Part shown: piece after piece, positions 1 through 64,000 of the stretch
How the letters are laid out: every line of letters starts with the position of its first letter
How positions within the stretch are numbered: position 1 is the stretch's first letter
Assembly: GCA_051362555.1 (NCBI GenBank)
Contig: CM120643.1
Span: 27,904,848 to 27,968,847 of the forward strand
Origin: Lingula anatina
Lineage: Eukaryota > Animalia > Brachiopoda
Length of the DNA: 64,000 bases
Reading direction: 5' to 3'
Made by a program: the position numbers and the translations under genes
Notes under the pieces: generated by a model
The model's input: only the letters and a program-made list of their open reading frames with translations
The model's database searches: none
Told to the model about the DNA's origin: nothing

Positions 1-103
1 TATTAATATTGTGTGTTGATGTAAATTAAACATACTGTTAATAATACATTTCAACCTGAACGTCAACCAGTATATCAACTTGGTGTATCTACGGGTGTCG
101 GGG

Positions 104-142
<39 letters not shown>

Positions 143-2418
143 GGGGGGGAAGGGGGGGAGGCTGGGAGATGGAGATGGGGGATGGTACGTTGTCAGTATT
201 CTGTCAAGTCCCCTCGCACACCAAATATTATCATGTCTTCTTCTTCTTTTGAAAATTCGCCGTGGGGAAACAGTGAAAGGAACAAATATGCATACCTTCA
301 TCTATATCTACATGTATATAGGATAACCGGACAAATGAGAGAAATACAAACTCCTTCCACTCAAAATTCGGTAATCCCCATTAACCACACTGGACAAAAT
401 GTTGGGGTCATTTCCCCCTAGTATGCCTGTTCGGCCAGTGTTGAGTTACAAAACCGTGACTAAGGTGTAATAGTTGCTTGGAATTTTGTGCGGTTTGGTG
501 GCGTTACACATGTGTTTAACACGACACGCGTGTGCGGGTAAATAAGGTGATAAAAGGGGTGAAAAGTTAAAGCCCGGACAATTTCTTACAAATGGCGTTT
601 ATTTCGCTCCTCTCCTTCCAATAACAAGAATAATAACAATAATAATCGAGAGAAGACATTTGATTTTGCTTTCATTATCTTAGGTCCTCGTTTTTCGGAT
701 TTCATGATTATTTATCATTAGTTATTACATTGAACAAATTAAGACCAACATGGAAAAAAAAACCGGAAAAAAAACTCTGCACAAACAGCGGACACGGATT
801 ATCGTCCCTCAGGAACCACTCCCGCCTAGGCCAGGGTCCACTGAGGAAAACCACGCCACGCTACGAGTACAAGTGGTGCTGGGCAATAAACAGATATGTA
901 AATGTGAAGTGTGAAAAATTTTCTTTTGTATTTATATTCCACAAAAATTTATGATTCCCAATTTTATACCTTAGAAACATTAGACCACCTGCACTGAATC
1001 TCATGATATCCACATTATATAATTAGAAATCTTAGAAAACATAGAATACAACTGCAGCAACGGTTCAAGCAATGATTCGTGAGTATGCGACATTGGTATT
1101 TTTCTAAAAAAAATCCATTTGGCGAAAATCATAGATAGGATACCTTTACGTTACCTTTAGTGGATAGGCCACTCATCCTTGTAAAAGATTAAAAATACTT
1201 TTTAGCTCAACGATTGGTTACAATGAGCAGGGGCGGAGTTTCGACATCATCCGTTGCATATTTCCGACCAGAGATGACCGTCAAGTGCCCCGTCCACCTT
1301 CACATTAGCCAGGTGGTCATTAAAATTTGACAAATCACCACGCGGCGGAAACATCTTGATGTCGTCTGCTCCCTCTAGGTGGAGGATAGATTGTTGCCAA
1401 GATAAGATGGCCACATATCCGGTCAGTGGGACATCTTTTGATTATGACCAGTCCTTGCCTTGAGATGACAGGCTTTGACCACAAAGTTGCACTATGGTCA
1501 TCCTGGTCCGACCCCTTTGACACTTTACACTGACAACTTTTTAATAATTAATTTTCAACCTTGACTGACCACATCGTAATTCACTTCTGCTATTTGTACT
1601 AGTGTGTCCACTTTCTTGAAAAATGATTTCCGTTATTTTTTTAATATGTCGTATCCAATTCATACAGGACTATTTCCCCTGTCACAGGGATTTTAGAGAA
1701 GTTTGTTATTTTGCAGTTAAACTTTCTACTGCTTAAAACGTATTAGATAATGTACATAGTGCCATTAAAATGTCATTTAGTATAGAGACGCCGGGGGGGG
1801 GGGGGGGGGGGGGAAGGGGGGCTACACAAGATACTTTAAAAGTAACTGCACTGTACATGTACATGTTTTAATATCTATCATTGTTTAATTATCTGTCTTA
1901 TATAAATCTTCAATAATTGCAATAACAAATTTATCCCAAGCCCGAATGAGTGCGATGACCGATGGACAGATACACTAAATGTCAGGCGTGCATATGTAAC
2001 GTATCTTAACAGATATATGTGTGTATATTTTGGTAGAAAATTGCACCATGGCAAGTACAATATAGTTATCTGTTGTTTTGTTCCTCCCATTAAAAAAATT
2101 AACATATTTTATGTTAAAGAGCAGAAATGAACGTCACAATGTGGCAAAGTAAACAGGAGCATACAAAAGTGTATTTTGAACAAAGTTTATTTACCATACT
2201 AGAAATTATGTGCTATATGAATTGGTCCCAATACCTGATGTTTCGATTCAAGTCATTAAAGTGAGTAAGCCCAATTTAAACCAGTCCATCTCAAGAAAAG
2301 ACCACAATATTGGGACGGGTAATTTGCTTTGAGGTGCTATGGTTAAATATTTCTGTAATCTAATTTCAAATTATATACATCTGATACATTTACAACCATT
2401 ACACCTGTATACTGATTC

Positions 2419-2531
2419 CATATTGTTAAATTGTGTAATATATAATACATATTGTTAAATTGTGTAATATATAATACATATTGTTATATTGTGTAATATG
2501 TAATACATATTGTTATATTGTGTAATATATT
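2419..2531. repeat. 29-bp tandem repeat, ~4 copies
   Basis: Unit CATATTGTTAAATTGTGTAATATATAATA repeated head to tail with few mismatches. Confidence 0.85.
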
Positions 2532-2767
2532 TCATAAGATGTCAGTCAAACATACGCGACTAAAGAACACAAATGCTCCTTAAGCTTCTGATTAATATAA
2601 GCAGGATTCAAATTGTTTTCATTAATTCAAATGTATACATATTTATGGTTGACATACATGTATTTGTTGCTACGTTTTGAGGCCTTACACGTGAAAGCAA
2701 GTAAAAGGGGTTTTTCAATCAATCAGTTTGCAATAAAGTAGAACTAATGTTAGTATTTCCAATTGAA

Positions 2768-2828
2768 ATATAATATAATATAATATAATATAATATAATA
2801 TAATATAATATAATATAATATAATATAA
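2768..2828. repeat. (TAATA)n microsatellite
   Basis: About 12 consecutive TAATA units. Confidence 0.95.
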
Positions 2829-4451
2829 TGATAATTCTTTGGTAATATAATATAATGATAATTCTTTGGTGTAGGGGCGAACATTTTAAAAACGAACAAG
2901 TTTATCAGGTTTTTGAAAAGAATGACCTTCACAAGACAAAATGTATTTGGTTTTGGATATCAGTGATCTCTGCTTTGTAATAAGTCAAAAATAGCTGCTG
3001 AGCGAGGTGATTGCGGATGTGCGCATGCGCTGACAACCCGGTGATGTAACGCCTCGTGCCGGGAGCGTCATGCGCGGTGAGGGCTGACATATGTAAGATC
3101 TGATATAGAGTGGCATTGGTATGGCCGGTAGTCTGATTCAGTCAGATAATGATCTTTAACGTATGTCTTGTTGACAGAAAATGTAGTCATAATGACTTGC
3201 AGAAGTTTCGTGAATTTACAAAGGAAAGTAATACATTTGAAAAGATTATACACGTAGGCCTATTTGAAAAGTTGAGGAATAACGTCCTGCGTACAAAATT
3301 TATATAACACCTTTCTATCTAGCAAGCTAGGCCTATTTAATTTATTCTGAGAAATATTGATGTAAACGGTGCTTATATTTCTGATTCCCTCGACTAAAAT
3401 ATCATCGCATGCAAGGCAACACGACTTCTACTAATCCTAAAAAAGTCTTACAACCCAACCAGCTTTTATTTAAAATGATTGCAGTCGTTCTTTATGACTA
3501 GAACGAACAATGTATAACGTGCATGTTCTGTTTATATAGAAAACACACACACACACGAAGGCACCAATGTTCAATCAAAAACAGATCCAGGAAGTTAATA
3601 AGTTGATTTGGGGGGGGGGGGGGGGGGGGGGGGGGGGCTCACAGCTGAGAAGGTAGTGCTCCTCATGTAGTAATGTAGTATTTAGTGTAATCTGTTGTCT
3701 ATTAAAGTACATTAAGACTGTTTTAGTAATTATTCATGTTTATTAATATGTTTCAGGATGCCTTTTTTTATCTTTTAAGGAGAATAAAGGTTTGTATAGT
3801 TGAGTTTGATTAAGCAGGGGAGAGGACAGGGTTGACTAAACCCGTCACTGAAAATAAACATCAGCACAATTGCGAAGATATGAACGCTCGATTGTGATAG
3901 TTGTGACTGGGCCAAAGAGCAGTGCAACACGATGATACTTGACCATTCACATACAAAATGTGTTAGGTGAGAATTTAATATAATAATAGCTTTTTATTAT
4001 TCATAAGCAAATATCCACGATAATCAACAGAATGACTACTACCTTTTTATACTTTTACAATATCGATTAACCAGCATGAGATTTTTTTCTGAAAGAATTT
4101 TTTTACTGTAAGTAAACATTATCGTTGGCAACTGTTTGGTTCCACTGTTTTGTGCAGCTAAACGTTGGTACATATTACCATTCCTATCTCCTTATGATAG
4201 TCATAATCATGGTGCCACTCATTTTGGAACCGATCCTTTTTACAGTTTTTATCATCTTGGCTTCAATAAATAGTTCTTATATTGTATACTCCTAATGTTC
4301 TTGTGTTCTGGTGACTGTTTGTTCACCAGAAGTGGTTGGGACAAGACCCCGGACAAAATGGCGTTACCAGGTGTGTTGCCCACTGGCAGTTGTACTTGAC
4401 TATTGGAAGTTCTAAAGATCTGATTTAATTCTGGGATTGTGTCTCACTGTG

Positions 4452-7400
4452 TTATGAGGCAGGGGTCTTTGGGTTCCGGAATTCATCATCACTGTGCCCA
4501 GTGGAACGCAGCCGAGAACTGAACCCGAAGAAAGGCATGTGTGGGCGGGACGGTTGCTTGTTTGGTTTTACGTTCTCGTGCTGCTCTGGTTTCGGGGGCA
4601 TTAAACCGATGACATTCAACGGTCTTGCCATTGGATAAGAAGAACTGAAGGCACCCGGGCTTGAGTTTGCAGTATGGCCAGTAGCTTCGGCTTCGTTGGT
4701 GTGTTCCACGGGATTGTTCACAACTATGGGCTCGGGTACAAAAATTAGCCCAGGACTGTTGCCATGTCCAGGAGCTTTGCCATGTCCTGGCGACGCCGGC
4801 GCTGGGTCGTATTTAAAATTACCCAGTCTTGAATGTGAATTGAAGAAATGACTAAGACCCCCTCTTCTTAGAGTATTATCTGGGTTCCGTTGTCCAGGGT
4901 AACCAGCTGGTGGGGCGATCGTGGGCGCCATATTGTTTCCCTCGTCGTATGCCGTTGACTGGTCTAGTCCAAGTGCTGCCAGGAAATCTGCTAGGTTCAT
5001 GACAGGAGTTAGAGGGGACGCGGGAACGTTTGACTGAAATTATGAAAAGCAATGAAACATCATTTTTGGAAAAAAATTGACTTTGAGTAGATGAAAATCA
5101 GATGGGGTCTAATAATATTCAAGTGATCACAATTCAAGGAAATGAGGTATATTAAGTGTTTCTTCTTGGTACAAAGGGCACTATTTCGTTATATGTACCT
5201 TTACACGTCACGTAAAGTCGACATAACCGAATACTCACGTCACAATCTGCACATTCAGGCACCTCTGTTGCTTCACTGTCGATGGAATCCTCTGCAGCGA
5301 CAGCTCCCAGCGTCGCCAGAGTGAAAGCATTTCCATCAGTCCCCGTGGATGTGGTGGGGGAGGTGGTTGGGGTTGCTGAGGTCGTGGATGCCGTTGTGGT
5401 TGAACTGGTTGTAGAGGCCTCCGTGGTCGTGCTGGTTGTGGTGGTTGAAGTAGATGTTGTTGTGGTAGCCGCACTGATAACTGGAATTGGAAACGAAAAT
5501 ACTTCAATTTGGTATTGAATTTTGAATTCAAGAGCAATACGGTGTGAAATGTGTAAACTAAGTGCTTATATCACGGACATTAAAGATAATATTACCCTTT
5601 TTTGAAAGAATGCTTAACTTTTACACAAGGACGGAAGTGAATTAAGAAACATTCTGTTATCAGTTTCAGTTATATTTAATAAAACAATCAAAATATACTG
5701 GTACATGATGATGTCATACGGAAAAGAATAGCATAGGGATCGATAGCACTGAAAGAGGGTACTAAGTGCGCGTGTGAGTATCTGTGCGAGAGAGAAAGAG
5801 AGAGAGAGAGAAAGAAAGAAAGAGAGGGAGATGTTTTTGCGTACATTATCACTGACCTTTCACATATTGACGTAGCGTTATATTCATGTCACATGTCAGT
5901 TCGTACGCTTGGTACGTCCGCACGACAGTCTGTCCATTACAGGTGTGGTGATACAAGTGATCCTGTGTCACGTCCCGTAGCGACATCCTGTTGACTAAAT
6001 ACCAGGTGCGAGGGGAAGGGTACAGGGGTCTTAACACAGGGTCAGGCAGGAGCAGCAATTCACTGGTATTCGAACACCGGACTTCAGTTGTGTTAGGTTC
6101 CAGTACCAACTCCGGTCGCTCGATGTCTTTGACGAATATGTACTGGTCGGTAAACCCTCCATTGCCGCAGATGTCTTTCACTGACCAAGATCGACGAATT
6201 AGTCTTGTACCGAAGCTAGAGTTTGATGCCACTATCAAATCTGTCGAGTTAATAGTGAGATGGGCGTCCAAAAGACACGACGATAAATTCTCAACGACTG
6301 CTTTGTCGTCGAACTTGCTGGGTCCCAAATCTCCATCATACTGTGGGCAGACCTCTGCCGTATGGTTCTCAAATGGACGTAGAATGAGTTGTTGGTTTAC
6401 GACAATGCTGATGATTTGCTCAGCTCTGGCAACATGGCCACAGCTATCAATAACGGTCCAGGATCGTCGGATTTTTGTGTCACACAAATCGTCATTTGTC
6501 GCACGATCTGCGCTCTCGACTGTTACATCGAGCCCGCATGGAGAGATGGACTCGGCGTCTCCACCGGTGTTGTCAAAGTCGTTCCAATCTGTCCCACAAG
6601 GTACTGAAATCGGTGCTGGTACGAAATTGAAAGCCGGTGGTTCCGAACGGACAATAATCAACTGGTCGGCGGTGGCGGTCTGTCCACAAACGTCAACTGC
6701 CGTCCACGTCCGTCTTACCCTAAGAGTACAATCGTTGTCGTTCAAAATTTCATCGGCCGTTTGGATTGTGACTTGGTGACCGCACAGAGAGGTAGCCAGT
6801 GCCGGTCCCCCTGTGCTCTCTGGGTCTGTCCAGTCTGTGTCACATGACACCGTGATAGTGGGCGGGACAAAGGTGAAGTTTGGCGCACCTGCTGGCACAA
6901 CCGTCACGTTTTGTACGAATACGGACTGCTTACCGCACTCGTCCGTTGCCCTCCATGTTCTTATCTCAGTGTAGTCATAGGGGCAGGACCCATTCACTCT
7001 AACCACGCTGTAAAGCTCTACATCCACGGCAAGACCGCAGTGGCCTGCTGCCGTCGGTGCCTCGTCGAAGCTAGGGACGCTGTTACAAGAAGCCGTCAGG
7101 GTTTCTGGTACGCCAGACATAAAGGGCGGAGTGTCGTAGTCAACGAATATTCCTTGAGTTCTTGTGACGAAATTCCCACATTCATCCTGGCCTGTCCACG
7201 TGCGGGTGATGTTGTAAATGTTAGGGCAGAATGAAGAACTCATCTCCTCCTCAAAATCGACATCAATTGAGGTGATGTTGGGCGGCTGGGGAATGTTTGC
7301 GCATGTGTCGTTAAGGGTGATAAACAGATCAGTGGGAAATCCCACAGGAAATCCGAAATCCAGGCCCGTCTTGTGGTGGACGGTTATGAGCTGCGTACGG

Positions 7401-9477
7401 GAGGCGCTGTTACCGCAGATGTCGGTCACTGTCCACGTGCGAGTAACTGTCCGAGAGCCTCCATTAGCAGTCCCATTGGTCAAGGTATCGGAATGGGTGA
7501 GGCGTGGGTAGGAGACGTAAGCACACGAATTATCTCTGTCCAGCGTGGCCGACCTGTCCACTGCCAGGTAGGGGCCCAGGTTTTCATCACAGGTGAAAAT
7601 GTCCTCAACCTCGGGTAGCAATATGGTGGGTGGAATGGTAATTTGGAGATAGATGATCTGCCGGACAGAGATTTGATTTCCACAGTCATCAACGGCTGTC
7701 CAGGTCCGTGCGATGCTCTCATTACACAGGTTGTCGCTGATTATTCTGTCCGTGAAATTAACACCGACCGGATCTCCGCACGCAGAGCGGGCGATTGCCC
7801 ACCCGCCTGTAAGATCCGGGTTCTTTATATATGTGCCACATTCCACTGTGATGTTCGGGGGCACAAAAGTAAAAACAGGGAGACCCATCTCCCTGATAGT
7901 TATCATCTGCACCACATGCACCATATTTTCACACGCATCCTTTGCTGTATACGTACGGGTTATCGTCGCGTTGCATGCTGCGGTTGTCGGCAGAGGATTT
8001 GGCGCTTCTTCAATTTTGAGCGTTACGTCTGCGCAGATTCCATTTGAGACAACATCCGGGACATCTGGGAGTTGCCCTTGACAACGTAAATTTAAATCTG
8101 CATCGGATCCTCTTCGGACAAAGGTCAAAGTCGGGGCAATGTTGCACCAAGTGCAAACATCTAGGGTATGAAATAAATTTAAATTAGACCTTAGTAAAAA
8201 TTCATTTATGCCCAATTTGAATAAGTTTGAATAGTTTGACAATGCACGTTTAACCCGCTGTATTTAAAAAGTAACAATGCATCTGAAGGTGGATTTTTAC
8301 AAATTTTCTTAAAGGTGTACAGGACACGATGACCATATCCTAACGACCAAAGTTCCCCCCCCCCCCCTTTTGGAATAAAACCAAACAATTCAAAATAAAA
8401 AGAATAAAAAAACGGAGACAAAGATTCAGAAAGTTCATGCAAACAAAAAAACATGCCGGAAAATTGTATAAATAGACATACACATACCCTTACTGCATTC
8501 TCTACATGGACCCCCGGGGTCCTCCAGTAAGCGCAGACTGCCCCCTCTTCTAACTTGGCAGCACTCGGCCACGCTCTCCGTCCTTCCTTGGACACCGGTC
8601 ATCGTGTGATTGACCTCCCGACCTGCCGGACACTGGGGACCAGTGTAACATTGCACTGAAATACGGAGGAGAATGAAGGTAAGTACACTTGCTTTGGATG
8701 ATTACGAAAATGAAATACAATCGCCTTGGATGATTACGAAAATGAAACCTGCATACGAATGGACGACAGGAGGGTTGTAATGCTCATGTAAAATAGGCCT
8801 ACTACACCCGTGAAAATTGGGCACCAGTTTTGAAATAGTAGCAGATAGTACTTGAATGTTATCTTTCTAAATACATGTAGCTCCAAATATTATTCGCGTA
8901 ACCTCTTAAATAAAAAGGACAGCGGGGTGCCGTACGAATTTTATCTCTATTATTCATCTACGTATAGTTTATCAGCCTGACTGATGCAGATTTCTACACA
9001 TATATAAAATTCTTGTAAATAAAGAAGGCTGTCGTGCCCCAGACTAAGCGGCTGACACCCCCTCACCTAGATCAACCACACACATATGTACAGTCTATCT
9101 ACTCTACTTATTGGCACATTTAGCTGTGCTAGAGTAATGCATTATGCATTTTCTATATTATTTCAGCTCCGGAGTTACGACTTTAACGTTTGCCAGCAAA
9201 TCATTGATTATATCAAAATGTAATCAGAGGTGTACTAATTAGACTTTATCCCATTTAGTTAACTCAGTAGATATCTGTAAGATATCTGCCCTCTTCTTCA
9301 GTGATATTCAAATTCAGTGCTACTGTTGAAGGATTTGGTTGCATTCTTGGCCCCGTTTCCAGTATATCCAGTGATCAGGTTCCAGTAATCAGCCCACTGA
9401 CACCTACCTTGTGAATATGCCGGGGAGATGACAGCACACATAGTCAAGATCAAAGTTGCAAGAAAATATCTGTCCAT
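4452..9477 (-). CDS. Secreted ~1120-aa protein: signal peptide, 6-Cys N-terminal module, nine HYR-like (4-Cys) repeats, Thr/Ser mucin-like stalk, Pro/Gly/His low-complexity tail
   Basis: Coding exons 9477-9408 (MDRYFLATLILTMCAVISPAYSQ), 8655-8488 (alternative in-phase donor after 8494), 8160-5857, 5480-5239, 5033-4452. All introns are GT..AG with polypyrimidine tracts; phases 1/1/1/0 keep one open frame to TAA at 4452-4454. Confidence 0.88.
5857..8160 (-). CDS. 2304-bp single exon encoding nine ~85-aa HYR-like repeats
   Basis: Recurrent motif P.F..VP..ITV.C...CG..V...D....C...I.RTWTA.D.CG....Q.I in ORF 5849-8242; acceptor tttcataccctag before 8160, donor AAAG|GTCAGT after 5857. Confidence 0.9.
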
Positions 9478-10148
9478 GGTCTTCTCCGGTGTCACTGCGA
9501 TGAAAGAAAATAGTGAATAAAAATTGTGGCCAGTAATTTATATGTTGCTTTACTGATATTCGAATTCAATGTGGGTGAGAATAATCAATGATCTTCCGTC
9601 ACAGCTGTGTACTATAGTAAGGCAGAGCAAGCACGCTACTCCCCTATATAAAGGATACCCCTATGATATTATGGAGAAAATGAATAATTACTTCCAAGAA
9701 ATAATAATGAGAAAAAAAGGACTATACCGATAGTGATAAAACTCAACTCCCCATAAAATGTCAGCTACTGTCGCTGCTAGCGGTTTCCCTGCATCATACA
9801 CCAGTAGTACCAGTACCATCAGTTTGAATGAACCGATGTGGCGACCGTTGATGTTACCTAATTTGTTGATAACATCGCTGTTTTTAATTACTTCATTAAT
9901 GGCAATCTCTCCCCGCATCCCCGCCTGTGTCTCCATGATAGAATTTAAGATAACTTCCCCCACTGTTACACCTGCCATGCATACCGTCGTAATACCATGT
10001 TACATATTATAATATTTGTCGTGCATCTACGTAAGTACTTTGCACCGGTTGGTACGACTGTCTGTTCTCGGCTTACCTGTACGTTACCTGTATTGGCAGG
10101 CACCAGTGATAAAAGGATTTTGCTTCAAGGAGCATATAATTAAGCAAA

Positions 10149-10180
<32 letters not shown>

Positions 10181-10999
10181 AAAAAAAAAAAACGGTACGC
10201 GAGTTCCAAAGTTTTTAAACTATTAAAATCGTTAAATGAATTTAGTAGGACGCAGCTGTGAGAATCGTCTGGTTTTGTCTCACTGTTCTGTAGGCCCACT
10301 GCCTTTTTCATTTTGTCTTTTTTCCCGTCATTGCCAGAACATTGCAAATTTTATATATATATATACTCAATGGAAAAAGAGCAAATGATCGTAGATTTTA
10401 TGATTTTATCTACATGGTTGGGAGATAAGATGGCCAGGACCCACGAGTCAATATACATCCTGTGAACTATCACGTATCTTTACGTGGTATCACTAGGCCC
10501 GCAGTAATACATGTAGTACACACTGAGATGATCCGGCCAATAAATATTGTCCATTCACAAAGAAAAAAGCATCATAATAATAATGATAATAATAACAATA
10601 ATAATAGGTGTGCTCAAAATTCTCCTTTTTATATTTACCTTATGTTTTATAAATTCTATAAAAAAAAGTAGACAGCTCATTTTATTACATTTCATCCATT
10701 GCTTTCTTGTAATCGGTATGAGAAGTGTTTATTCATGAAATATTGAATATTATTATACCAGCATGTAAGTGCCAGCAACCTTCATACTGGTATGCCATTT
10801 TAAATCTTTCATGTCCACCTGTCCGGCTTAAATGACGGGAATACTGGACAGAGGGCGTTCACGTGGACCTGTCACACGTGTATTAATCTATTGAGATTTT
10901 AAGTATTACATTAGCCATTTCCTAATTTGCATCTAAATGCTCATCTGTGGATAAAGAATACGTTTTGACATTTTTAAAAAAGCTATTTAAAAAACTTAC

Positions 11000-11077
11000 C
11001 AGTTCTCATCAATTTTTCGCTTCACCCATCGGCTGCTGACACGGCTTTGCCCGTTTATCTTTTCTTACCTCTATATA
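11000..11077 (-). promoter_or_regulatory. Putative TATA box, initiator and short non-coding first exon of the HYR-repeat gene
   Basis: TATATA at 11072-11077, TCAG initiator-like motif ~33 nt downstream (~11039), donor CTG|GTAAGT after 11000; matching acceptor tttctttcatcgcag before 9494. Confidence 0.5.
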
Positions 11078-11363
11078 TGCATAAATAGCATCGTAATGAC
11101 CCCACAATTACCATTCTGACGCATATATATTTAAATATAGGCTTCGCTCCTCATTTCCGTGAGACTGAACTTAAGAAACGTTTTATACGCAATTAAGACT
11201 AAATCTAGTCGTCGTCAATGGTGAAATATGGGAGAGTTAACACCGGTGAACATCCATACAGGGCGCGTGCCCGGGGCTTCACTAGTATTATCAACAAGGG
11301 GATACATGACTGTGACGTCATCAACAATTGACTTACGGCTCACTCTAAATGAAACTATGTATT

Positions 11364-13332
11364 TAGTAGGCTTGTTAAGGACCAAAAAATGGCCAAACGC
11401 TGCATTTTGTAGTACAAATGTCTAACTTGGCATAAATGTTCCTTGGGCCAAAAGAAAATTTTTTATCCAAAGAGACGCCCTCTATCGATACATTAATTAG
11501 CATAAATTATGCAAATTATGTGCCAAAATATATAATATTTCATATTTCCATTAATTTTTGGCCTAGAAACATGTATAGATTATCAAACCTGACTAAAGAA
11601 GGGACAAGGAACCCATTTTTGATCATTTGGAAGCAATTGGTGGCCATTTTGTGCCTCAAATCCAAGATGGCCGCCACCAGCCATTTTGAAAGTGGACATA
11701 ATTTTGCTATTTTATGTTGAATTTTGAAGCGTTTGGTCTAACTATACTTGATATATATATCGATTCTTACTATTTTGGGGGTGAAAAAGTCATTTTTGAT
11801 ATTGTTATGGTGATAGTAGATGATTTGAAGGAACAAAGAGGGTGTTTTAAGTGCCTACCAAGATATGTGTGAACGCTGCAAAACCATGGATATTAATAAC
11901 CCGTATTCAAATATATCTTAATGCAATTTTTTGTTATATACCATCTCTATTGGACTATATTATGAGCAAAAAAACACATTTTTACCATTATGGAGGCCAT
12001 TGGTGGCCGTTTTATCCCTCAAATCCAAGATGGCCGCCAAAAACCATTTTGAAATTGGGCATAATTCGCTATTTTAAAACTATATGTATTACATCTTTGT
12101 AAATGAGTAATACGTCGTTTTATATTATTTTCTGTTGCAGAATACATTATCTGTTTCATGAAATGTGAGTACAAACTATTTTAGCCTCCAAAATCAATAT
12201 GCATGTAGGCTTAAGTTGTCAAATAGATTTACATGTGCCATGTAGTCTAATTAGTACAAAATGTTTTATTAAATCCCAAAGAGCTTGAAACAAGCGTCAA
12301 AGACCAAAATGGCAAAAAAGGTAAAGAACACATACTTGGTGCTTTGGAGACAATTGGTAGTCATTTTGATCCTTAAATCCAAGATGGCCGCCAGTCACAA
12401 TTTTGAAATACGGGTAAGGCATAACTCATCAATTTGAAGCTATTGCTCTTACACTAGCATGTTATACATCGTTTCTTATCATTTGTGTTGTAGAAGTCAA
12501 GTCTTATCTCTTCTGAGATATTATACAAAAAGAAAATATTACAAGGCTCCAACACCAATACAGGCTTACGTCTGCACCTTCGCTTGTATACGTCTTGAAG
12601 TCAAATTTGTGCAAAAATATGTTATATAACAATTATAAAATGGTTTTGCCAGACATAGATTAAGTGCAAGAGACCAGCATGGCTGATTCGACTTTATGGT
12701 GACTGCTGTTAGCTATTCTGTTGTTCATATCCAAGAGCCTGTCACTATTTTAAAATGATGGCATAATTTACCTTTTTGAGCTGTTGGACTTTCATATATG
12801 ATCGTAATACATCAATTGATACTATTTTGGAAGGACGTAATTAATTTCCGGTGTTATTCTGGTGACAGAGGATAATAACAAAGGCATAAGGTATTTTAAG
12901 ATGATTCCAAGATGAATTTTCCTGTAGTTGTCATATACTGTAGATGTTTTGCGCTTGTTCGTCCATTGGAAACAATGAGAACTATGTAGTTGCCTTATGG
13001 ATTTCTATTGGTAGTGAGATGACTTGTCTGGCCAAATCATGCTAGGAATGATCACTGGCACTGTCAACTAGGAAAAGAGGTTGCTTCCTCGACTTTTTTG
13101 CTTTATCCCTCTTGCCTACCTGCGCAGCTGCTGCTTTCTAGTTGGTTTTGCAGATTCCTTCTTTTGTGTAAAGATACCAACTTTCCTCTGATTCGACATG
13201 TTCTCATGCATTGATTTGTTTCTCTGGAAACTGGATTTTAATATATTGTTTGGCTGTTTCTCATAGGACACTGACAAAACCTCAATTCTTACTGGCTGTT
13301 GTCTTATTGGCCTACCAGAGCTGATCATGCAT

Positions 13333-13383
<51 letters not shown>

Positions 13384-15107
13384 TGCTGCTGGATGATTTT
13401 GCAGACAAGATCTGGAGCTATTTCAAAGCAAAGTCCATTTGCTTGTCTTTAACGGGCATTTTCGCATCGATACAACTAACCAAGTTCCATAGTATTATAA
13501 GACGACACATATTTCACCCTTCAAATTTTCTGGACTATATTTAACATGCAAATGCAAGCCCCAGTGACTGGGACATAAATGTACATGTGGCTTTTTGGTT
13601 CACATTGACCAGTAAAAGATTAATAATATAATACCACTATGTATATATATTTATTGCTTACCTTTAAATTATTCAGTATCTTTTAGTGGATGGTCACTTA
13701 AGATAAATCTAGATGATATATTGGAGCATGTGGTTCGGGTTCCTCATTTTTGTTACAGACTCAACAAAACTCATCTTGGAATTCATTTTACAACCTTATA
13801 TTACGGTACCTTTTTATTATCTTCTGTCGCCAAATTAGCACCGGAAAATTACTTTTGAGCCCCCAGAATAGTACCATTTTACCTAATACAAGCCCACAGT
13901 TCAAAGGTTATATATTACACCAAATTATTAAAATAGCGGCATGCAACCAACACTTGGTTTTGATCAAAATTATGGCTAACAATTATCCTCATGCGGTCAA
14001 AGATGTATTATTTTGCTTTAATGCAGCCATTTTGTTTGCTGACACTTGTTTTATAGATCGGGCAAAAGCAGTTTTGCACTAATTGGATTACTAATTGTAC
14101 ATATAAACTGCAGGCCCATGTGGCGACTGAATCCTATATTTATTTGGAGGCTTATAAAAGTTTCTATTTACATTTTATGAAACTGAAAATGCATTCTGCA
14201 CCAGGAAATAATCAAAAATGACGTATGGCACGCTTATGAAGGTGTGATAGTTTCAAAATGGTGAATAATGCTCAATTTGAAAATGGCGTATGAGGGTCAT
14301 CTTGGATTTGAGGCACAAACTTGATGAAACAAATAATGTATTCTGCACCAGAAAATAATATAAAACGACGTATTACTCATTTACAAAGATGTAATACATA
14401 TAGTTTCAAAATAGCGAATTATGCCCAATTTCAAAATGGTTTTTGGCGGCCATCTTGGATTTGAGGGACAAAATGGCCACAATGGCCTCCATAATGGTAA
14501 AAATGAGTTTTTTGCTCATAATTTAGTCCATTATGGATAGTATATAACAAAAAATTGCATTGAGATATATTTGAATACGGGTTATCAATATCCATGGTTT
14601 TGCAGTCTTCACACATATCTTGGTAGGCACTTAAATCACCCTCTTTGTTTCTTCAAATCACCTACTATCACCATAACAATATCAAAAATGACTTTTGCAC
14701 CCCCAAAATAGTAGGAATTGATATATATATCAAGTATAGTTAGACCAAACGCTTCAAAATTCAACATAAAATAGCAAAATTATGTCCATTTTCAAAATGG
14801 TGGGTGGCGGCCATCTTGGATTTGAGGCACAAAATGGCCACCAATTGCTTCCAAATGATCAAAAATGGGTTCCTTGTCCCTTATTTAGTCAGGTTTGATA
14901 ATCTACACATGTTTCTAGGCCAAAAATTAATGGAAATATGAAATATTATATATTTTGGCACATAATTTGCATAATTTATGCTAATTAATGTATCGATAGA
15001 GGGCGTCTCTTTGGATAAAAAATTTTCTTTTGGCCCAAGGTACATTTATGCCAAGTTAGACATTTGTACTATAAAATGCAGCGTTTGACCTCTTAACAAG
15101 CCTACTA
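11364..15107. mobile_element. Non-autonomous long-TIR DNA transposon, Academ-like
   Basis: Termini TAGTAGGCTTGTTAAG...CTTAACAAGCCTACTA, 3-bp TSD ATT (11361-11363, 15108-15110), ~800-bp near-identical inverted arms (11364-~12160 vs ~14326-15107), ~360-bp subrepeats with CAAGATGGCCGCC; no intact transposase ORF. Confidence 0.8.
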
Positions 15108-15334
15108 ATTGTTCTACAGTACGTGGGTCGATCCAACTTAGCGGGGACTCTGAGACAATGAGATATGCAGTTTAACACGCATCCTCTTCTTTCCAATATA
15201 CTAGTATAAACGTAGCTTTTCTGTATTTTACTCAACGCCAACTGTTAATCTGCAGCTGACTGCATTCAGCGAGAGTCCCCGTGGAGTTGGATTGATCTAC
15301 GTAGAACAGTACTTTCATTGGGAATAAGCCTTAA

Positions 15335-15560
15335 GACCCCATTCCCATAGATTTTAGATCGATCTATCCCCGTGGGGAGTCTCACTAGATTACTGTGAGC
15401 TTAGCCGGCTTAAGCGTCTGTCCCGCCTACTAAAAACTGTAAGGGGGTAATTAACTATGGTGCGCGCTCGTCTGACTGCAATTTAGCGTGAACCCCCAGG
15501 GAGTTAGGTTGATGTAAATCTAAATATCTGGATCGATCTAAATCTCTGGGAATGCACCTT
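15335..15560. mobile_element. Palindromic MITE (CATTCCCA..GATCGATC family); related copies ~25095-25325 and ~53990-54255
   Basis: Inverted ends CATTCCCATAGATTTTAGATCGATC / GATCGATCTAAATCTCTGGGAATG flanked by TTAA; absent at the paralogous site near 31771. Confidence 0.7.
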
Positions 15561-16808
15561 TAATCCTTTCTCTTGTTACATTTGTGCTTTTAGATTTTTG
15601 CTACTTGATAAGTAATAGATCCAGTCTTTGTTTCCTGCAAACCCTTGTAATCTTTTGATGGAGCGTTTTTATATTGCACGACCTGGAGCTTGACGTCAAA
15701 CTCCGGACGCCTCTTTTTTCAGCAATAGATTTAAATTAATAATTAAATTTAAATCTTTAATTACATACTTGACCAATTATTTGTCGTGTATTTCTTTTAT
15801 TGTATTGATAAAATATTCGGTTTAATTGCGCTGATCAACTTTCTGTAGGCATAATAATGGACTGAGTGTCAAAGTGTGCAGTAGTCTTTTAATTTTAGAT
15901 TTGGGCAGTTGGGCAAAATGAAATTAAATTATAGTTTATTTTGTTTCAGAACTCTGATTGAGGTAGCCCCATACATGTATTGTTAGTAAAATAATGAAAT
16001 GAACGACAAATGATGCAGTAGATCTCCTTATTTTTATATTTCGGCAGTTGGGCAAAATGAAAAAAGGTTGTGGTGAATTTTGTTTAAGAAGTCTAAAATT
16101 CTGAACTTGGTTTTACAACCTTTTCATACTACTCGATTCAGATCACGTGCATACAGAGTACTTCACAATCTAGAAATAAAATCACAAACAAACCCCAATA
16201 TTTAATTGAAGGCCGATAATTTATTTGCAGACAGCAATTACAATATAACATGTACAGAACTCTGTGAAGAAGAAATAATTAGATGTCATAAGTCAAGAGT
16301 GTGATTATTGTTCTGTGAATACAGACGTGAAAATATTAAAATATAGCTAAAAACATTTTAGACGCATTTGGAATTGCTGAAAGGCATTTAGGTGCCTTAA
16401 AACATTGAGATTAAAAAAAAAACGCGTAAGAATGTAACTCTCTTCAATACGTTTTTCACATCTGAATATAATTAATAAAAGGAATCAATTTGCATCTGGT
16501 GCACTTCCTTTTCTCAGCACGCTTCGTTTTTCAAGGTCAATTTAAGCCTTGGAAATAGCGGCATCTCTGGAATATCAAATTGGAAACTCATCATTTATTA
16601 TCAAATACTCAAAAGTTATACTGGTGACACATGAAACAATACTGTCCAAAGTTAGTAAAGAAATAGTAAGAAACACTACACCACTCCAAGTTAGTAAAAT
16701 TTGAGAAACTCCTAAAATCGGACGTCTTTTAGCAAATGGCTATTTTTTTGTTCAAAAGCATGTTTGATGAAATAATTAGATGAATGCTAAATGATAGAAA
16801 ACCAGTCT

Positions 16809-17005
16809 GGTACAGGGGTCTATACGGTACACGGTACAAGGGTCTATACGGTACAGGGTACAGGGGTCCATACGGTACAGGGTACAGGGGTCCATACGGT
16901 ACAGGGCACAGGGGTCTATACGGTATACAGGGTACAGGGGTTTATACGGTACAGGGTACGGGGGGGTCTATACGGTATACAGGGTACTGGGGTCCATACG
17001 GTACA
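16809..17005. repeat. 24-bp minisatellite, ~8 copies
   Basis: Unit TACAGGGGTC(C/T)ATACGGTACAGGG. Confidence 0.9.
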
Positions 17006-17171
17006 TGTAACAACCCGGTGTCACTTTAAAATCACTACATCAAGTCACAAGCAAGGTCCAGTCACCATGCCGTATCAAGGCGGATGGTTGCAGGTATACG
17101 GGTGAAGCACAACGTTAAAAATGTTGATACAGCTGTGTGTTTAATCTTACCATGTAATAAGCGTCTCTTCT

Positions 17172-20100
17172 TTACCCGCCGAATTCAGGGTTTTCAGGGT
17201 TTTCGAGAATATTTCTGAGTTCGGCGTTTTCAGCCGGATTATCCTCTTCTTGCTGGACTTCAGCTGATCTCTTAGTCTTCGTGCACGTGCAGTAATAGTA
17301 TCTTCCTCCATTCCAACTGAAATGTATAAAAAGTCCTGACTCTTCTAACGCATATCCCACCTACATTCCATTTGAATTTTAATGAAACGTAATTAAGCGA
17401 CGCGTTTCACCCAAAACTGGTGTAAACTAGAAATGCTAAATACTAACTAGTATCTTGAAATAAAGAAGATTGCATTTTTCTATCCAAAATTGAAGACAAT
17501 TTGGTGTTATACCCCCGTCACACTAGAGGCGGAATAAACAAGAATGCCGTCGGAAAGACAATTCTGCGTGCGTTCCTGGATATTCCAAGAGCATTCTAAA
17601 ATTTCCGAGTGCATTCCAAATATTTGTATCCATTCTTGTGGCCTGCCCGAATGTTTTGCTAATGTTAAAAAAATTCGAAGTGCATTCCAAGTGGAAAATT
17701 AACGCATGGCATTTGAATAGTATTCTAACTGCACTATGACTGCATTCTTAATATTCTCACGGCATTCCGACAGCATTCGAAACATTCTGATCACATTCGA
17801 GGAAGAACCTCAAGACACTTCAAATCCTGCTAGAATGAGCCAGAATGCAACTCGAATGCATCTCGATCCTATTTCAGCCAGCAATCGAACTACACTCGTA
17901 CGGCATTAGAAGTGTATTCTAAATATTCTGACTGTATTCTGACAGCATTATAGATATTCCTAGTTTTCCAACTACATTCGAGCTGCATTTGAGAGCTAAT
18001 ACAACCGAAATGTGCACGAATCATTCCAGGCGGATTCAAGTGCATTCTGAGTATTCCAACGGCATTTTTACAAGTATTTAGGTCAATTTGAAATTTCTTC
18101 CCGAATGTAATACGAATTTTTTAAATTTAGTCATCCCGGCTGGTTCTGCTTGATTCCTGATGATTCCGAATAAGTGTGACGGGGGCTTTAATAATAATAG
18201 CAAAGCATTATTTTATGATGATAATAATTCAAATTGTCAAGACAACTCAATTCCCGTTATTATTAGTTATTAATTTTTATATCTATATCTATAGTGTCCT
18301 GGACATATGATATACATACAACATTGGTCAAAAAGGTTTTCCCACCTTCAGTATCATGTGCTTTTACTTATAAATGATCACATCACAGGTGAAGATTGTT
18401 ATAAATAGTGATTTTCATTACAGATACTATAACATGATAAGTGATACAGAAAATACAAACTATCGGTGAAGATATCAACATTTAATACCATTTATTCACA
18501 TTTATTACATGAACCCCCTCACATCCGACGTTTCACTGTGATTTTCACAGAGGTAAAGAAATGTCCATTAAATTGAAATGACACCAAATGTCACCAAATT
18601 TACACACATTTAGCATTAGGGTGTGCTCGTTAATGGCTCCTTGTCTAATAGCGTTTGTGTTTACCGCGTACTGTAATTACTTCCTGTAGGTGGCGTGGCC
18701 TGCCTTCAACAGGGGTAACAATTCTGTTATATGGGATATTGTCCCATTCTTCCTAAAGAGCTTGGGGGAGTTGGTCCAGATTACTAGGAATTTGGTCTTA
18801 ATTTCCTTTCCATTGCACATTTCAATTCATGCCACAGATGTTTAGTAAGGTTAATAACATGGCTCAAAGGTGGTTGCTCTATCCTCTGAACATTGGATTT
18901 CTGCAACAAATCACTCAGCAGACGAGAGTAGTGAGCACGTGCATTTCCACAATGAAATCTGGTAGTTTTGGGGTAACTGAACCTAACATTCTCAACTGAT
19001 ACCTCATTCCATCTGCAAGAGGGGACTTCGGGGGTGATCCAGGCTTCATCATGACAGCACACTTGCACACAGTTCTCATGTGGTGAGTGATTTGTTGCAG
19101 AAACCCAATGTTCTGAGACTGGAGAAACCATCTTTGAATCCTGATAATAAACCTACTGAGAACCCGTGGCATGAATTAAAGTGTGCAATCCAGAGGAGAA
19201 CCAAACCCCAACTGGTCCTGACCAATTCCGCCAAGCTTTTTTAGGAAACATGAGGCAAAATCCCACAAAACAGAATTGTTACCCCTGTTGAAGGAGCAAA
19301 TTACAGTCCGCGGTAGCCACACACGCTAATTAACCTTTTTCATCTTTTGCGGAAATACGAAGTGCGCATGACAGGAACTGCGCGCCACAGGGGTCATGGT
19401 AGTCCTCTGCTGTTTGCAGCATGGCAATGCTAGGTGTAGATGATGTACAAGGTGCGCATATAAAAAGGTCGTATGAAGCGAGCATTGCTTTCTGTCAAAC
19501 TAAAAAGGTGGCTGAAGCACAGAAATGCGTAAACTGTAGGCAAGAAACAGCTATAGCTATTTGGGCGGAGAATCAAGCAATTAAATGTTTTCTTGCTCAG
19601 TTTAAATACGATGCGCTGTACAACAAGACTTCACCTAAGCGTCCGAGCCTTGGCTGCACTTTCAATAGTGATGACGAACTAAAGCTTCAGAGTTCTTTTG
19701 AATGCTTCTGATAATAAAGATATGCGAAAGAGACTCGTTATTTTTTTATATATAAAATCAAAATAGCCAGTAGACTCGTACACAGCTTTCAAGAGTGTGG
19801 ACAGGTGCGTAGGCCCACATGTACGTCTTCACAATATTACATGTATATATGCAAGCTGTGGCGATATCACCTCATTTACCGGCAGTGTCAATTCTTTACG
19901 ATTTTTATGTCTTGTTTGAAGGATGCCTTAAGAGATTTTTGAAGTGATAAAATGAAAAGATTCCCTGCATTGTTTGACTCATACATACTGTGTATACAGG
20001 TAAAACTAACACGCAGATCGTTCGTCGGTGAACTGATTAAATCGTTTGGTACCTGATAAGGCATCAGGTGTTACTTGTTCAATTGTTCGGTAAGGGGGCG

Positions 20101-23100
20101 GCCACAACTACAACATTTCCTCTGTAATTAAAATCTTCTAATTTTAAGTGTTAAATAGGTGAGACAGGATATCTCGAGTCTTTCCCAGAAGATAATTGAA
20201 GTTTTCCGTGTCTTACTCCAGTATATGTAAAAAAATTATGACAGGTAAAACATGTCAGACTTTCGGTCTGACAAGTATGAAAATTTTGTCAAACTGAAAC
20301 AAAACCGTCAGGCAAAAACAAAATTATAGCAAGAGGCCAAATTATTTGATTTTTAAATGTTTTCAAGTATTTTAATCGTTTTTAATCAGAGACAATAAAA
20401 TCATTCAAATAAAGTGTTTTCCACACATTTCATACTTTTCAACTATCCAAGACAGTTAAATATATGTAGGCCTACTTTAATACTAAGCATACATTTATTT
20501 GTTTTACTTTACAAATACGTTGTTAGATTATTTTTATTATCCATTTTGTCATTACCATACATGTATTATATATATGTACGTGTAGCTTACAGAAAGGCTT
20601 TTCTGCATTTTTTGTAAATATATGCCCATTGAATTTTCCAATTCTCTTGTCATTGAGTTCAGAAATAAATAACTTTATTTTGTCGATAACGCGTTCAACA
20701 AGAGCCGATGTACTTTCTTCTTCGTATGTCTCTGTTGATCTTGATAATATGAGCCCCGTTTGTACAAATCAGTAATACGTAAACGGGACTGGATACATAA
20801 TAATAAAAATTTTATTAACGTCCCACTTGAAAAAAAAAAAAGAGAACCCACCCTACTAAGGGTAATGAGAGACTTAAACCTGTGATAGGCCATTTAAAAT
20901 GATCACTTATCAATAAAACACACAAAAAGGATATTACATACAAAACTTTTCAAACCTTCTCTTTGTTGTTACACAAAAAGTCGTGAAAGGTCTTGAATTT
21001 TTTGTAAGTAGAATCCCCGTGTAAAACTTCACAGCTTTTACTTTTTGTTTCCATAATCTCGTGCTTGAAGTCTTTTCTTTATTTTTAGGCCCCGGCCTAT
21101 TCTTCAATTTTTTCTTCTGATCTTTATAATATTTTTTTCTCGCATTGTTTACCCCCGAGTTCTTTTGCCGATAGTTCGTTATATATCTGTTGATTAACTA
21201 AGCATTTCTGTTTTTTATTAAAGCATCGTTGATCTTCTAATATAATAGTTTTCCTTCCCGCCTTCGAAATGTTCAGCGCAAACGCGGTGCCTTGCTTTTG
21301 ATCCAAACATGCTATATATTCCTTTCTTTCTACCATAATTTTCATTCTTACGGGTTTGTTGGGAACTTATCAAACCTCATGTGTCGATCTCGCTTACTGT
21401 TATTGTAGCAGCGGGACAAAAAGCACGTAAACCCAGCCATGGTTTTTAGGACCGCTGTAAGTGTTTCGATGTATCAGGGCTCCCCTACCCACAATGCAAT
21501 TTCCATTTCCGGAAAAGATGAAAAAGGTCAATAGACACGTGACCTTTAACGAGCACACCCTAATACTACATGTCTGTAAATTTGGTGACTTTTGGTGGTG
21601 TCTTTTCAATTTAATGGGCACTTTTTTACCTCTATGGAAATGACAGTGGAACATCGGATGTGAGGGGGTACATGTAATAAATGTGAATAAATGGTATTAA
21701 ATATACATATCTTAACCGATACTTAGTATTTTCTGTACCAATAATCATGTTAGTTATGGTATCTGTAATGAAAGTCACCATTCATAGCAATTAGCACCTG
21801 TGGTGTGATCATTTATAAATAAAAGCACATGAAACTGGGGGTGGGACAACCTTTTTGACCTATGTTGTATATTAGATACTAACGGTATGTTGTAATAGCC
21901 ACTGTAAGTCGGGCCGCAATCTTTCCTACACCCGCCTTTGCAAGCACAACCGAAAATGTTACACTTTCCGTATCCGCAGTATGGAGTTGTCTGAAACACC
22001 AAAGACCTTAAATACCAATATGATTCCTAAGACGTACCGGTACACAGGTTGGCTAAGGTTTGACATTGATGGCAGTTCTAGGAATGGAAGTACGGGTCCC
22101 ATATGATAAGTACAGGTTAAGCATCGGTTACAACCGGCCGTACGGGCTCTTACGCGCTGTTTGCATCTAAAATTTGCGCAGAATTTCACGTCCCACGCAA
22201 GTCCTTCTTACGCAATTTCGAGTTAGCAGACAGCCCGTAAGCACGTAAAGAAGATGTTGGACATGTCCAAAGGATTCTAGGAATAGCCTGCGAACAGTGA
22301 GGCCGCAAGCGTAACTTGCTCCCCTCGAAAGGAGTTAGCAAGAGAGATGCGCGTTTTGCAAGACGCACGTCGCAAGCAATAAAGGAGCAAGTGCCCTTTG
22401 CGTGTTGAGTAAGGCGCACGCCCTCACAACTAACGAACAAAGTCTAGAGCACACCGGGAATGTGTCGCACGTGCGTCACCCCCACGTCTGGTGTATAAAA
22501 GGCGTGCTCACGACGCACGCTCGTGTCTTTACAATGAACGTCGGCTGAGAAACGTGTTCAACAATTTTCAAAATTTTCAAATTTTTGTCAGTTAAGTTTC
22601 TAATATGTCTCCAAAAGGCAAGAAAAAAGAAGCTTGCCTAGTAGAAAAAGGGTGAAGGAAGAAGAAAGAAGAGGAGAACAGGAAGCAAAACTGACGTACG
22701 CCGTCAGTACGTCACTGCAAACGTGTGAGGCAAGTGTGAAGCAAAACTGACGCAAAAGGGCACTACTTTCGCCGTGCGTGGTATTCCCTTCGTAAGTAGT
22801 GAGTGTGTGCCACGTACAAACTCAAGAAATTAGTACAATTTCTACGGCCATCGCTCCTTGCAATTAGCGTCCCTGCTCGAAAGGACATCTCATGGCCCTT
22901 GCGACTCGCAAGGCAGACTTTCCTCTACCTCTACGACCTCCACGTATCCGCAACACCCAAAAATCGCAGGGGACGTACGATCCTGAAATTAGTGCGTCCG
23001 GTTATGACCGAGGCTTTGGGGTTAGTCGGAGTATTTGGTCTGTTTAGTATATGGGACGAATGTCACCTGTACAATGTAATGGGGAACCAACTATGGTTCC

Positions 23101-24085
23101 TAGCGAACTACCATTCACCATACACCGGTAGCTTTGACTTGGTAACGTCTCAAATGTGCATTTTAAAACCCTTTACACTGGGCGGCGTCCTTTCTGCGTT
23201 CTGTGTGCGACCATGAAACTGGCATCGTTGTGGTCGTGAAAAGGTTTGCAATATGAATGCTCAATGATCAGTCTCTTGTCGGTACGTAAAGTATTATTAT
23301 TTTTTTAAGCGGTACTACGGGACGCAGAAAGGACGCCGTCCAGTGTAAAAGGCGCTTTACTAACGATGACTAAACTAAAAATCTGTTCAAAGTGATATTC
23401 AAAGTAATGCCGATATAGTTATTTGATGGTGAAAAGACAGATTTCAGACACCAAATTAGTGGGCATAAATTTTACCAAACACTGTATGCTTACAGCAACC
23501 AAGTTAACGATGGAGAGTGAGTGCGTTGAAATAGTCACAAAGTTTAAGCTAGTGGTTGTTGCTTTAACTTAAGTGTGCCGAATACGAACAATCTTCTCAT
23601 CCTCTGATACCTCTAAAAATAGCATATAAAATTAAAGTAAAGGGGATGGAATAATTTTTAAGAGACAACTAGCGGACCGACCCTGTCAGAGGGTGCAATC
23701 TTAGCCGACTAGACGACAAGGGGCCATCCCCTGGGAAAATATGTCTCAATTAACGTTCACTTACGGTTCTCAGTCTGTTCTAGAACATTTGGTGTATTTT
23801 TGTACAGTTCCAATGAATGTAACAGTTCGAGAAGTGTTTTGGGAAGTCCTTCAGAATGTCCTTGAACAGATTAAGAACATTTTTCATTATAATCTAGGAC
23901 AGATTGAGAACCGTAAGTGACCGTTAAGTGAGACAATTTTTCGCAGGGGATGAACTTATGCTTACCTCTGTACAGTCCGCACACCAGCCGCGCTCCACCG
24001 ATTTACAGCACACTGCCTGGGTTTCTTTAACCACGGTCACTGTCACCATGGCAACGGCAAGTAAGGTGACGAGATAGCCAGCCAT
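17172..24085 (-). CDS. Mytimycin/Diedel-like 12-Cys prepropeptide, copy A (123 aa)
   Basis: Exons 24085-23966, 21990-21884, 17316-17172 (phases 0, 2; donors GTAAGC, GTTAGT). Protein MAGYLVTLLAVAMVTVTVVKETQA-VCCKSVERGWCADCTETTPYCGYGKCNIFGCACKGGCRKDCGPTYSGYYNIPWNGGRYYYCTCTKT-KR-SAEVQQEEDNPAENAELRNILENPENPEFGG*; same exon junctions as copy C. Confidence 0.9.
17510..18187. mobile_element. PIF/Harbinger-type non-autonomous element in intron 2 of copy A
   Basis: TIR (TA/AG)CCCCCGTCACACT, TSD TTA, empty site near 42426; same family as 33641-41719 in opposite orientation. Confidence 0.8.
18319..21867. mobile_element. Foldback (fully palindromic) Tc1/mariner-derived element, interrupted by a nested insertion
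   Basis: TA TSD, TIR CAACAT(T/A)GGTCAAAAAGGTT; left arm 18319-~18960 is the inverse of ~19050-19330 plus ~21530-21867; both arms carry degraded transposase C-termini (INLTKHLWHELK; NPDNKPTENPWHELK, cf. SPDLNPIENLW). Confidence 0.8.
19331..21530. mobile_element. Degenerate ISL2EU/Harbinger-type transposon with THAP-domain transposase relic
   Basis: TIR ACCTTTTTCATCTTTT / AAAAGATGAAAAAGGT; minus strand from ATG 21440 reads MAGFTCFLSRCYNNSKRD..FP...W and, after a frameshift, HRVCAEHFEGGK (THAP), then VKFYTG and KFLLLCIQSRLRITDL (HTH-like); convergent ORF remnant 19421-19711. Confidence 0.7.
22120..23015. mobile_element. Harbinger-like non-autonomous element in intron 1 of copy A
   Basis: TIR AGCATCGGTTACAACCGG / CCGGTTATGACCGAGGCT; absent from copies B and C. 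Confidence 0.65.
23165..23358. mobile_element. MITE shared by all three peptide-gene copies (also ~27932-28150 and ~45573-45795)
   Basis: Inverted ends CTTTACACTGG(G/A)CGGCGTCCTT / AAGGACGCCGTCCAGTGTAAA. Confidence 0.7.
23728..23949. mobile_element. CACTA/EnSpm-type MITE (CCC..GGG termini, 2-bp TSD AT), next to the copy A exon donor
   Basis: ~55-bp inverted ends CCCCTGGGAAAATATGTCTCA... / ...TGAGACAATTTTTCGCAGGGG; empty site GTCCATGA in copies B and C. Confidence 0.75.
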
Positions 24086-24556
24086 CGTCTGAAACCATTC
24101 AAAGATTGGACGCTGTTCAAGTGTACCGTTTAGACTCGTGTTTTAGTATGAAAACTGATGCTCACGACTAAAAAGTGCGAAAGTTTTCTTTCCCTACGGC
24201 CAAGTTTTCATAATCATGATAAAAATATATAGAATGTCCAGATATAGATTAAAAAGAAAATGTGTACATGTGCTCTCAAATGGACGTCAAACAATCTTCA
24301 AAAACTTATAATTACTAAAACACTGAAAATATTCCATGTGCAGAGGCCATTCATTGTCATGCAAATGATCGAGTATATATGCAGAATATGCACTGTTCTA
24401 CGCCTTGAATCTTTACGCCCAACAAGCGCTAGCATAAATACGATCCAATCTAATCGCAAAATAATCGCAAAATCCTCCACTCAATATACCAATAATATAT
24501 TTGAGACAGTGACCATAATATGCAAAGGTTTACCTTTCAAATAACCGAAAACTTAC

Positions 24557-24665
24557 CGGTGAATAAATCTTCAGAATGTCGAGAGTGGAGCTGAGAAAAC
24601 TGCTGAACACAAGTCTACCGTACGGAGAAAGTGAGACGACTGGTACTCCGTAAGCTCTTATATAA
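24557..24665 (-). promoter_or_regulatory. TATA box, initiator and non-coding exon 1 of peptide gene copy A
   Basis: TATATAA at ~24659-24665, TCACTT initiator-like motif ~30 nt downstream, donor CCG|GTAAGT after 24557 (conserved at 29325 and 46988), acceptor tttcag before 24088. Confidence 0.6.
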
Positions 24666-26049
24666 TTGAGAAAATGCAGGATAGGTTGTGCATACGCTTA
24701 TGAGCTGTGTCTCAATCTACTGGTCGTATTAGACATCTTCAAAAGATCAACATCAAAAATCAAACCCTTTTGTTTCACTGTGATATCAAACATGAAAGGA
24801 ACGAAGAAAAATAAATGTCTTGCGAAGATTCTGGTTGTCTGTTGGCACGTTCAGACTTAATGCAACTTAAACCGAATGACGTCACCAGTAATTATAACTC
24901 AGGTTTTATTGTGTGTCTCTGTGGTATCTGGTCTACGTCTTTAAGACGTCTTTACGTTAGATCAGGTCTGGAAGAAGCCTTCGCTGAGTTGTGTTTGTTG
25001 GGAAGCTAAACGGGTCATAACAGCGATCTGCTTGTGGACATAAATTGTATATATCAAAGTAAGGTTGTCCTGGGAGACGTAGATCAGATACCATAGGGAC
25101 CAATTTCAGAACCTATCGTATTTAATATAGATTGATCTATCTCCTTGGGGGTTCTCGTTAAGTTGCAATCAACTTAAGCGGCTTAGAAGTCTGTCACGCC
25201 TACTGATGCTGCTATGGGGTAATTAATTATCATTAAGAAGATTTAGTAGGCATGCCAAACATCTAAGCCACCTAAGCTCGGAGACGGTTCGAGCCTGTTA
25301 GATCGATCTAGGCATGGGACACAGTCACATACCCTAGGTTCTAGATTCCGGTATTGCCAGCTCGATCTTGATTTCATGTATAACCCATATCAGCAATACC
25401 GGCTGTAGCGAACACCATATTTGGAAGTCACAATAAAGTCTAGTACGTCACAGCTTTGTCCCCCTGGAGCTCCCATATTTGGAAGTCATGTCTCGTACGT
25501 CACAGCTTTGCCCGCCTGGAGCTGCCTTTCCCGCCTTGCGCTGATGTTATCTCTTGCAGACGAGACAAGAAGCAAAGTGGCTGACGTGGAGTTGGAAGTT
25601 TTAACTAAGAATATCTTGCAGTCGAAGGTCAGTACCACAACAAAAGCAACATTCTGCTTTACAAACTGATTTTGGTGTAGCCATTACGCAGCCCTTATAG
25701 TGGTATCGGGTGTAGCTGTCAAACTTGGCACACGTCAAGCACGTGTATTGTGTTTATACAGACTTGACATTTAATATGGAATATTTCTTTCCAAATCACT
25801 TTTCATCAAATTTTTCCTATTTAGCTGACTGATAAATGAAAATAGGGATTAAAATCGTGTTTTAATAACTTTTAATGATCTCTTTGATGTCATTGTGACA
25901 TCAGTTCATTAATTGAATTCGCCCGTGAAATGTCATACAATAACCATTAAAATCGGTATTTTGGATCTCCATATTTTAAAAATTACACGCCCCACAAAGG
26001 ACTCTCATGTCAGTGTCTAGTCACAGCTACGGTCGCTGTTACGCCTGAC

Positions 26050-27150
26050 TTCGTCTAGCTGCTTCCAGGTCTCTCAAGCGGCAAGGCATTTCTTGGGATA
26101 GGTTTTTAGAGTTCACTCTGGACTAACATTCCATGCATTGGTCAAAACTTGTCCAATTTGGTTCAGTTTTGTCGCACGACATGTAGGCCGTTGATTCGGC
26201 TAGTAATGGCCTACTATGTGGTTCAAATTTGGCAATATTGATGACCAAGGTGGCAGCTCATTCTGCTGGTTCTGTAAGTTATCTGCTAATAAAAGTGCTC
26301 TGTTCGAACCGGCACTCTCACCGTGCTACCTAAAATTGTTCCTAAGGCGCCCCCTATCAAATGTTAGTCAAGTGGTTCCCAGATTATTCCTTTATTTGAT
26401 CTGGTTCAGGTTTTCATAGATGACTACTATCGGTGTTTTGGCACCAATGTGGTATCCAGGCCAAATACTGACGCTGTCAATGACCCTAGTCACTTTAGAC
26501 TCGACACACTCTTCATCATAGGCCTCTTCTGGATGTCTGTAAACTCTGTTTTGACTAGTTGAGTGGTACAGGTGAAATCTGACCTCAGTAAAGAAAGCCA
26601 CGCGATTTCAGTGTTATACCCAGAGACGGTCATGTTCCCCAGTTCATTAAAGAAACAGACGACGCTGTTTTGCATTTTACAGTGGGTTCCCCGGAGGTCG
26701 TCTGGTATTCTAACCCGCTAAAACAAGTTTGTTGTTCGATAAGGGCCTTGAAAAACGCGTTTTGATAGCAATTTACTGAACGGACTGGGTGTTTTTTGTT
26801 TAGTTGCAGCACCATATCCCGAAAGATAGTGAGTCCTGTACCCTGGTGGGAAGATTGCGATACATTGGGTGTGGCCTCTGTGTAGGTACATCAGTCTGGG
26901 CATTACTCTATAAAACTGTGCGGACCGTTATGTTTGGCGCAATAATCTGTCTGGCAATGTCTGTCTTTTTAGCACCATTCTACCACAGATAAAAATTTTT
27001 ATAAAACACCGCTTAGTTCCTTTTACGAACTGCAAAACCGACCGCTTGCATGCAAAATTTCAAATTTTTTATGCAACAGTTGCCGACATATGGATACTTT
27101 TTGACAGAACCATGCTTTGGCACACCCAAGCATGGACCAGTCCAAAGGAG
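26050..27150 (-). pseudogene. Degraded Tc1-family (DD34E) transposase
   Basis: Minus-strand fragments FFTEVRFHL..NRVYRHPEEAYDEECV..DSVSIW..KTPIVVIYENLN..PWSSILPNLNHI follow the Tc1 FSDESRF / GGSVMVW / WPSPDLNPIE order, with stops and frameshifts. Confidence 0.75.
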
Positions 27151-28629
27151 CACTACCCAATTAAATCATTGCATAATACACAATACAGCAGTGCAATAGA
27201 CATGGTAGTCAGTTCATTAGTAGCTACACACCTGATTACACACTTCTTCATTCACATATTTTATATGAGATCGGATTTCTTTGAAAAAAGAACGCATTTT
27301 TACCAAGGCATACCTTCGAAACTAAAATATTCCATATTAAATGTCAAGTCTATAAATATCTTACTTGATAGACTAACGCAACTTTAAATGCTTGTTGCTA
27401 GGGTAATATGCTACCTAGCAACTGTGGCTAAGGTTAATTTGGGTTTTAATTGCCTTAAAATAGTCTAGAGTGATAGTACTGATGCCCTGAAATATAGTTA
27501 TTAGCATTTCTTAACCATTTAAACTGGACAAGAAAGGTCTAATTAGTTTGTTACTAAGGAAATTCACTTCCATAGCAACGGTTGCTAAGCAAAGCTTTGA
27601 AATTTTGGGCACTGCCTTGAAAATGATCAGCATAGTCCAAAGAACATTTGTGCCAAGTTTCATGCTTTTTCCACATTTTGAGCAATTTGGCCAATATATA
27701 GCACCAGTCACCCAGACTAATATACAGGTACACATGAATGGTGAATGGCAGTACGGGTTCCCACATGATTCGCACAGGTGGGGCGCTGAAGTAAGTGTCT
27801 GGCTTTTAGTTTCAAGTTCCGTTTTTCAAAAACGAACCTGGCAACCAGAAACTAGTGTCGTTTTTCAAGCGGACTACCATTCACCTCATACCGGTAGCTT
27901 TGACTTGGTAACGTTTCAAATGTGTATTTTAAAATCCTTTACACTGGACGGCGTCCTTACTGCGTTCTGGGTGCGCCCATGAAACTGGCATCGTTGTGGT
28001 CTTGAAAAGGAGGCACAAACATCGCTTTGGTTGCAAAATTAGTGTTCAATGATTGGCCTCTTGTGGGCACGTAAAGTGTTATTGTTTTTTTCTCTCAAAC
28101 AAGGCGGTACTACGGGACGCAGAAAGGACGCCGTCCAGTGTAAAGGGGGTATTACTAACGATGACTAAACAAAAATCTGTTCAAAGTGATATTCAAAGTA
28201 ATGCCGATATTGTTATTTGATGGTGAAAAGACAGATTTCAAACACAAAATCAATGGGCACAAATTTTACCACTGTTTGCTTACAATAACCACGTTAGCGG
28301 TGGAAGGTGAGTGCGTTGAAATAGTCACAAAGTTTAAAGGGATAATAACTCTTCGAATGAGATCTATATTTCACAATTAAAACATCGTAAACAACTCATA
28401 GAAATAAAATATATTCTGTTTTACCACAAAAACGGCAGTTATAGATATTATTCTGACATCTGAGCTTGTCATCAGACCACGTGACCTCCACAGATGGCTA
28501 TACTCTGAAAACATCTCTTAAGACATTATAACATAAAACCAAAGAAAAAAAAAACACAGGGACTAACTTTGAATGTAGAAATAGATCTTGGACGACTAGA
28601 CGACGAAGGGTCCATGAAATTTTTCTAAC

Positions 28630-28749
28630 CTTTGTACAGTCCGAACACCAGCCGATCTCAACCGCTTTACAGCACACTGCCTGGGTTTCTTTAACCACAG
28701 TCACTGTCACCATGGCAACAGCAAGTAATGTGACGAAATAGCCAGCCAT
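28630..28749 (-). pseudogene. Mytimycin/Diedel-like copy B: intact first coding exon only, own exons 2-3 missing (pseudogene or alternative first exon)
   Basis: MAGYFVTLLAVAMVTVTVVKETQAVCCKAVEIGWCSDCTK with acceptor before 28752 and donor GTTAGA; no CGxGxCNxFGC exon found between 25100 and 27350. Confidence 0.75.
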
Positions 28750-30254
28750 TGTCTGAAATCATCCAACAAATGGACGCTGTTCAAGTGTACCGTTAAGACT
28801 GTTATTTTAGAAGGAAAGACTAAAAATTTTGAAAGCTGTTTTTTTCGACAGCTGAGGTTTCAAAATCATGATAATAAAAGTTAGAATATCCAGATATGAA
28901 TTAAAAAAGAAAATGTTTACAATGCACATGTGCTCTCAAATGGATGTCAAACAATCTTCAAAAACAATGAAAATATTTCATGTGCAATATTCCTAGGCCA
29001 TGCATTGCCATGCAAGACAGTACATATACAGAATATGCACTGTTCTACGCCTTAAATCTTTACGCCCAACAACCGCAAGAAAAATACGACCCAAACTACA
29101 TGTACTTTTCTAAATTTTATATAATTTGTCTGGGGATTAAATCAGCTACGACAGAGAATGGAAAAACCATCTAAAATAATCTCAAAATCCGGATCCGATG
29201 GTTGAATTCACTCTGAAAACTCACGTTTTCTGTTGTTGTTTTTTACACTTAATATACCAATAACATATTTGAGACAGTGACCGTAAAATGCAAAGGCTAA
29301 CCTTTCAAATAACTTAAAACTTACCGGTGAGAAAAGCTTCAGAATGTCGAGAGTGGAGCTGCGAAATCTGCTGAACACAAGTCTACCGTAAGTGAGACGA
29401 AAGTGGTCGTACTAGAAATGTTTAAAAGATCAACATCAGAAACCAAACCCTTTTGTTTCACTGTGATATCAAACATGAAAGGAACGAGGAAAAACAAATT
29501 TCCTGCGAATATTCTGGTTGTCTGTTGGCACGTTCAGACTTATTGCAACTTAAACCGGAAATTAACCAACTGACGTCACCAGTAATTATTACTCAGGTTT
29601 TATTGTGTGTCTCTATGGTATCTGGTCTACGTCATTAAGACGTCTTTACGTTAGATCAGTTCTGAAAGTAGTCTTTGTTGAGTTGTGTTCGTTGTTAAGT
29701 GAACGAGTCATAACAGCGATCTGCTTGTGGACATAATTCGTATATATCAAAGTGAGGGGTTCCCGGGAGACATCCCGCACAGACTGCCACCACATGACAC
29801 CGGTGACAACTCCAGATTAGTTCACCTGAAGAAAAACTTGTGATAGGTCAAAACGTTGTGAATTTCGTTCCAACGTTAGTTCCAGTATAAGAATTTATTT
29901 TTCATTACTCTTGCTAAAATGAAAGAATAATTTGGAAAACAGAGATAAAATTTACATTTCAAAGTTCTTTGAGAAGGCTGTCGCAAAACCTTCTAAACAA
30001 AGTTACGAAAGTTGACTAAACTTCTTGTTTGTTAGAATTGTGTACCTTGTATAAAACAAAACTGAAATAATAGGTCACGTGTACATTAATGACGTGGCCA
30101 TTGGGGTTTGCAGGTGCAAAGCAGTTTTGTTCGCATATTTGAAGGGTGCCCGCAATGCTTTGACTCTAAGCATGTAGGAGAAATTGGTAATATTTGTGGA
30201 TGTAGTGTTTTGCACGAAAACAAAAGGATAAAAAGACACTAAAGACACTGTCTG

Positions 30255-30531
30255 CAGTGGCGGATTTAGGGGGTATGTCAGGGGGTCCTGATCCCTCCTT
30301 GGTTTCCTTAAAAATCACACCAACGGCTCCCACTTGAAATTAGAATTTTGACCTGCTGAATCATAGTTTTAACCCGTACCAAATGGCACAGTTCGCCCTC
30401 TAAATTACTTTCAGCGGGCCTCGAACTCCAAGCCAAGGGGGTGGGTGGGGTGGGGGAGGGTCAGGTTGGCATCCGTGGCCTGTCATTCCTAAAAGCTAAC
30501 TCCCCTTCAAATAATCTTGGATCCGCCTCTG
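30255..30531. mobile_element. hAT-like MITE (paralogous copy ~47947-48224)
   Basis: Termini CAGTGGCGGATT / GGATCCGCCTCTG flanked by GTCTG on both sides; a canonical 8-bp TSD is not evident. Confidence 0.6.
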
Positions 30532-32979
30532 GTCTGTAATCATTCAGTGACAAAGCACAAAGCAGTTAATGCTGTCAGGCATCATCATTGGTCGTACACA
30601 TAAAAATAGAGCCAGGTATGTCCGAATAATATACGTCAAGGACGACTTAAAACTCGTAGTTATGTCATCTGTTGTGGTACTTCAACAAATGATAATAATA
30701 ATACAATAACAGTTTTTGTATTTCTGACAATCACGCGGAATGCGTTATCCATCTTACAAGTCCTAATTACATTTTTAAGAAGCATTATTTTAATCCTTGA
30801 CTATGACTTCTGACAAAGTGAGCACTTGTCCTTAATTTAACCAGTGTTGTCAATCTAGAGTGGTCTGTTAAAACGTAAAAGCAGGTGCTCTTTTATAGAT
30901 GTATGTACATATAGTTTAACCTTCTGAACGTTCTGAAAGCACACGATTCGTCTTAGGACAGCAGGAAGATAACCATGTCTTTTCTCTTCTTGAAATCATT
31001 TACGAACATCAGTTAATCATTCGATGTTTTCATGTTTCATTCAACCCTGCTACTTCTACGTGCAAAGGTTCATTTGTTCACATTTTGCTTAAAAAATATG
31101 CTTTTAATATTTTCCATTAATGATCTTATTACTCAGGCCGTATTTTTAAAATGATTTTATCGGATATGATAACCCTTTTCATCCATTCCTGTTATAATTA
31201 TTCCGAAAATTATAAGGAAAGAATAAGAATAATAGGTGTACTGAAACTGTAGTGAATAGAAATGTATGCGAAAAAAGCTCGTTATATTTCCACACTATTT
31301 GCCAGCTTGATAGCATACAGGCTATACGAATCGATGCAATATACTGGTAGTTCAAAAGCACTTCAAAGGTCGTCATCAAATGACATAAATTGTAAACACT
31401 GTGAGACAAATGAATTGCTTGACGCTTGTTGAATGGAAATAAAAACAAAGCAGCAAAGCTGTCAAATGTACAGACAAAGAGCAGAAAATAAAGATGCAGA
31501 AAATTGTCATTTTGCTAATTTTGATGCAATTATAAATAATTCTTATAACAGCAGAGTCAATCAAGGAGTTATAACAGACACGAAATTTTAATCACGCACA
31601 TCAGGCAACATCTTTATTCTACTTGAAATCATTACAGAACATCAGTTAATCATTCGATGTTTTCATATCTCATTCAATCCTTTTAATCTGTCAATCTGAT
31701 TGTATTCATCAAGAGTCCCCGTGGAGTTGGATTGATCTACAGAGAACTGCAGTTTCATTGGGAATGAGCCCTTAAACCTTTCTCTTGTTACATTTGTTTT
31801 GTTTTTTTAGATTTTTGCTATTTGAAAATTAATAGATCTGGTTCGTGTTTTCTACAAACCCTTGTTACCTCTTGATATGGGGCGTCTTTTTTAATTGCAC
31901 GACCTGGAGCTTGATTTAAAATTCCCGACGCCTTTTTTTTAAACCAATAATGTGTAAATTAAAATTATATACTTTATCGATGATTTGTGGCGTATACCTT
32001 TTATACATGTAGTATTGACAAAGTATTTTGTTTAAATGCGCTGATCAACGAACTGTAGGCTTACGTAAACATAATGATGAACTGAACGGCAAAGTACGCA
32101 GTAGATCTCTTAATTCTTAGGTTTCAGCAGTTGGGCAAAATGAAATTAAATGGTAATTAATTTTGTTTCAGAGTTCTAATAGAGGTAGGTCTACACATGT
32201 ACTGTTAGTACACTAATGAACGGAACGACAAAAGATGCAGTAGATCTCTTTATTTTAAGATTTCGGCAGTTGGGCAAAATGAAATTAGGTTGTGGTGATA
32301 AGAAGTCTTAAATGCTGAACTTGGTTTTACAACCTTTTCATACTACTCGATTCAGATCACGTGGATACAGAGTACTTCACAATCTAGAAATAAAATCACA
32401 AGAACGCAACAAACCCCAATATTTAATTGAAGGCTGATAATTTATTTGCAAGCAGCAATTTACAATATAACATGTACAGAACACAGATGTGACAATATTG
32501 AAATATAGCTAAAAACATTTTAGACGCATTCGGGATTGCTGAAAGGCATTTAGGTGCCTTAAAAGCATTGAAATTAAAAAAGTATGATAATATAGAAAAA
32601 AAAGCGTTAGAATGTAAATCTCTTGAATAGGTTTTTCACATCTGAATGTGGTAATCAAAAGGATTCAATTTGCATCAGGTATGCTTCCTTTTCTCAGCTT
32701 GCGTTGTTTCACAAGATCAACTTAAGCCTTGGAAATGGCGCCATTGCTGGAAAATCAAATTTGAAACTCATCATTTATCACCAAATGCTCAAAAGTTCTA
32801 CTGGTGACACATGACACAACAATACTACCAAAGTTAGTAAAGAAATAGTAAGTAAAACACTACACTACTCCAAGTTGATGGATACAGATAAAAAAAATAC
32901 CTAACCTCGGATGTCTTTAAGCGAACGACATCTTTGTTCAAAAGCATGTTTTGTTCAAAAGCACCATCAGCCAGCCTGG

Positions 32980-33342
32980 TTCAGGGCTCCATACGGTACA
33001 CGGAACAGGGGTCTATACGGTACAGGGTACAGGGCTCCATACGGTACAGGGTACAATGGTCTTTACGTTACAGGGGACGGGGTCCATACGGTTCAGGGTA
33101 CAGGGGTCTATACGATTCAGGGTACAGGGGTCTGTACGTTATAGGGTACAGGGGTCTATACGGTACAGGGTACAGGGCTCCATACGGTATATGCTACAGG
33201 GGTCCATACTGTACAGGGTATAGGGGTCTTTACGGTACAGGGTACAGGGGTCTATACGTTACATGGCACAGGGGTCCGTACGGTTCACGGTACAGGGGTC
33301 TTTACAGTAGCCTACAGGGCACATGGGTCTATACGGTACATG
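32980..33342. repeat. 24-bp minisatellite, ~15 copies (paralog of 16809-17005)
   Basis: Same TACAGGGGTCTATACGGTACAGGG unit. Confidence 0.9.
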
Positions 33343-34108
33343 TAGCAACCTGGACTCCGTAATGCCCCTATTTCACACAGATCACGATTCCCACGAATCG
33401 CCAGGAATCGACAAATTACAGGCTTCGTGAGGATTTGTGAGATTTTGCAAATTTTCTGGCATAATTCGGCACGCTCTACGATTCAGTTACGATACAGGTG
33501 CGATAGTGTTACGAATATTCGTGGGATTCGGCTGGGCTAGCACGAATATTGTCAAGAATTCACTACGAATTTTTTGGAATCGGGAGTTCGTGGGCAAAAT
33601 TTTGAACAGCTCAAAATTTTTGCCACGAATTCCCGATTGAAGCCCCCGTCACTCATATTCGGAATCAGCAGGAACCAAGCCGAACCAGCCGGCATGACTG
33701 AATTTAAAAATTCGTACTACATTCGGTAAGAAATTTCAAATTGACCTAAATTCTTGTAAGAATGCCATTGGAATACTCAGAATGCGCTTGAATCCGCCTG
33801 GAATAATTCGTGCACATTTCGACTGTATTTACTCTCAAATGCAACTCGAATGTAGCTGGAAAACTAGAAATATCAATAATGCTGTCAGTATGCAGTCAGA
33901 ATATTTAGAATACACTTCGAATGCCGCGCGAGTGTAGTTCGATTGCTGGCTGAAATAGCATCAACATGCATTCGAGTATGCATTCTGGCTCATTCTAGCA
34001 GGATTTGAAGTGTCTTGAGGTTCTTCCTCAAATGTGATCAGAATGTTTCGAATGCTGTCGGAATGCCGTGAGAATATTTAGAATGCAGTCACAGTGCAGT
34101 TAGAATAC

Positions 34109-35177
34109 TGTAATGAAACAAATTTTTAACAATCGTTATCAAAGTAATTCCTATCATTATGGGCCATAAAGACCCCCATGGGAGCGTCCGGTAAATATTT
34201 GGGCGTTTGTAACAATTGATTGATTCATGTGACTGGAACCATTACCCTCGTCAGCACTGTGGCCAATAATTCTGGCGAGTTACACAACATGAGCAGGACG
34301 ACCTTGCGGAACAGAAGTAACGTTCTGGTGCTAACAACGTCTTTACGAGCTTACCTATACCCCTTCCCCTTTCATAGGTGAGAACGATAAAATTATCTCC
34401 TTACACAGAGCCCACCTCACGCTGGGTGAAGATACCACGGAAGAGACACAGAGGATACTACTCGTTCGAGGTACCGATTGAGGGAGTTTCTACTCCCTCT
34501 GGCAGGTTCACTGGGGCGGTTGGTCGAATCTGATGGGACAAGGCTACGCTCGAGGCTCCGATTGAGAAAGTTTCTACTTTCTCTGGCAGGTTCACTGGGG
34601 CGGTTGATTGTTGGTTAGTTAGAAAGAGTGATACGTTGGCAGGAGTACCAACGACAGGGAAAATCTCCGTCAGATTCTCCCGACAGGCTTTGCGTAGCAA
34701 CGAAGGCCTGAGTTACGTTGGCTGGGGCACCAACGACGAGGGAAATATCTCCCGTGTAGAGTAGGCAGACCTTAGGCAGGAGGTCGATTAGGACAAGCGA
34801 TACGTTGGCTGGGGGCACCAACGTTAAGGGATATCTCAGTCAGATTATCCCGACAGGGTCAGCGTAGCTACGGGACCCTAGGTTACCGTCGGCAGGAATA
34901 ATTCCGAAGTGAAGCCCACCAGTACCAGTACGATGTTAACCGATGCCTACACCTCCTAGGATTATTGACTTTACCTAGTAGCACCCTGGATTATGCATTT
35001 ATATTAAACTCTTCATCAGTATCATTTGAATTATATCTGGACACATTGAACTTTTTCTTTTATTGCCTCCTTACAAACTTCGTTGGATTTAAATAAAACT
35101 GTTTATTGACAAAAAGAACTGTTTCTTGGGATTGAACTTTTATTAGCACGCTACCTTTAGACTCAAAAACCGCTACA
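34109..35177 (+). repeat. 5' LTR (1069 bp)
   Basis: TGTAATGAAAC...CCGCTACA; no difference from the 3' LTR seen by eye. Confidence 0.97.
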
Positions 35178-35181
35178 AATT

Positions 35182-35201
35182 TGGTGGCAGCGGTGGGATT
35201 C
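35182..35201 (+). other. Primer-binding site complementary to the tRNA-Leu 3' end
   Basis: TGGTGGCAGCGGTGGGATTC is the reverse complement of GAATCCCACCGCTGCCA-CCA, the 3' end of metazoan tRNA-Leu(AAG/TAG). Confidence 0.85.
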
Positions 35202-35227
35202 AAAAGTTGTCACGTCCTCTAAGAATT

Positions 35228-36487
35228 ATGGCAGATGAAACTAGGATATACGACCACTCAAGACAATGGGACAGTGCTTTTGGGAGTTGTAATCCATGTT
35301 TGAGCCCGGTGTTGGATGATACTCCGCTCTTTGCAGACCCGAGGAGAAGACTGGAGTTTGAAACTCCCTGCAACACTAATCCCTTTATTACTGTTAACAC
35401 CAATCCATTCCTGGACGACGATCATTTCATCAACCCCAACCTGTTTGTGAACCAGGAGGCAGGCCGAACGATTGGATGGGAGAGGGTACCGTCTACACTT
35501 AGAGCCAAACCTGAGTATGTGTCAGAACAATTTCCTAACCCCTTTTATCCCATGCCGACCAGTATGCAGACCCGTGTCAAGGAAAAAGCAGGCCCGTCTA
35601 TTAAGCTAGGCACGTTTGATGGAAAATCTTCATGGGATGATTATAAAGCTCAATTTGACATTTGTGCCATGGTGTATCAGTGGAGTAATGAAGAGAAAAC
35701 GGGCCATTTGGCAACCAACCTACGAGGAGATGCGGCGCAAGTATTGGGCGATCTCCCACCAGAACACCGCTTTAACTACGACCTATTGACAACAGCACTA
35801 GAGAGGAGATTCAGCCCCAAAAACAGAACCGAATTTTACAGGGTGCAAGCAAGGATGAGGAAAAGGAGTCCCAAAGAAACCCTTAGTGAGTTAGCCCAGG
35901 CAATAAGGCGTTTAGTTAGCCTGGGATGGACCAATGAAACTGCTGAAGTGAAGGACACTTTTATGCGAGAGTATTTTCTAGACGCGTTAGATGATACCCG
36001 TTTGAGATTGGATGTTATGCGATATCGGCCTAGAACCATTGATGATTGTGAATCGCTAGCTATTGAATTGGAAGCTTGCCAAGATGCCGAGACTGCAAGA
36101 GGGCGGAGATTAAATTTGGTACGTTCTGCTGCTGCAATTACCCCTTCTGACGAATCTCACCCGACGGGCAAGGTGTTGGATGATGTAACTCGTTCCTTGG
36201 AAAAGATCTCATCCAAAGTGGATTTATTAGAAGCTCAAATGTTGCGAACCAAACAAGTGCCACCACCCTCTAGGACCGTGCAGTGTTTTAAATGTGGTAG
36301 GAGGGGACATTTTGCTCGAGAATGTCAAGTACTGAATGTAAAACCAGTCACTCCACCCCGTAGGAATGTCCAGTGCTTTAACTGTGGAGGATTTGGACAT
36401 GTGGCCAGAAATTGTGTACCAGTAAAAGTTGGACCCCCACCAGCACCTAGAAGAGCAGAGGCAGTCAGTGCGAATCAGTTAAACTAG
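35228..36487 (+). CDS. gag: Gag with two CCHC zinc knuckles
   Basis: First ATG 35228; FDGKSSWDDY capsid-like region; CFKCGRRGHFAREC and CFNCGGFGHVARNC. Confidence 0.95.
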   Translation: MADETRIYDHSRQWDSAFGSCNPCLSPVLDDTPLFADPRRRLEFETPCNTNPFITVNTNPFLDDDHFINPNLFVNQEAGRTIGWERVPSTLRAKPEYVSEQFPNPFYPMPTSMQTRVKEKAGPSIKLGTFDGKSSWDDYKAQFDICAMVYQWSNEEKTGHLATNLRGDAAQVLGDLPPEHRFNYDLLTTALERRFSPKNRTEFYRVQARMRKRSPKETLSELAQAIRRLVSLGWTNETAEVKDTFMREYFLDALDDTRLRLDVMRYRPRTIDDCESLAIELEACQDAETARGRRLNLVRSAAAITPSDESHPTGKVLDDVTRSLEKISSKVDLLEAQMLRTKQVPPPSRTVQCFKCGRRGHFARECQVLNVKPVTPPRRNVQCFNCGGFGHVARNCVPVKVGPPPAPRRAEAVSANQLN

Positions 36488-39400
36488 CGGCGGTTGGAGA
36501 AGAGAGGCATCGGCCAACCGTGGAGAACAGTAAGACCTCTCGACAAGATGATTCCATATTCCTTCATGTAAGTTTGTTTGGGAGGAATTGTTCATTTTTG
36601 GTGGATACCGGATCAGATCTTACAATTATTGCAGAGCGTGTGTTTTTACAGTTTCCAAAAGGAGAAAGGCCAAGTGTTAGGCCCTCAACAAAGCAGATAC
36701 AGGGAATTACGGGTACCTTCATGGACTTGAAAGGTGAGACAACTGTCCCCATGTCTATAAATAACCACAAGTTTGATATCCCAGTCATTGTTGCCGATGT
36801 ACCTTGGGAAGGTATACTTGGAATGAACGTGTTGAGACAATTACGCTGTACAATTAATTTGCAAAAACTAACTGTGACCATTGGCGAAGGGGATAGGGAG
36901 GAAATTCCGCTGATAACTGCTGAAAGAAATGGTTATCGTTGTTGCCGTGTCTCATTCAAAGAAGATACAGTTATACCCCCAAAGTCGGAGATGGTTATTA
37001 CCGGACAGCTGCATAAATCTGGTCCCACACTCACTGAGGGTATTACAGAGTCAAGATTGAAGAATAATGTACACGCGTCAGTTGCTTATGCGTTGGTTGA
37101 TCTCCGTGGGACGTCTGTTCCCCTGCGCATCATGAATAAGGGTGAATATCCTCTTAAACTTGGACGTGGAACTGTAGCAGCTTTGATAAAACCAGACGTA
37201 GCCAGTGTCATTGGGAACGAAGGACAGGTCGACCAGGCTGATGCTGAGACTACTGACCAAAGTTTACCGGCTCATATGGAACCTCTATGGGACAAAATTA
37301 AAGTAAACCTTAACCCGACAGAGGCGGAGAAAGTAGCCAGAGTACTCCGTGAAAATAGCGATGTGTTTGCAAAGGATTCAAATGATCTTGGGAAAACTGG
37401 ACTGATAAAACATACAATAAACACTGGTAACAGTCATCCAATCCGCCAGCCAGCAAGAAGAATTCCAATACATCGGGTAAAGGAAGCAGACGATGAACTA
37501 GAGAAGATGTTGTCCCAAGGTTTGGTTGAACCTTCAAGCAGTGCCTGGGCTTCACCGATAGTGTTGGTTACCAAAAAGGACGGTTCCATCAGGTTCTGCA
37601 TAGATTACCGTCGGCTGAATGATGTTACACAGAAAGATGCATATCCACTGCCTCGTATAGATGAAACGTTAGACACCTTGTACGGCGCTAAGTGGTTCTC
37701 CACACTAGACCTCATGAGCGGCTATCATCAAGTTGAGATGAGTCCAGCAGACAAGCACAAGACGGCATTCTGCACACGTCAGGGTCTTTTCCAGTTCAAG
37801 GTTATGCCATTTGGATTATGTAATGCCCCCGCGACCTTTGAACGGCTCATGGAGTTAATCTTGGCGGGCCTCCATTGGAAAACCTGTTTAATTTACTTGG
37901 ATGATGTCATCATCTTTGGAAGTACAGTAGAGCAACACCTAGAACGTCTTCAAACCGTCCTTCAGCGCCTACGACAAGCAGGACTTAAACTCAAGCCATC
38001 TAAATGCTCCCTGTTCCAAAAAGAGGTTGAGTACCTTGGACACATAGTCTCCGAACGAGGGGTAGAAACTGACCCAAACAAGACAAGAGCAGTGGTGGAT
38101 TGGCCGACTCCAAACAATGTGTCAGATGTTAGAAGTTTCCTGGGCCTCTGTTCCTATTACCGACGGTTTGTTAGAAATTTTACCAACATCGCCAGTCCCC
38201 TACATCGTCTTACTGAGAAGGATCAGCCGTTCATTTGGGGAGAAGACCAAGTATGTGCCTTTCAGAAGCTTAAATCTGCGCTCAGCACACCCCCAGTGCT
38301 GGCATTTCCAAATGCACAAGCCCAGTTTATCTTAGACACTGATGCCAGCCACCGTGGGATTGGAGCGGTGCTTAGTCAAGTTCAGGATGGCCATGAACGA
38401 GTCATAGCGTACGCAAGCAAGTCGCTTAGTAAGCCAGAGACAAGATACTGTGTAACCAGGAAAGAACTCTTGGCAGTGGTGCATTTTGTAAAGTACTTTC
38501 GGCATTATCTTTATGGAAGACATTTTCTTATCCGCACAGACCATGGGTCATTAAGGTGGCTTATGAACTTTAAGGATCCTGAGGGGCAATGGGCCCGGTG
38601 GTTGCAGGTGTTGGGAGAGTATGACTATACCATAGAGCATCGTCCTGGAACCAAGCATGCCAATGCTGATAGTCTTAGCCGGAGGCCCTGTAATCAATGT
38701 GGAGGGCAGTGTGAAGAAGAACCGACTGTTGTTAAAGGAAAATCAATTAAATGCTGTGCTTTTACCCCAGCAAGTGACTGGGTACAACCCCTCTCACCTG
38801 AGGAAATTCTATCTCTTCAATTGAAAGACCCTGTGCTAGGGAAGTTGATTGCCTGGAAGGAAAATGATAGTCGTCCAGGTGCAGATGAAATTGCATCAGA
38901 ATGTTCTACCCTGAAGAAATTTGTGAGCCAGTGGGATCATTTGTGTTTAAAGAATGGTGTTCTATACCGTCGATGGCAAATGCATGGACACCCAGTGATA
39001 CAACTAATTGCTCCTAAACCGCTGAGAAAGGATCTTTTTCAACAAATTCATGCACACCCCACAGGTGGCCACTTGGGACTTAACCGGATGATGAAGGCTC
39101 TCAAACAACGATGCTACTGGCCGTACATGAAGGTGGACGTGAGATTATGGATAAAACAATGTCACACATGTGGAGCTACCAAAAATCCACCAAGAAGAGT
39201 AAAAGCAAAATTAGGCCAGCTTCCAGTGGGTTGCACTTTGGAACGAATTGCTATTGACATAAAAGGACCACTGCATATCACTGATAGAGGTAACCGGTAC
39301 ATTATGGTTGTTAGCGATTACTTTACCAAATGGACAGAGGCATATCCGATCCCTGACCAGGAGTCGCGCACCATAGCTGAAAAGCTTGTTGAGGAGTTTA

Positions 39401-40377
39401 TCTGCCGGTTTGGAGTTCCATATCAGATTCATACCGACCGTGGCAGGAATTTTGAGTCAAATTTGATTGCTGATGTATGCTCCCTTCTGCACATACGGAA
39501 GACAAGAACCACACCATTCAGGCCTCAGAGTGACGGACTGGTAGAGCGATTTAACCGGACTATCGGGGTGATGTTGAAAGCATTTACTTCAGAACACCAG
39601 AGAGACTGGGACGAGTATCTCCCATACCTGCTTCTAGCTTATCGTTCCACCGTGCATGAAAGCACTGATATGACACCTAACATGCTTATGTTAGGTCGAG
39701 AAGTTACTATGCCGGTCGACCTGACCCTGCCATCCACTATCGAAGAGGAAGATCAGGACTTAACCGAATATGCTTGGAAACTGAAAGAGAGGATGGTATC
39801 TTCCTTTGAAACAGCCCGCATCCATTTGAGACAGGCAGCAAAAAGGCAGAAAAAGTACTATGACCGCACGGCCCGTGAGGAGAACCATAGTCCCGGTGAC
39901 TTTGTTTGGCTTTATTGTCCCAACAGAAAGAAAGGACTGTCACCCAAGTTACAGTGTCAGTGGCAAGGCCCGTTTACAGTCACACATAGAATTAGCGACG
40001 CTGTATACAAAGTTCAGAAAGGGCCACATTCTAAGAGCCAGACAGTGCATGGCGATCGACTGAAGAAGTATTACGGCACCCAGGTCCAAGCATGGTTTCA
40101 CCCCAAGGAAGAGTTCCAAGATTCCGGCGCTGATTTTACGGTATCATCTTCACCCACCGAGGAGATCCTTGACATAGAACCAACATCTGAAGAAGACGCA
40201 GCCGTGAAAAGTACTGCAGAAGAAATTAGACTGTCGCAAAATACCGACAATGACATGTCGGTATCTTCCTCACCCCCGGAGATGCCAGTGGAAGAGGAAC
40301 TCCCGTCTAGCGAAGGTATCAGTAGACGGCCACAGCGAAGAAGAAAAACACCGCCTTGGTTGAAAGATTTTATTTAA
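36478..40377 (+). CDS. pol: Pol polyprotein (protease, RT, RNase H, integrase) in the -1 frame relative to gag
   Basis: FLVDTGS protease, YLDD RT, TDAS/TDH RNase H, HHCC plus DDE integrase, GPF motif; frame is open from 36451 and overlaps the gag end. Confidence 0.97.
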   Translation, partial: VKLAAVGEERHRPTVENSKTSRQDDSIFLHVSLFGRNCSFLVDTGSDLTIIAERVFLQFPKGERPSVRPSTKQIQGITGTFMDLKGETTVPMSINNHKFDIPVIVADVPWEGILGMNVLRQLRCTINLQKLTVTIGEGDREEIPLITAERNGYRCCRVSFKEDTVIPPKSEMVITGQLHKSGPTLTEGITESRLKNNVHASVAYALVDLRGTSVPLRIMNKGEYPLKLGRGTVAALIKPDVASVIGNEGQVDQADAETTDQSLPAHMEPLWDKIKVNLNPTEAEKVARVLRENSDVFAKDSNDLGKTGLIKHTINTGNSHPIRQPARRIPIHRVKEADDELEKMLSQGLVEPSSSAWASPIVLVTKKDGSIRFCIDYRRLNDVTQKDAYPLPRIDETLDTLYGAKWFSTLDLMSGYHQVEMSPADKHKTAFCTRQGLFQFKVMPFGLCNAPATFERLMELILAGLHWKTCLIYLDDVIIFGSTVEQHLERLQTVLQRLRQAGLKLKPSKCSLFQKEVEYLGHIVSERGVETDPNKTRAVVDWPTPNNVSDVRSFLGLCSYYRRFVRNFTNIASPLHRLTEKDQPFIWGEDQVCAFQKLKSALSTPPVLAFPNAQAQFILDTDASHRGIGAVLSQVQDGHERVIAYASKSLSKPETRYCVTRKELLAVVHFVKYFRHYLYGRHFLIRTDHGSLRWLMNFKDPEGQWARWLQVLGEYDYTIEHRPGTKHANADSLSRRPCNQCGGQCEEEPTVVKGKSIKCCAFTPASDWVQPLSPEEILSLQLKDPVLGKLIAWKENDSRPGADEIASECSTLKKFVSQWDHLCLKNGVLYRRWQMHGHPVIQLIAPKPLRKDLFQQIHAHPTGGHLGLNRMMKALKQRCYWPYMKVDVRLWIKQCHTCGATKNPPRRVKAKLGQLPVGCTLERIAIDIKGPLHITDRGNRYIMVVSDYFTKWTEAYPIPDQESRTIAEKLVEEFICRFGVPYQIHTDRGRNFESNLIADVCSLLHIRKTRTTPFRPQSDGLVERFNRTIGVMLKAFTSEHQRDWDEYLPYLLLAYRSTVHESTDMTPNMLMLGREVTMPVDLTLPSTIEEEDQDLTEYAWKLKERMVSSFETARIHLRQAAKRQKKYYDRTAREENHSPGDFVWLYCPNRKKGLSPKLQCQWQGPFTVTHRISDAVYKVQKGPHSKSQTVHGDRLKKYYGTQVQAWFHPKEEFQDSGADFTVSSSPTEEILDIEPTSEEDAAVKSTAEEIRLSQNTDNDMSVSSSPPEMPVEEELPSSEGISRRPQRRRKTPPWLKDFI

Positions 40378-40432
40378 ATTGTTAGAACTGTTTTATTTCA
40401 CTGATTTTAATGGACTCGAGGACGAGTCCTGC

Positions 40433-40445
40433 GAGAGGAGGGGGC
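40433..40445 (+). other. Polypurine tract
   Basis: GAGAGGAGGGGG immediately before the 3' LTR. Confidence 0.85.
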
Positions 40446-40447
40446 AT

Positions 40448-41516
40448 TGTAATGAAACAAATTTTTAACAATCGTTATCAAAGTAATTCCTATCATTATG
40501 GGCCATAAAGACCCCCATGGGAGCGTCCGGTAAATATTTGGGCGTTTGTAACAATTGATTGATTCATGTGACTGGAACCATTACCCTCGTCAGCACTGTG
40601 GCCAATAATTCTGGCGAGTTACACAACATGAGCAGGACGACCTTGCGGAACAGAAGTAACGTTCTGGTGCTAACAACGTCTTTACGAGCTTACCTATACC
40701 CCTTCCCCTTTCATAGGTGAGAACGATAAAATTATCTCCTTACACAGAGCCCACCTCACGCTGGGTGAAGATACCACGGAAGAGACACAGAGGATACTAC
40801 TCGTTCGAGGTACCGATTGAGGGAGTTTCTACTCCCTCTGGCAGGTTCACTGGGGCGGTTGGTCGAATCTGATGGGACAAGGCTACGCTCGAGGCTCCGA
40901 TTGAGAAAGTTTCTACTTTCTCTGGCAGGTTCACTGGGGCGGTTGATTGTTGGTTAGTTAGAAAGAGTGATACGTTGGCAGGAGTACCAACGACAGGGAA
41001 AATCTCCGTCAGATTCTCCCGACAGGCTTTGCGTAGCAACGAAGGCCTGAGTTACGTTGGCTGGGGCACCAACGACGAGGGAAATATCTCCCGTGTAGAG
41101 TAGGCAGACCTTAGGCAGGAGGTCGATTAGGACAAGCGATACGTTGGCTGGGGGCACCAACGTTAAGGGATATCTCAGTCAGATTATCCCGACAGGGTCA
41201 GCGTAGCTACGGGACCCTAGGTTACCGTCGGCAGGAATAATTCCGAAGTGAAGCCCACCAGTACCAGTACGATGTTAACCGATGCCTACACCTCCTAGGA
41301 TTATTGACTTTACCTAGTAGCACCCTGGATTATGCATTTATATTAAACTCTTCATCAGTATCATTTGAATTATATCTGGACACATTGAACTTTTTCTTTT
41401 ATTGCCTCCTTACAAACTTCGTTGGATTTAAATAAAACTGTTTATTGACAAAAAGAACTGTTTCTTGGGATTGAACTTTTATTAGCACGCTACCTTTAGA
41501 CTCAAAAACCGCTACA
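40448..41516 (+). repeat. 3' LTR (1069 bp)
   Basis: Direct repeat of 34109-35177, followed by TSD ATAC. Confidence 0.97.
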
Positions 41517-42144
41517 ATACTATTCAAATGCCATTCGATAATTTTCCACTTGGAATGCACTTCGAAAGTTTTTAACATTCAGGCCGGCCATAAGAATGGG
41601 TAAAAATATTTGGAATGTACTCGGAATTTTTAGAATGCTCTTCGAATATCCAGGAACGCACAAAAAATTGTCTTTCCGACGGCATTCTTGCTCATTCAGC
41701 CTCTAGTCTGACGGGGGTATGATCAAGAATTGCAAGAACTGACTACGATTATATACGAATCTGTTTAGAACTTCACGAATCCTGAAATTTGTCAATTCCT
41801 GGCGATTCGTGGGTTTCGTGGTCTGTGTGAAATAGGGGCATAACTCGAAAGCATCGCGAATTGCGAATAGCGATATCACCTTTTTTATTTGGGGTGAGTA
41901 TGGGCTAGTTACGGAATCGAGACGCTTGCACTCGGTCGCAATGCACGATGCTTTCGAGTTACGGGGCCCTTGTGTCACATTAAAATCACGTCACTAAATC
42001 AAGGGACAAGCAAGGTCCAGTCACCACGCCGTATCAAGGTGAATGGTTGCACTTATACTGGAATACTGAAGCACAACGTTAAAAATGCTGATGCAGTCGT
42101 TTAATCTTACCATGTTATAAGCCCCTCTTCTTTACCTGCCAAAT

Positions 42145-45100
42145 TCAGGCGTTTTCAGACGAATTTTCCTCTTCTAGCTGGTCTTCAGCTGATCTCTTAT
42201 TCTTCGGGCATATGCAGAAAGAGTATATTCGTTCAGTGAATCTGAAAAGTATAAAAGGTTCTGACTCTTTTAATGCATATTTCTCCTATATTCCATTTAA
42301 ATAATAATGAAACGTAATTTATCTACGCGTTTACCGAAAATTGGTGTAAACTACAAGTGCTAAATATTTATCTTGAAATAAAGTAGAATGCATTTTTCTA
42401 TCCAAAATTGAAGACAAATTGGTGTTTATAATATTAAAGCATTATTTTATGATGATAATAATAATTAGAGAAACACAGAGAATACACACTGCCAAAACAT
42501 CTCAATTCACATTATTATTAGTTGTTAACTAAACAATCCGTATATAGATCACCACCAAAATCTAACAGTTTCTGAAAATATCAGCAAATTCCGTCCATAT
42601 TTTTATATCATGCTGCTAACAAAAAATGAGAAAGACAGGTAATCGGAACCAAAAATAGGATCCTCTTGGTGAAGGTAAAAAAAATAGGTCTAACCCTCAA
42701 GGTCTATTTCAGGCTAGGGTAAACCACCATGAAAGGAAGTTATATCGTTATATTTCGTGGTCAGATATATAATTATGACACTTTTCTATATCTATAGTGC
42801 CTGGATATATATATATATTAGATACTAACTCATGGGTGTTATGGCCAAAGAACACTGGGCCGCAATCTTTCCTACACCCGCCGTCGCAAGCACAACCGAA
42901 AAGGTTACACTCTCCGTTTCCGCAGAATGGAGCTGCCTGAAACACCAAAGACGCTTTATAGTCTAGATGACTGGTGCAAAAATTGCTCAAAAGCTGGAAA
43001 AAGCATGAAATGTTTTATGGACTATGCTGATCATTTTCAAGCAATTTTAAAGCGTTGCTTAGCAACCGTTGCTAAGGAAGTTATTTACCTTAGTAACAAG
43101 CTAATTGGACCTTTCTTGTTCAGTTTAAATGATTTAAAAAGGCTTTTAATAATGTTTCAAGCTATCATAACTATCTCTTTAATATTTGTAGCCATTAAAA
43201 GCCTAAGTAAACCCTTGCAACAGTTGCTAGGCAGCATATTACTCTAGCAATAATTTAAGTATTTAACATTATATATTTAATAATTTATATTTATATATTT
43301 AATAATTATTAAAATTATATATATAGCTTTTTACATATTCTCCAGTTCCTTTCCATATTTTTGTTCCCATTCTACATATACTTACACGTTTCTTAATTAT
43401 TAAGATAGGTACATAAATATTGTATGCTTGCACAAACCCAAATACAAATATCTCCGGAGATCTATCAATGACCACACCTAAATTATCTTTAGCGGGGCAA
43501 ATGATGCACATCCAAACATTTTTTACATGTGAACAATCCCAAAAAACATACAGAATATTTCCGTAGCGGTACTGCAAAATTCCCAAATTCATAAGATAAA
43601 CATAAGTATTGAATAGTCTATGATTTATTCTGAATTGGATCAACTTCACTTTCGTGTGATCTGTTTCTTAAATGTTATTTCCCAAATATCAGTACTCAAG
43701 GTTTTTTTTTTAAATATGTCTGCCATTCACCTACACCTTTATCTAGTGATATTATATGGCTTTGGAGGATTTTTTGCGAAAAAAATCTGGATGGTTTGGT
43801 AACTTGTTTAATTGAGTCAATTATTTCTTGGAATGCTATGTGTAATTTCCTTCCATGGAAAGAGCCATTCAGATGGTAAGTTCTTTCGAATTCTGCATTA
43901 GCCCAGAAAGTTAGTGTTAAGGTTGATTTTTTGTTGAGTTCCTCTAGAGAGAGTGGATTTCAAATGTCATTTATAATATCATTGATATAAAAAATAGTTT
44001 TTCAATTTCTTTCAATTTTTGAGTTTTGACATAATGGTTGTGACAGGATTTCATCTGGGGTTAAATTGGGATTTTCCTGAATTTCAATCAAAGAACCAAT
44101 AATCTTTGCCAAAAGGGATTAGTAGTTGCTTTTAGTATTTTTAATCCACCTTTTGTAACTACCGATTCCTGACATTTCGCCGAGAAAAACGCTTTCCACT
44201 TACTCTTATTTTCTTTATAAAGAAGTCTTTTAAGACATGTAAAGATTAGGGCCTTAGTAAAATTTTTATTTGCGGTACCTTTTACCGTCCATTTTTGTAA
44301 TCAGACGCCATCCTTGCTCATTTTATTTTTCATCTTTTCCCATTCCTCATAAAGTTAAAAATGATATGCATATTTTAAAGTATTGAGGGAGGGGGGGGTA
44401 GGAGAATTTATACATTCACTACGTAAGATGTGAAATAATAAAGGTTTAACCACTGTTGACTTTCCAGATTTCCAAGATATTTTTTATTTTGTTCAATATT
44501 TTCTAACAAGTTTTTTCACATTGTATTTTGTCAGTTTCTATTCTCTACCAAGTAACTTAAATACACCTTCATGGTTCTATTTTAATTCTTTTTTTTAATC
44601 AATGAAGTTCAAAAGTTTCTGTTCACACCCAAAGGCCGTTAGATGCCATATCTTACTTCCACCAAGGCTGCTCTACAACAATATAAGAGTATTCTTGCGA
44701 GATGAACATATCTGAATCAGCACTACGGTGCCATGTCATCAGATACCATGTGCTCACTCTGGTTGGACTTGTGCGGAACAGTGGACCCTTGTGGACACAT
44801 TTGCCAGAAGCTATTGACCTGCCCAGAGTTGCCCCAGTGTGCATGTAGGTTTTATAAAGAGTCGTAAGGTGATAAAAGAATGGAAATGACTAACTTTGAA
44901 TTCGCACATGCTGCCTTGCGGCAATGTTTTTGATCGGATGTGTGTAAACATCACACAGTTTTTTCAACTTACTGGATTAAAAGTATGAATATCTTGCTCA
45001 AAAGTGTAGTTCTTAGCTAGTATTATAGATTTGCCTTACTTAATAGACTAACGCAGCTTTGAATGCTTGTTGCTAGGGTAATATGCTACCTAGACACTGA

Positions 45101-46407
45101 GTCTAAGTCTAGTGATAGTACTGATGCCCTGAAATATAGTTATTAGCATTACTAAACCATTTAAACTGGACAAGAAAGGTCTAATTATAGCTTGTTACTA
45201 AAGAAATTCACTTCCATAGCAACGGTTGCTAAGCAACGCTTTGAAATTTTGGGCACTGCCCTTGAAAATGATCAGCATAGTCCAAAGAACTAAGTGCCAA
45301 GTTTCATGCTTTTTCCACATTTTGAGCAATTTGGCCAATATATAGCACCAGTCAGCCAGACTAATATACAGGTACACATGAACGGTGAATGGCAGTACGG
45401 TTCCCATATGATTCGCACAGGTGGGGCGCTGAAGTAAGTGTCTGGTTTCTAGTTTCAAGTTCCGTTTTTCAAAAACGAACCTGGCAACCAGAAACTAGTG
45501 TCGTTTTTCAAGCGGACTACCATTCACCTCACACCGGTAGCTTTGACTTGGTAACGTCTCAAATGTGTATTTTAAAATCCTTTACACTGGGCGGCGTCCT
45601 TACTGCGTTCTGTGTGCAACCATGAAACTGGCATCGTTGTGGTCGTAAAAAGGAGGCACAAACATCGCTTTGGTTGCAAAATTAATGTTCAATGATTGGC
45701 CTCTTGTGGGCACGTAAAGTGTTATTGTTTTTTTCTCTCAAACAAGGCGGTACTACGGGACTCAGAAAGGACGCCGTCCAGTGTTAAAAGGGGCTTAATT
45801 AACGATGACTAAACTAAAAATCTGTTCAAAGTGATATTCAAAGTAATGCCGATATAGTTATTTGATGGTGAAAAGACAGATTTCAAACACAAAATCAATG
45901 GGCATAAATTTTACCACTGTATGCTTACAATAACCACGTTAGCGGTGGAAGGTGAGTGCGTTGAAAAAATCACAAAGTTTAAAGGGATAATAACTCTTCG
46001 TATGAAATCTATATTTCACAATTAAAACATCGTAAACAACTCATAGAAATAAAATATATTCTGTTTTACTACAAAAACGGCAGTTATAGATATTATTCTG
46101 ACATCTGAGCTTGTCATCAGACCACGTGACCTCCACATATGGCTATACACTGAAACCATCTCTTAAGAGATTATAACATAAAACCAAACTTTTAAGAAAA
46201 AAAAAACAAAAAAACAAGGACTATCTTTGAATGTAGAAATGGATCTTGGACGACTAGACGACAAAAGGTCCATGAATTTTTTCTAACCTTTGTACAGTCC
46301 GAACACCAGCCGATCTCAACCGCTTTACAGCACACTGCCTGGGTTTCTTTAACCACAGTCACTGTCACCATGGCAACGGCAAGTAAGGTGACGAAATAGC
46401 CAGCCAT
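42145..46407 (-). CDS. Mytimycin/Diedel-like 12-Cys prepropeptide, copy C (107 aa)
   Basis: Exons 46407-46288, 42936-42830, 42241-42145 (phases 0, 2). Protein MAGYFVTLLAVAMVTVTVVKETQA-VCCKAVEIGWCSDCTKAAPFCGNGECNLFGCACDGGCRKDCGPVFFGHNTHEFTERIYSFCICPKN-KR-SAEDQLEEENSSENA*. Confidence 0.9.
42959..45363. mobile_element. Long-TIR element (TAG..CTA termini, Academ-like) in intron 1 of copy C
   Basis: TAGTCTAGATGACTGGTGC / GCACCAGTCAGCCAGACTA with ~290-bp inverted arms (42959-43250 vs 45060-45363); only the right arm survives in copy B (27350-27719). Confidence 0.6.
43260..44560 (-). pseudogene. Degraded L1/Tx1-type LINE 3' fragment
   Basis: ORF 43299-43649 IQFRINHRL...YVFWDCSHVKNVW resembles the zf-RVT end of L1/Tx1 ORF2; A-rich minus strand with many stops. 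Confidence 0.6.
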
Positions 46408-49400
46408 CGCCTGAAATCATCCAACAAATGGACGCTGTTCAAGTGTACCGTTAAGACTGTTATTTTAGAAGGAAAGACTAAAAACTTTGAAAGCTGTTTT
46501 TTTTTCGACAGCTGAGTTTTCAAAATCATGATAATAAAAGTTAGAATATCCAGATATGAATTGAAAAAGAAAATGTTTACAATGCACATGTGCTCTCAAA
46601 TGGATGTCAAACAATCTTCAAAAACAATGAAAATATTTCATGTGCAGTATTCCTAGGTCATGCATTGCTATGCAAGACAGTACATATACAGAATATGCAC
46701 TGTTCTACGCCTTAAATCTTTACACCCAACAACCGCAAGAAAAATACGACCCAAACTACGTGTACTTTTCTGAATTTTATATAATTTGTCTGGGGATTAA
46801 ATCAGCTACGACAGAGAATGGAAAAATCATCTAAAATAATCTCAAAATCCGGATCCGATGGTTTAATTCACTCCGAAAACTCACGTTTTCTGTTGTTTTT
46901 TTTTTTACACTTAATACACCAATAACATATTTGAGACAGTGACCGTAAAAATGCAAAGGCTAACCTTTCAAATAACTTAAAACTTACCGGTGAGAAAAGC
47001 TTCAGAATGTCGAGAGTGGAGCTGCGAAAACTGCTGAACACAAGTCTACCGGAAGTGAGACGAAAGTGGTCGCATTAGAAATCTTCAAAAGATCAACATC
47101 AGATATCAAACCCTTTTGTTTCACTGTGATATCAAACATGAAAGGAACGAGGAAAAACAAATTTCCTGCGAATATTCCGGTTGTCTGTTGGCACGTTCAA
47201 ACTTAATGCAACTTAAACCGGAAATTAACCAACTGACGTCACCAGTAAGTATTACTCAGGTTTTATTGTGTGTCTCTATGGTATCTGGTCTACGTCATTA
47301 AGACGTCTTTACGTTAGATCAGTTCTGAAAGTAGTATTTGTTGAGTTGTGTTCGTTGTTAAGTGAACGAGTCATAACAGCGATCTGCTTGTGGACATAAT
47401 TCGTATATATCAAAGTGAGGGGGTTCCGGGCGACATCCCGCACAGACTGTCACCACATGACACCGGTGACAACTCCAGATTAGTTCACCTGTAGAAGAAC
47501 TTGTGATTAGGTAAAAACGTCGTGAATTTCGTTCCAACGTTAGTTCCAGTATAAGAATTTATTTTTTATTACTCTTGCTAAAATGAAAGAATATTTTGGA
47601 AAACAGAGATAAAATTTACATTTCAAAGTTCTTTGAGAAGGCTGTCGCAAAACCTTCTATATAGCCGGCTGAAGCACTGACCAATAAACAAAGTTACGAA
47701 AGTTGACTAAACTTCTTGTTTGTTAGAATTGTGTACCTTGTATAATACAATACTTAAATAATAGGTCACGTGTACATTAATGACGTGGCCACTGGGGTTT
47801 GCAGGTGCAAAGCAGTTTTGTTCTGCATATTTGAAGGGTGTCCGCAATGCTTTCACTCCAAGCATGTAGGAGAAATTGGTAATATTTGTGAATGTAGTGT
47901 TTTGCACGAAAACAAAAGGATAGAAAGACACTAAAGGCACTGTCTGCAGTGGCGGATTTAGGAGGTATGCCAGGGGGTCCTGATCCCCCCTTGGTTTCCT
48001 TAAAAATCACACCAACGGCTCCCACTTGAAATTAGAATTTTGACCTGCTGAATCATAGTTTTAACCCATACCATATGGCACAGTTCGCCCTCTAAAATAC
48101 TTTCAGCGGGCCTCGAACCCCACGCCAAGGGGGTGGGTGGGGTGGGGGAGGGTCAGGTTGGCATCCGTGGCCTGTCATTCCTAAAAGCTAAACCCCCCTT
48201 CAAATAATCCTGGATCCGCCTCTGGTCTGTAATAGCATTCAGTGGCATAGCACAAGGCAGTATACGCAATAAGGCATCATCATTGGTCGTACACGTGAAA
48301 CCACAGCCAGGTATGTCCGAATACCTTACAAAATAAATGTCCAGGACGACTAAAAACTCGTAGATATGTCATCTGTTGTGGTACTTCAACAAATGATAAT
48401 AATAATACAATACCAGAAACAGAATCTGTTTTTTTGTATTTCTGACAATCACGCAGAATGAGTTATCCATCTACAAGTCCTAAATACATTAAAAAGCATT
48501 ATTTTAATCCTTGTCTATAACTTCTGACAAAGAGAGCACTTGTCCTTAGTTTAACCAGTGTTGTCAATTTAGAGTGGTCTGTTAAAACGTAAAAGCAGAT
48601 GCTCTTTTATAGATGTATGTACATGTAGTTTAACCTTCTGAACGTTCTGAAGGCACACGATTCGTCTTGGGACAGCAGGAAGATAACCATGTCTTTTTTC
48701 TTCTTGAAATCATTTACGAACTTCAGTTAATCACTCGATGTTTTCATGTTTCATTCAACCCTGCTACTTCTACGTGCAAAGGTTCATTTGTTCACATTTT
48801 GCTTAAAAAATATGCTTTTAATATTTTCCATTAATGATCTTATTACTCAGGCCGTATTTTTAAAAGGATTTTATCGGATATGATGACTCTTTTCATCCAT
48901 ACCTGTTATAATTCTTCCGAAAATTATAAGGAAAGAATAAGAATAATAGGTGTACTGAAACTGTAGTGAATAGAAATGTATGCGAAAAAAGCTCGTTATA
49001 TTTCCACACTATTTGCCAGCTTGATAGCAGGCTTAAAGCTTAGACCTGGATGCCTTTAATGTGGCATACAGGCTATACCTATCTATGCAATATACTGGTA
49101 GTTCAAAACAACTTCAAAGGTCTTCATCAAATGACATAAATTATAAACACTGTGAGACAAATGAATTGCTTGACGCTTGTTGAATGGAAATAAAAACAAA
49201 GCAGCAAAGCTGTCAAATGTACAGACAAAGAGCAGAAAATAAAGATGACGGAAAAGGTCATTTTGTTAGTTGTGATGTCAAAATAAATATTGCTTATAAA
49301 AGCACGGTCAATCAACACTAAATTTTTATCATTCAAATCAGGCAATACGGTCAATACGATTACAGTGTCAGGACTATGAGAGTTCAAATTCACATATTGA

Positions 49401-50813
49401 AAATCCCACTATGTGAAAAATGATGACAGTGCATAAAATATTATTACATAATGTTTAAAGATATAAACACCGAAACTATTACTTATGTGGAAATACAGAA
49501 AATGTACAGATATTCAGGTAGATGGGAGTTAAAAGTTACATCTTGAAAATATTAGTGTTTGAAAAAAAAAATTAAAAAGAAAACACAAAATTGATAACAC
49601 ATTTCAAGGATAACAGATCGGCCTGTTGTCATGAAATTCTCAGAAGTGATCTTTCTTACTAAAATACAGGTCGAGTATCAGCTTGTTCAGGCCATTTTTA
49701 CAAAAGTTATGTTTTTTTTTTGTTGCCATATATACAACACTGATAACACATTTCTAGGAAAACCGATAAGCCTTGTGTCTTGAAAATAACTGAAGTGATC
49801 AATCTTTCTAAAATACAGGTTAAGTTTGAAAATCGGCTTGATCAGTTCAGTTTTGATGAAGTTACGCTTTTTGTGTATGTGATAGTTTTTCATCAGATTT
49901 GATTCTTAGGCATGTTAACAGTCTCATTATTGAACTAATTAGACATGTGAAAGTGTTATTTGGACATTTTCTGCATTTAACAATATTGTTAGTTGATTAT
50001 ATAAAAATGATGGTAAACCTGTTATTGTGTATTGTGTAATAAAGCGTCAAAAATGGATATAAACTAATATCACTGCAGTTTGTCATTCACTACGTTTAGT
50101 TTGGTCAGTCTGTAATTGTCCCTTGGGTAATCACCAGCTTAGTTCAGAGCTATTAAGTCACTTACCCAATTAAGTTTCAAGTGGTCATTAAATAAGATTG
50201 CATAAAACACACATGTTTTACACACAAGATTTCCCTGTAAACTCCCATAGGTTTAGCTCTCTACCAGATACAGTTTTGAAGTCTAAATTAACAGTGCCAC
50301 ATACTTAGGAATCAGTGATAATTATGCAGGTAAATGGTGTTTAATTTTGCAAATAAATTTACAAGAGAAAATTAGTTTTGTGCAATGCCAACATTAAAGC
50401 TATAGATGATTAACAGTGCCATATAATCCTCAAACTCAATGGGGTTATTTATATCATGTTAATAAAGCTAGATTAAAAGTTTGAATGGAATTGGGATATT
50501 TTTGTTGCGTATATGCTGAAAATAAGAGAAAAAACACCATTCCTTTTGAAAAAATGGCCCGATCATGCTGATTTTCGAACTCAACCTGCGTTTCATGAAT
50601 ATTCATCAGTTCTGTAAGTTTCAAACCGAAAGGTAAACGGTTTCCACTTATCGTATTATCGGTGAAAGTGCACGGTGACGGCGACGACGGCGACGACGAC
50701 AGACGCAGGTGATGGCTATATGTACAGACACACCTGTGTCTGTACATAAAAAGTCACTTATATTCGTAGTCTGTGCAGATTAGTTGGCTACCAGCAGTGA
50801 CTTTATCGCGCCT

Positions 50814-51039
50814 CTAGGTGTCCACGCACTTTACCCTTCCTCTCTCGTCTGAGGCTAAAACGAAGAGAAAAACGACTTAGAAACCACACAGAGCTCTGTC
50901 TCATTTTGTTATAATTTAGAAGCTCAGTCCTGCTGATTTAAAAGAATAATCAAGATATGAGGATTTTGCTTTAATTTTACTGATTGTATCGTCTGTAAGT
51001 TAAAAAGAGTTTCAGAGTTTGTACGATGACTGATTTTAT

Positions 51040-51083
<44 letters not shown>

Positions 51084-54000
51084 CCGAGCCGTGTGATGTA
51101 ACCGAGTTTAGAAATAAGTGGAAGATGGTCATGTCTATTTATCTCTATTTAAAATGTGCCTATTTAACTCTTCATTTGTTTGTTTGTTTGGTTGTATATT
51201 AGTTTACTTGAAAGGGTCACAGCAAGAAGAATATATATCGCATTATATTTGAATGAAACCATACTTACAAATAAAAACAAATGAAGGAAAAAGAAAGCAA
51301 GAAAGAAAGCATACCGTGTGTGTCATTGGCTCGCTGACACAACTTCTTGAACATCCCGCTGGAGACGATCTTTTGGAAACCAGTGTTCCAGTGCATGATG
51401 AAGGCACTGTCTTTTCTGGTCATCATCGAGTTTCCTCGCAGACGACAGCTAAATTCGGACCCTGTCAACTTGGCGAGCGTTCCGGCGGCAACGTGACGGT
51501 CAAATGAGTGATCTCCGGCGAACAGGGCATCTACCTAGGTTAAGGAATTAAGTTATTCACATCAGTATGTTGCATTTCTCCAGACTAAGGAGAAGCAGAG
51601 TATTCTTCAAAAGGAAATTTGTAGATGAAAAAGATGAAAACAATAAAGGTGCTGATAAGCAAACGGTACGGCGCAGCATGCTTTCAGTGGGTGCCTGGAT
51701 TTAATTATCAATATGTTGTTTTCATAAAGAAATAAATAGGTAAGCGGTTGGTTTATTTGACTGGTAGATAGACAAATGAATAAGCAGATAACTAAATAAA
51801 ATTACTCAATTAAACAAACAAACAAACAAACAAACGAATAGACCAATAAACTAATTTTTTTCACAAGTAATAAAAAATAAATTAAGCACATATACGTGTA
51901 TATACAAATAATCAAATCTAGTAACGAAAAAAGAGGCCGGCCATAAATCAATTTTGTCTATACTTACAGTGCTGTTTGTGACTATATCCAGCATATCCTT
52001 AATGGCGGTCACATACACTATCTGATTCTTGGCCAGTATCTTGCCCTGTATGGCGCTTTGTCTGGCAACACACTTCTCATCTTCCGACCAACCGTCCAGA
52101 AACCCTGGAGAGAAAGATATTTTGTTTATGATCTGTTCAATCTACAGCTGGAATGAGAGTTGGTGCTTTACGATATAGGGTATCTTCAATGACAATCTTC
52201 AACCACGTCAATACAGATCTGCTGGTTGGTATAAAATTATTGTCTTTCGTTACAAGAAACGTTCTTATCACTTGTATACAGTCCAGTATGTTTTTTCATC
52301 TTCTTTGTCATACACTGTACATAGTGTCTTCAATCAGCAGTTATAGCGGAGCTGAAGTTATCTAGTATCTCGGTTTCTGGCGAGACTCATTGCAGTTACA
52401 GGTGTAGATGTACATACTGTACAGTACATTGTATAGCCTCGACCTGAAATATGACGTCAGACCTTCCTTTCTCCCTCCCTCCTTCTATCCTACCTCCGCT
52501 AAATCGTCAGGGAAGTCGAAGCTTTTGTTTCTTTCGACACAGGCTTACCAAGTCTTGATATGATGACTAGTATAGTTTCCAGAACAAAGTGATACTGTTC
52601 ATCAAAGAATAAAATTTGACTTTCACGCCAAAACTCATATCTAACGGGCTAACCGGCCCCCCGATTTACCGACCTTCAACCTTCCTCCCCTGATACTCGC
52701 CATGACTAGGTAACAATTTCTGAAAAAGCCAAAGATCAAAACGCGCGCTTGCTTTCTTTTTTTGCAGATAGGCCATTCGTTCTATTGCCTAGACTTCAAG
52801 ATATCGTGAGACTCTCGTGCTTTGAAAGACACTATCTTCATATTGTGTCAAGATGGCTGACTACCGATACAGAGGTTGGCAAAGGACTGCAAATATGATT
52901 ATTTTTCCGATAACGATTAACGCCATTTATCCGTCATATTATGTTTTAAAAATTTTATTGTCCTCATACAAATTTAACGAGGAGCGACCCAAGCACTTTG
53001 AAAGGGATTTAAATTGTACACTGGATGTCTTTAACTGGACTGTCCCACTTTAAAAAATCGACAACTTAACATCCTGACTATCTTGTAAGAGAGTCTCCTA
53101 AGCAGACACCCCATACTCGCCACATAACTAAACAGGCGAAAGCAAACGTGTGGAGAACAAGTAACAGAGAGGGACTCGAACTCCTGTAGCGTAGTGCCAC
53201 GTTATTGGAAACACGTATTAAGCACCTCTCAAAGTGGTCCGGTGTGTCAGGAATGGTAGTCCGCTAGGCACCGTAGCCTGTTCCCGATTACTTTGTACAG
53301 GTGACATATTCGTCCCGTGTACAAACCCCAATACTCCGGATAACCCTAACCTGTGCTTAGCATTTGGATCCCGGACTTCCATTTCTAGGACTATCGTTAA
53401 CAACACGTACACCAGCCCATACCAATTCAGAGTCCCGGTGGATGTGAAAAGTTTCTAATTCTACCAAACTATAAAACCACCCACCTATCTTCTTGTTCCT
53501 GATATCCAAGGCATTAAAGTTGGACCCTGGTTTGGTGTAGAAGAACGACCTGGATTTGGGGCTGAAGGCGTTGGAGAAGGAAAACGTGCCAATTCTGTCA
53601 ATATTCGCTGACCATCCCGTGCAGGCGTCATACCATTTGGCGTGGAGACCTGGAATTGTAACACATGTGTAACAATTGGTGTTTATGATCAGATCCATAT
53701 ATTAATTAATTAATTAATTAATTGATCATGATAGATTATAATGAGAGTTGAGATGTTTTGGAGGAGGTCTACGCTCTCTGAGTGCTTTGCTGATTCATCT
53801 TATTCGTATTTTTATCTGTCTGTAAAATCAACGCCAGAGCACTGACCAAAACTTTAAACCTCAGAACTCACCCTTCCCACCAGATGACCTCTGACCTGCC
53901 TCGGACATCCAGCAGTTGGAGTAAGGGTCCCAGATGGTATAGCAATTCATTTGAGCCGCACCACACACTGGAAACAAAAAACAATTAGACAGGGTTCCCA

Positions 54001-54873
54001 GCCTTAGATCGATCTAACAGGATCGGTCCATCTCCACAGATCGGTCCTTCGCTAAATTGCTTTCAACCCAAGCGGCTTAGACGTCTGGGACGCCCACTAA
54101 AGCTGCTAAACGATAGTTAATGACCCCCCATCAGCCTCAGCAGGCGTGACAGATATCTAAGCCACCCCAGTTAATTGCAATTAAGCGAGAATCCCCTGGG
54201 AGATACATGTAGTTCGGTCCAAAGTTAGTATGATAGGGTCTGGGAATGGTCTCTTACAGAGGCCTATAAGTGGCGACTGCATTTTTGGAAAAGAGAATTG
54301 TCAGAGGGCAAAATTTTAGGGGGGATAGAGCCAACTTGACTTCTAAAATTTCGTCTTAGCTTCGACGTCGCCTAAACAGAGCATGAAGAGAAAATGGACG
54401 ACAAAATAAAAGGAAATTTTGTAAGTGAATAGCATTGGACGTCATTGGTATATATATATGTCATATTGTTACATTTTAGAGTGCGTGATACGTGACTTGA
54501 ACTTCGTTAGAAATCAAGCACTAAGTTTTTAGCTGCAAAAGGAAGTTTGCATTTAAATTTGTATCAAACACACTACTAACCATCACTCAGTGGGAAGTTT
54601 CCCGCATCAAAACTCTATGGAGCCAATGTATTTACCTGCTGCGATAAGGTCATGATGAAAACCAGCCAACACACCTGACGTATCACTGCAAAGTGAAGGA
54701 AATATTTATAATTACATACTAAAGTTTAAAAAACTTTTCTGGGAAATATTTACGAATACACCGTTTGATGATTGTTATAAGTAATAAGAACTTTTTCCAA
54801 ACGTCATATATGTACCTTGTGTATATAGTTTGATCCAGAAACACGTACAGTGTAAGAGGAAAAACTAAAATAA

Positions 54874-54924
<51 letters not shown>

Positions 54925-55748
54925 GTATGGCATGGCCCCTCCAACCCCCATTTCCCTCCTCCCCGCCCCCCTCTACTGGCAAAAACCCACACCCCACCCC
55001 TCTTACATATACTCATGCGCCCCGTAATCATGTCCTATGGCGATGGTCCATATTCTCCCCGGGAAATCGTTTCGTATGGGAACCCCGCCCACCGTCTTCG
55101 TGGAACTCATGACGTCACTTCCTGTCTGGGAGCCGGCAGCAGCGTTGACGGAGTCACCTGCACTCTGCACGACGACACTCGGGGTGGCGGGTCTTGAGAG
55201 CGCAACAGCGGCGATGATGAGTGCGACGAATGCGATTGTTGCGCAAACGATGATGATGATCCACAAGACTAAGTTTGATGCTGTAAATAATATACCATGA
55301 CTCCCGTGAGTTCTAGTTATCTGTTGGTCTTTATATCAACATTTGCAAGTAGTTAACCTGTATACTGTGTTCTGAAGAGGATTTTCCTGAATTGAAATAA
55401 ATCTTCCCGTCAGACAGCCTGAGACACTATATAGTCTCACCTACTATCTTATTCCGACACATTATGCCCGATTCTTGGTCCAAACGAACCATGTCTAAAC
55501 CAACAGTCTCGTTAGCATATTTGGCCAATGCTTTTTTATGTAATTTATCTATTCTATAGTGACACATTTATTGAATATTTTACTCAGTGGATTGTTCTTT
55601 CATGTTTTTAATGACACTTTTATCACTCTTTTACAGTACATGCACAATCCAACTTTCAGTTGCAAGAATACATGTAAATATAATTATCATTAAACTTACG
55701 TCCAGTGGCTGTGGTCAAGCCTTTCCTGTCACTGGTCTCTGTCTCCAT
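50814..55748 (-). CDS. Type II membrane-anchored periplasmic-binding-protein type 2 (SBP_bac_3 / PBPb-like) domain protein, ~343 aa
   Basis: Exons 55748-55700, 55280-55007, 54685-54636, 53967-53872, 53649-53485, 52104-51968, 51534-51315, 50854-50814, all GT-AG and phase-compatible. N-terminal TM (LVLWIIIIVCATIAFVALIIAAVAL), motifs EYIDTSGVLAGFHHDLIAAVC, DRIGTFSFSNAF, DIRNKKIGFLDG, VDALF, WNTGFQKIVSSGMFKKLC. Confidence 0.85.
51042..51079. repeat. (GA)n microsatellite (another at 63688-63725)
   Basis: Direct observation. Confidence 0.95.
54871..54923. repeat. (TAAA)n microsatellite
   Basis: Direct observation. Confidence 0.95.
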
Positions 55749-58514
55749 GGCAGGTATGGGACGCTCCCGCGGTCAACAGGGGTCTTAACTGGGTGTTCTA
55801 TAGCCTGCACAAACAAGTATTAAACATTAAGTGGGTGCCTGCTGGGAGATACTTAACCCAATGTAAGCTGATATGTTTACTGCGGTATCTATCCCTTTTT
55901 ACAGACGCGCACCTTTAACATGTCACCAACACAATGACTCGTCAATGCGGGGACTGTCATAGTGTACCTACCGGTGAATAAAATCCAGGTTACGGCCTTG
56001 GCACAGTGATGCACAAATACAAATAGCTAAAATACAAATTGTTCAAATCTTATTGTACTCTCTGTCTGCAGCCTTCATTGCGTAATGGATACTGTTTCCA
56101 GGGGCCTTTTTAAAAATTTTTAAAACCTTTTAAACCTGTTTTAAACCTGTTTTAAACTTGACTTTCAGTGTAGTATTCCCGTATTACATGTATCATCTAC
56201 AGTGAAGGAAGCGTGTGAGGATGGAGGACCCGGCTTCATCTAAGAACTAAAGTCAAAAGTCAGACTTAACATTGAGACCGAAAGTTATAGCCTACTTAAA
56301 GGGATAACAACTGTTTATATAAGATTCTAAATTCCACAATAAAAACATTGTGAAGAACACAAAAAACTATTAAAAACTCCATTTTTACCACTAAAGCGGT
56401 GGTAATCACAATTATTCTGAAATCTTGCCATCGGAACACCTGAACCTTCATAGATGGGTACCCTAATCTCTTAAGAAATAAATACCAAAAACACACCAAA
56501 AATCTCTCGTCTAACTCTGACTCTCGAAACGGATTCATTAACCATAAGAAGGTATGAGAAAGTCGTTGTTTACCCCGGAATATCCGTCATTTGGCACTTT
56601 TCCTGCCACAATGAACAGTTGTTTTCTTTTTAATGCTCTGATAAGTCGGTTTTACAGGTGCGTATAATGGCCATCGTTGTAGACCTATATTTACTACACT
56701 TGAATGACTACTACATATGTAGTACTTTCCTAGGATGACTTTGACTTTTTTTCAATCTGATGTTTACAATCATCTTTGGGATTTAGTATTGCTTGGGCAT
56801 TTTTGGCATCTTTGTATGTGCAAACTTCCTTTTACAATAAGTACAAGAATTTTAATCACTTTGTTCTAAGTAACATATGCAAATTATCTCATTTAGACCA
56901 CCGAGGAGACAGGTGCGCTAATCTACTTATATACCCACTGATCAGGTGCCCTAGATCCCCTCCCTCCCCCTCACACAAACCATTGTCCAATGACCTCTCC
57001 ATCCCCCTGATTATAAGCCAAAAATACCACTTTTCCTCACATCCTGAAATGTTTAGACAATATAAATATAAACGACCTACCCTATTTTCTTTCTAGTCTT
57101 TATTGCTGCACCTGTAGTACAACAGTTATCGCTGACCTACGCTCAGTCTTTTTTTAGCAAACTTGTGCTTTAAATTACCATATAAATAGATACCCCAGTC
57201 CCATACTAATGTTCTCTGCATACCGCAGTGTTCAGTCAAGGTCACGTGACAGAGCCGAAGAGTACACGAACACTGCAGACCAAATAAAAGGTAAAATATG
57301 AATATTTTTTCTCTCTTGCGCTCGCGTGCTCACGGACACACACGCACAACCAATCATTTATTTAGTGTATGTAGCACGTATTTGGTCCACAATCACCAGT
57401 TTATTTCCAAGTCTACAAAAAACAAAATAATTTAACTGTACCGCCATTAAATACAGTGTATTTCATCGCTTATGAGATGGAACTGGTTGACTTGTTGAAT
57501 GTGGAATAACGTGTACTGGTACGTGTTACTAAATCTGGTTTATAACTGCTCACAGGGAAACACTCCAAATTATGTATCCTCCAATTTCGACCAAATGGCA
57601 TAACATTAATACAAGATCCAGCGCTGCATGTCATTTCAGTTACCTTCTGTGGTTTTTTAGTGAAAACATCTTTTATACTCGAGTATAGTCCAGTGAAACG
57701 TGCTTCCAGGCATATAAAATATGCCATTAGTAGATATCAGTTTAAGTTTAGTCAGAATTTTTTTTTTTTGATCGGCTCAGAAGTTAAGAGGCTGAGCCTT
57801 TTATGTTTTATAAAACATGTTTTATTCAATAAGTAGTCTAAAACTCTTATTATTTCTATTCACGTGATCGCTCCCTTTTAGACCACATTGGAAATCAGTG
57901 TTTTTAGCTTTCTTGTGTCATCTGTGTATTTATTGTATATTATATATTTAATATATAATTCACATTTTAAGTATTAAAAATCAAATCAAATCAAAATTTC
58001 CAATTGAAATTTCATAGAACAAACAGTATAGACAGTGAATAGTGTAGGCTATGCATGGAAAAAATAAGATGAAATCACTTTTGACTGTTTATTTCCTTTT
58101 TATATGGAAAGCAAAATACGAGTTATTTAATGTGTTTTTAATCACAACCTTTGTTACATAAGAATTGGATCTTATTCTTTATAATGTCCATTAAAGATAA
58201 TATATATGTGCGTAATTTGGATATTAGCTTTCAGATAAACGTATTTACAAGACGTACAAACACAAAGACTTCACATAAAGACATCACCGGTTCAGACTTT
58301 TGATTTACCGTTTTATTCCAAAAAAATATCAATATCAAAATGATTGAAACGATAAATGCAGCCGAAATTACGTAAATCCAAATAAGTGTATATTTCGTTT
58401 CTTCTTCCACCTATGCTCCTTTTTTAAAAACATCGACAGTCGATAAGCAAATCGTGGATATAAATCTCCCCCCTAACTCAGTGCGGCGTGGCGCCATTTT
58501 CAAACGCTGTTTAT

Positions 58515-61500
58515 CTATGCGTTTGCCTCCTTTTCCTTCTCGTCATTGGAATGGATTGGCTCTTTCTTCTCGTGGACCGGGGCGACCTCGGAGGTCACGA
58601 CTAGTTTTGGAAGGTCGTTGTGGAGATGGGCTCTTAGAATGGCCTGGAAAGAAAGAGACACTTGACAAATATCGTAGGACCTTCATAAACGTATCCTATA
58701 CATGATTTTCCCTACAATAGAACTTCCCCCAGACAAAAAAAAGAAACAATTTTCTCAAATTCAAGAATCATTAATTAACCCGTCCCTACACAAGGAGGGG
58801 CTGTCTTGTACCATATCTTATTGAATAATTTAAAAATTAAAATAATCTTTATGTCTGACCAGTCATTGACCGCCATATCTCCATGTACATTTCAAGGCAC
58901 TATTGACATCAGATCTGAAGTTTTTTTGTGATTTTAAGGTGTTAATTGAGAAATATAAGTGACGTTAGGACATTTTCAAAAGCGGACAATATATGGTACC
59001 TCTAACAAAGTTTTGTATCCCTCAAGAAAACGCTTGGCATACAGAGCTAGTGGCGGGAATACAGCATTGACTAAGGAACATTAAAGGGATAATAACTCTT
59101 CGTATGATATCTATATTTCACAATAAATACATTGTGAACAACTCATAGAAATATAATATATTCTGCTTTACCACAAAAACAGCAGTTATAGCTATTATTC
59201 TGATATCTAACAAAAAACCAAACGTTTTAGAAAAAACCAAGGACTAATTTTGAATGTAAAAATGGATTCATGAAGCATTGGAAAGTACGAGAAAATTGTT
59301 GTTTACTCTAGGAAAATTCATTTTTTGGCCAAAACGAAGAGTTATTATCCCTTTAACAATGTATTGGAGTAATGTGAACAGTTCACCTTCTGTACATCAT
59401 ATAGTGGTTGTAGTGAGATGTAGTGTGTTTGTCAGTAGGTACTATCTGAGCTAAGAGCAGAGTGGTTACATACCTCCATCGCTTTCTCCTTCTTGCTCAC
59501 TTTTCCACTTTTCATGCATTTCTAAAAATATAAGACACGAGAAAACATGAGGTATGTATTTAAGGTAGATACCATCAAAACTATATCTTAATACAACGTT
59601 TTATGTTGGTTCAAATTAAAATGAAAAACATATGATTTATAACATGAAATGTACTGGAGTTGTATGAAAACACTTCACCGTGGTACTTTTTTAACAGCAT
59701 ATATTTCCCTGCTTCTCTGCGTTAGTGTTATACTTGAGTACATGTAGGTTGGGAGGTAATTAAGCATCTTGAGAATTCGAACAGAACCTTAGTCCTAGAT
59801 GTTATTTGAAATCAGAGGGTACCTTGTTCAGCTTTACTTTCGTCCCCCCCCCCTCCCCGCCTCTCTCTTGAGTCGGAGTCAGTACTTACCACGGCTGTCA
59901 GGATGATCAGCGCCAAGGCGGCAAGTGCCACCACACAGACCACAGCAATGATGGTGGCGTACTCCAGATTGTGAGCCCAGCTGTATGTCGTCATAACCAC
60001 GTGATCACCCTGCTCTTCTCCTGCACGCTGGCTCTCGGCGGCCATCTTGTCTTCTAAATATGAAATGACCGATGATTATATAACAAATAGGAGTTAATCA
60101 AACCATGGAAGTATATCTACACATATACTTCCATGATCAAACAAAAGGGAGTCACAAATCGAATTGATACCCTGTAAATTTTAATTTCAAAATAAAGTAT
60201 ATCATAATTAACAAAAAATCAGTTGAAAAGCTGTCATTAAAAAGTAAAGTTGCATAGCACATAAAAACAGTTTTTTCAGTGAATTCATTTTGTCGGTTTA
60301 AACAAATTTTTATCTAAATTCAAGGAAGACTATTAAGATGTGCGTTCTGTACCCTTGACATCCTCTTTAATGGTCTCCTCCTCAGCGGCTGGAGAGGTCT
60401 TCTCCTCCAGGACCACCTTAGATTCAGGCTGCTTCTCTGGCTCAGCAGTTTTTACAGTGGGGATCTCTTCAACAGGCTTTGCCTGAAATATATTCATTGT
60501 TAGAATTTATCAAAACTATCATGGCATGCTGTAAAATTGTGCGAACGAAGAGGTGCCGCGTACGTTATTCCGTACTCAAAATGACATTAGCCCAACTCCT
60601 TTTGCCTCTATTTTATACAGAGTCGACGTTTTTTTAACTACGTGTTGATTAAGCGGACGTCACCATTGAACATATATCAATATGTACCCGAATTAGAGTA
60701 GCTTTGGGGATACACTACTTCATGCTCTACAACTCTCACACTACTTTCAATCCAAAAAAAAAAAAAAATAGTTATGATTCTCACCTTGGGTGCTGGCTTC
60801 TGCTCAGCAGGTGCCTCTGGTTTTTCACTTGGAGGTTCGGGCTGTCCGATAGCGGTACCGCTGACGTCATCTTTGCTATCTCCCTGGTCAATTGGCACAT
60901 CAACTGGGGCTGGCACGTCAACGTCTGGCACATCAACGTGGTCTTAATGTTGAAATGAAATTTTAAAATAATTGTTAAATAGGTATTTGGGGAGTGCTTA
61001 GATAATCGTAAGACAATCGTGGGCACGAACTTAAGTACCTGTATTATCCTAGAATGTACAAGTTAATATTCATGGTTTACAGTCGCTTTTGCTGGTTTTG
61101 AATGGTCGCCAAATATATGATGAGCTATAAACCTATTGATTTCAAGGCGTGTATAACATTCCACTTGTACTTACCACAGCAGACATTACTGCAAGCCTCC
61201 TCGGTTTCGAAATTATTGGCATTTCCGCCGCACCCGCTGAACATGAACGGCTCACAGATGCCACTCTTCTCATTGTAATGCCATCTGAACATGGTTCCAG
61301 TGCAGGTGCCCACCTCCATGGGCAGGTAGCACACGGGGTTGGTGGGGGCACCGCTGTGGGGGGCATGGGAGAGAATTGGCAACTTGGGGAGTGGGACTCC
61401 GTGGACAGGAGTGTCGAACCCGGCATTGGGGATGAAGTTCTTGGCTGGTCTCATTGGTGGCATGAGAGGGAAGTTGAACAGAGGCTGTGGTCTCGGTTTC

Positions 61501-63478
61501 ATAAACCACATACGCGGACCACCAGGTGGTGGTAGCATCTGCTGGCGCTGCTGTTCGCGGCGACGTGACGCGAAGGTAACGTGGGAAAGTCTCTCGTAGA
61601 CGAGCACGCTCGGCAGGGGGCGACCACCCATGACCATCCCCCTTGGTCGTGGACCTGGCATCCTCAGACCATGTGACATGTCAATGCCTGGTTGCTGTTG
61701 GGGCGTGTCTGTTTCGTGTTGCTGAGCTGGCATTCCATGTGCTTGCTGTTGTTTAGCAGGGATACTGTGCTGTGGCATCTGCATTTCATGTTGAGGAGCA
61801 GGCATGCCTTGCTGTGGAGCTGGGAATCTCCCGTTTTGCTGTTGAGGCATCTGTTGATGATGCCCGAAGTTTGGTGGGTTCATCTCCATTGGGTTGCGCT
61901 GTTGGAGACCGTCTTGTCCTAAAGGCATCATCATCATCATGCCCATGCCTCTGTTCATCTCGTGTCTTGGCCCATTCATGAACATATTGCCGTGTGGCCC
62001 TCTCTGGCCTGGCATTTTCCTCAGATGACCTGGCGGTGGGCCGTAAGATTCCATTTGCGGAGCCTGGGGGCCAAACGGGCGTGGCTGCTCCTGTGGCTGG
62101 AAACCATGGGGTCCGGTCTGGGGAGGAACACCAACGTGCATCAAGAAAGTTTTGAATGCTCCTTCCGGAAGTTGTTCCAGGGGGCGCTGTTGGTCGGGTT
62201 CAGGGGAGTGCTCGGGGCTGATGTCAAAGATCATGTTAAATCCGTGGCCTTGTGGCTGATGATTGTTATTGGCATCTGGTTGCTGTTGTTGCTGTTGATG
62301 TGGTTGCATTGCCATCATGTCAATGAAAATTCCTGGGACATTCGGGATTCCCGGCATATTGCTGTCTGGAGAATTGAACGGTCTTCTCAGCGGCTGGTCT
62401 GATGGATTCATGATTAAAGATGGCCTGGGTGTATCGTCGTTCTGGTTGCCAAACGGACCCGGGAAAGCAGGGGCGCCCATCATAGCCATACCGTGTCCCC
62501 TTTGGGGCGTAGGGAAAGACTGGTTTGGACGACCTGACGGGAACGGGAATGGCACCTCCTGGTTATCTCCTCTCTGGAAAACTGGTGGTTGTTGTTGGTT
62601 GGTGTCGTCGTGGCTCTGGTCTTGTGGGTGAGTGAGGTGACGATCAGGAGAGACATTGGTGTTACTGCCTAAACCGAACATTAGTCCCAGAAGATTAGCC
62701 ATGATTTGGGGTGTCTGTTGTGGGCCTTCACTCTCGTCAGCTTCTTGGTTGTGTTGAGGCTCTTGAGGCTGCTGGCTGTCCTCGTCATTCTGATCAGGTT
62801 GGAGGAACGGGTTGGGTGGCATCTGAGGCATTGCACCGGCAGGTGGAGCTGCTGGTCCCATCATGAAGGGGAAGGGTTGAGGGGCCATGTTGTTAGGCAT
62901 AAACGGCTGCGGGAAGGGCCCTCGCCTGCGGTTATCGTCTCCGCCAAGGAGTGGTCGTCTGGGGTCACTGAATCCTGTACTGCTAGGGGCGCTAATTGGA
63001 GTGTCATCCTGACTTGGGACGGGAACGTCTTGGTTGTCATCGGCCTCTGGGACAACAACAATCGGGATTGGCTGGTTGTCCTCGGGCTGGCTGTCTTCCT
63101 GGGTTGTTTCTTCCGGGTCTTGATCAGGCTGGACTCTCTCTGGAGTTGGAGGAAGGGGCATTCTTGGAAAGAAGGGGCCCTGGTTGGTAGTGTCGGGGTT
63201 TGGAGGCACGGGAAAGACGGGCATGACCGGCGCTCCGTTCACTGTGATAGTCAACTGCTGTGCTGGTGTCTCGGCATTCTGTTCAGCGGGTGTGGAATCT
63301 TCCCCTGTTCCCACCATTTGCTGTGGTTCTGGTTGGTCTTGAGAGCTGACCTGTGGCGCCACCACTATGGTGGGGATGTCAGCAGTGGCGTCATCTGTGG
63401 CGTCATCAGTGGCGACATCTTCTGGTTTTGGTGGCTGCGGAATGCCATCTGCGAATGGGCTAAATTGTTCAGTCCACC
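58515..63478 (-). CDS. 3' part of a type I transmembrane protein: Pro/Gln/Met/Gly/Asp low-complexity ectodomain, BPTI/Kunitz domain, acidic stalk, TM, short cytoplasmic tail (5' exons not identified in the window)
   Basis: Exons 63478-61175, 60942-60785, 60482-60353, 60053-59890, 59521-59474, 58643-58515, all GT-AG and in phase. Kunitz CYLPMEVGTCTGTMFRWHYNEKSGICEPFMFSGCGGNANNFETEEACSNVC; TM YATIIAVVCVVALAALALIILTAV; tail ends EKEKEANA*. Confidence 0.88.
59085..59352. mobile_element. Kolobok-type MITE (truncated copies at ~28338 and ~45982)
   Basis: TTAA TSD, perfect 18-bp TIR AGGGATAATAACTCTTCG. Confidence 0.85.
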
Positions 63479-63682
63479 CTAGGAGTAGAAATGAATTATT
63501 TTTAACAGATTGATGTCAAGTGTAGGTAGAAAGATTACACATATACCAACGAAATGTGCATATACTAATGATTATAACGGTTTTCTTGAACACAAAAAAT
63601 CAACTTAAACTTAATTAGCATATATAACGGAAATGTTTTTTAAAAAACAAACACTAGCTTAAAGATATATATTCAAATATCC

Positions 63683-63730
<48 letters not shown>

Positions 63731-64000
63731 GCATTCCACCCACACAATTCACTACCTAATCTTTAATTAAAGAAACCTTCACTATGATTGTTTATCCAAC
63801 ACATTTAACATGTGTGCTAAGTGAATTAGAGTACAAATACAAGGATCCAAAACAAGACATCAGATTAAAGAACTAATAGCCTTAATCAAGTTTGTCATGT
63901 TATTCGACAAATCGTGTTTCTCAAAAAATTCAAATGTAGAAGATTTCAGATATACCCGTACATCCTTCAAAACCGACGGGAAAAGATAAAAATAACACTT

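What the first reader, a model, noticed from the sequence alone, without database searches (positions are those of the whole stretch)
5857..8160. Bacteroidetes-style HYR-like repeat array in one exon of an intron-containing secreted animal gene (candidate horizontal transfer)
Seen: nine ~85-aa repeats ending in I.RTWT(A/V).D.CGN...Q.I lie in a single 2304-bp exon with phase-1 introns at both ends. It is joined to an animal signal-peptide exon, a 6-Cys exon and a mucin-like exon, and carries many N-x-S/T sequons. Knowledge: this repeat signature is typical of giant T9SS / gliding-motility-associated surface proteins of Flavobacteria and Saprospiraceae and differs from the Cys-poor HYR of echinoderm hyalin. 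Inference: a bacterial adhesin-like array captured and domesticated by exon shuffling into an extracellular glycoprotein (mucus, adhesive or matrix). Introns and flanking eukaryotic transposons argue against contamination.
Basis: partly seen in the sequence, partly recalled or inferred. Interest (0 to 1): 0.8.

Follow-up and report, generated by a model that had tools for sequence, protein, structure and literature searches.

The report
Brachiopod glycoprotein with bacterial-type stalk
A real, spliced gene of the brachiopod Lingula encodes a protein with a secretion signal and nine repeats of a kind found mainly in giant bacterial surface proteins, likely taken up long ago by gene transfer and predicted to form a disulfide-stapled rod, though relatives in probable protists leave the donor open.

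Summary
A 2304-bp exon (phase 1 at both ends) encodes nine HYR_4C (PF23237) Ig-like repeats inside a five-coding-exon, 1121-aa secreted gene of Lingula anatina, which RefSeq splits into two models. It is not contamination: contigs of two DNA runs join the exon to its introns, one splice joint is read in RNA, and 17 of 26 listed exon variants are silent. A Lingula paralog has the same plan. Named relatives are bacterial, mostly Bacteroidota T9SS proteins; no other animal appeared in the rows shown.

The free tree puts Lingula among bacteria, but one eukaryotic origin is not rejected (p-AU 0.45). Transfer is likely; a Bacteroidota donor is about even odds.

Remodelling is clearer. The linker DxxxP motif, kept at 93-100% of junctions elsewhere, survives at 2 of 18 Lingula junctions; sequons are 2.5-fold enriched; cysteine co-loss points to disulfides stapling neighbouring units. 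Best reading: a calcium-independent, glycosylated extracellular rod. Tissue and ligand are unknown.

The parts
11000..11009 (-). 3' end of an upstream exon giving the longer N-terminus of RefSeq isoform X1; its 5' end was not mapped
   Evidence: The only match to the X1 start followed by a GT donor in the window; protein P0286
9408..9496 (-). Signal-peptide exon; ATG at 9477; aa 1-23; phase-1 donor
   Evidence: most hydrophobic window at aa 4-6; joint 8655-9408 in 4 RNA reads
8488..8655 (-). Six-cysteine domain exon, aa 24-79, phase 1-1; no Pfam family; homologous to the same region of the paralog
   Evidence: global score 103 against shuffles mean -18, max 40 of 2000
5857..8160 (-). HYR_4C array exon, aa 80-847: leading CxxC plus nine Ig-like units, 34 Cys, 18 sequons, phase 1-1
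   Evidence: AF2 of units 4-6 mean pLDDT 91.6, mostly beta strands; no indel listed in three DNA runs
5239..5480 (-). Thr/Ser-rich exon, aa 848-928; aa 851-893 is 81% S+T
   Evidence: same junctions as RefSeq XP_013403825.1
4452..5033 (-). Last coding exon, aa 929-1121, Pro/Gly-rich tail, no Pfam family, no membrane segment
   Evidence: RNA reads over 4336-5003 in two runs

Best explanation
The gene encodes a 1121-aa Lingula protein with a signal peptide whose nine HYR_4C units are predicted to form an extracellular Ig-like rod, likely stapled by disulfides between neighbouring units, and the array was likely acquired once by horizontal transfer, most probably from a Bacteroidota surface-protein gene. 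Shown: gene structure, linkage to host introns, one splice joint, excess of silent variants, a paralog with the same plan, loss of the linker aspartate motif, sequon excess. Predicted: the fold. Inferred: after capture the array lost the T9SS tail, came under a host signal peptide and six-cysteine tip, and duplicated; it gave up calcium-type linkers and relies on inter-unit disulfides and N-glycans; it works as a spacer or structural strand in mucus or matrix that holds the six-cysteine tip away from a Thr-rich, likely O-glycosylated base.
For: Host gene: contig pieces 5843-9700 and 6115-9700 join exon and introns at even depth, with gaps only in introns; 17 silent and 9 replacement changes among 26 listed exon variants, pN/pS 0.16, p=7.5e-6; exon GC3 0.54, like the first two coding exons (0.54) and the Kunitz ORF (0.55). 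Relatives: apart from two Lingula rows, every row that names an organism names a bacterium; 70 of 77 genome loci are Bacteroidota; 16 of 20 Lingula units score better against size-matched T9SS samples than against the 3400-aa family in at least 93% of 300 draws. Lingula cassettes form one clade (96, 95) next to a T9SS protein (89, 87) in two quick trees and in the longer free search. Structure. Stapling: C1(n)-C2(n+1) and C3(n)-C4(n+1) are lost together (phi 0.69 and 0.94 in prokaryotes, 0.87 and 0.95 in the eukaryote-like set; within-unit phi at most 0.33). With the leading CxxC, an inter-unit scheme leaves none of the exon's 34 Cys unpaired (my reading). Linker DxxxP: 2519 of 2692 T9SS, 245 of 260 in the 3400-aa family, 2 of 18 Lingula. 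In SiiE an interface site using an Asp of the preceding domain binds Ca2+ and stiffens the rod (PMC5466336, passages); that is an analogy.
Against: A tree holding Lingula with 19 eukaryote-like rows is only 3.0 lnL worse, p-AU 0.45 (both searches unfinished). The top hit for 2 of 3 three-unit cassettes is P0030, a probable eukaryotic transcript product. Single-unit trees are unresolved. Higher scores to bacteria may reflect closeness to the family consensus, not kinship. The animal survey is thin: 120 of 420 and 150 of 7184 rows seen. RNA depth is very low in 3 runs and absent over the gene in 2; only 1 of 4 coding joints was listed. The paralog has no sequon excess (8 against 12.7).
Confidence: 0.5

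Rival explanations
1. Same protein and mechanism, but the array came by transfer from a microbial eukaryote (for example food of this filter feeder) that already carried a HYR_4C array.
For: A family of about 3300-3700 aa with 36-38 units, shared ends and no T9SS tail makes up 17 of the top 150 rows. Most members sit on contigs barely longer than the ORF; two such contigs start with the same 5' leader. P0030 tops two cassettes. The AU test does not reject a shared clade.
Against: Size-matched scores favour T9SS units for 16 of 20 Lingula units (the five other eukaryote-like proteins were left out of that test). The family's C-terminal domain is absent from both Lingula proteins (no Lingula row among 57). 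Free trees keep them apart.
Confidence: 0.2
2. The array is an old eukaryotic inheritance, kept in some protists and in brachiopods and lost or diverged beyond reach in most animals; no transfer into animals.
For: HYR_4C arrays occur in several probable eukaryotic families. The two Lingula paralogs are only about 34% identical, so the array is old in this lineage. AU non-rejection.
Against: No other animal, and no named eukaryote other than Lingula, in the rows seen, although the collection holds NCBI, UniRef and eukprot entries. It needs many independent losses. The array has no intron over 2.3 kb.
Confidence: 0.2
3. The units descend from ordinary animal HYR (hyalin) repeats that gained cysteines and converged on the bacterial pattern.
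For: Lingula has classical HYR proteins (PMC4595640 supplement tables 25 and 27). HYR and HYR_4C occur together in bacterial proteins.
Against: No PF02494 match at E<=1. Single units reach 40-50% identity to bacterial HYR_4C units with the four Cys in register.
Confidence: 0.06
4. Bacterial contamination or misassembly.
For: Low RNA depth.
Against: Continuous contigs across exon and introns in runs of two studies and matching pieces in a third run; splice joint; paralog; no T9SS tail.
Confidence: 0.01

Closest known systems
Pfam HYR_4C (PF23237) arrays in Bacteroidota T9SS surface proteins (Flavobacteriales, Saprospiraceae)
   Same: Same unit, 28-34% identity over long stretches, four-Cys register, tandem stalk.
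   Different: No T9SS C-terminal domain; animal signal peptide, introns, six-Cys tip and Thr-rich base; linker DxxxP nearly gone (2 of 18); four junctions with a rewired Cys pair, a pattern seen at 4 of 5432 prokaryotic junctions.
Unnamed 3300-3700-aa HYR_4C family of probable microbial eukaryotes (P0142, P0154, P0255, L078, L104 and others)
   Same: Secreted HYR_4C array without a T9SS tail; same inter-unit Cys co-loss.
   Different: 36-38 units, its own N- and C-terminal domains, linker motif kept (94%), sequons depleted (0.65 of expected).
Echinoderm hyalin and animal HYR (PF02494) proteins
   Same: Extracellular animal proteins built from tandem Ig-like HYR-type units (recalled knowledge).
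   Different: The Lingula units match PF23237 and not PF02494.
MSP130 (PMC11878542; abstract and passages read)
   Same: A proposed bacteria-to-animal transfer of an extracellular protein, also present in Lingula.
   Different: MSP130 is a whole-gene transfer spread over several bilaterian phyla; this is a repeat array inside a chimeric gene, seen so far only in Lingula.
SiiE and RTX adhesin stalks
   Same: Tandem beta-sandwich rod; Foldseek lists an RTX adhesin tetra-repeat and many cadherins at TM 0.24-0.40.
   Different: SiiE is stiffened by Ca2+ at domain interfaces (PMC5466336, passages); here the linker Asp motif is mostly lost and disulfides are inferred instead. The fold matches are generic.

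Membership tests
HYR_4C (PF23237) | Score above Pfam's gathering cut-off | tested here: met
   86.9 bits against 27, 6 stretches; paralog 80.4
HYR_4C (PF23237) | Four cysteines per unit | tested here: met
   5 of 9 units have four, 4 of 9 have three (read)
HYR_4C (PF23237) | Ig-like beta-sandwich | tested here: met
   Predicted only: AF2 units 4-6, pLDDT 91.6, pTM 0.75; Foldseek
T9SS cargo protein | C-terminal sorting domain | tested here: not met
   No such Pfam family in the last exon or in P0003 and P0007; own tail profiles found 165 of 268 proteins and neither Lingula one
Hyalin / HYR (PF02494) | PF02494 match | tested here: not met
   None at E<=1
Gel-forming mucin (RefSeq calls the paralog mucin-5B-like) | VWD, C8 and TIL domains with a long PTS region | tested here: not met
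   Only PF23237 found; PTS-like stretch is 43 aa
Horizontally acquired animal gene | Physical link to host DNA and host introns | tested here: met
Horizontally acquired animal gene | Expression and purifying selection | tested here: met
   One joint in 4 reads, sparse exon reads; 17 of 26 listed variants silent. Expression is low and tissue unknown.
Horizontally acquired animal gene | Absent from other animals and their unicellular relatives | tested here: inconclusive
   None in 120 of 420 and 150 of 7184 rows; the rest were not shown
Horizontally acquired animal gene | Supported nesting inside a donor clade | tested here: inconclusive
   Free trees nest it among bacteria without starred support; p-AU 0.45 for the eukaryote clade
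Lingula shell matrix protein | Listed in the shell proteome | tested here: inconclusive
   No row of supplement tables 25-26 of PMC4595640 fits by length and pI; gene ids could not be mapped

The most novel reading that the evidence does not exclude
A brachiopod ancestor captured the stalk of a Bacteroidota surface adhesin as one intronless exon, placed it between host exons, duplicated it into a gene family, and converted it from a calcium-linker rod into a calcium-independent, disulfide-stapled glycoprotein rod: a new animal extracellular protein family built from a bacterial adhesin stalk.
Probability: 0.4. Interest if true: 0.72.

Novelty: new variant of a known kind. Interest (0 to 1): 0.55.

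Why it matters
Most accepted bacteria-to-animal transfers are enzymes or toxins (recalled). A structural repeat array rebuilt into a chimeric extracellular protein would be a rarer case, and the changes here are specific and testable: loss of the linker aspartate, rewired inter-unit disulfides, added glycan sites. The work also repairs a split RefSeq model and shows HYR_4C arrays in probable microbial eukaryotes, which any test of origin must include. If the array is simply an old eukaryotic inheritance, interest falls to that of an uncharacterised glycoprotein family.

Tried and rejected
No whole genome is held, so Lingula paralogs could not be counted; the window holds no second array. The paralog's N-terminal 109 aa found only itself among 117 candidates of 650-2069 aa, and the Atlas gave no usable hit for the six-Cys domain: weak blanks. 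A single-sequence fold of the N-terminal half failed, pLDDT 31. The VIA-align wide search was never run, machine busy. PDB sequence search gave one weak hit, 2kpn, E 0.0024. Viral contigs: 31 pattern matches, none confirmed, so no viral carrier was seen. The single-unit tree (339 rows, 90 columns) was unresolved. The careful mixture-model tree did not finish, nor did the test with all five extra eukaryote-like rows. The first AU test (p 0.82) was against an under-searched tree and was redone. The rewired Cys junction occurs at 4 of 5432 prokaryotic junctions (P0164, L070) and 0 of 749 eukaryote-like ones; I tested it as a donor marker and rejected it, since those proteins rank 24th-264th by score and do not group with Lingula. 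The 3400-aa family could not be named: no eukaryote name, and its leader matched no paper. No RNA holder was listed; run X14 gave 0 reads. Earlier findings by sequence and place gave nothing.
Full report
Observation. The + strand at 5857-8160 is full of stops; the reading frame is on the minus strand. Five coding exons join in frame with AG/GT ends: 9477-9408, 8655-8488, 8160-5857, 5480-5239 and 5033-4452, giving 1121 aa with phases 1, 1, 1, 0. The 2304-bp exon holds a leading CxxC and nine units of 79-91 aa and matches only Pfam HYR_4C. It has 18 sequons against 7.2 expected (0 of 10000 shuffles; 2 of 165 T9SS proteins reach that ratio). No membrane segment follows the signal peptide.

Identity. 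The halves are 99% and 95% identical to Lingula anatina XP_013403828.1 (LOC106169070) and XP_013403825.1 (LOC106169068). RefSeq splits the gene: its first model leaves the frame near aa 369. Contigs of two DNA runs cross that place without a gap; the third run's listed pieces leave 7287-7326 open. An assembly error is therefore likely, a null allele possible. A paralog, XP_013403809.1 'mucin-5B-like', 1182 aa, has the same signal peptide, six-Cys domain, CxxC and 11 units at about 34% identity.

It is a host gene. Pieces 5843-9700 and 6115-9700 link the exon to introns at even depth, with gaps only in introns. Four RNA reads in one run span the 8655-9408 intron; other exons have a few reads in 3 of 4 runs, and a fifth run gave none. 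Between about 6 and 25 in 100 of each run were read. Of the 40 variants listed (71 more were not shown), 26 lie in the exon: 17 silent, 9 replacement, pN/pS 0.16.

Relatives. In one search (120 of 420 rows, 421-1343 aa) every row that names an organism is bacterial, apart from the two Lingula rows. In prokaryote genomes 70 of 77 kept loci are Bacteroidota, 4 Verrucomicrobiota, 2 Ignavibacteriota, 1 Pseudomonadota (the scan stopped after 19 of 64 parts). The Atlas lists only HYR_4C or HYR clusters and one unnamed set. The unfiltered search gave 7184 hits, 150 shown; none looked animal except the two Lingula halves (by eye). Seventeen of the 150 form a family of about 3300-3700 aa when complete, with shared ends and no T9SS tail. 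I read it as eukaryotic: contigs are usually one ORF plus short flanks, two begin with the same 5' leader, and two members come from the source 'merc' (that this is a marine eukaryote catalogue is recalled). Against this, one member is labelled Candidatus Poribacteria on an 8848-nt contig, one sits on 16-17 kb contigs and one on a 47 kb contig. No member has a eukaryote name. Five more proteins (P0030, P0076, P0084, P0180, P0262) I classed as eukaryote-like by eye. An archaeal array also exists.

Origin. Against size-matched samples, 16 of 20 Lingula units score higher with T9SS units than with the 3400-aa family, but P0030 is the best hit for 2 of 3 three-unit cassettes. On 64 cassette rows (242 columns; rows chosen largely by score to Lingula, out of about 340) Lingula is one clade (96, 95) beside T9SS protein P0036 (89, 87), apart from the eukaryote-like rows. 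After longer but unfinished searches, forcing Lingula together with 19 eukaryote-like rows costs 3.0 lnL, p-AU 0.45. So one origin in the Lingula line is supported and the donor is not resolved. I give a bacterial donor 0.5, a protist donor 0.2, inheritance with loss 0.2, descent from animal HYR 0.06.

How it likely works. Units 4-6 fold as tandem beta-sandwiches (pLDDT 91.6), with generic likeness to cadherin and adhesin stalks. Across about 5400 units, cysteines are lost in pairs across neighbours (C1 with the next unit's C2, C3 with the next unit's C4; phi 0.69-0.95) and not within units. In Lingula 14 of 18 junctions keep all four Cys and 4 keep only C1 and the next C4 (15 counted by script, 3 read by eye), so every interface has an even number. 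The leading CxxC could serve unit 1 and the last unit could close on itself, leaving none of 34 Cys unpaired; this is inference. The linker DxxxP is kept at 93-100% of junctions in all other groups and at 2 of 18 in Lingula. By analogy with SiiE, where an interface site including an Asp of the preceding domain binds calcium and stiffens the rod (PMC5466336, passages), I infer loss of calcium linkers. The product is most likely a secreted, glycosylated, stapled rod that spaces a six-Cys tip from a Thr-rich base, in mucus or matrix. Tissue, ligand and function are untested. No row of the shell-proteome tables fits it by length and pI.

What is known. HYR_4C is a Pfam family and the RefSeq entries carry it. 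Searches for 'HYR_4C' and 'HYR-like domain' found no paper; some searches gave listings with none on this gene by title or abstract start. The Lingula genome paper (PMC4595640; abstract, term search, supplement term search and parts 8-9 of 24) has no 'horizontal' or 'HYR' in its main text. PMC12716839 (term search) had no HYR passage. PMC11878542 (passages) gives the MSP130 precedent. The library lacks most subscription journals, and preprint supplements were closed, so a listing in a transfer screen could have been missed.

Verdict. A real, apparently undescribed chimeric animal gene family with a bacterial-type stalk and clear signs of remodelling; transfer likely, donor unresolved. New variant of a known kind, interest 0.55.

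Noticed in passing
P0142, P0154, P0170, P0171, P0181, P0255 and others; L078, L104, L119, L133, L086: An unnamed, conserved family of secreted 3300-3700-aa proteins with 36-38 HYR_4C units and their own Cys-rich C-terminal domain, probably from microbial eukaryotes; no named eukaryote carries it in the rows seen.
   Followed up: partly
L078:1-31 and L104:1-31: Two different transcript-like contigs begin with the same 31-nt leader ending in AG, just before the start codon: a likely spliced leader of an unidentified eukaryote; a library adapter is not excluded. It matched no paper and 2 of 155 loci.
   Followed up: partly
window near 7290; RefSeq LOC106169070 and LOC106169068: RefSeq splits this gene into two models at a frameshift that the window and two DNA runs do not show.
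   Followed up: partly
window 34109-41516 (+): LTR retrotransposon with 100% identical LTRs of about 1070 bp, TG...CA ends, a 4-bp target duplication and open gag and pol frames (protease, RT, RNase H, integrase order): a very recent insertion.
   Followed up: partly
window 11391-15090: Element with 769-bp terminal inverted repeats, 96% identical, just upstream of the gene's 5' exon; RNA reads there differ by 5-10% and likely come from other copies.
   Followed up: no
window 27462-31315 and 45106-49315: Two copies, 93-96% identical, of an unidentified repeat of about 4 kb.
   Followed up: no
window 61128-63515 (-): A 796-codon open frame, Pro/Gln/Met-rich and low in complexity, ending in one Kunitz domain; probably one large exon of another secreted-protein gene.
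   Followed up: no
P0164 and L070: Two Bacteroidota-type proteins have junctions that lose C3, the next C2 and the linker Asp together, as in Lingula; trees suggest convergence.
   Followed up: yes

What the first reader, a model, noticed from the sequence alone, without database searches (positions are those of the whole stretch)
17172..46407. Tandem cluster of 12-Cys defence-peptide precursors bridging mussel mytimycins and insect/viral Diedel
Seen: splicing short exons that the ORF track misses gives two complete genes (A 24085-17172, C 46407-42145) and a partial third. Each encodes a 24-aa signal peptide, a 66-aa mature region with 12 conserved Cys, a KR site and an acidic pro-tail. Knowledge (from memory): Mytilus antifungal mytimycin has the pattern CC-x7-CWDCT..TPYCGY..CNIFGC.C with 12 Cys and an EF-hand-bearing C-terminal extension, and the Drosophila/viral immune modulator Diedel carries CGxGxCNIFGCNCDGGC. 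Copy A matches the mytimycin N-terminal half closely (CADCTETTPYCGYGKCNIFGC), while copy C has an almost perfect Diedel motif (CGNGECNLFGCACDGGC). Neither has an EF-hand. Inference: an apparently undescribed family of secreted antifungal or immunomodulatory peptides linking the two families, likely missed by automated annotation.
Basis: partly seen in the sequence, partly recalled or inferred. Interest (0 to 1): 0.9.

Follow-up and report, generated by a model that had tools for sequence, protein, structure and literature searches.

The report
Brachiopod peptides unite mytimycin and Diedel
This stretch, likely from a Lingula-type lamp shell, holds two intact and one truncated copy of a gene for a small 12-cysteine peptide that is predicted to be secreted and is likely a defence peptide, and its relatives show that the mussel antifungal peptide mytimycin and the fly immune protein Diedel share one cysteine core found across animals and fungi.

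Summary
Genes A and C splice GT/AG into intact precursors with 12 identically spaced cysteines, a KR site and an acidic tail; B is one orphan coding exon. Exon 2 of both passes the Pfam Diedel cut-off. The family is not unannotated: 12 RefSeq Lingula anatina proteins are relatives, four named 'Diedel(-like)' and four carrying EF-hands, although none is identical to A or C. The array equals the type II mytimycin array. A profile of EF-hand-less relatives reaches both a Mytilus mytimycin (E 4e-12) and the Diedel crystal structure (E 2e-10), whereas mytimycin alone misses Diedel. The 'A mytimycin-like, C Diedel-like' split is wrong: they are sisters, and published mytimycins already carry the motif. 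Mature regions show dN/dS about 2.9. They lack Diedel's SD1 insert and RGD. Best reading: processed, diversifying, mytimycin-like defence peptides (0.55). Expression was not shown: no junction among the listed joints for A, and C untested. No paper joining mytimycin and Diedel was found in the held library.

The parts
24557..24640 (-). Copy A: putative non-coding first exon (5' end approximate), donor GT at 24556
   Evidence: Block conserved in B and C at 87-95%; inferred, no reads in this bin
23966..24085 (-). Copy A coding exon 1: signal peptide and mature residues 1-16 (CC-x7-C-x2-C)
   Evidence: AG acceptor 3 nt before the ATG
21884..21990 (-). Copy A coding exon 2: Diedel SD2 core motif
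   Evidence: Pfam PF13164 28.7 bits; PDB 3zzo E 1.1e-4
17172..17316 (-). Copy A coding exon 3: variable hairpin half, CxC, KR, 31-aa acidic tail, stop
29325..29400 (-). Copy B putative non-coding first exon
   Evidence: 87% to the A block; inferred
28630..28749 (-). Copy B: orphan coding exon 1, intact frame and donor; exons 2-3 absent
27360..31608 (.). Segmental duplicate of the 5' part of gene C (45035-49345), 92% identical, truncated inside intron 1
46988..47051 (-). Copy C putative non-coding first exon
   Evidence: 95% to the A block; inferred
46288..46407 (-). Copy C coding exon 1
42830..42936 (-). Copy C coding exon 2: Diedel SD2 core motif
   Evidence: Pfam PF13164 26.5 bits; PDB 3zzo E 1.9e-5
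42145..42241 (-). Copy C coding exon 3: CxC, KR, 15-aa acidic tail (shortened relative to A by a deletion), stop
34109..41516 (+). Full-length Ty3/gypsy LTR retrotransposon inserted in the 3' flank of copy C (not part of the peptide genes)
   Evidence: gag and pol ORFs; LTRs 1069 of 1069 identical, 4-bp target-site duplication

Best explanation
A and C are intact, tandemly duplicated genes for 12-cysteine pre-pro-peptides of the Diedel/mytimycin family, likely from a Lingula-type brachiopod, which are predicted to be secreted and cut at the KR site and likely act as mytimycin-like (probably antifungal) defence peptides. Steps: (1) shown: gene anatomy, Cys array, KR, acidic tail, family membership, excess amino-acid change. 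(2) Inferred from mytimycin precursors: the signal peptide is removed after residue 24, six disulfides form in the ER, a convertase cuts at KR, and the acidic tail is a discarded pro-piece, probably a shortened form of the EF-hand tail that paralogues keep. (3) Predicted: eight Cys (2,3,11,21,26,31,33,37) form the four-disulfide SD2 knot of Diedel, which exposes the conserved N-I/L-F hydrophobic loop, followed by a C-terminal beta-hairpin. (4) Inferred: the conserved loop binds a conserved microbial surface target while the fast-changing hairpin varies recognition; plain cationic membrane lysis is unlikely to be the whole mechanism because C is net acidic.
For: The Cys order and count equal the type II mytimycin array, with identical spacing over the first eight Cys, a dibasic site and an anionic extension (PMC8004829 Table 1 and Files S1, S4). 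L. anatina paralogues XP_013398944.1, XP_013398945.1, XP_013390178.1 and XP_013393532.1 have the complete mytimycin layout with EF-hands; one aligns with the Mytilus protein end to end (E 4e-16). Mytimycin inhibits Neurospora and Fusarium (PMC3210125 passage). A versus C: signal peptide 70 of 72 nt identical, mature region 156 of 198; mature dN 0.30, dS 0.10, ratio 2.9 (Fisher p 0.014, codon bootstrap 0.0012), while non-coding blocks are 83-92% identical. That is the usual pattern of diversifying defence peptides. AlphaFold2 of the paralogue P0004 mature region (44 of 66 residues identical to A; pLDDT 86) matches only Diedel in the PDB: Foldseek rmsd 1.2 A over 31 columns, E 0.16; VIA Z 3.0, the only Z>=2 of 48161 chains. 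The exposed Ile78-Phe79 loop is described in PMC3307722.
Against: No activity data exist for any brachiopod member. In four RNA runs with the same species label, no predicted junction was among the 15 listed joints (41 not shown). The exon 3 bin of A had summed depth 0, 0, 0.8 and 1.0, and the putative first-exon bin of A had none. C was not tested with reads. C's mature peptide is acidic (pI 6.05, charge -1.7; A pI 8.5, +3.2). dN/dS rests on one pair and 45 synonymous sites, and only the C-terminal part is significant alone (p 0.03 versus 0.14). Fold scores are weak in absolute terms and the Diedel structure predates AlphaFold2's training. The trees do not group A and C with mytimycin (AU p 0.30, neither shown nor rejected). 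The family also occurs in fungi, so it is not antifungal by definition.
Confidence: 0.55

Rival explanations
1. They are host-directed cytokines like Drosophila Diedel, dampening immune signalling or apoptosis through a host receptor bound by the SD2 loop.
For: They keep the SD2 subdomain, the most conserved part of Diedel and its proposed interaction site (PMC3307722). Insect DNA viruses carry homologues (PMC6072105, PMC8570155 passages; three viral contigs).
Against: Diedel's shown integrin-ligand function needs its RGD (PMC9116668 passages). RGD lies in the SD1 segment between CC and the third core Cys (alignment), which is 7 residues here, and neither copy has RGD. Rapid amino-acid change in the mature region fits a foreign target better than a self receptor. 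Diedel lacks the KR-plus-acidic-tail layout.
Confidence: 0.2
2. They are silent or decaying duplicates: the cluster is a dispensable locus undergoing pseudogenisation.
For: B is truncated; a very young LTR element sits in C's 3' flank; C's tail is shortened by a deletion; no retrieved database protein is identical to A or C; reads barely touch A's exons. Mussel mytimycins include unexpressed and pseudogenic clusters (PMC8004829).
Against: All 12 Cys, the KR site, the frame and all splice sites survive 38 non-synonymous changes in the mature region, and dN exceeds dS rather than equalling it. The laid reads were mostly 90-95% repeat matches, from tissues not named.
Confidence: 0.12
3. They are secreted non-immune proteins (shell, mucus or pedicle matrix, or anti-predator/anti-parasite peptides), with the family's EF-hand tail tied to calcium in the secretory route.
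For: 102 of 227 held family members have an EF-loop motif. A fungal member is the top transcript of Tricholoma fruiting bodies, function unknown (PMC6980582). Diedel-like proteins occur in caterpillar setae (PMC11335235).
Against: A and C have no EF-hand. The tail lies behind a dibasic site and would be removed. Diversification is concentrated in the mature peptide.
Confidence: 0.13

Closest known systems
RefSeq Lingula anatina 'protein Diedel' / 'Diedel-like' (XP_013421533.1, XP_013386436.1, XP_013386441.1) and unnamed paralogues (XP_013421531.1, XP_013419522.1, XP_013419525.1)
   Same: Signal peptide, 12-Cys array (spacing identical to XP_013421533.1), dibasic site, short tail without EF-hand; 39-45 of 66 mature residues identical to A
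   Different: None is identical to A or C; A and C form their own pair. These are automatic names with no functional study found.
Mytimycins of Mytilida, type II array (clusters A, I, J, K; PMC8004829)
   Same: 12 Cys in the same order, identical spacing over the first eight, conserved DCT..TPYCGY..CNIFGC block, dibasic site, anionic extension, predicted C-terminal hairpin
   Different: No EF-hand in A and C; 19 residues between Cys10 and Cys11 versus about 6; host is outside Mytilida; activity untested
Drosophila Diedel (CG11501, PDB 3zzo/3zzr; Pfam PF13164)
   Same: The eight SD2 cysteines and the N-I/L-F loop; signal peptide; predicted core superposes at 1.2 A over 31 columns
   Different: No SD1 insert and no RGD; four other Cys, a C-terminal hairpin, a KR site and an acidic pro-tail instead of the SD1 helix and strand
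Fungal and arthropod Diedel-domain + EF-hand proteins (e.g. Tricholoma matsutake Trima_09940, PMC6980582)
   Same: Signal peptide plus the same Cys core
   Different: Mostly 8-10 Cys and no terminal CxC; function unknown

Membership tests
Pfam Diedel (PF13164) | Score at or above the curated cut-off of 21.3 bits | tested here: met
   Exon 2 alone: 28.7 (A) and 26.5 (C) bits. Whole precursors were not scanned; whole Lingula paralogues score 20.0-22.1, i.e. at the cut-off.
Drosophila-type Diedel cytokine | SD2 subdomain with eight Cys and the Asn-Ile-Phe loop | tested here: met
   Profile alignment to 3zzo, E 2.1e-10; fold match of the paralogue model
Drosophila-type Diedel cytokine | SD1 ferredoxin-like subdomain (residues 29-59 and 90-117) | tested here: not met
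   Only 7 residues between CC and the next Cys; no helix in the paralogue model
Drosophila-type Diedel cytokine | RGD integrin-binding motif | tested here: not met
   Absent from A and C; required in Diedel (PMC9116668)
Mytimycin | Ten backbone Cys with the conserved central block | tested here: met
   the Mytilus core scores 46 bits on a profile of 17 Lingula-type cores, 0 of 300 Cys-fixed shuffles reach it
Mytimycin | One of the five described arrays (type II: backbone plus C-terminal pair, 12 Cys) | tested here: met
   Table 1 of PMC8004829; spacing differs after Cys8
Mytimycin | Signal peptide, dibasic site, anionic C-terminal extension | tested here: met
   the signal peptide was judged from sequence and homologues, no predictor was run
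Mytimycin | EF-hand domain in the C-terminal extension | tested here: not met
   No EF-loop in A or C, no Pfam hit on A exon 3, no EF-hand exon nearby by tblastn. Present in 4 of 12 named Lingula paralogues; one published mytimycin also lacks it.
Mytimycin | Monophyly or orthology with mytilid mytimycins; shared intron positions | tested here: inconclusive
   Trees unresolved with only one Mytilus row, AU p 0.30; gene sequences in the supplement were cut at 400 characters
Mytimycin | Antifungal activity and haemocyte expression | not testable with these tools
   Needs assay; run tissues were not given

The most novel reading that the evidence does not exclude
Mytimycins are not a mussel invention but one branch of an ancient 'Diedel SD2 knot + EF-hand pro-domain' superfamily of secreted defence proteins shared by brachiopods, arthropods, fungi and algae. 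The EF-hand fusion is ancestral. Drosophila Diedel is a derived form that gained SD1 and RGD and became a cytokine. The brachiopod genes here are an EF-hand-less, positively selected antimicrobial radiation, and the Diedel crystal structure supplies the missing fold and four of the disulfides of mytimycin.
Probability: 0.5. Interest if true: 0.7.

Novelty: new member of a known kind. Interest (0 to 1): 0.5.

Why it matters
The 2021 mytimycin survey (PMC8004829) states that the structure and backbone disulfides are unsolved, that the family seems restricted to Mytilida, and that the EF-hand was likely gained from another gene. The Diedel structure paper (PMC3307722) saw Diedel only in drosophilids, aphids and insect viruses. 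The relatives of this locus contradict both range statements and show the core-plus-EF-hand layout in a brachiopod and in fungi. They also give a testable fold, a disulfide map and a candidate active loop for one of the few antifungal-specific invertebrate peptides. The locus itself is an ordinary, fast-evolving tandem cluster whose kin are already auto-annotated.

Tried and rejected
No genome is held for the window, so copy number and synteny are untested. No RNA holder was listed for the A exon 3 stretch. Reads laid on 17010-29800 were mostly repeats; no B-exon-1 to A-exon-2 joint was among those listed. The region of copy C has no read evidence either way. The spliced A and C peptides were not folded or sent to remote searches; the paralogues P0003 and P0004 stood in. 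The mytimycin model (pLDDT 80) gave no significant Foldseek hit (Diedel ranks 2 and 5 of 9, E 3.1 and 6.9) and VIA Z 2.6 to Diedel as the only Z>=2 row: weak support only. ESM Atlas gave the Diedel cluster at 0.89 for P0003, a lead only, and no usable hit for the mytimycin N-terminal part. The profile of alignment A4 against the PDB was swamped by EF-hand proteins. The first tree used 40 of 42 planned rows and 41 columns and is largely unresolved; scripts 63 and 70 stopped on errors and were rerun. Rejected: A and C as separate mytimycin-like and Diedel-like types; a hidden EF-hand exon or further complete copies in the window. Literature searches: mytimycin + Diedel 0 papers, brachiopod + Diedel 0, mytimycin-like 0. 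Diedel + EF-hand gave 3 and Diedel-like/Diedel domain/PF13164 gave 5; none of these also holds 'mytimycin'. Listings showed no title on this family in brachiopods. Not held: a 2018 Dev Comp Immunol survey of Lingula immunity (recalled), which could describe these peptides, and Lamiable 2016. Figure S1 of PMC8004829 is a picture and was not seen. Earlier scan findings were not relevant.
Full report
Observation. On the minus strand, A (24085-23966, 21990-21884, 17316-17172) and C (46407-46288, 42936-42830, 42241-42145) join through GT..AG introns into 123- and 107-residue ORFs. Each has a 24-residue hydrophobic leader, a 66-residue region with 12 Cys at identical positions, KR and an acidic tail. 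The distant third exons are well determined: only 2 of 418 (A) and 4 of 417 (C) AG sites within 8 kb give an in-frame CxC..KR. The chosen pair are 82% identical to each other with matching acceptors, and they reproduce the Cys spacing 0-7-2-6-4-4-1-3-3-19-1 of a RefSeq protein. B is an intact coding exon 1 (28749-28630) in a 4.3-kb, 92% duplicate of C's 5' end that breaks off in intron 1. A conserved upstream block ending in a donor site, and an acceptor 3 nt before each ATG, suggest a non-coding first exon (inferred). A Ty3/gypsy element with identical LTRs interrupts C's 3' flank.

Family. Exon 2 of each copy passes the Pfam Diedel cut-off and finds Drosophila Diedel as best PDB sequence hit. 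Database searches returned Lingula anatina RefSeq proteins as the nearest named kin: 12 in all, four named Diedel or Diedel-like, four with EF-hand tails. The best shares 45 of 66 mature residues with A and none is identical. The host is therefore inferred to be Lingula or a close brachiopod; this was not tested with neighbouring genes. A full HMMER pass with one Lingula protein found 166 clusters at 50% identity. A profile of 40 EF-hand-less members gave 345 hits among 691 candidates, with named members in basidiomycetes, ascomycetes, Chlorella, mites, Orchesella, Daphnia, Planococcus, Drosophila and Mytilus trossulus. Of 246 proteins held, 227 had the core by pattern, 102 of these an EF-loop motif and 23 the terminal-CxC 12-Cys array.

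The mytimycin-Diedel link. The Mytilus hit (P0247, E 4.1e-12) is a type II mytimycin by comparison with Files S1 and S4 of PMC8004829. On its own it does not reach Pfam Diedel (E 1.3) or PDB 3zzo (E 0.3). The same profile that finds it finds 3zzo at E 2.1e-10. With Cys cores only, the mytimycin scores 46 bits on a profile of 17 Lingula-type cores (12 named, 5 unnamed) and 46 bits on 202 other cores; two Drosophila cores score 48-55. No Cys-fixed shuffle (0 of 300 each) reached any of these scores, so the match is not cysteine richness. AlphaFold2 models of a Lingula paralogue (pLDDT 86) and of the mytimycin (pLDDT 80) both show a loop-rich core plus a C-terminal hairpin, and Diedel is the only Z>=2 match among 48161 chains (Z 3.0 and 2.6). 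These scores are weak, and the Diedel structure was available to AlphaFold2. The link is thus solid by sequence and consistent by fold. These genes are not a unique bridge, though. A and C are sisters (99/99), mytilid sequences such as Mphi_4 and Perpur_1 already hold the full GGC motif, and the trees leave deeper relations open.

Mechanism. Eight Cys align with the eight SD2 Cys of Diedel, whose Asn77-Ile78-Phe79 loop is exposed and was proposed as a binding site (PMC3307722). The SD1 insert that carries Diedel's functional RGD (PMC9116668) is reduced to 7 residues, and RGD is absent, which weakens the cytokine reading. The precursor layout is that of mytimycin, which inhibits Neurospora and Fusarium (PMC3210125). 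Between A and C the leader is 97% identical, non-coding blocks 83-92%, and the mature region 79%, with dN/dS 2.9 (p 0.014; bootstrap 0.0012), concentrated in residues 42-66, the predicted hairpin. I therefore read them as processed, diversifying defence peptides: conserved loop for the target, variable hairpin for specificity (0.55; secretion, processing and activity are inferred). C's net negative charge argues against simple cationic lysis.

Evidence against. Expression was not shown. In 4 of the 9 listed RNA runs, no predicted junction was among the 15 joints listed (41 not shown), A's exon 3 bin had depth 0-1 and its upstream bins none. Most laid reads were 90-95% repeat matches from unnamed tissues, so this is weak. 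C has no read evidence. The selection estimate rests on one pair.

What is known. Papers seen: PMC8004829 (text parts 1-3 of 5, passages, supplement parts 1, 7, 8 of 9); PMC3307722 (parts 1-2 of 4); passages only of PMC6072105, PMC9116668, PMC11335235, PMC6980582, PMC8570155, PMC3210125 and PMC12466427. PMC8004829 calls mytimycins probably restricted to Mytilida and unsolved in structure, and does not mention Lingula, brachiopods, Pfam or Drosophila. A fungal Diedel-domain gene is in print. No paper in the held library contains both mytimycin and Diedel, or brachiopod and Diedel. Subscription papers are not covered, and a recalled 2018 survey of Lingula immunity was not held.

Verdict. Real genes, new members of a family already auto-annotated in Lingula. 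They are members of Pfam Diedel. They work like mytimycin by layout but fail its EF-hand criterion, and they are not Drosophila-type Diedel cytokines by anatomy. The value lies in the apparently unreported unification of mytimycin with the Diedel SD2 fold and in the selection signal. Interest 0.5.

Noticed in passing
window 34109-41516 (+): Complete Ty3/gypsy element: gag 35147-36487, pol 36451-40377, LTRs 1069 of 1069 identical, 4-bp target-site duplication; inserted into another repeat, so very recent.
   Followed up: partly
window 61125-63515 (-): 796-aa open stretch, Pro/Gln/Met-rich, ending in a Kunitz/BPTI domain (Pfam E 1e-17); probably one large exon of a secreted matrix-type protein.
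   Followed up: no
window 5849-8263 (-), with ORFs at 4452-5039 and 5152-5565: 804-aa open stretch with six HYR_4C repeats (PF23237), followed by Thr-rich and Pro-rich ORFs that may be further exons.
   Followed up: no
window 11363-12162 and 14321-15108: 800-bp inverted repeat pair at 94.6% identity with internal sub-repeats, probably the ends of a DNA transposon.
   Followed up: no
window 24884, 29578, 47241 (-): A CRE-like palindrome TGACGTCA is kept upstream of all three copies; B and C also share a STAT-like TTCN4GAA site, and B has kB-like sites. Motif names are recalled; no chance control was run.
   Followed up: no
window about 17150 and 42110 (-): A donor-like site a few bases after the stop codon is conserved in A and C, possibly a 3' UTR intron or a relic junction to a lost EF-hand exon; no such exon was found by tblastn.
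   Followed up: partly
window 16808-17013 and 32978-33353: Related minisatellites downstream of A and of C, marking paralogous 3' flanks.
   Followed up: no
window about 25100-27360: Repeat-like stretch that replaces the rest of copy B; only short ORFs but 25-50-fold cross-mapping RNA depth in two runs; not identified.
   Followed up: partly
proteins P0006, P0009, P0011, P0169: Several Lingula-type paralogues end in what look like eroded EF-hand loops, suggesting repeated decay of the tail (alignment).
   Followed up: no
proteins P0044, P0061, P0202, P0122, P0128: The same Cys core is followed by other C-terminal regions in some relatives (PAN/Apple in P0044 and P0202; unidentified in the others), so it behaves as a mobile N-terminal module.
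   Followed up: no

Follow-up and report, generated by a model that had tools for sequence, protein, structure and literature searches.

Tandem mytimycin- and Diedel-like peptide genes of the brachiopod Lingula anatina and the probable reshaping of their long loop by selection

Mytimycins, Diedel and the Lingula peptides

In 2021 the mytimycins were described as limited to Mytilida, with an unsolved fold, and as subject mostly to purifying selection, 8 of 67 codons being weakly positive (PMC8004829). Mytimycin is reported to inhibit fungi and to have no homologs among known antimicrobial peptides (PMC10608444). The second relevant system is Diedel of Drosophila (CG11501, PDB 3ZZO/3ZZR), in which Ile78-Phe79 is the proposed binding patch (PMC3307722); two further papers present Diedel as a secreted cytokine opposing apoptosis (PMC6072105) and as an integrin ligand (PMC9116668).

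The window analyzed here, 64,000 nucleotides of Lingula anatina DNA, contains two tandem genes, A and C, both on the minus strand, with coding spans 17172-24085 and 42145-46407, respectively. Like type II mytimycins (Mytilida; PMC8004829, Table 1), their products carry 12 cysteines in the order CC-C-C-C-C-C-C-C-C-C-C, and the likeness extends to a signal peptide of 23-24 amino acids, a multigene family, a non-coding first exon (predicted in A), a hydrophobic N-terminus, and a Lys-Arg pair after the mature peptide, at which cleavage is predicted, followed by a Glu/Asp-rich tail. In the central core, A and the Perumytilus mytimycin Perpur_1 are identical at 26 of 29 positions, according to a visual count from the supplement of PMC8004829. 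Unlike the mussel peptides, A and C come from a brachiopod, their Cys9-Cys10 gap is 3 residues instead of 8, and their Cys10-Cys11 loop has 19 residues instead of about 6-9. As to the EF-hand of the mytimycin extension, Pfam gave no match to it in exon 3 of A, and there is none in C, whose tail has 15 residues, while the Lingula paralogs P0119 and P0150 do have one; one mussel mytimycin sequence also lacks it (PMC8004829). Since the EF-hand is absent from A and C, we file them as mytimycin-like rather than as mytimycins, a name borne by none of the homology-search matches. The initial annotation had compared the pair with antimicrobial peptides and toxins: a defence role fits a mytimycin-like family, but nothing points to a toxin.

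The family match itself is to Diedel. Exon 2 of both genes scores above the Pfam gathering cut-off of 21.3 bits for PF13164 (Diedel), with 28.7 bits for A and 26.5 bits for C, 10 of the 12 members of alignment A1 match PF13164 at E<=0.01, and a profile match to PDB 3ZZO was obtained at E=1.7e-7. Myticin-prepro gave a weak match (14 bits against a cut-off of 28.5) and was rejected. In the AlphaFold model of the paralog P0156 (mean pLDDT 79), strands 68-74 and 83-89 flank the loop, which is thus predicted from this model to be a beta-hairpin; this model represents a paralog rather than A or C itself, and 31 of its residues fit onto 3ZZR/3ZZO at 1.1-1.2 Å, with a Foldseek probability of 0.99 and a weak E-value of 0.056. 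Like Diedel (PMC3307722), A and C are predicted to be secreted and have the N-terminal CC, a putative SD2 cysteine knot and the conserved Asn-Ile-Phe tip; the Ile78-Phe79 patch is retained in both. Unlike it, they lack the SD1 ferredoxin-like sub-domain and the RGD motif, and they carry four extra cysteines, a predicted C-terminal hairpin and a pro-piece predicted to be cleaved. Their cysteine spacings are 7-2-6-4-4-1-3-3-19-1, the last two being unlike those of mussels. As no more than 7 residues separate Cys2 from Cys3 and RGD is missing, we do not regard A and C as Diedel orthologues in the functional sense.

There are at least 14 other Lingula loci, mostly cationic; the family numbers about 16 loci. 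The 12-Cys spacing is common to all 15 other Lingula records, the annotated paralogs among them (XP_013386436 'Diedel-like', XP_013416208 'Diedel', LOC106180165/6 and others), whose best mature identity is 43/66 to A and 34/66 to C. A and C themselves were absent from the matches returned by protein homology searches, a word-seeded homolog search with the exon-2 frame of C found nothing, and the ESM Atlas gave no usable match. The record P0123 was a repetitive chance match and was excluded from the alignments. In the tree A and C group with LOC106180165/6 (97/88 support), the deep branches lacking resolution. Across 17 Lingula sequences the loop is poorly conserved and varies from 10 to 21 residues.

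Gene structure and transcripts

All features described below lie on the minus strand. Coding exon 1 of A (23966..24085) has an open frame from ATG and a GT donor, encodes the predicted 24-residue signal peptide, with the cleavage site placed by homology, and mature residues 1-16 (Cys1-4), and aligns to the signal and N-terminus of annotated Lingula paralogs. Exon 2 (21884..21990), with AG/GT edges, encodes the Diedel/mytimycin core (Cys5-10) and the first half of the loop; exon 3 (17172..17316) encodes the second half, Cys11-12, the Lys-Arg site and the acidic pro-piece up to TAA, giving a precursor of 123 amino acids. A contig of the DNA run X1 equals 17266-17483 of A with 0 differences. A non-coding first exon, predicted from the letters at 24557..24720 with a GT donor after 24557, overlaps a segment (24621-24720, about 100 bp) in which a TATA-like box occurs (24664-24657). 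This segment is absent from C and from the partial copy B and may be the promoter; a short form is also present in X1 contigs. Gene C consists of coding exons 46288..46407, 42830..42936 (PF13164 at 26.5 bits, PDB 3ZZO at E=1.3e-5) and 42145..42241, the last with a short acidic pro-piece and TGA; its precursor has 107 amino acids. The loop, codons 66-84, is split by intron 2 in both genes: in A it lies within 17292..21915 (21915-21884 and 17316-17292), in C within 42217..42861 (42861-42830 and 42241-42217). The span 21884..42936 of the initial annotation reaches only from the second coding exon of A to that of C.

An LTR element and the broken copy B adjoin C. B (27360..31608) repeats the upstream region of C, its UTR exon and coding exon 1 (28630-28749) without exons 2-3, and is a 5' fragment only; tblastn finds exon 1 three times and exons 2 and 3 twice each. 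B differs from 45035-49345 by 4.4% substitutions, and in exon 1 from C by 2 synonymous and 0 non-synonymous changes. A and C were ruled out as alleles or haplotigs by their non-coding divergence of 13%, differing insertions and tandem order. A neighbouring gene encodes a product with 98% identity to a Lingula anatina protein.

Both coding splice joints of C are supported by spliced C-like transcripts from RNA runs of unstated tissue with few reads: in X20 the exon 1-2 joint appears as the loose ends of 4 reads, and in X18 two reads connect 42835 with 42226 across 20 letters, as many as the modelled splice leaves. These transcripts, compared by hand from 2-3 reads each, match C at 7 of the 8 listed exon-2 sites where A-type DNA differs, but at the loop tip 6 of 7 residues differ from C (11 of 21 bases, one of them synonymous), and the two C-like types in X18 differ from each other by 2 non-synonymous and 0 synonymous bases. 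The loop tip has thus been replaced again in the C-like transcripts, i.e., it has turned over independently. None of the 45 RNA reads was at least 95% like C, and RNA reads aligned to A gave no clear expression; intron repeats swamped the signal, and no exon joints were seen. DNA contigs at least 95% identical on the C stretch numbered 0 of 8 in run X3, which holds a further paralog, and 2 of 20 in X5, which hints at presence/absence or divergent alleles of C, contig gaps being no proof.

Divergence between A and C

A recount with exons taken by coordinate reproduced the differences reported in the initial annotation. Among the 35 complete codons of exon 2, 14 differ non-synonymously and one purely synonymously (CCG/CCA, codon 67); the signal peptides are identical at 23/24 and the mature peptides at 37/66 positions, with the 12 Cys at the same places. 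The replacement of the Cys10-Cys11 loop is near-total (15 of 19 residues differ, and 2 of the 17 residues quoted earlier are unchanged). Net charge (K+R-D-E) goes from +4 in A to -1 in C and predicted pI from 8.5 to 6.1; the charge shift is due to 8 sites, of which four lie outside the loop. Of the 17 Lingula sequences C is the one with the lowest net charge; two other paralogs are likewise neutral, with pI about 6.

At the DNA level, where the comparison is between the two genes only, non-coding divergence is 262/2070 = 0.127 and synonymous divergence 0.071. Non-synonymous divergence exceeds the non-coding value both in the mature peptide (0.247, p=1e-4) and in the loop (0.50, p=1.5e-8), so that the claim of selection stands against the introns, the comparison proposed with it. 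With ω anchored on non-coding divergence, the signal peptide gives 0.14, the whole mature peptide 2.4 (p=1e-5) and the loop about 7-7.5. On its own synonymous sites the whole mature peptide gives ω 2.9-3.7 (p=0.014-0.03); exon 2 alone (NG86 ω 2.7, Fisher p=0.085; GY94 LRT p=0.08) and the loop alone with kappa free (p=0.15-0.18) are not significant by this measure. The loop was chosen post hoc, a choice for which a scan of the CDS corrects: the loop has 24 differences in 57 bases, the top 57-base CDS window has 25, a value reached in none of 100,000 runs simulated with the non-coding rate, and the top such window across six non-coding alignments has 14. Leaving out multi-hit codons does not abolish the excess in the loop (10 of 30 sites, p=0.003), nor does the merging of adjacent differences (p=0.002); the excess is gone when differences up to 2 bases apart are merged (p=0.16), a procedure that saturates in a dense region. 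For the whole mature peptide without multi-hit codons p=0.06. Thus, the signal of diversifying selection is real but narrower than was claimed: it concerns the mature peptide with its excess in the loop. The count in exon 2 taken by itself does not reach significance, and the 47 mature codons outside the loop are near neutral relative to introns (ω 1.1-1.3, p=0.36-0.56).

Possible explanations and comparison with known systems

We consider it probable that A and C arose by tandem duplication and encode a predicted secreted precursor of the mytimycin/Diedel family, with a 66-residue, 12-cysteine peptide likely serving host defence, whose long exposed loop has been reshaped by positive selection since the duplication. 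The gene structure, the Pfam family membership, the amino-acid excess of the loop over non-coding divergence and the splicing of a C-like transcript are observed. A rather improbable explanation is that C is decaying, so that relaxed constraint and a few clustered mutations (multi-base, or a compensated frameshift near the exon 2/3 joint) mimic positive selection. The changes are indeed asymmetric: the C branch measures 0.45 against 0.09 for A, and C accounts for the charge loss and for the majority of the core changes, with altered core residues that are conserved in 10, 12 and 11 of the 12 other paralogs. A relative-rate test of C against A gives p<0.05 with a single one of the 12 outgroups. 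The near-neutral core, the missing TATA-containing block, the adjoining LTR element and broken copy, and the 8 mature codons with 2-3 differences, in a stretch where the read aligner placed gaps, point the same way. However, relaxation cannot account for a loop that diverges 4 times as fast as the introns, single-hit codons alone still show the excess, and the loop tip of the spliced C-like transcripts has changed again, nearly always non-synonymously. Intact frame, splice sites and 12 Cys have a chance of 0.015 for both lineages and of 0.12 for one; a local mutational hot spot would flank an intron with identical edges and is thereby ruled out. Since core changes and charge loss are mostly on C, relaxed constraint contributes, and the asymmetry fits partial relaxation as well.

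It is also conceivable, though unlikely, that selection is real and acts on Diedel-like ligands of signalling or the matrix (or on peptides that serve reproduction or are directed at symbionts), the loop tracking a host receptor or a pathogen decoy instead of killing microbes. C is anionic, and such a charge is unusual for a membrane-active peptide. The family match is to the apoptosis-opposing cytokine (PMC6072105) and integrin ligand (PMC9116668) named above, and its patch (PMC3307722) is kept; but RGD and SD1 are missing, the layout (signal, 12-Cys mature peptide, dibasic site, acidic extension) and the core are much nearer to mytimycin, a fungus inhibitor according to PMC10608444, and a mostly cationic family of about 14 loci fits effectors. 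That gene conversion brought in the loop from an older donor, either a paralog or an allele, in which case the flanks would understate its age, is highly improbable; this explanation was rejected. Possible donors exist in the at least 14 other loci and the further paralog in X3, but synonymous divergence in exon 2 is low, the intron remnants flanking exon 2 are collinear (82-94%, transposon insertions skipped), the intron adjoining exon 3 is at background (0.127), and 0 of 15 paralog loops match that of C; as the loop spans an intron, a single DNA tract cannot cover it.

Under the preferred reading of defence peptides with a selected loop, the signal peptide would direct secretion and a convertase would cut at Lys-Arg, removing the acidic pro-piece. 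Eight cysteines would form the Diedel SD2 knot, on which the conserved Asn-Ile/Leu-Phe tip would lie exposed, and the last cysteines would pin the 19-residue beta-hairpin projecting from the knot; the core may provide fold stability along with a binding face that the copies share, and the hairpin a variable contact surface. A would have retained the ancestral cationic core. C would have changed more, losing five net charges and differing in the promoter block, which fits a new target along with some relaxation of the core. By analogy with mytimycin the peptides are likely directed at microbes, fungi or other eukaryotic pathogens being the most plausible targets.

It is well known that paralogous defence peptides evolve under positive selection and that loops on their cysteine scaffolds change fast, hence the headline of the initial annotation is ordinary in kind. 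A 2018 paper on Lingula immunity may already list the peptide family. What the locus adds is the link between mytimycin and Diedel, together with signs of a family in brachiopods that numbers about 16 loci, the mytimycin EF-hand being present in some; it also points to the Diedel SD2 structure as the mytimycin fold. As a young pair whose main differences are one predicted hairpin and the charge, A and C make the binding partner and face of mytimycin/Diedel directly testable. We tentatively suggest that mussel mytimycins, fly and viral Diedel and the Lingula peptides might belong to one ancient SD2-knot family, with further members in amphioxus, fungi and green algae, and that in Lingula a disulfide-pinned beta-hairpin, similar to an antibody CDR, might have been repeatedly rewritten by positive selection, giving each paralog or allele its own microbial target. 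If this is true, mytimycin gains both its missing fold and a natural variable-loop scaffold.

Genes, copies and neighbouring features

Genes A and C, tandem on the minus strand, have coding exons at 24085-23966, 21990-21884 and 17316-17172 (A, open frame of 123 residues) and at 46407-46288, 42936-42830 and 42241-42145 (C, 107 residues), all with AG/GT edges. Single-exon tblastn in the window found two copies each of exons 2 and 3 and three of exon 1, the additional exon 1 belonging to B (27360-31608), a copy of the 5' block of C with 4.4% substitutions. Exon 1 of B (28630-28749, minus strand) is intact, with two synonymous and no non-synonymous differences from C, and is located upstream of A exon 2, so it could act as an alternative first exon, whereby a C-type start would be joined to the core and loop of A type. 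In A, unlike B and C, there is a block of about 100 bp that contains a TATA-like box.

The region 42120-42955 was matched by 25 reads of the RNA run X18 and 20 of X20, about 17 of them from an intron repeat; none of these reads reached at least 95% identity to C. Two X18 reads span 42835 to 42226 with 20 letters between, which is the length left by the modelled splice; loose ends at the exon 2-3 joint were seen in another three reads of X18 and in three of X20, and four X20 reads continue the sequence from exon 2 into exon 1. A C-like relative is thus transcribed, at low depth, and spliced as modelled, which is not proof for the window's own A or C. Record 8 of the DNA run X3 (matching 42862-42911) is a contig of another paralog, absent from the window, with a different exon-2 start.

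A 3.5-kb insertion (18316-21870), likely a DNA transposon, has inverted ends 85% identical over 339 bp and sits about 14 bp into intron 2 of A, adjoining the splice donor. The Ty3/Gypsy-type LTR retrotransposon at 34109-41516 (plus strand; open frames for gag, 35147-36487, and pol, 36451-40377) is very young, with LTRs of about 1070 bp that are 100% identical and a 4-bp target duplication; it is inserted just downstream of gene C, within a repeat whose second copy is located in A's intron 2. An unbroken 804-codon frame with HYR-like repeats (PF23237; 5849-8263, minus strand) is 98% identical to Lingula anatina LOC106169068, the top of 114 matches (best alignment covering 43% of the query) and the only named animal protein found among them by the word-seeded search. 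Of the other matches many are unnamed, and the named ones are prokaryotic, mostly from Bacteroidota with identities near 30%; the frame is a candidate for gene transfer from bacteria to brachiopods. The 796-codon Gln/Pro/Met-rich frame at 61125-63515 (minus strand), with a terminal Kunitz domain (PF00014, 64.5 bits), resembles shell-matrix proteins.

Divergence between A and C

The initial annotation had proposed diversifying selection and a charge switch between A and C. The underlying observation was confirmed: of 35 codons in exon 2, 14 differ non-synonymously and one synonymously, with identity of 23/24 (signal) and 37/66 (mature), 12 cysteines in register, and net charges of +4 (A) and -1 (C). 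Measured against own synonymous sites, NG86 ω is 2.7 for exon 2 (Fisher p=0.085; GY94 with free kappa, p=0.08), 2.9 for the mature peptide (p=0.014; GY94, p=0.02-0.03) and 2.7 for the full CDS (p=0.012; GY94, p=0.015).

Comparison with non-coding divergence, the check proposed in that annotation, is a stronger test than synonymous sites alone. In six non-coding blocks 262 of 2070 gap-free sites differ between A and C (0.127). For non-synonymous sites the corresponding value is 0.247 over the mature peptide (p=1e-4), within which the 19-residue loop between Cys10 and Cys11 has 0.50 (p=1.5e-8) and the remainder 0.15 (p=0.56); the signal peptide has 0.02 (p=0.01), and synonymous sites have 0.071 (p=0.15). 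Anchored on d=0.139 with kappa fixed at 2.5, close to the non-coding ratio, ω reaches 7.5 in the loop; it is 1.27 in the rest of the mature part, 1.0 in the pro-piece and 0.14 in the signal. In a whole-CDS scan, correcting for the choice of the loop after seeing the data, 25 differences in 57 bases were reached by none of 100,000 simulations. Robustness is mixed: the loop excess persists when multi-hit codons are removed (p=0.003) or adjacent differences merged (p=0.002) and is lost when differences at most 2 bases apart are merged (p=0.16), and without multi-hit codons the signal weakens (whole mature peptide, p=0.06; exon 2, p=0.21). The interpretation is partly supported: positive selection holds when measured by the non-coding reference, above all in the loop, but not from exon 2 alone.

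The C-like transcripts match C at 7/8 listed exon-2 sites where A-type DNA differs; in codons 75-81 they differ from C at 11/21 bases and 6/7 residues, one change being synonymous, and a second X18 type is two non-synonymous bases away from the first (hand-read comparisons, 2-3 reads per type, from individuals other than the window's).

A and C are sisters in a 32-protein tree (100/97), with end branches of 0.09 (A) and 0.45 (C); in a relative-rate test C differed from A at p<0.05 with only one of 12 outgroups. Among 11 core differences six are called C-derived, three A-derived and two ambiguous; they include T42A, Y44F and I52L, where A's residue is kept by 10, 12 and 11 of the 12 other paralogs. 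The "switch" in charge thus consists mostly of positive charge lost from C, through four core and four loop sites. Among 17 Lingula sequences C has the lowest net charge (0 to +8 in the rest), though pI is similar in two paralogs.

Fold and competing readings

The AlphaFold model of the Lingula paralog P0156 (48 sequences; mean pLDDT 79, 85-90 across the mature part) has strands 68-74 and 83-89 enclosing the loop. Foldseek matched it to the two Diedel crystals and to nothing else (1.1-1.2 Å over 31 residues, probability 0.94-0.99, weak E of 0.056-0.24). As described in PMC3307722, SD2 of Diedel comprises N-terminal residues and a loop tied by four disulfides, and its exposed Ile-Phe tip was proposed as a binding site. 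We infer the disulfide pairing in A and C. As in Diedel, the Ile-Phe tip is kept in both, which makes the tip, besides the loop, a candidate binding face.

On the best reading, A and C are probably secreted mytimycin-like defence peptides, in which a stable knot would carry a positively selected hairpin, with the greater shift in C. It is unlikely that they instead have a signalling or matrix role comparable to that of Diedel. Slightly less likely still is decay of C with clustered mutation, a reading that would suit its long end branch and would sit less easily with the open frame. The divergent stretch falls on both sides of intron 2, the edges of this intron are identical in A and C, and the intron remnants flanking exon 2 are collinear at 82-94% (transposon insertions skipped); hence neither a single conversion tract nor a local mutational hot spot explains it, and import of an older tract is very improbable.

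Relation to Diedel and mytimycin

In both A and C, exon 2 exceeds the Pfam Diedel cut-off and matches PDB 3ZZO. Searched against 1.84 billion representatives, A exon 2 gave 31 matches, 20 of which were looked up (six Lingula, two fungal, one Chlorella "Diedel", 11 unnamed), and a profile search gave 24 (10 Lingula, one Drosophila, one Branchiostoma, 12 unnamed); the name mytimycin is absent from all matches of both searches. The 12-Cys spacing is common to 15 Lingula records (14 loci, some possibly alleles) with loops of 10-21 residues; two are named Diedel or Diedel-like by NCBI, and two contain EF-hand pairs. Proteins of Alternaria, Infundibulicybe, Chlorella and Branchiostoma (P0152, P0144, P0133, P0166) have this cysteine core too, several of them with EF-hand-like tails, a distribution far wider than those published for Diedel (PMC3307722) and mytimycin (PMC8004829). 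In the open literature we found no paper joining Diedel with mytimycin, on "mytimycin-like", or on Lingula anatina and Diedel; two papers matched mytimycin together with brachiopods. The family may already figure in a 2018 survey of Lingula immunity.

The mytimycin-Diedel link and the hairpin are the parts worth following. The tie to mytimycin is drawn because A and C share with it the type II 12-Cys array and the precursor layout, and because the core of A is identical at 26/29 residues, counted by eye, to a Perumytilus sequence.
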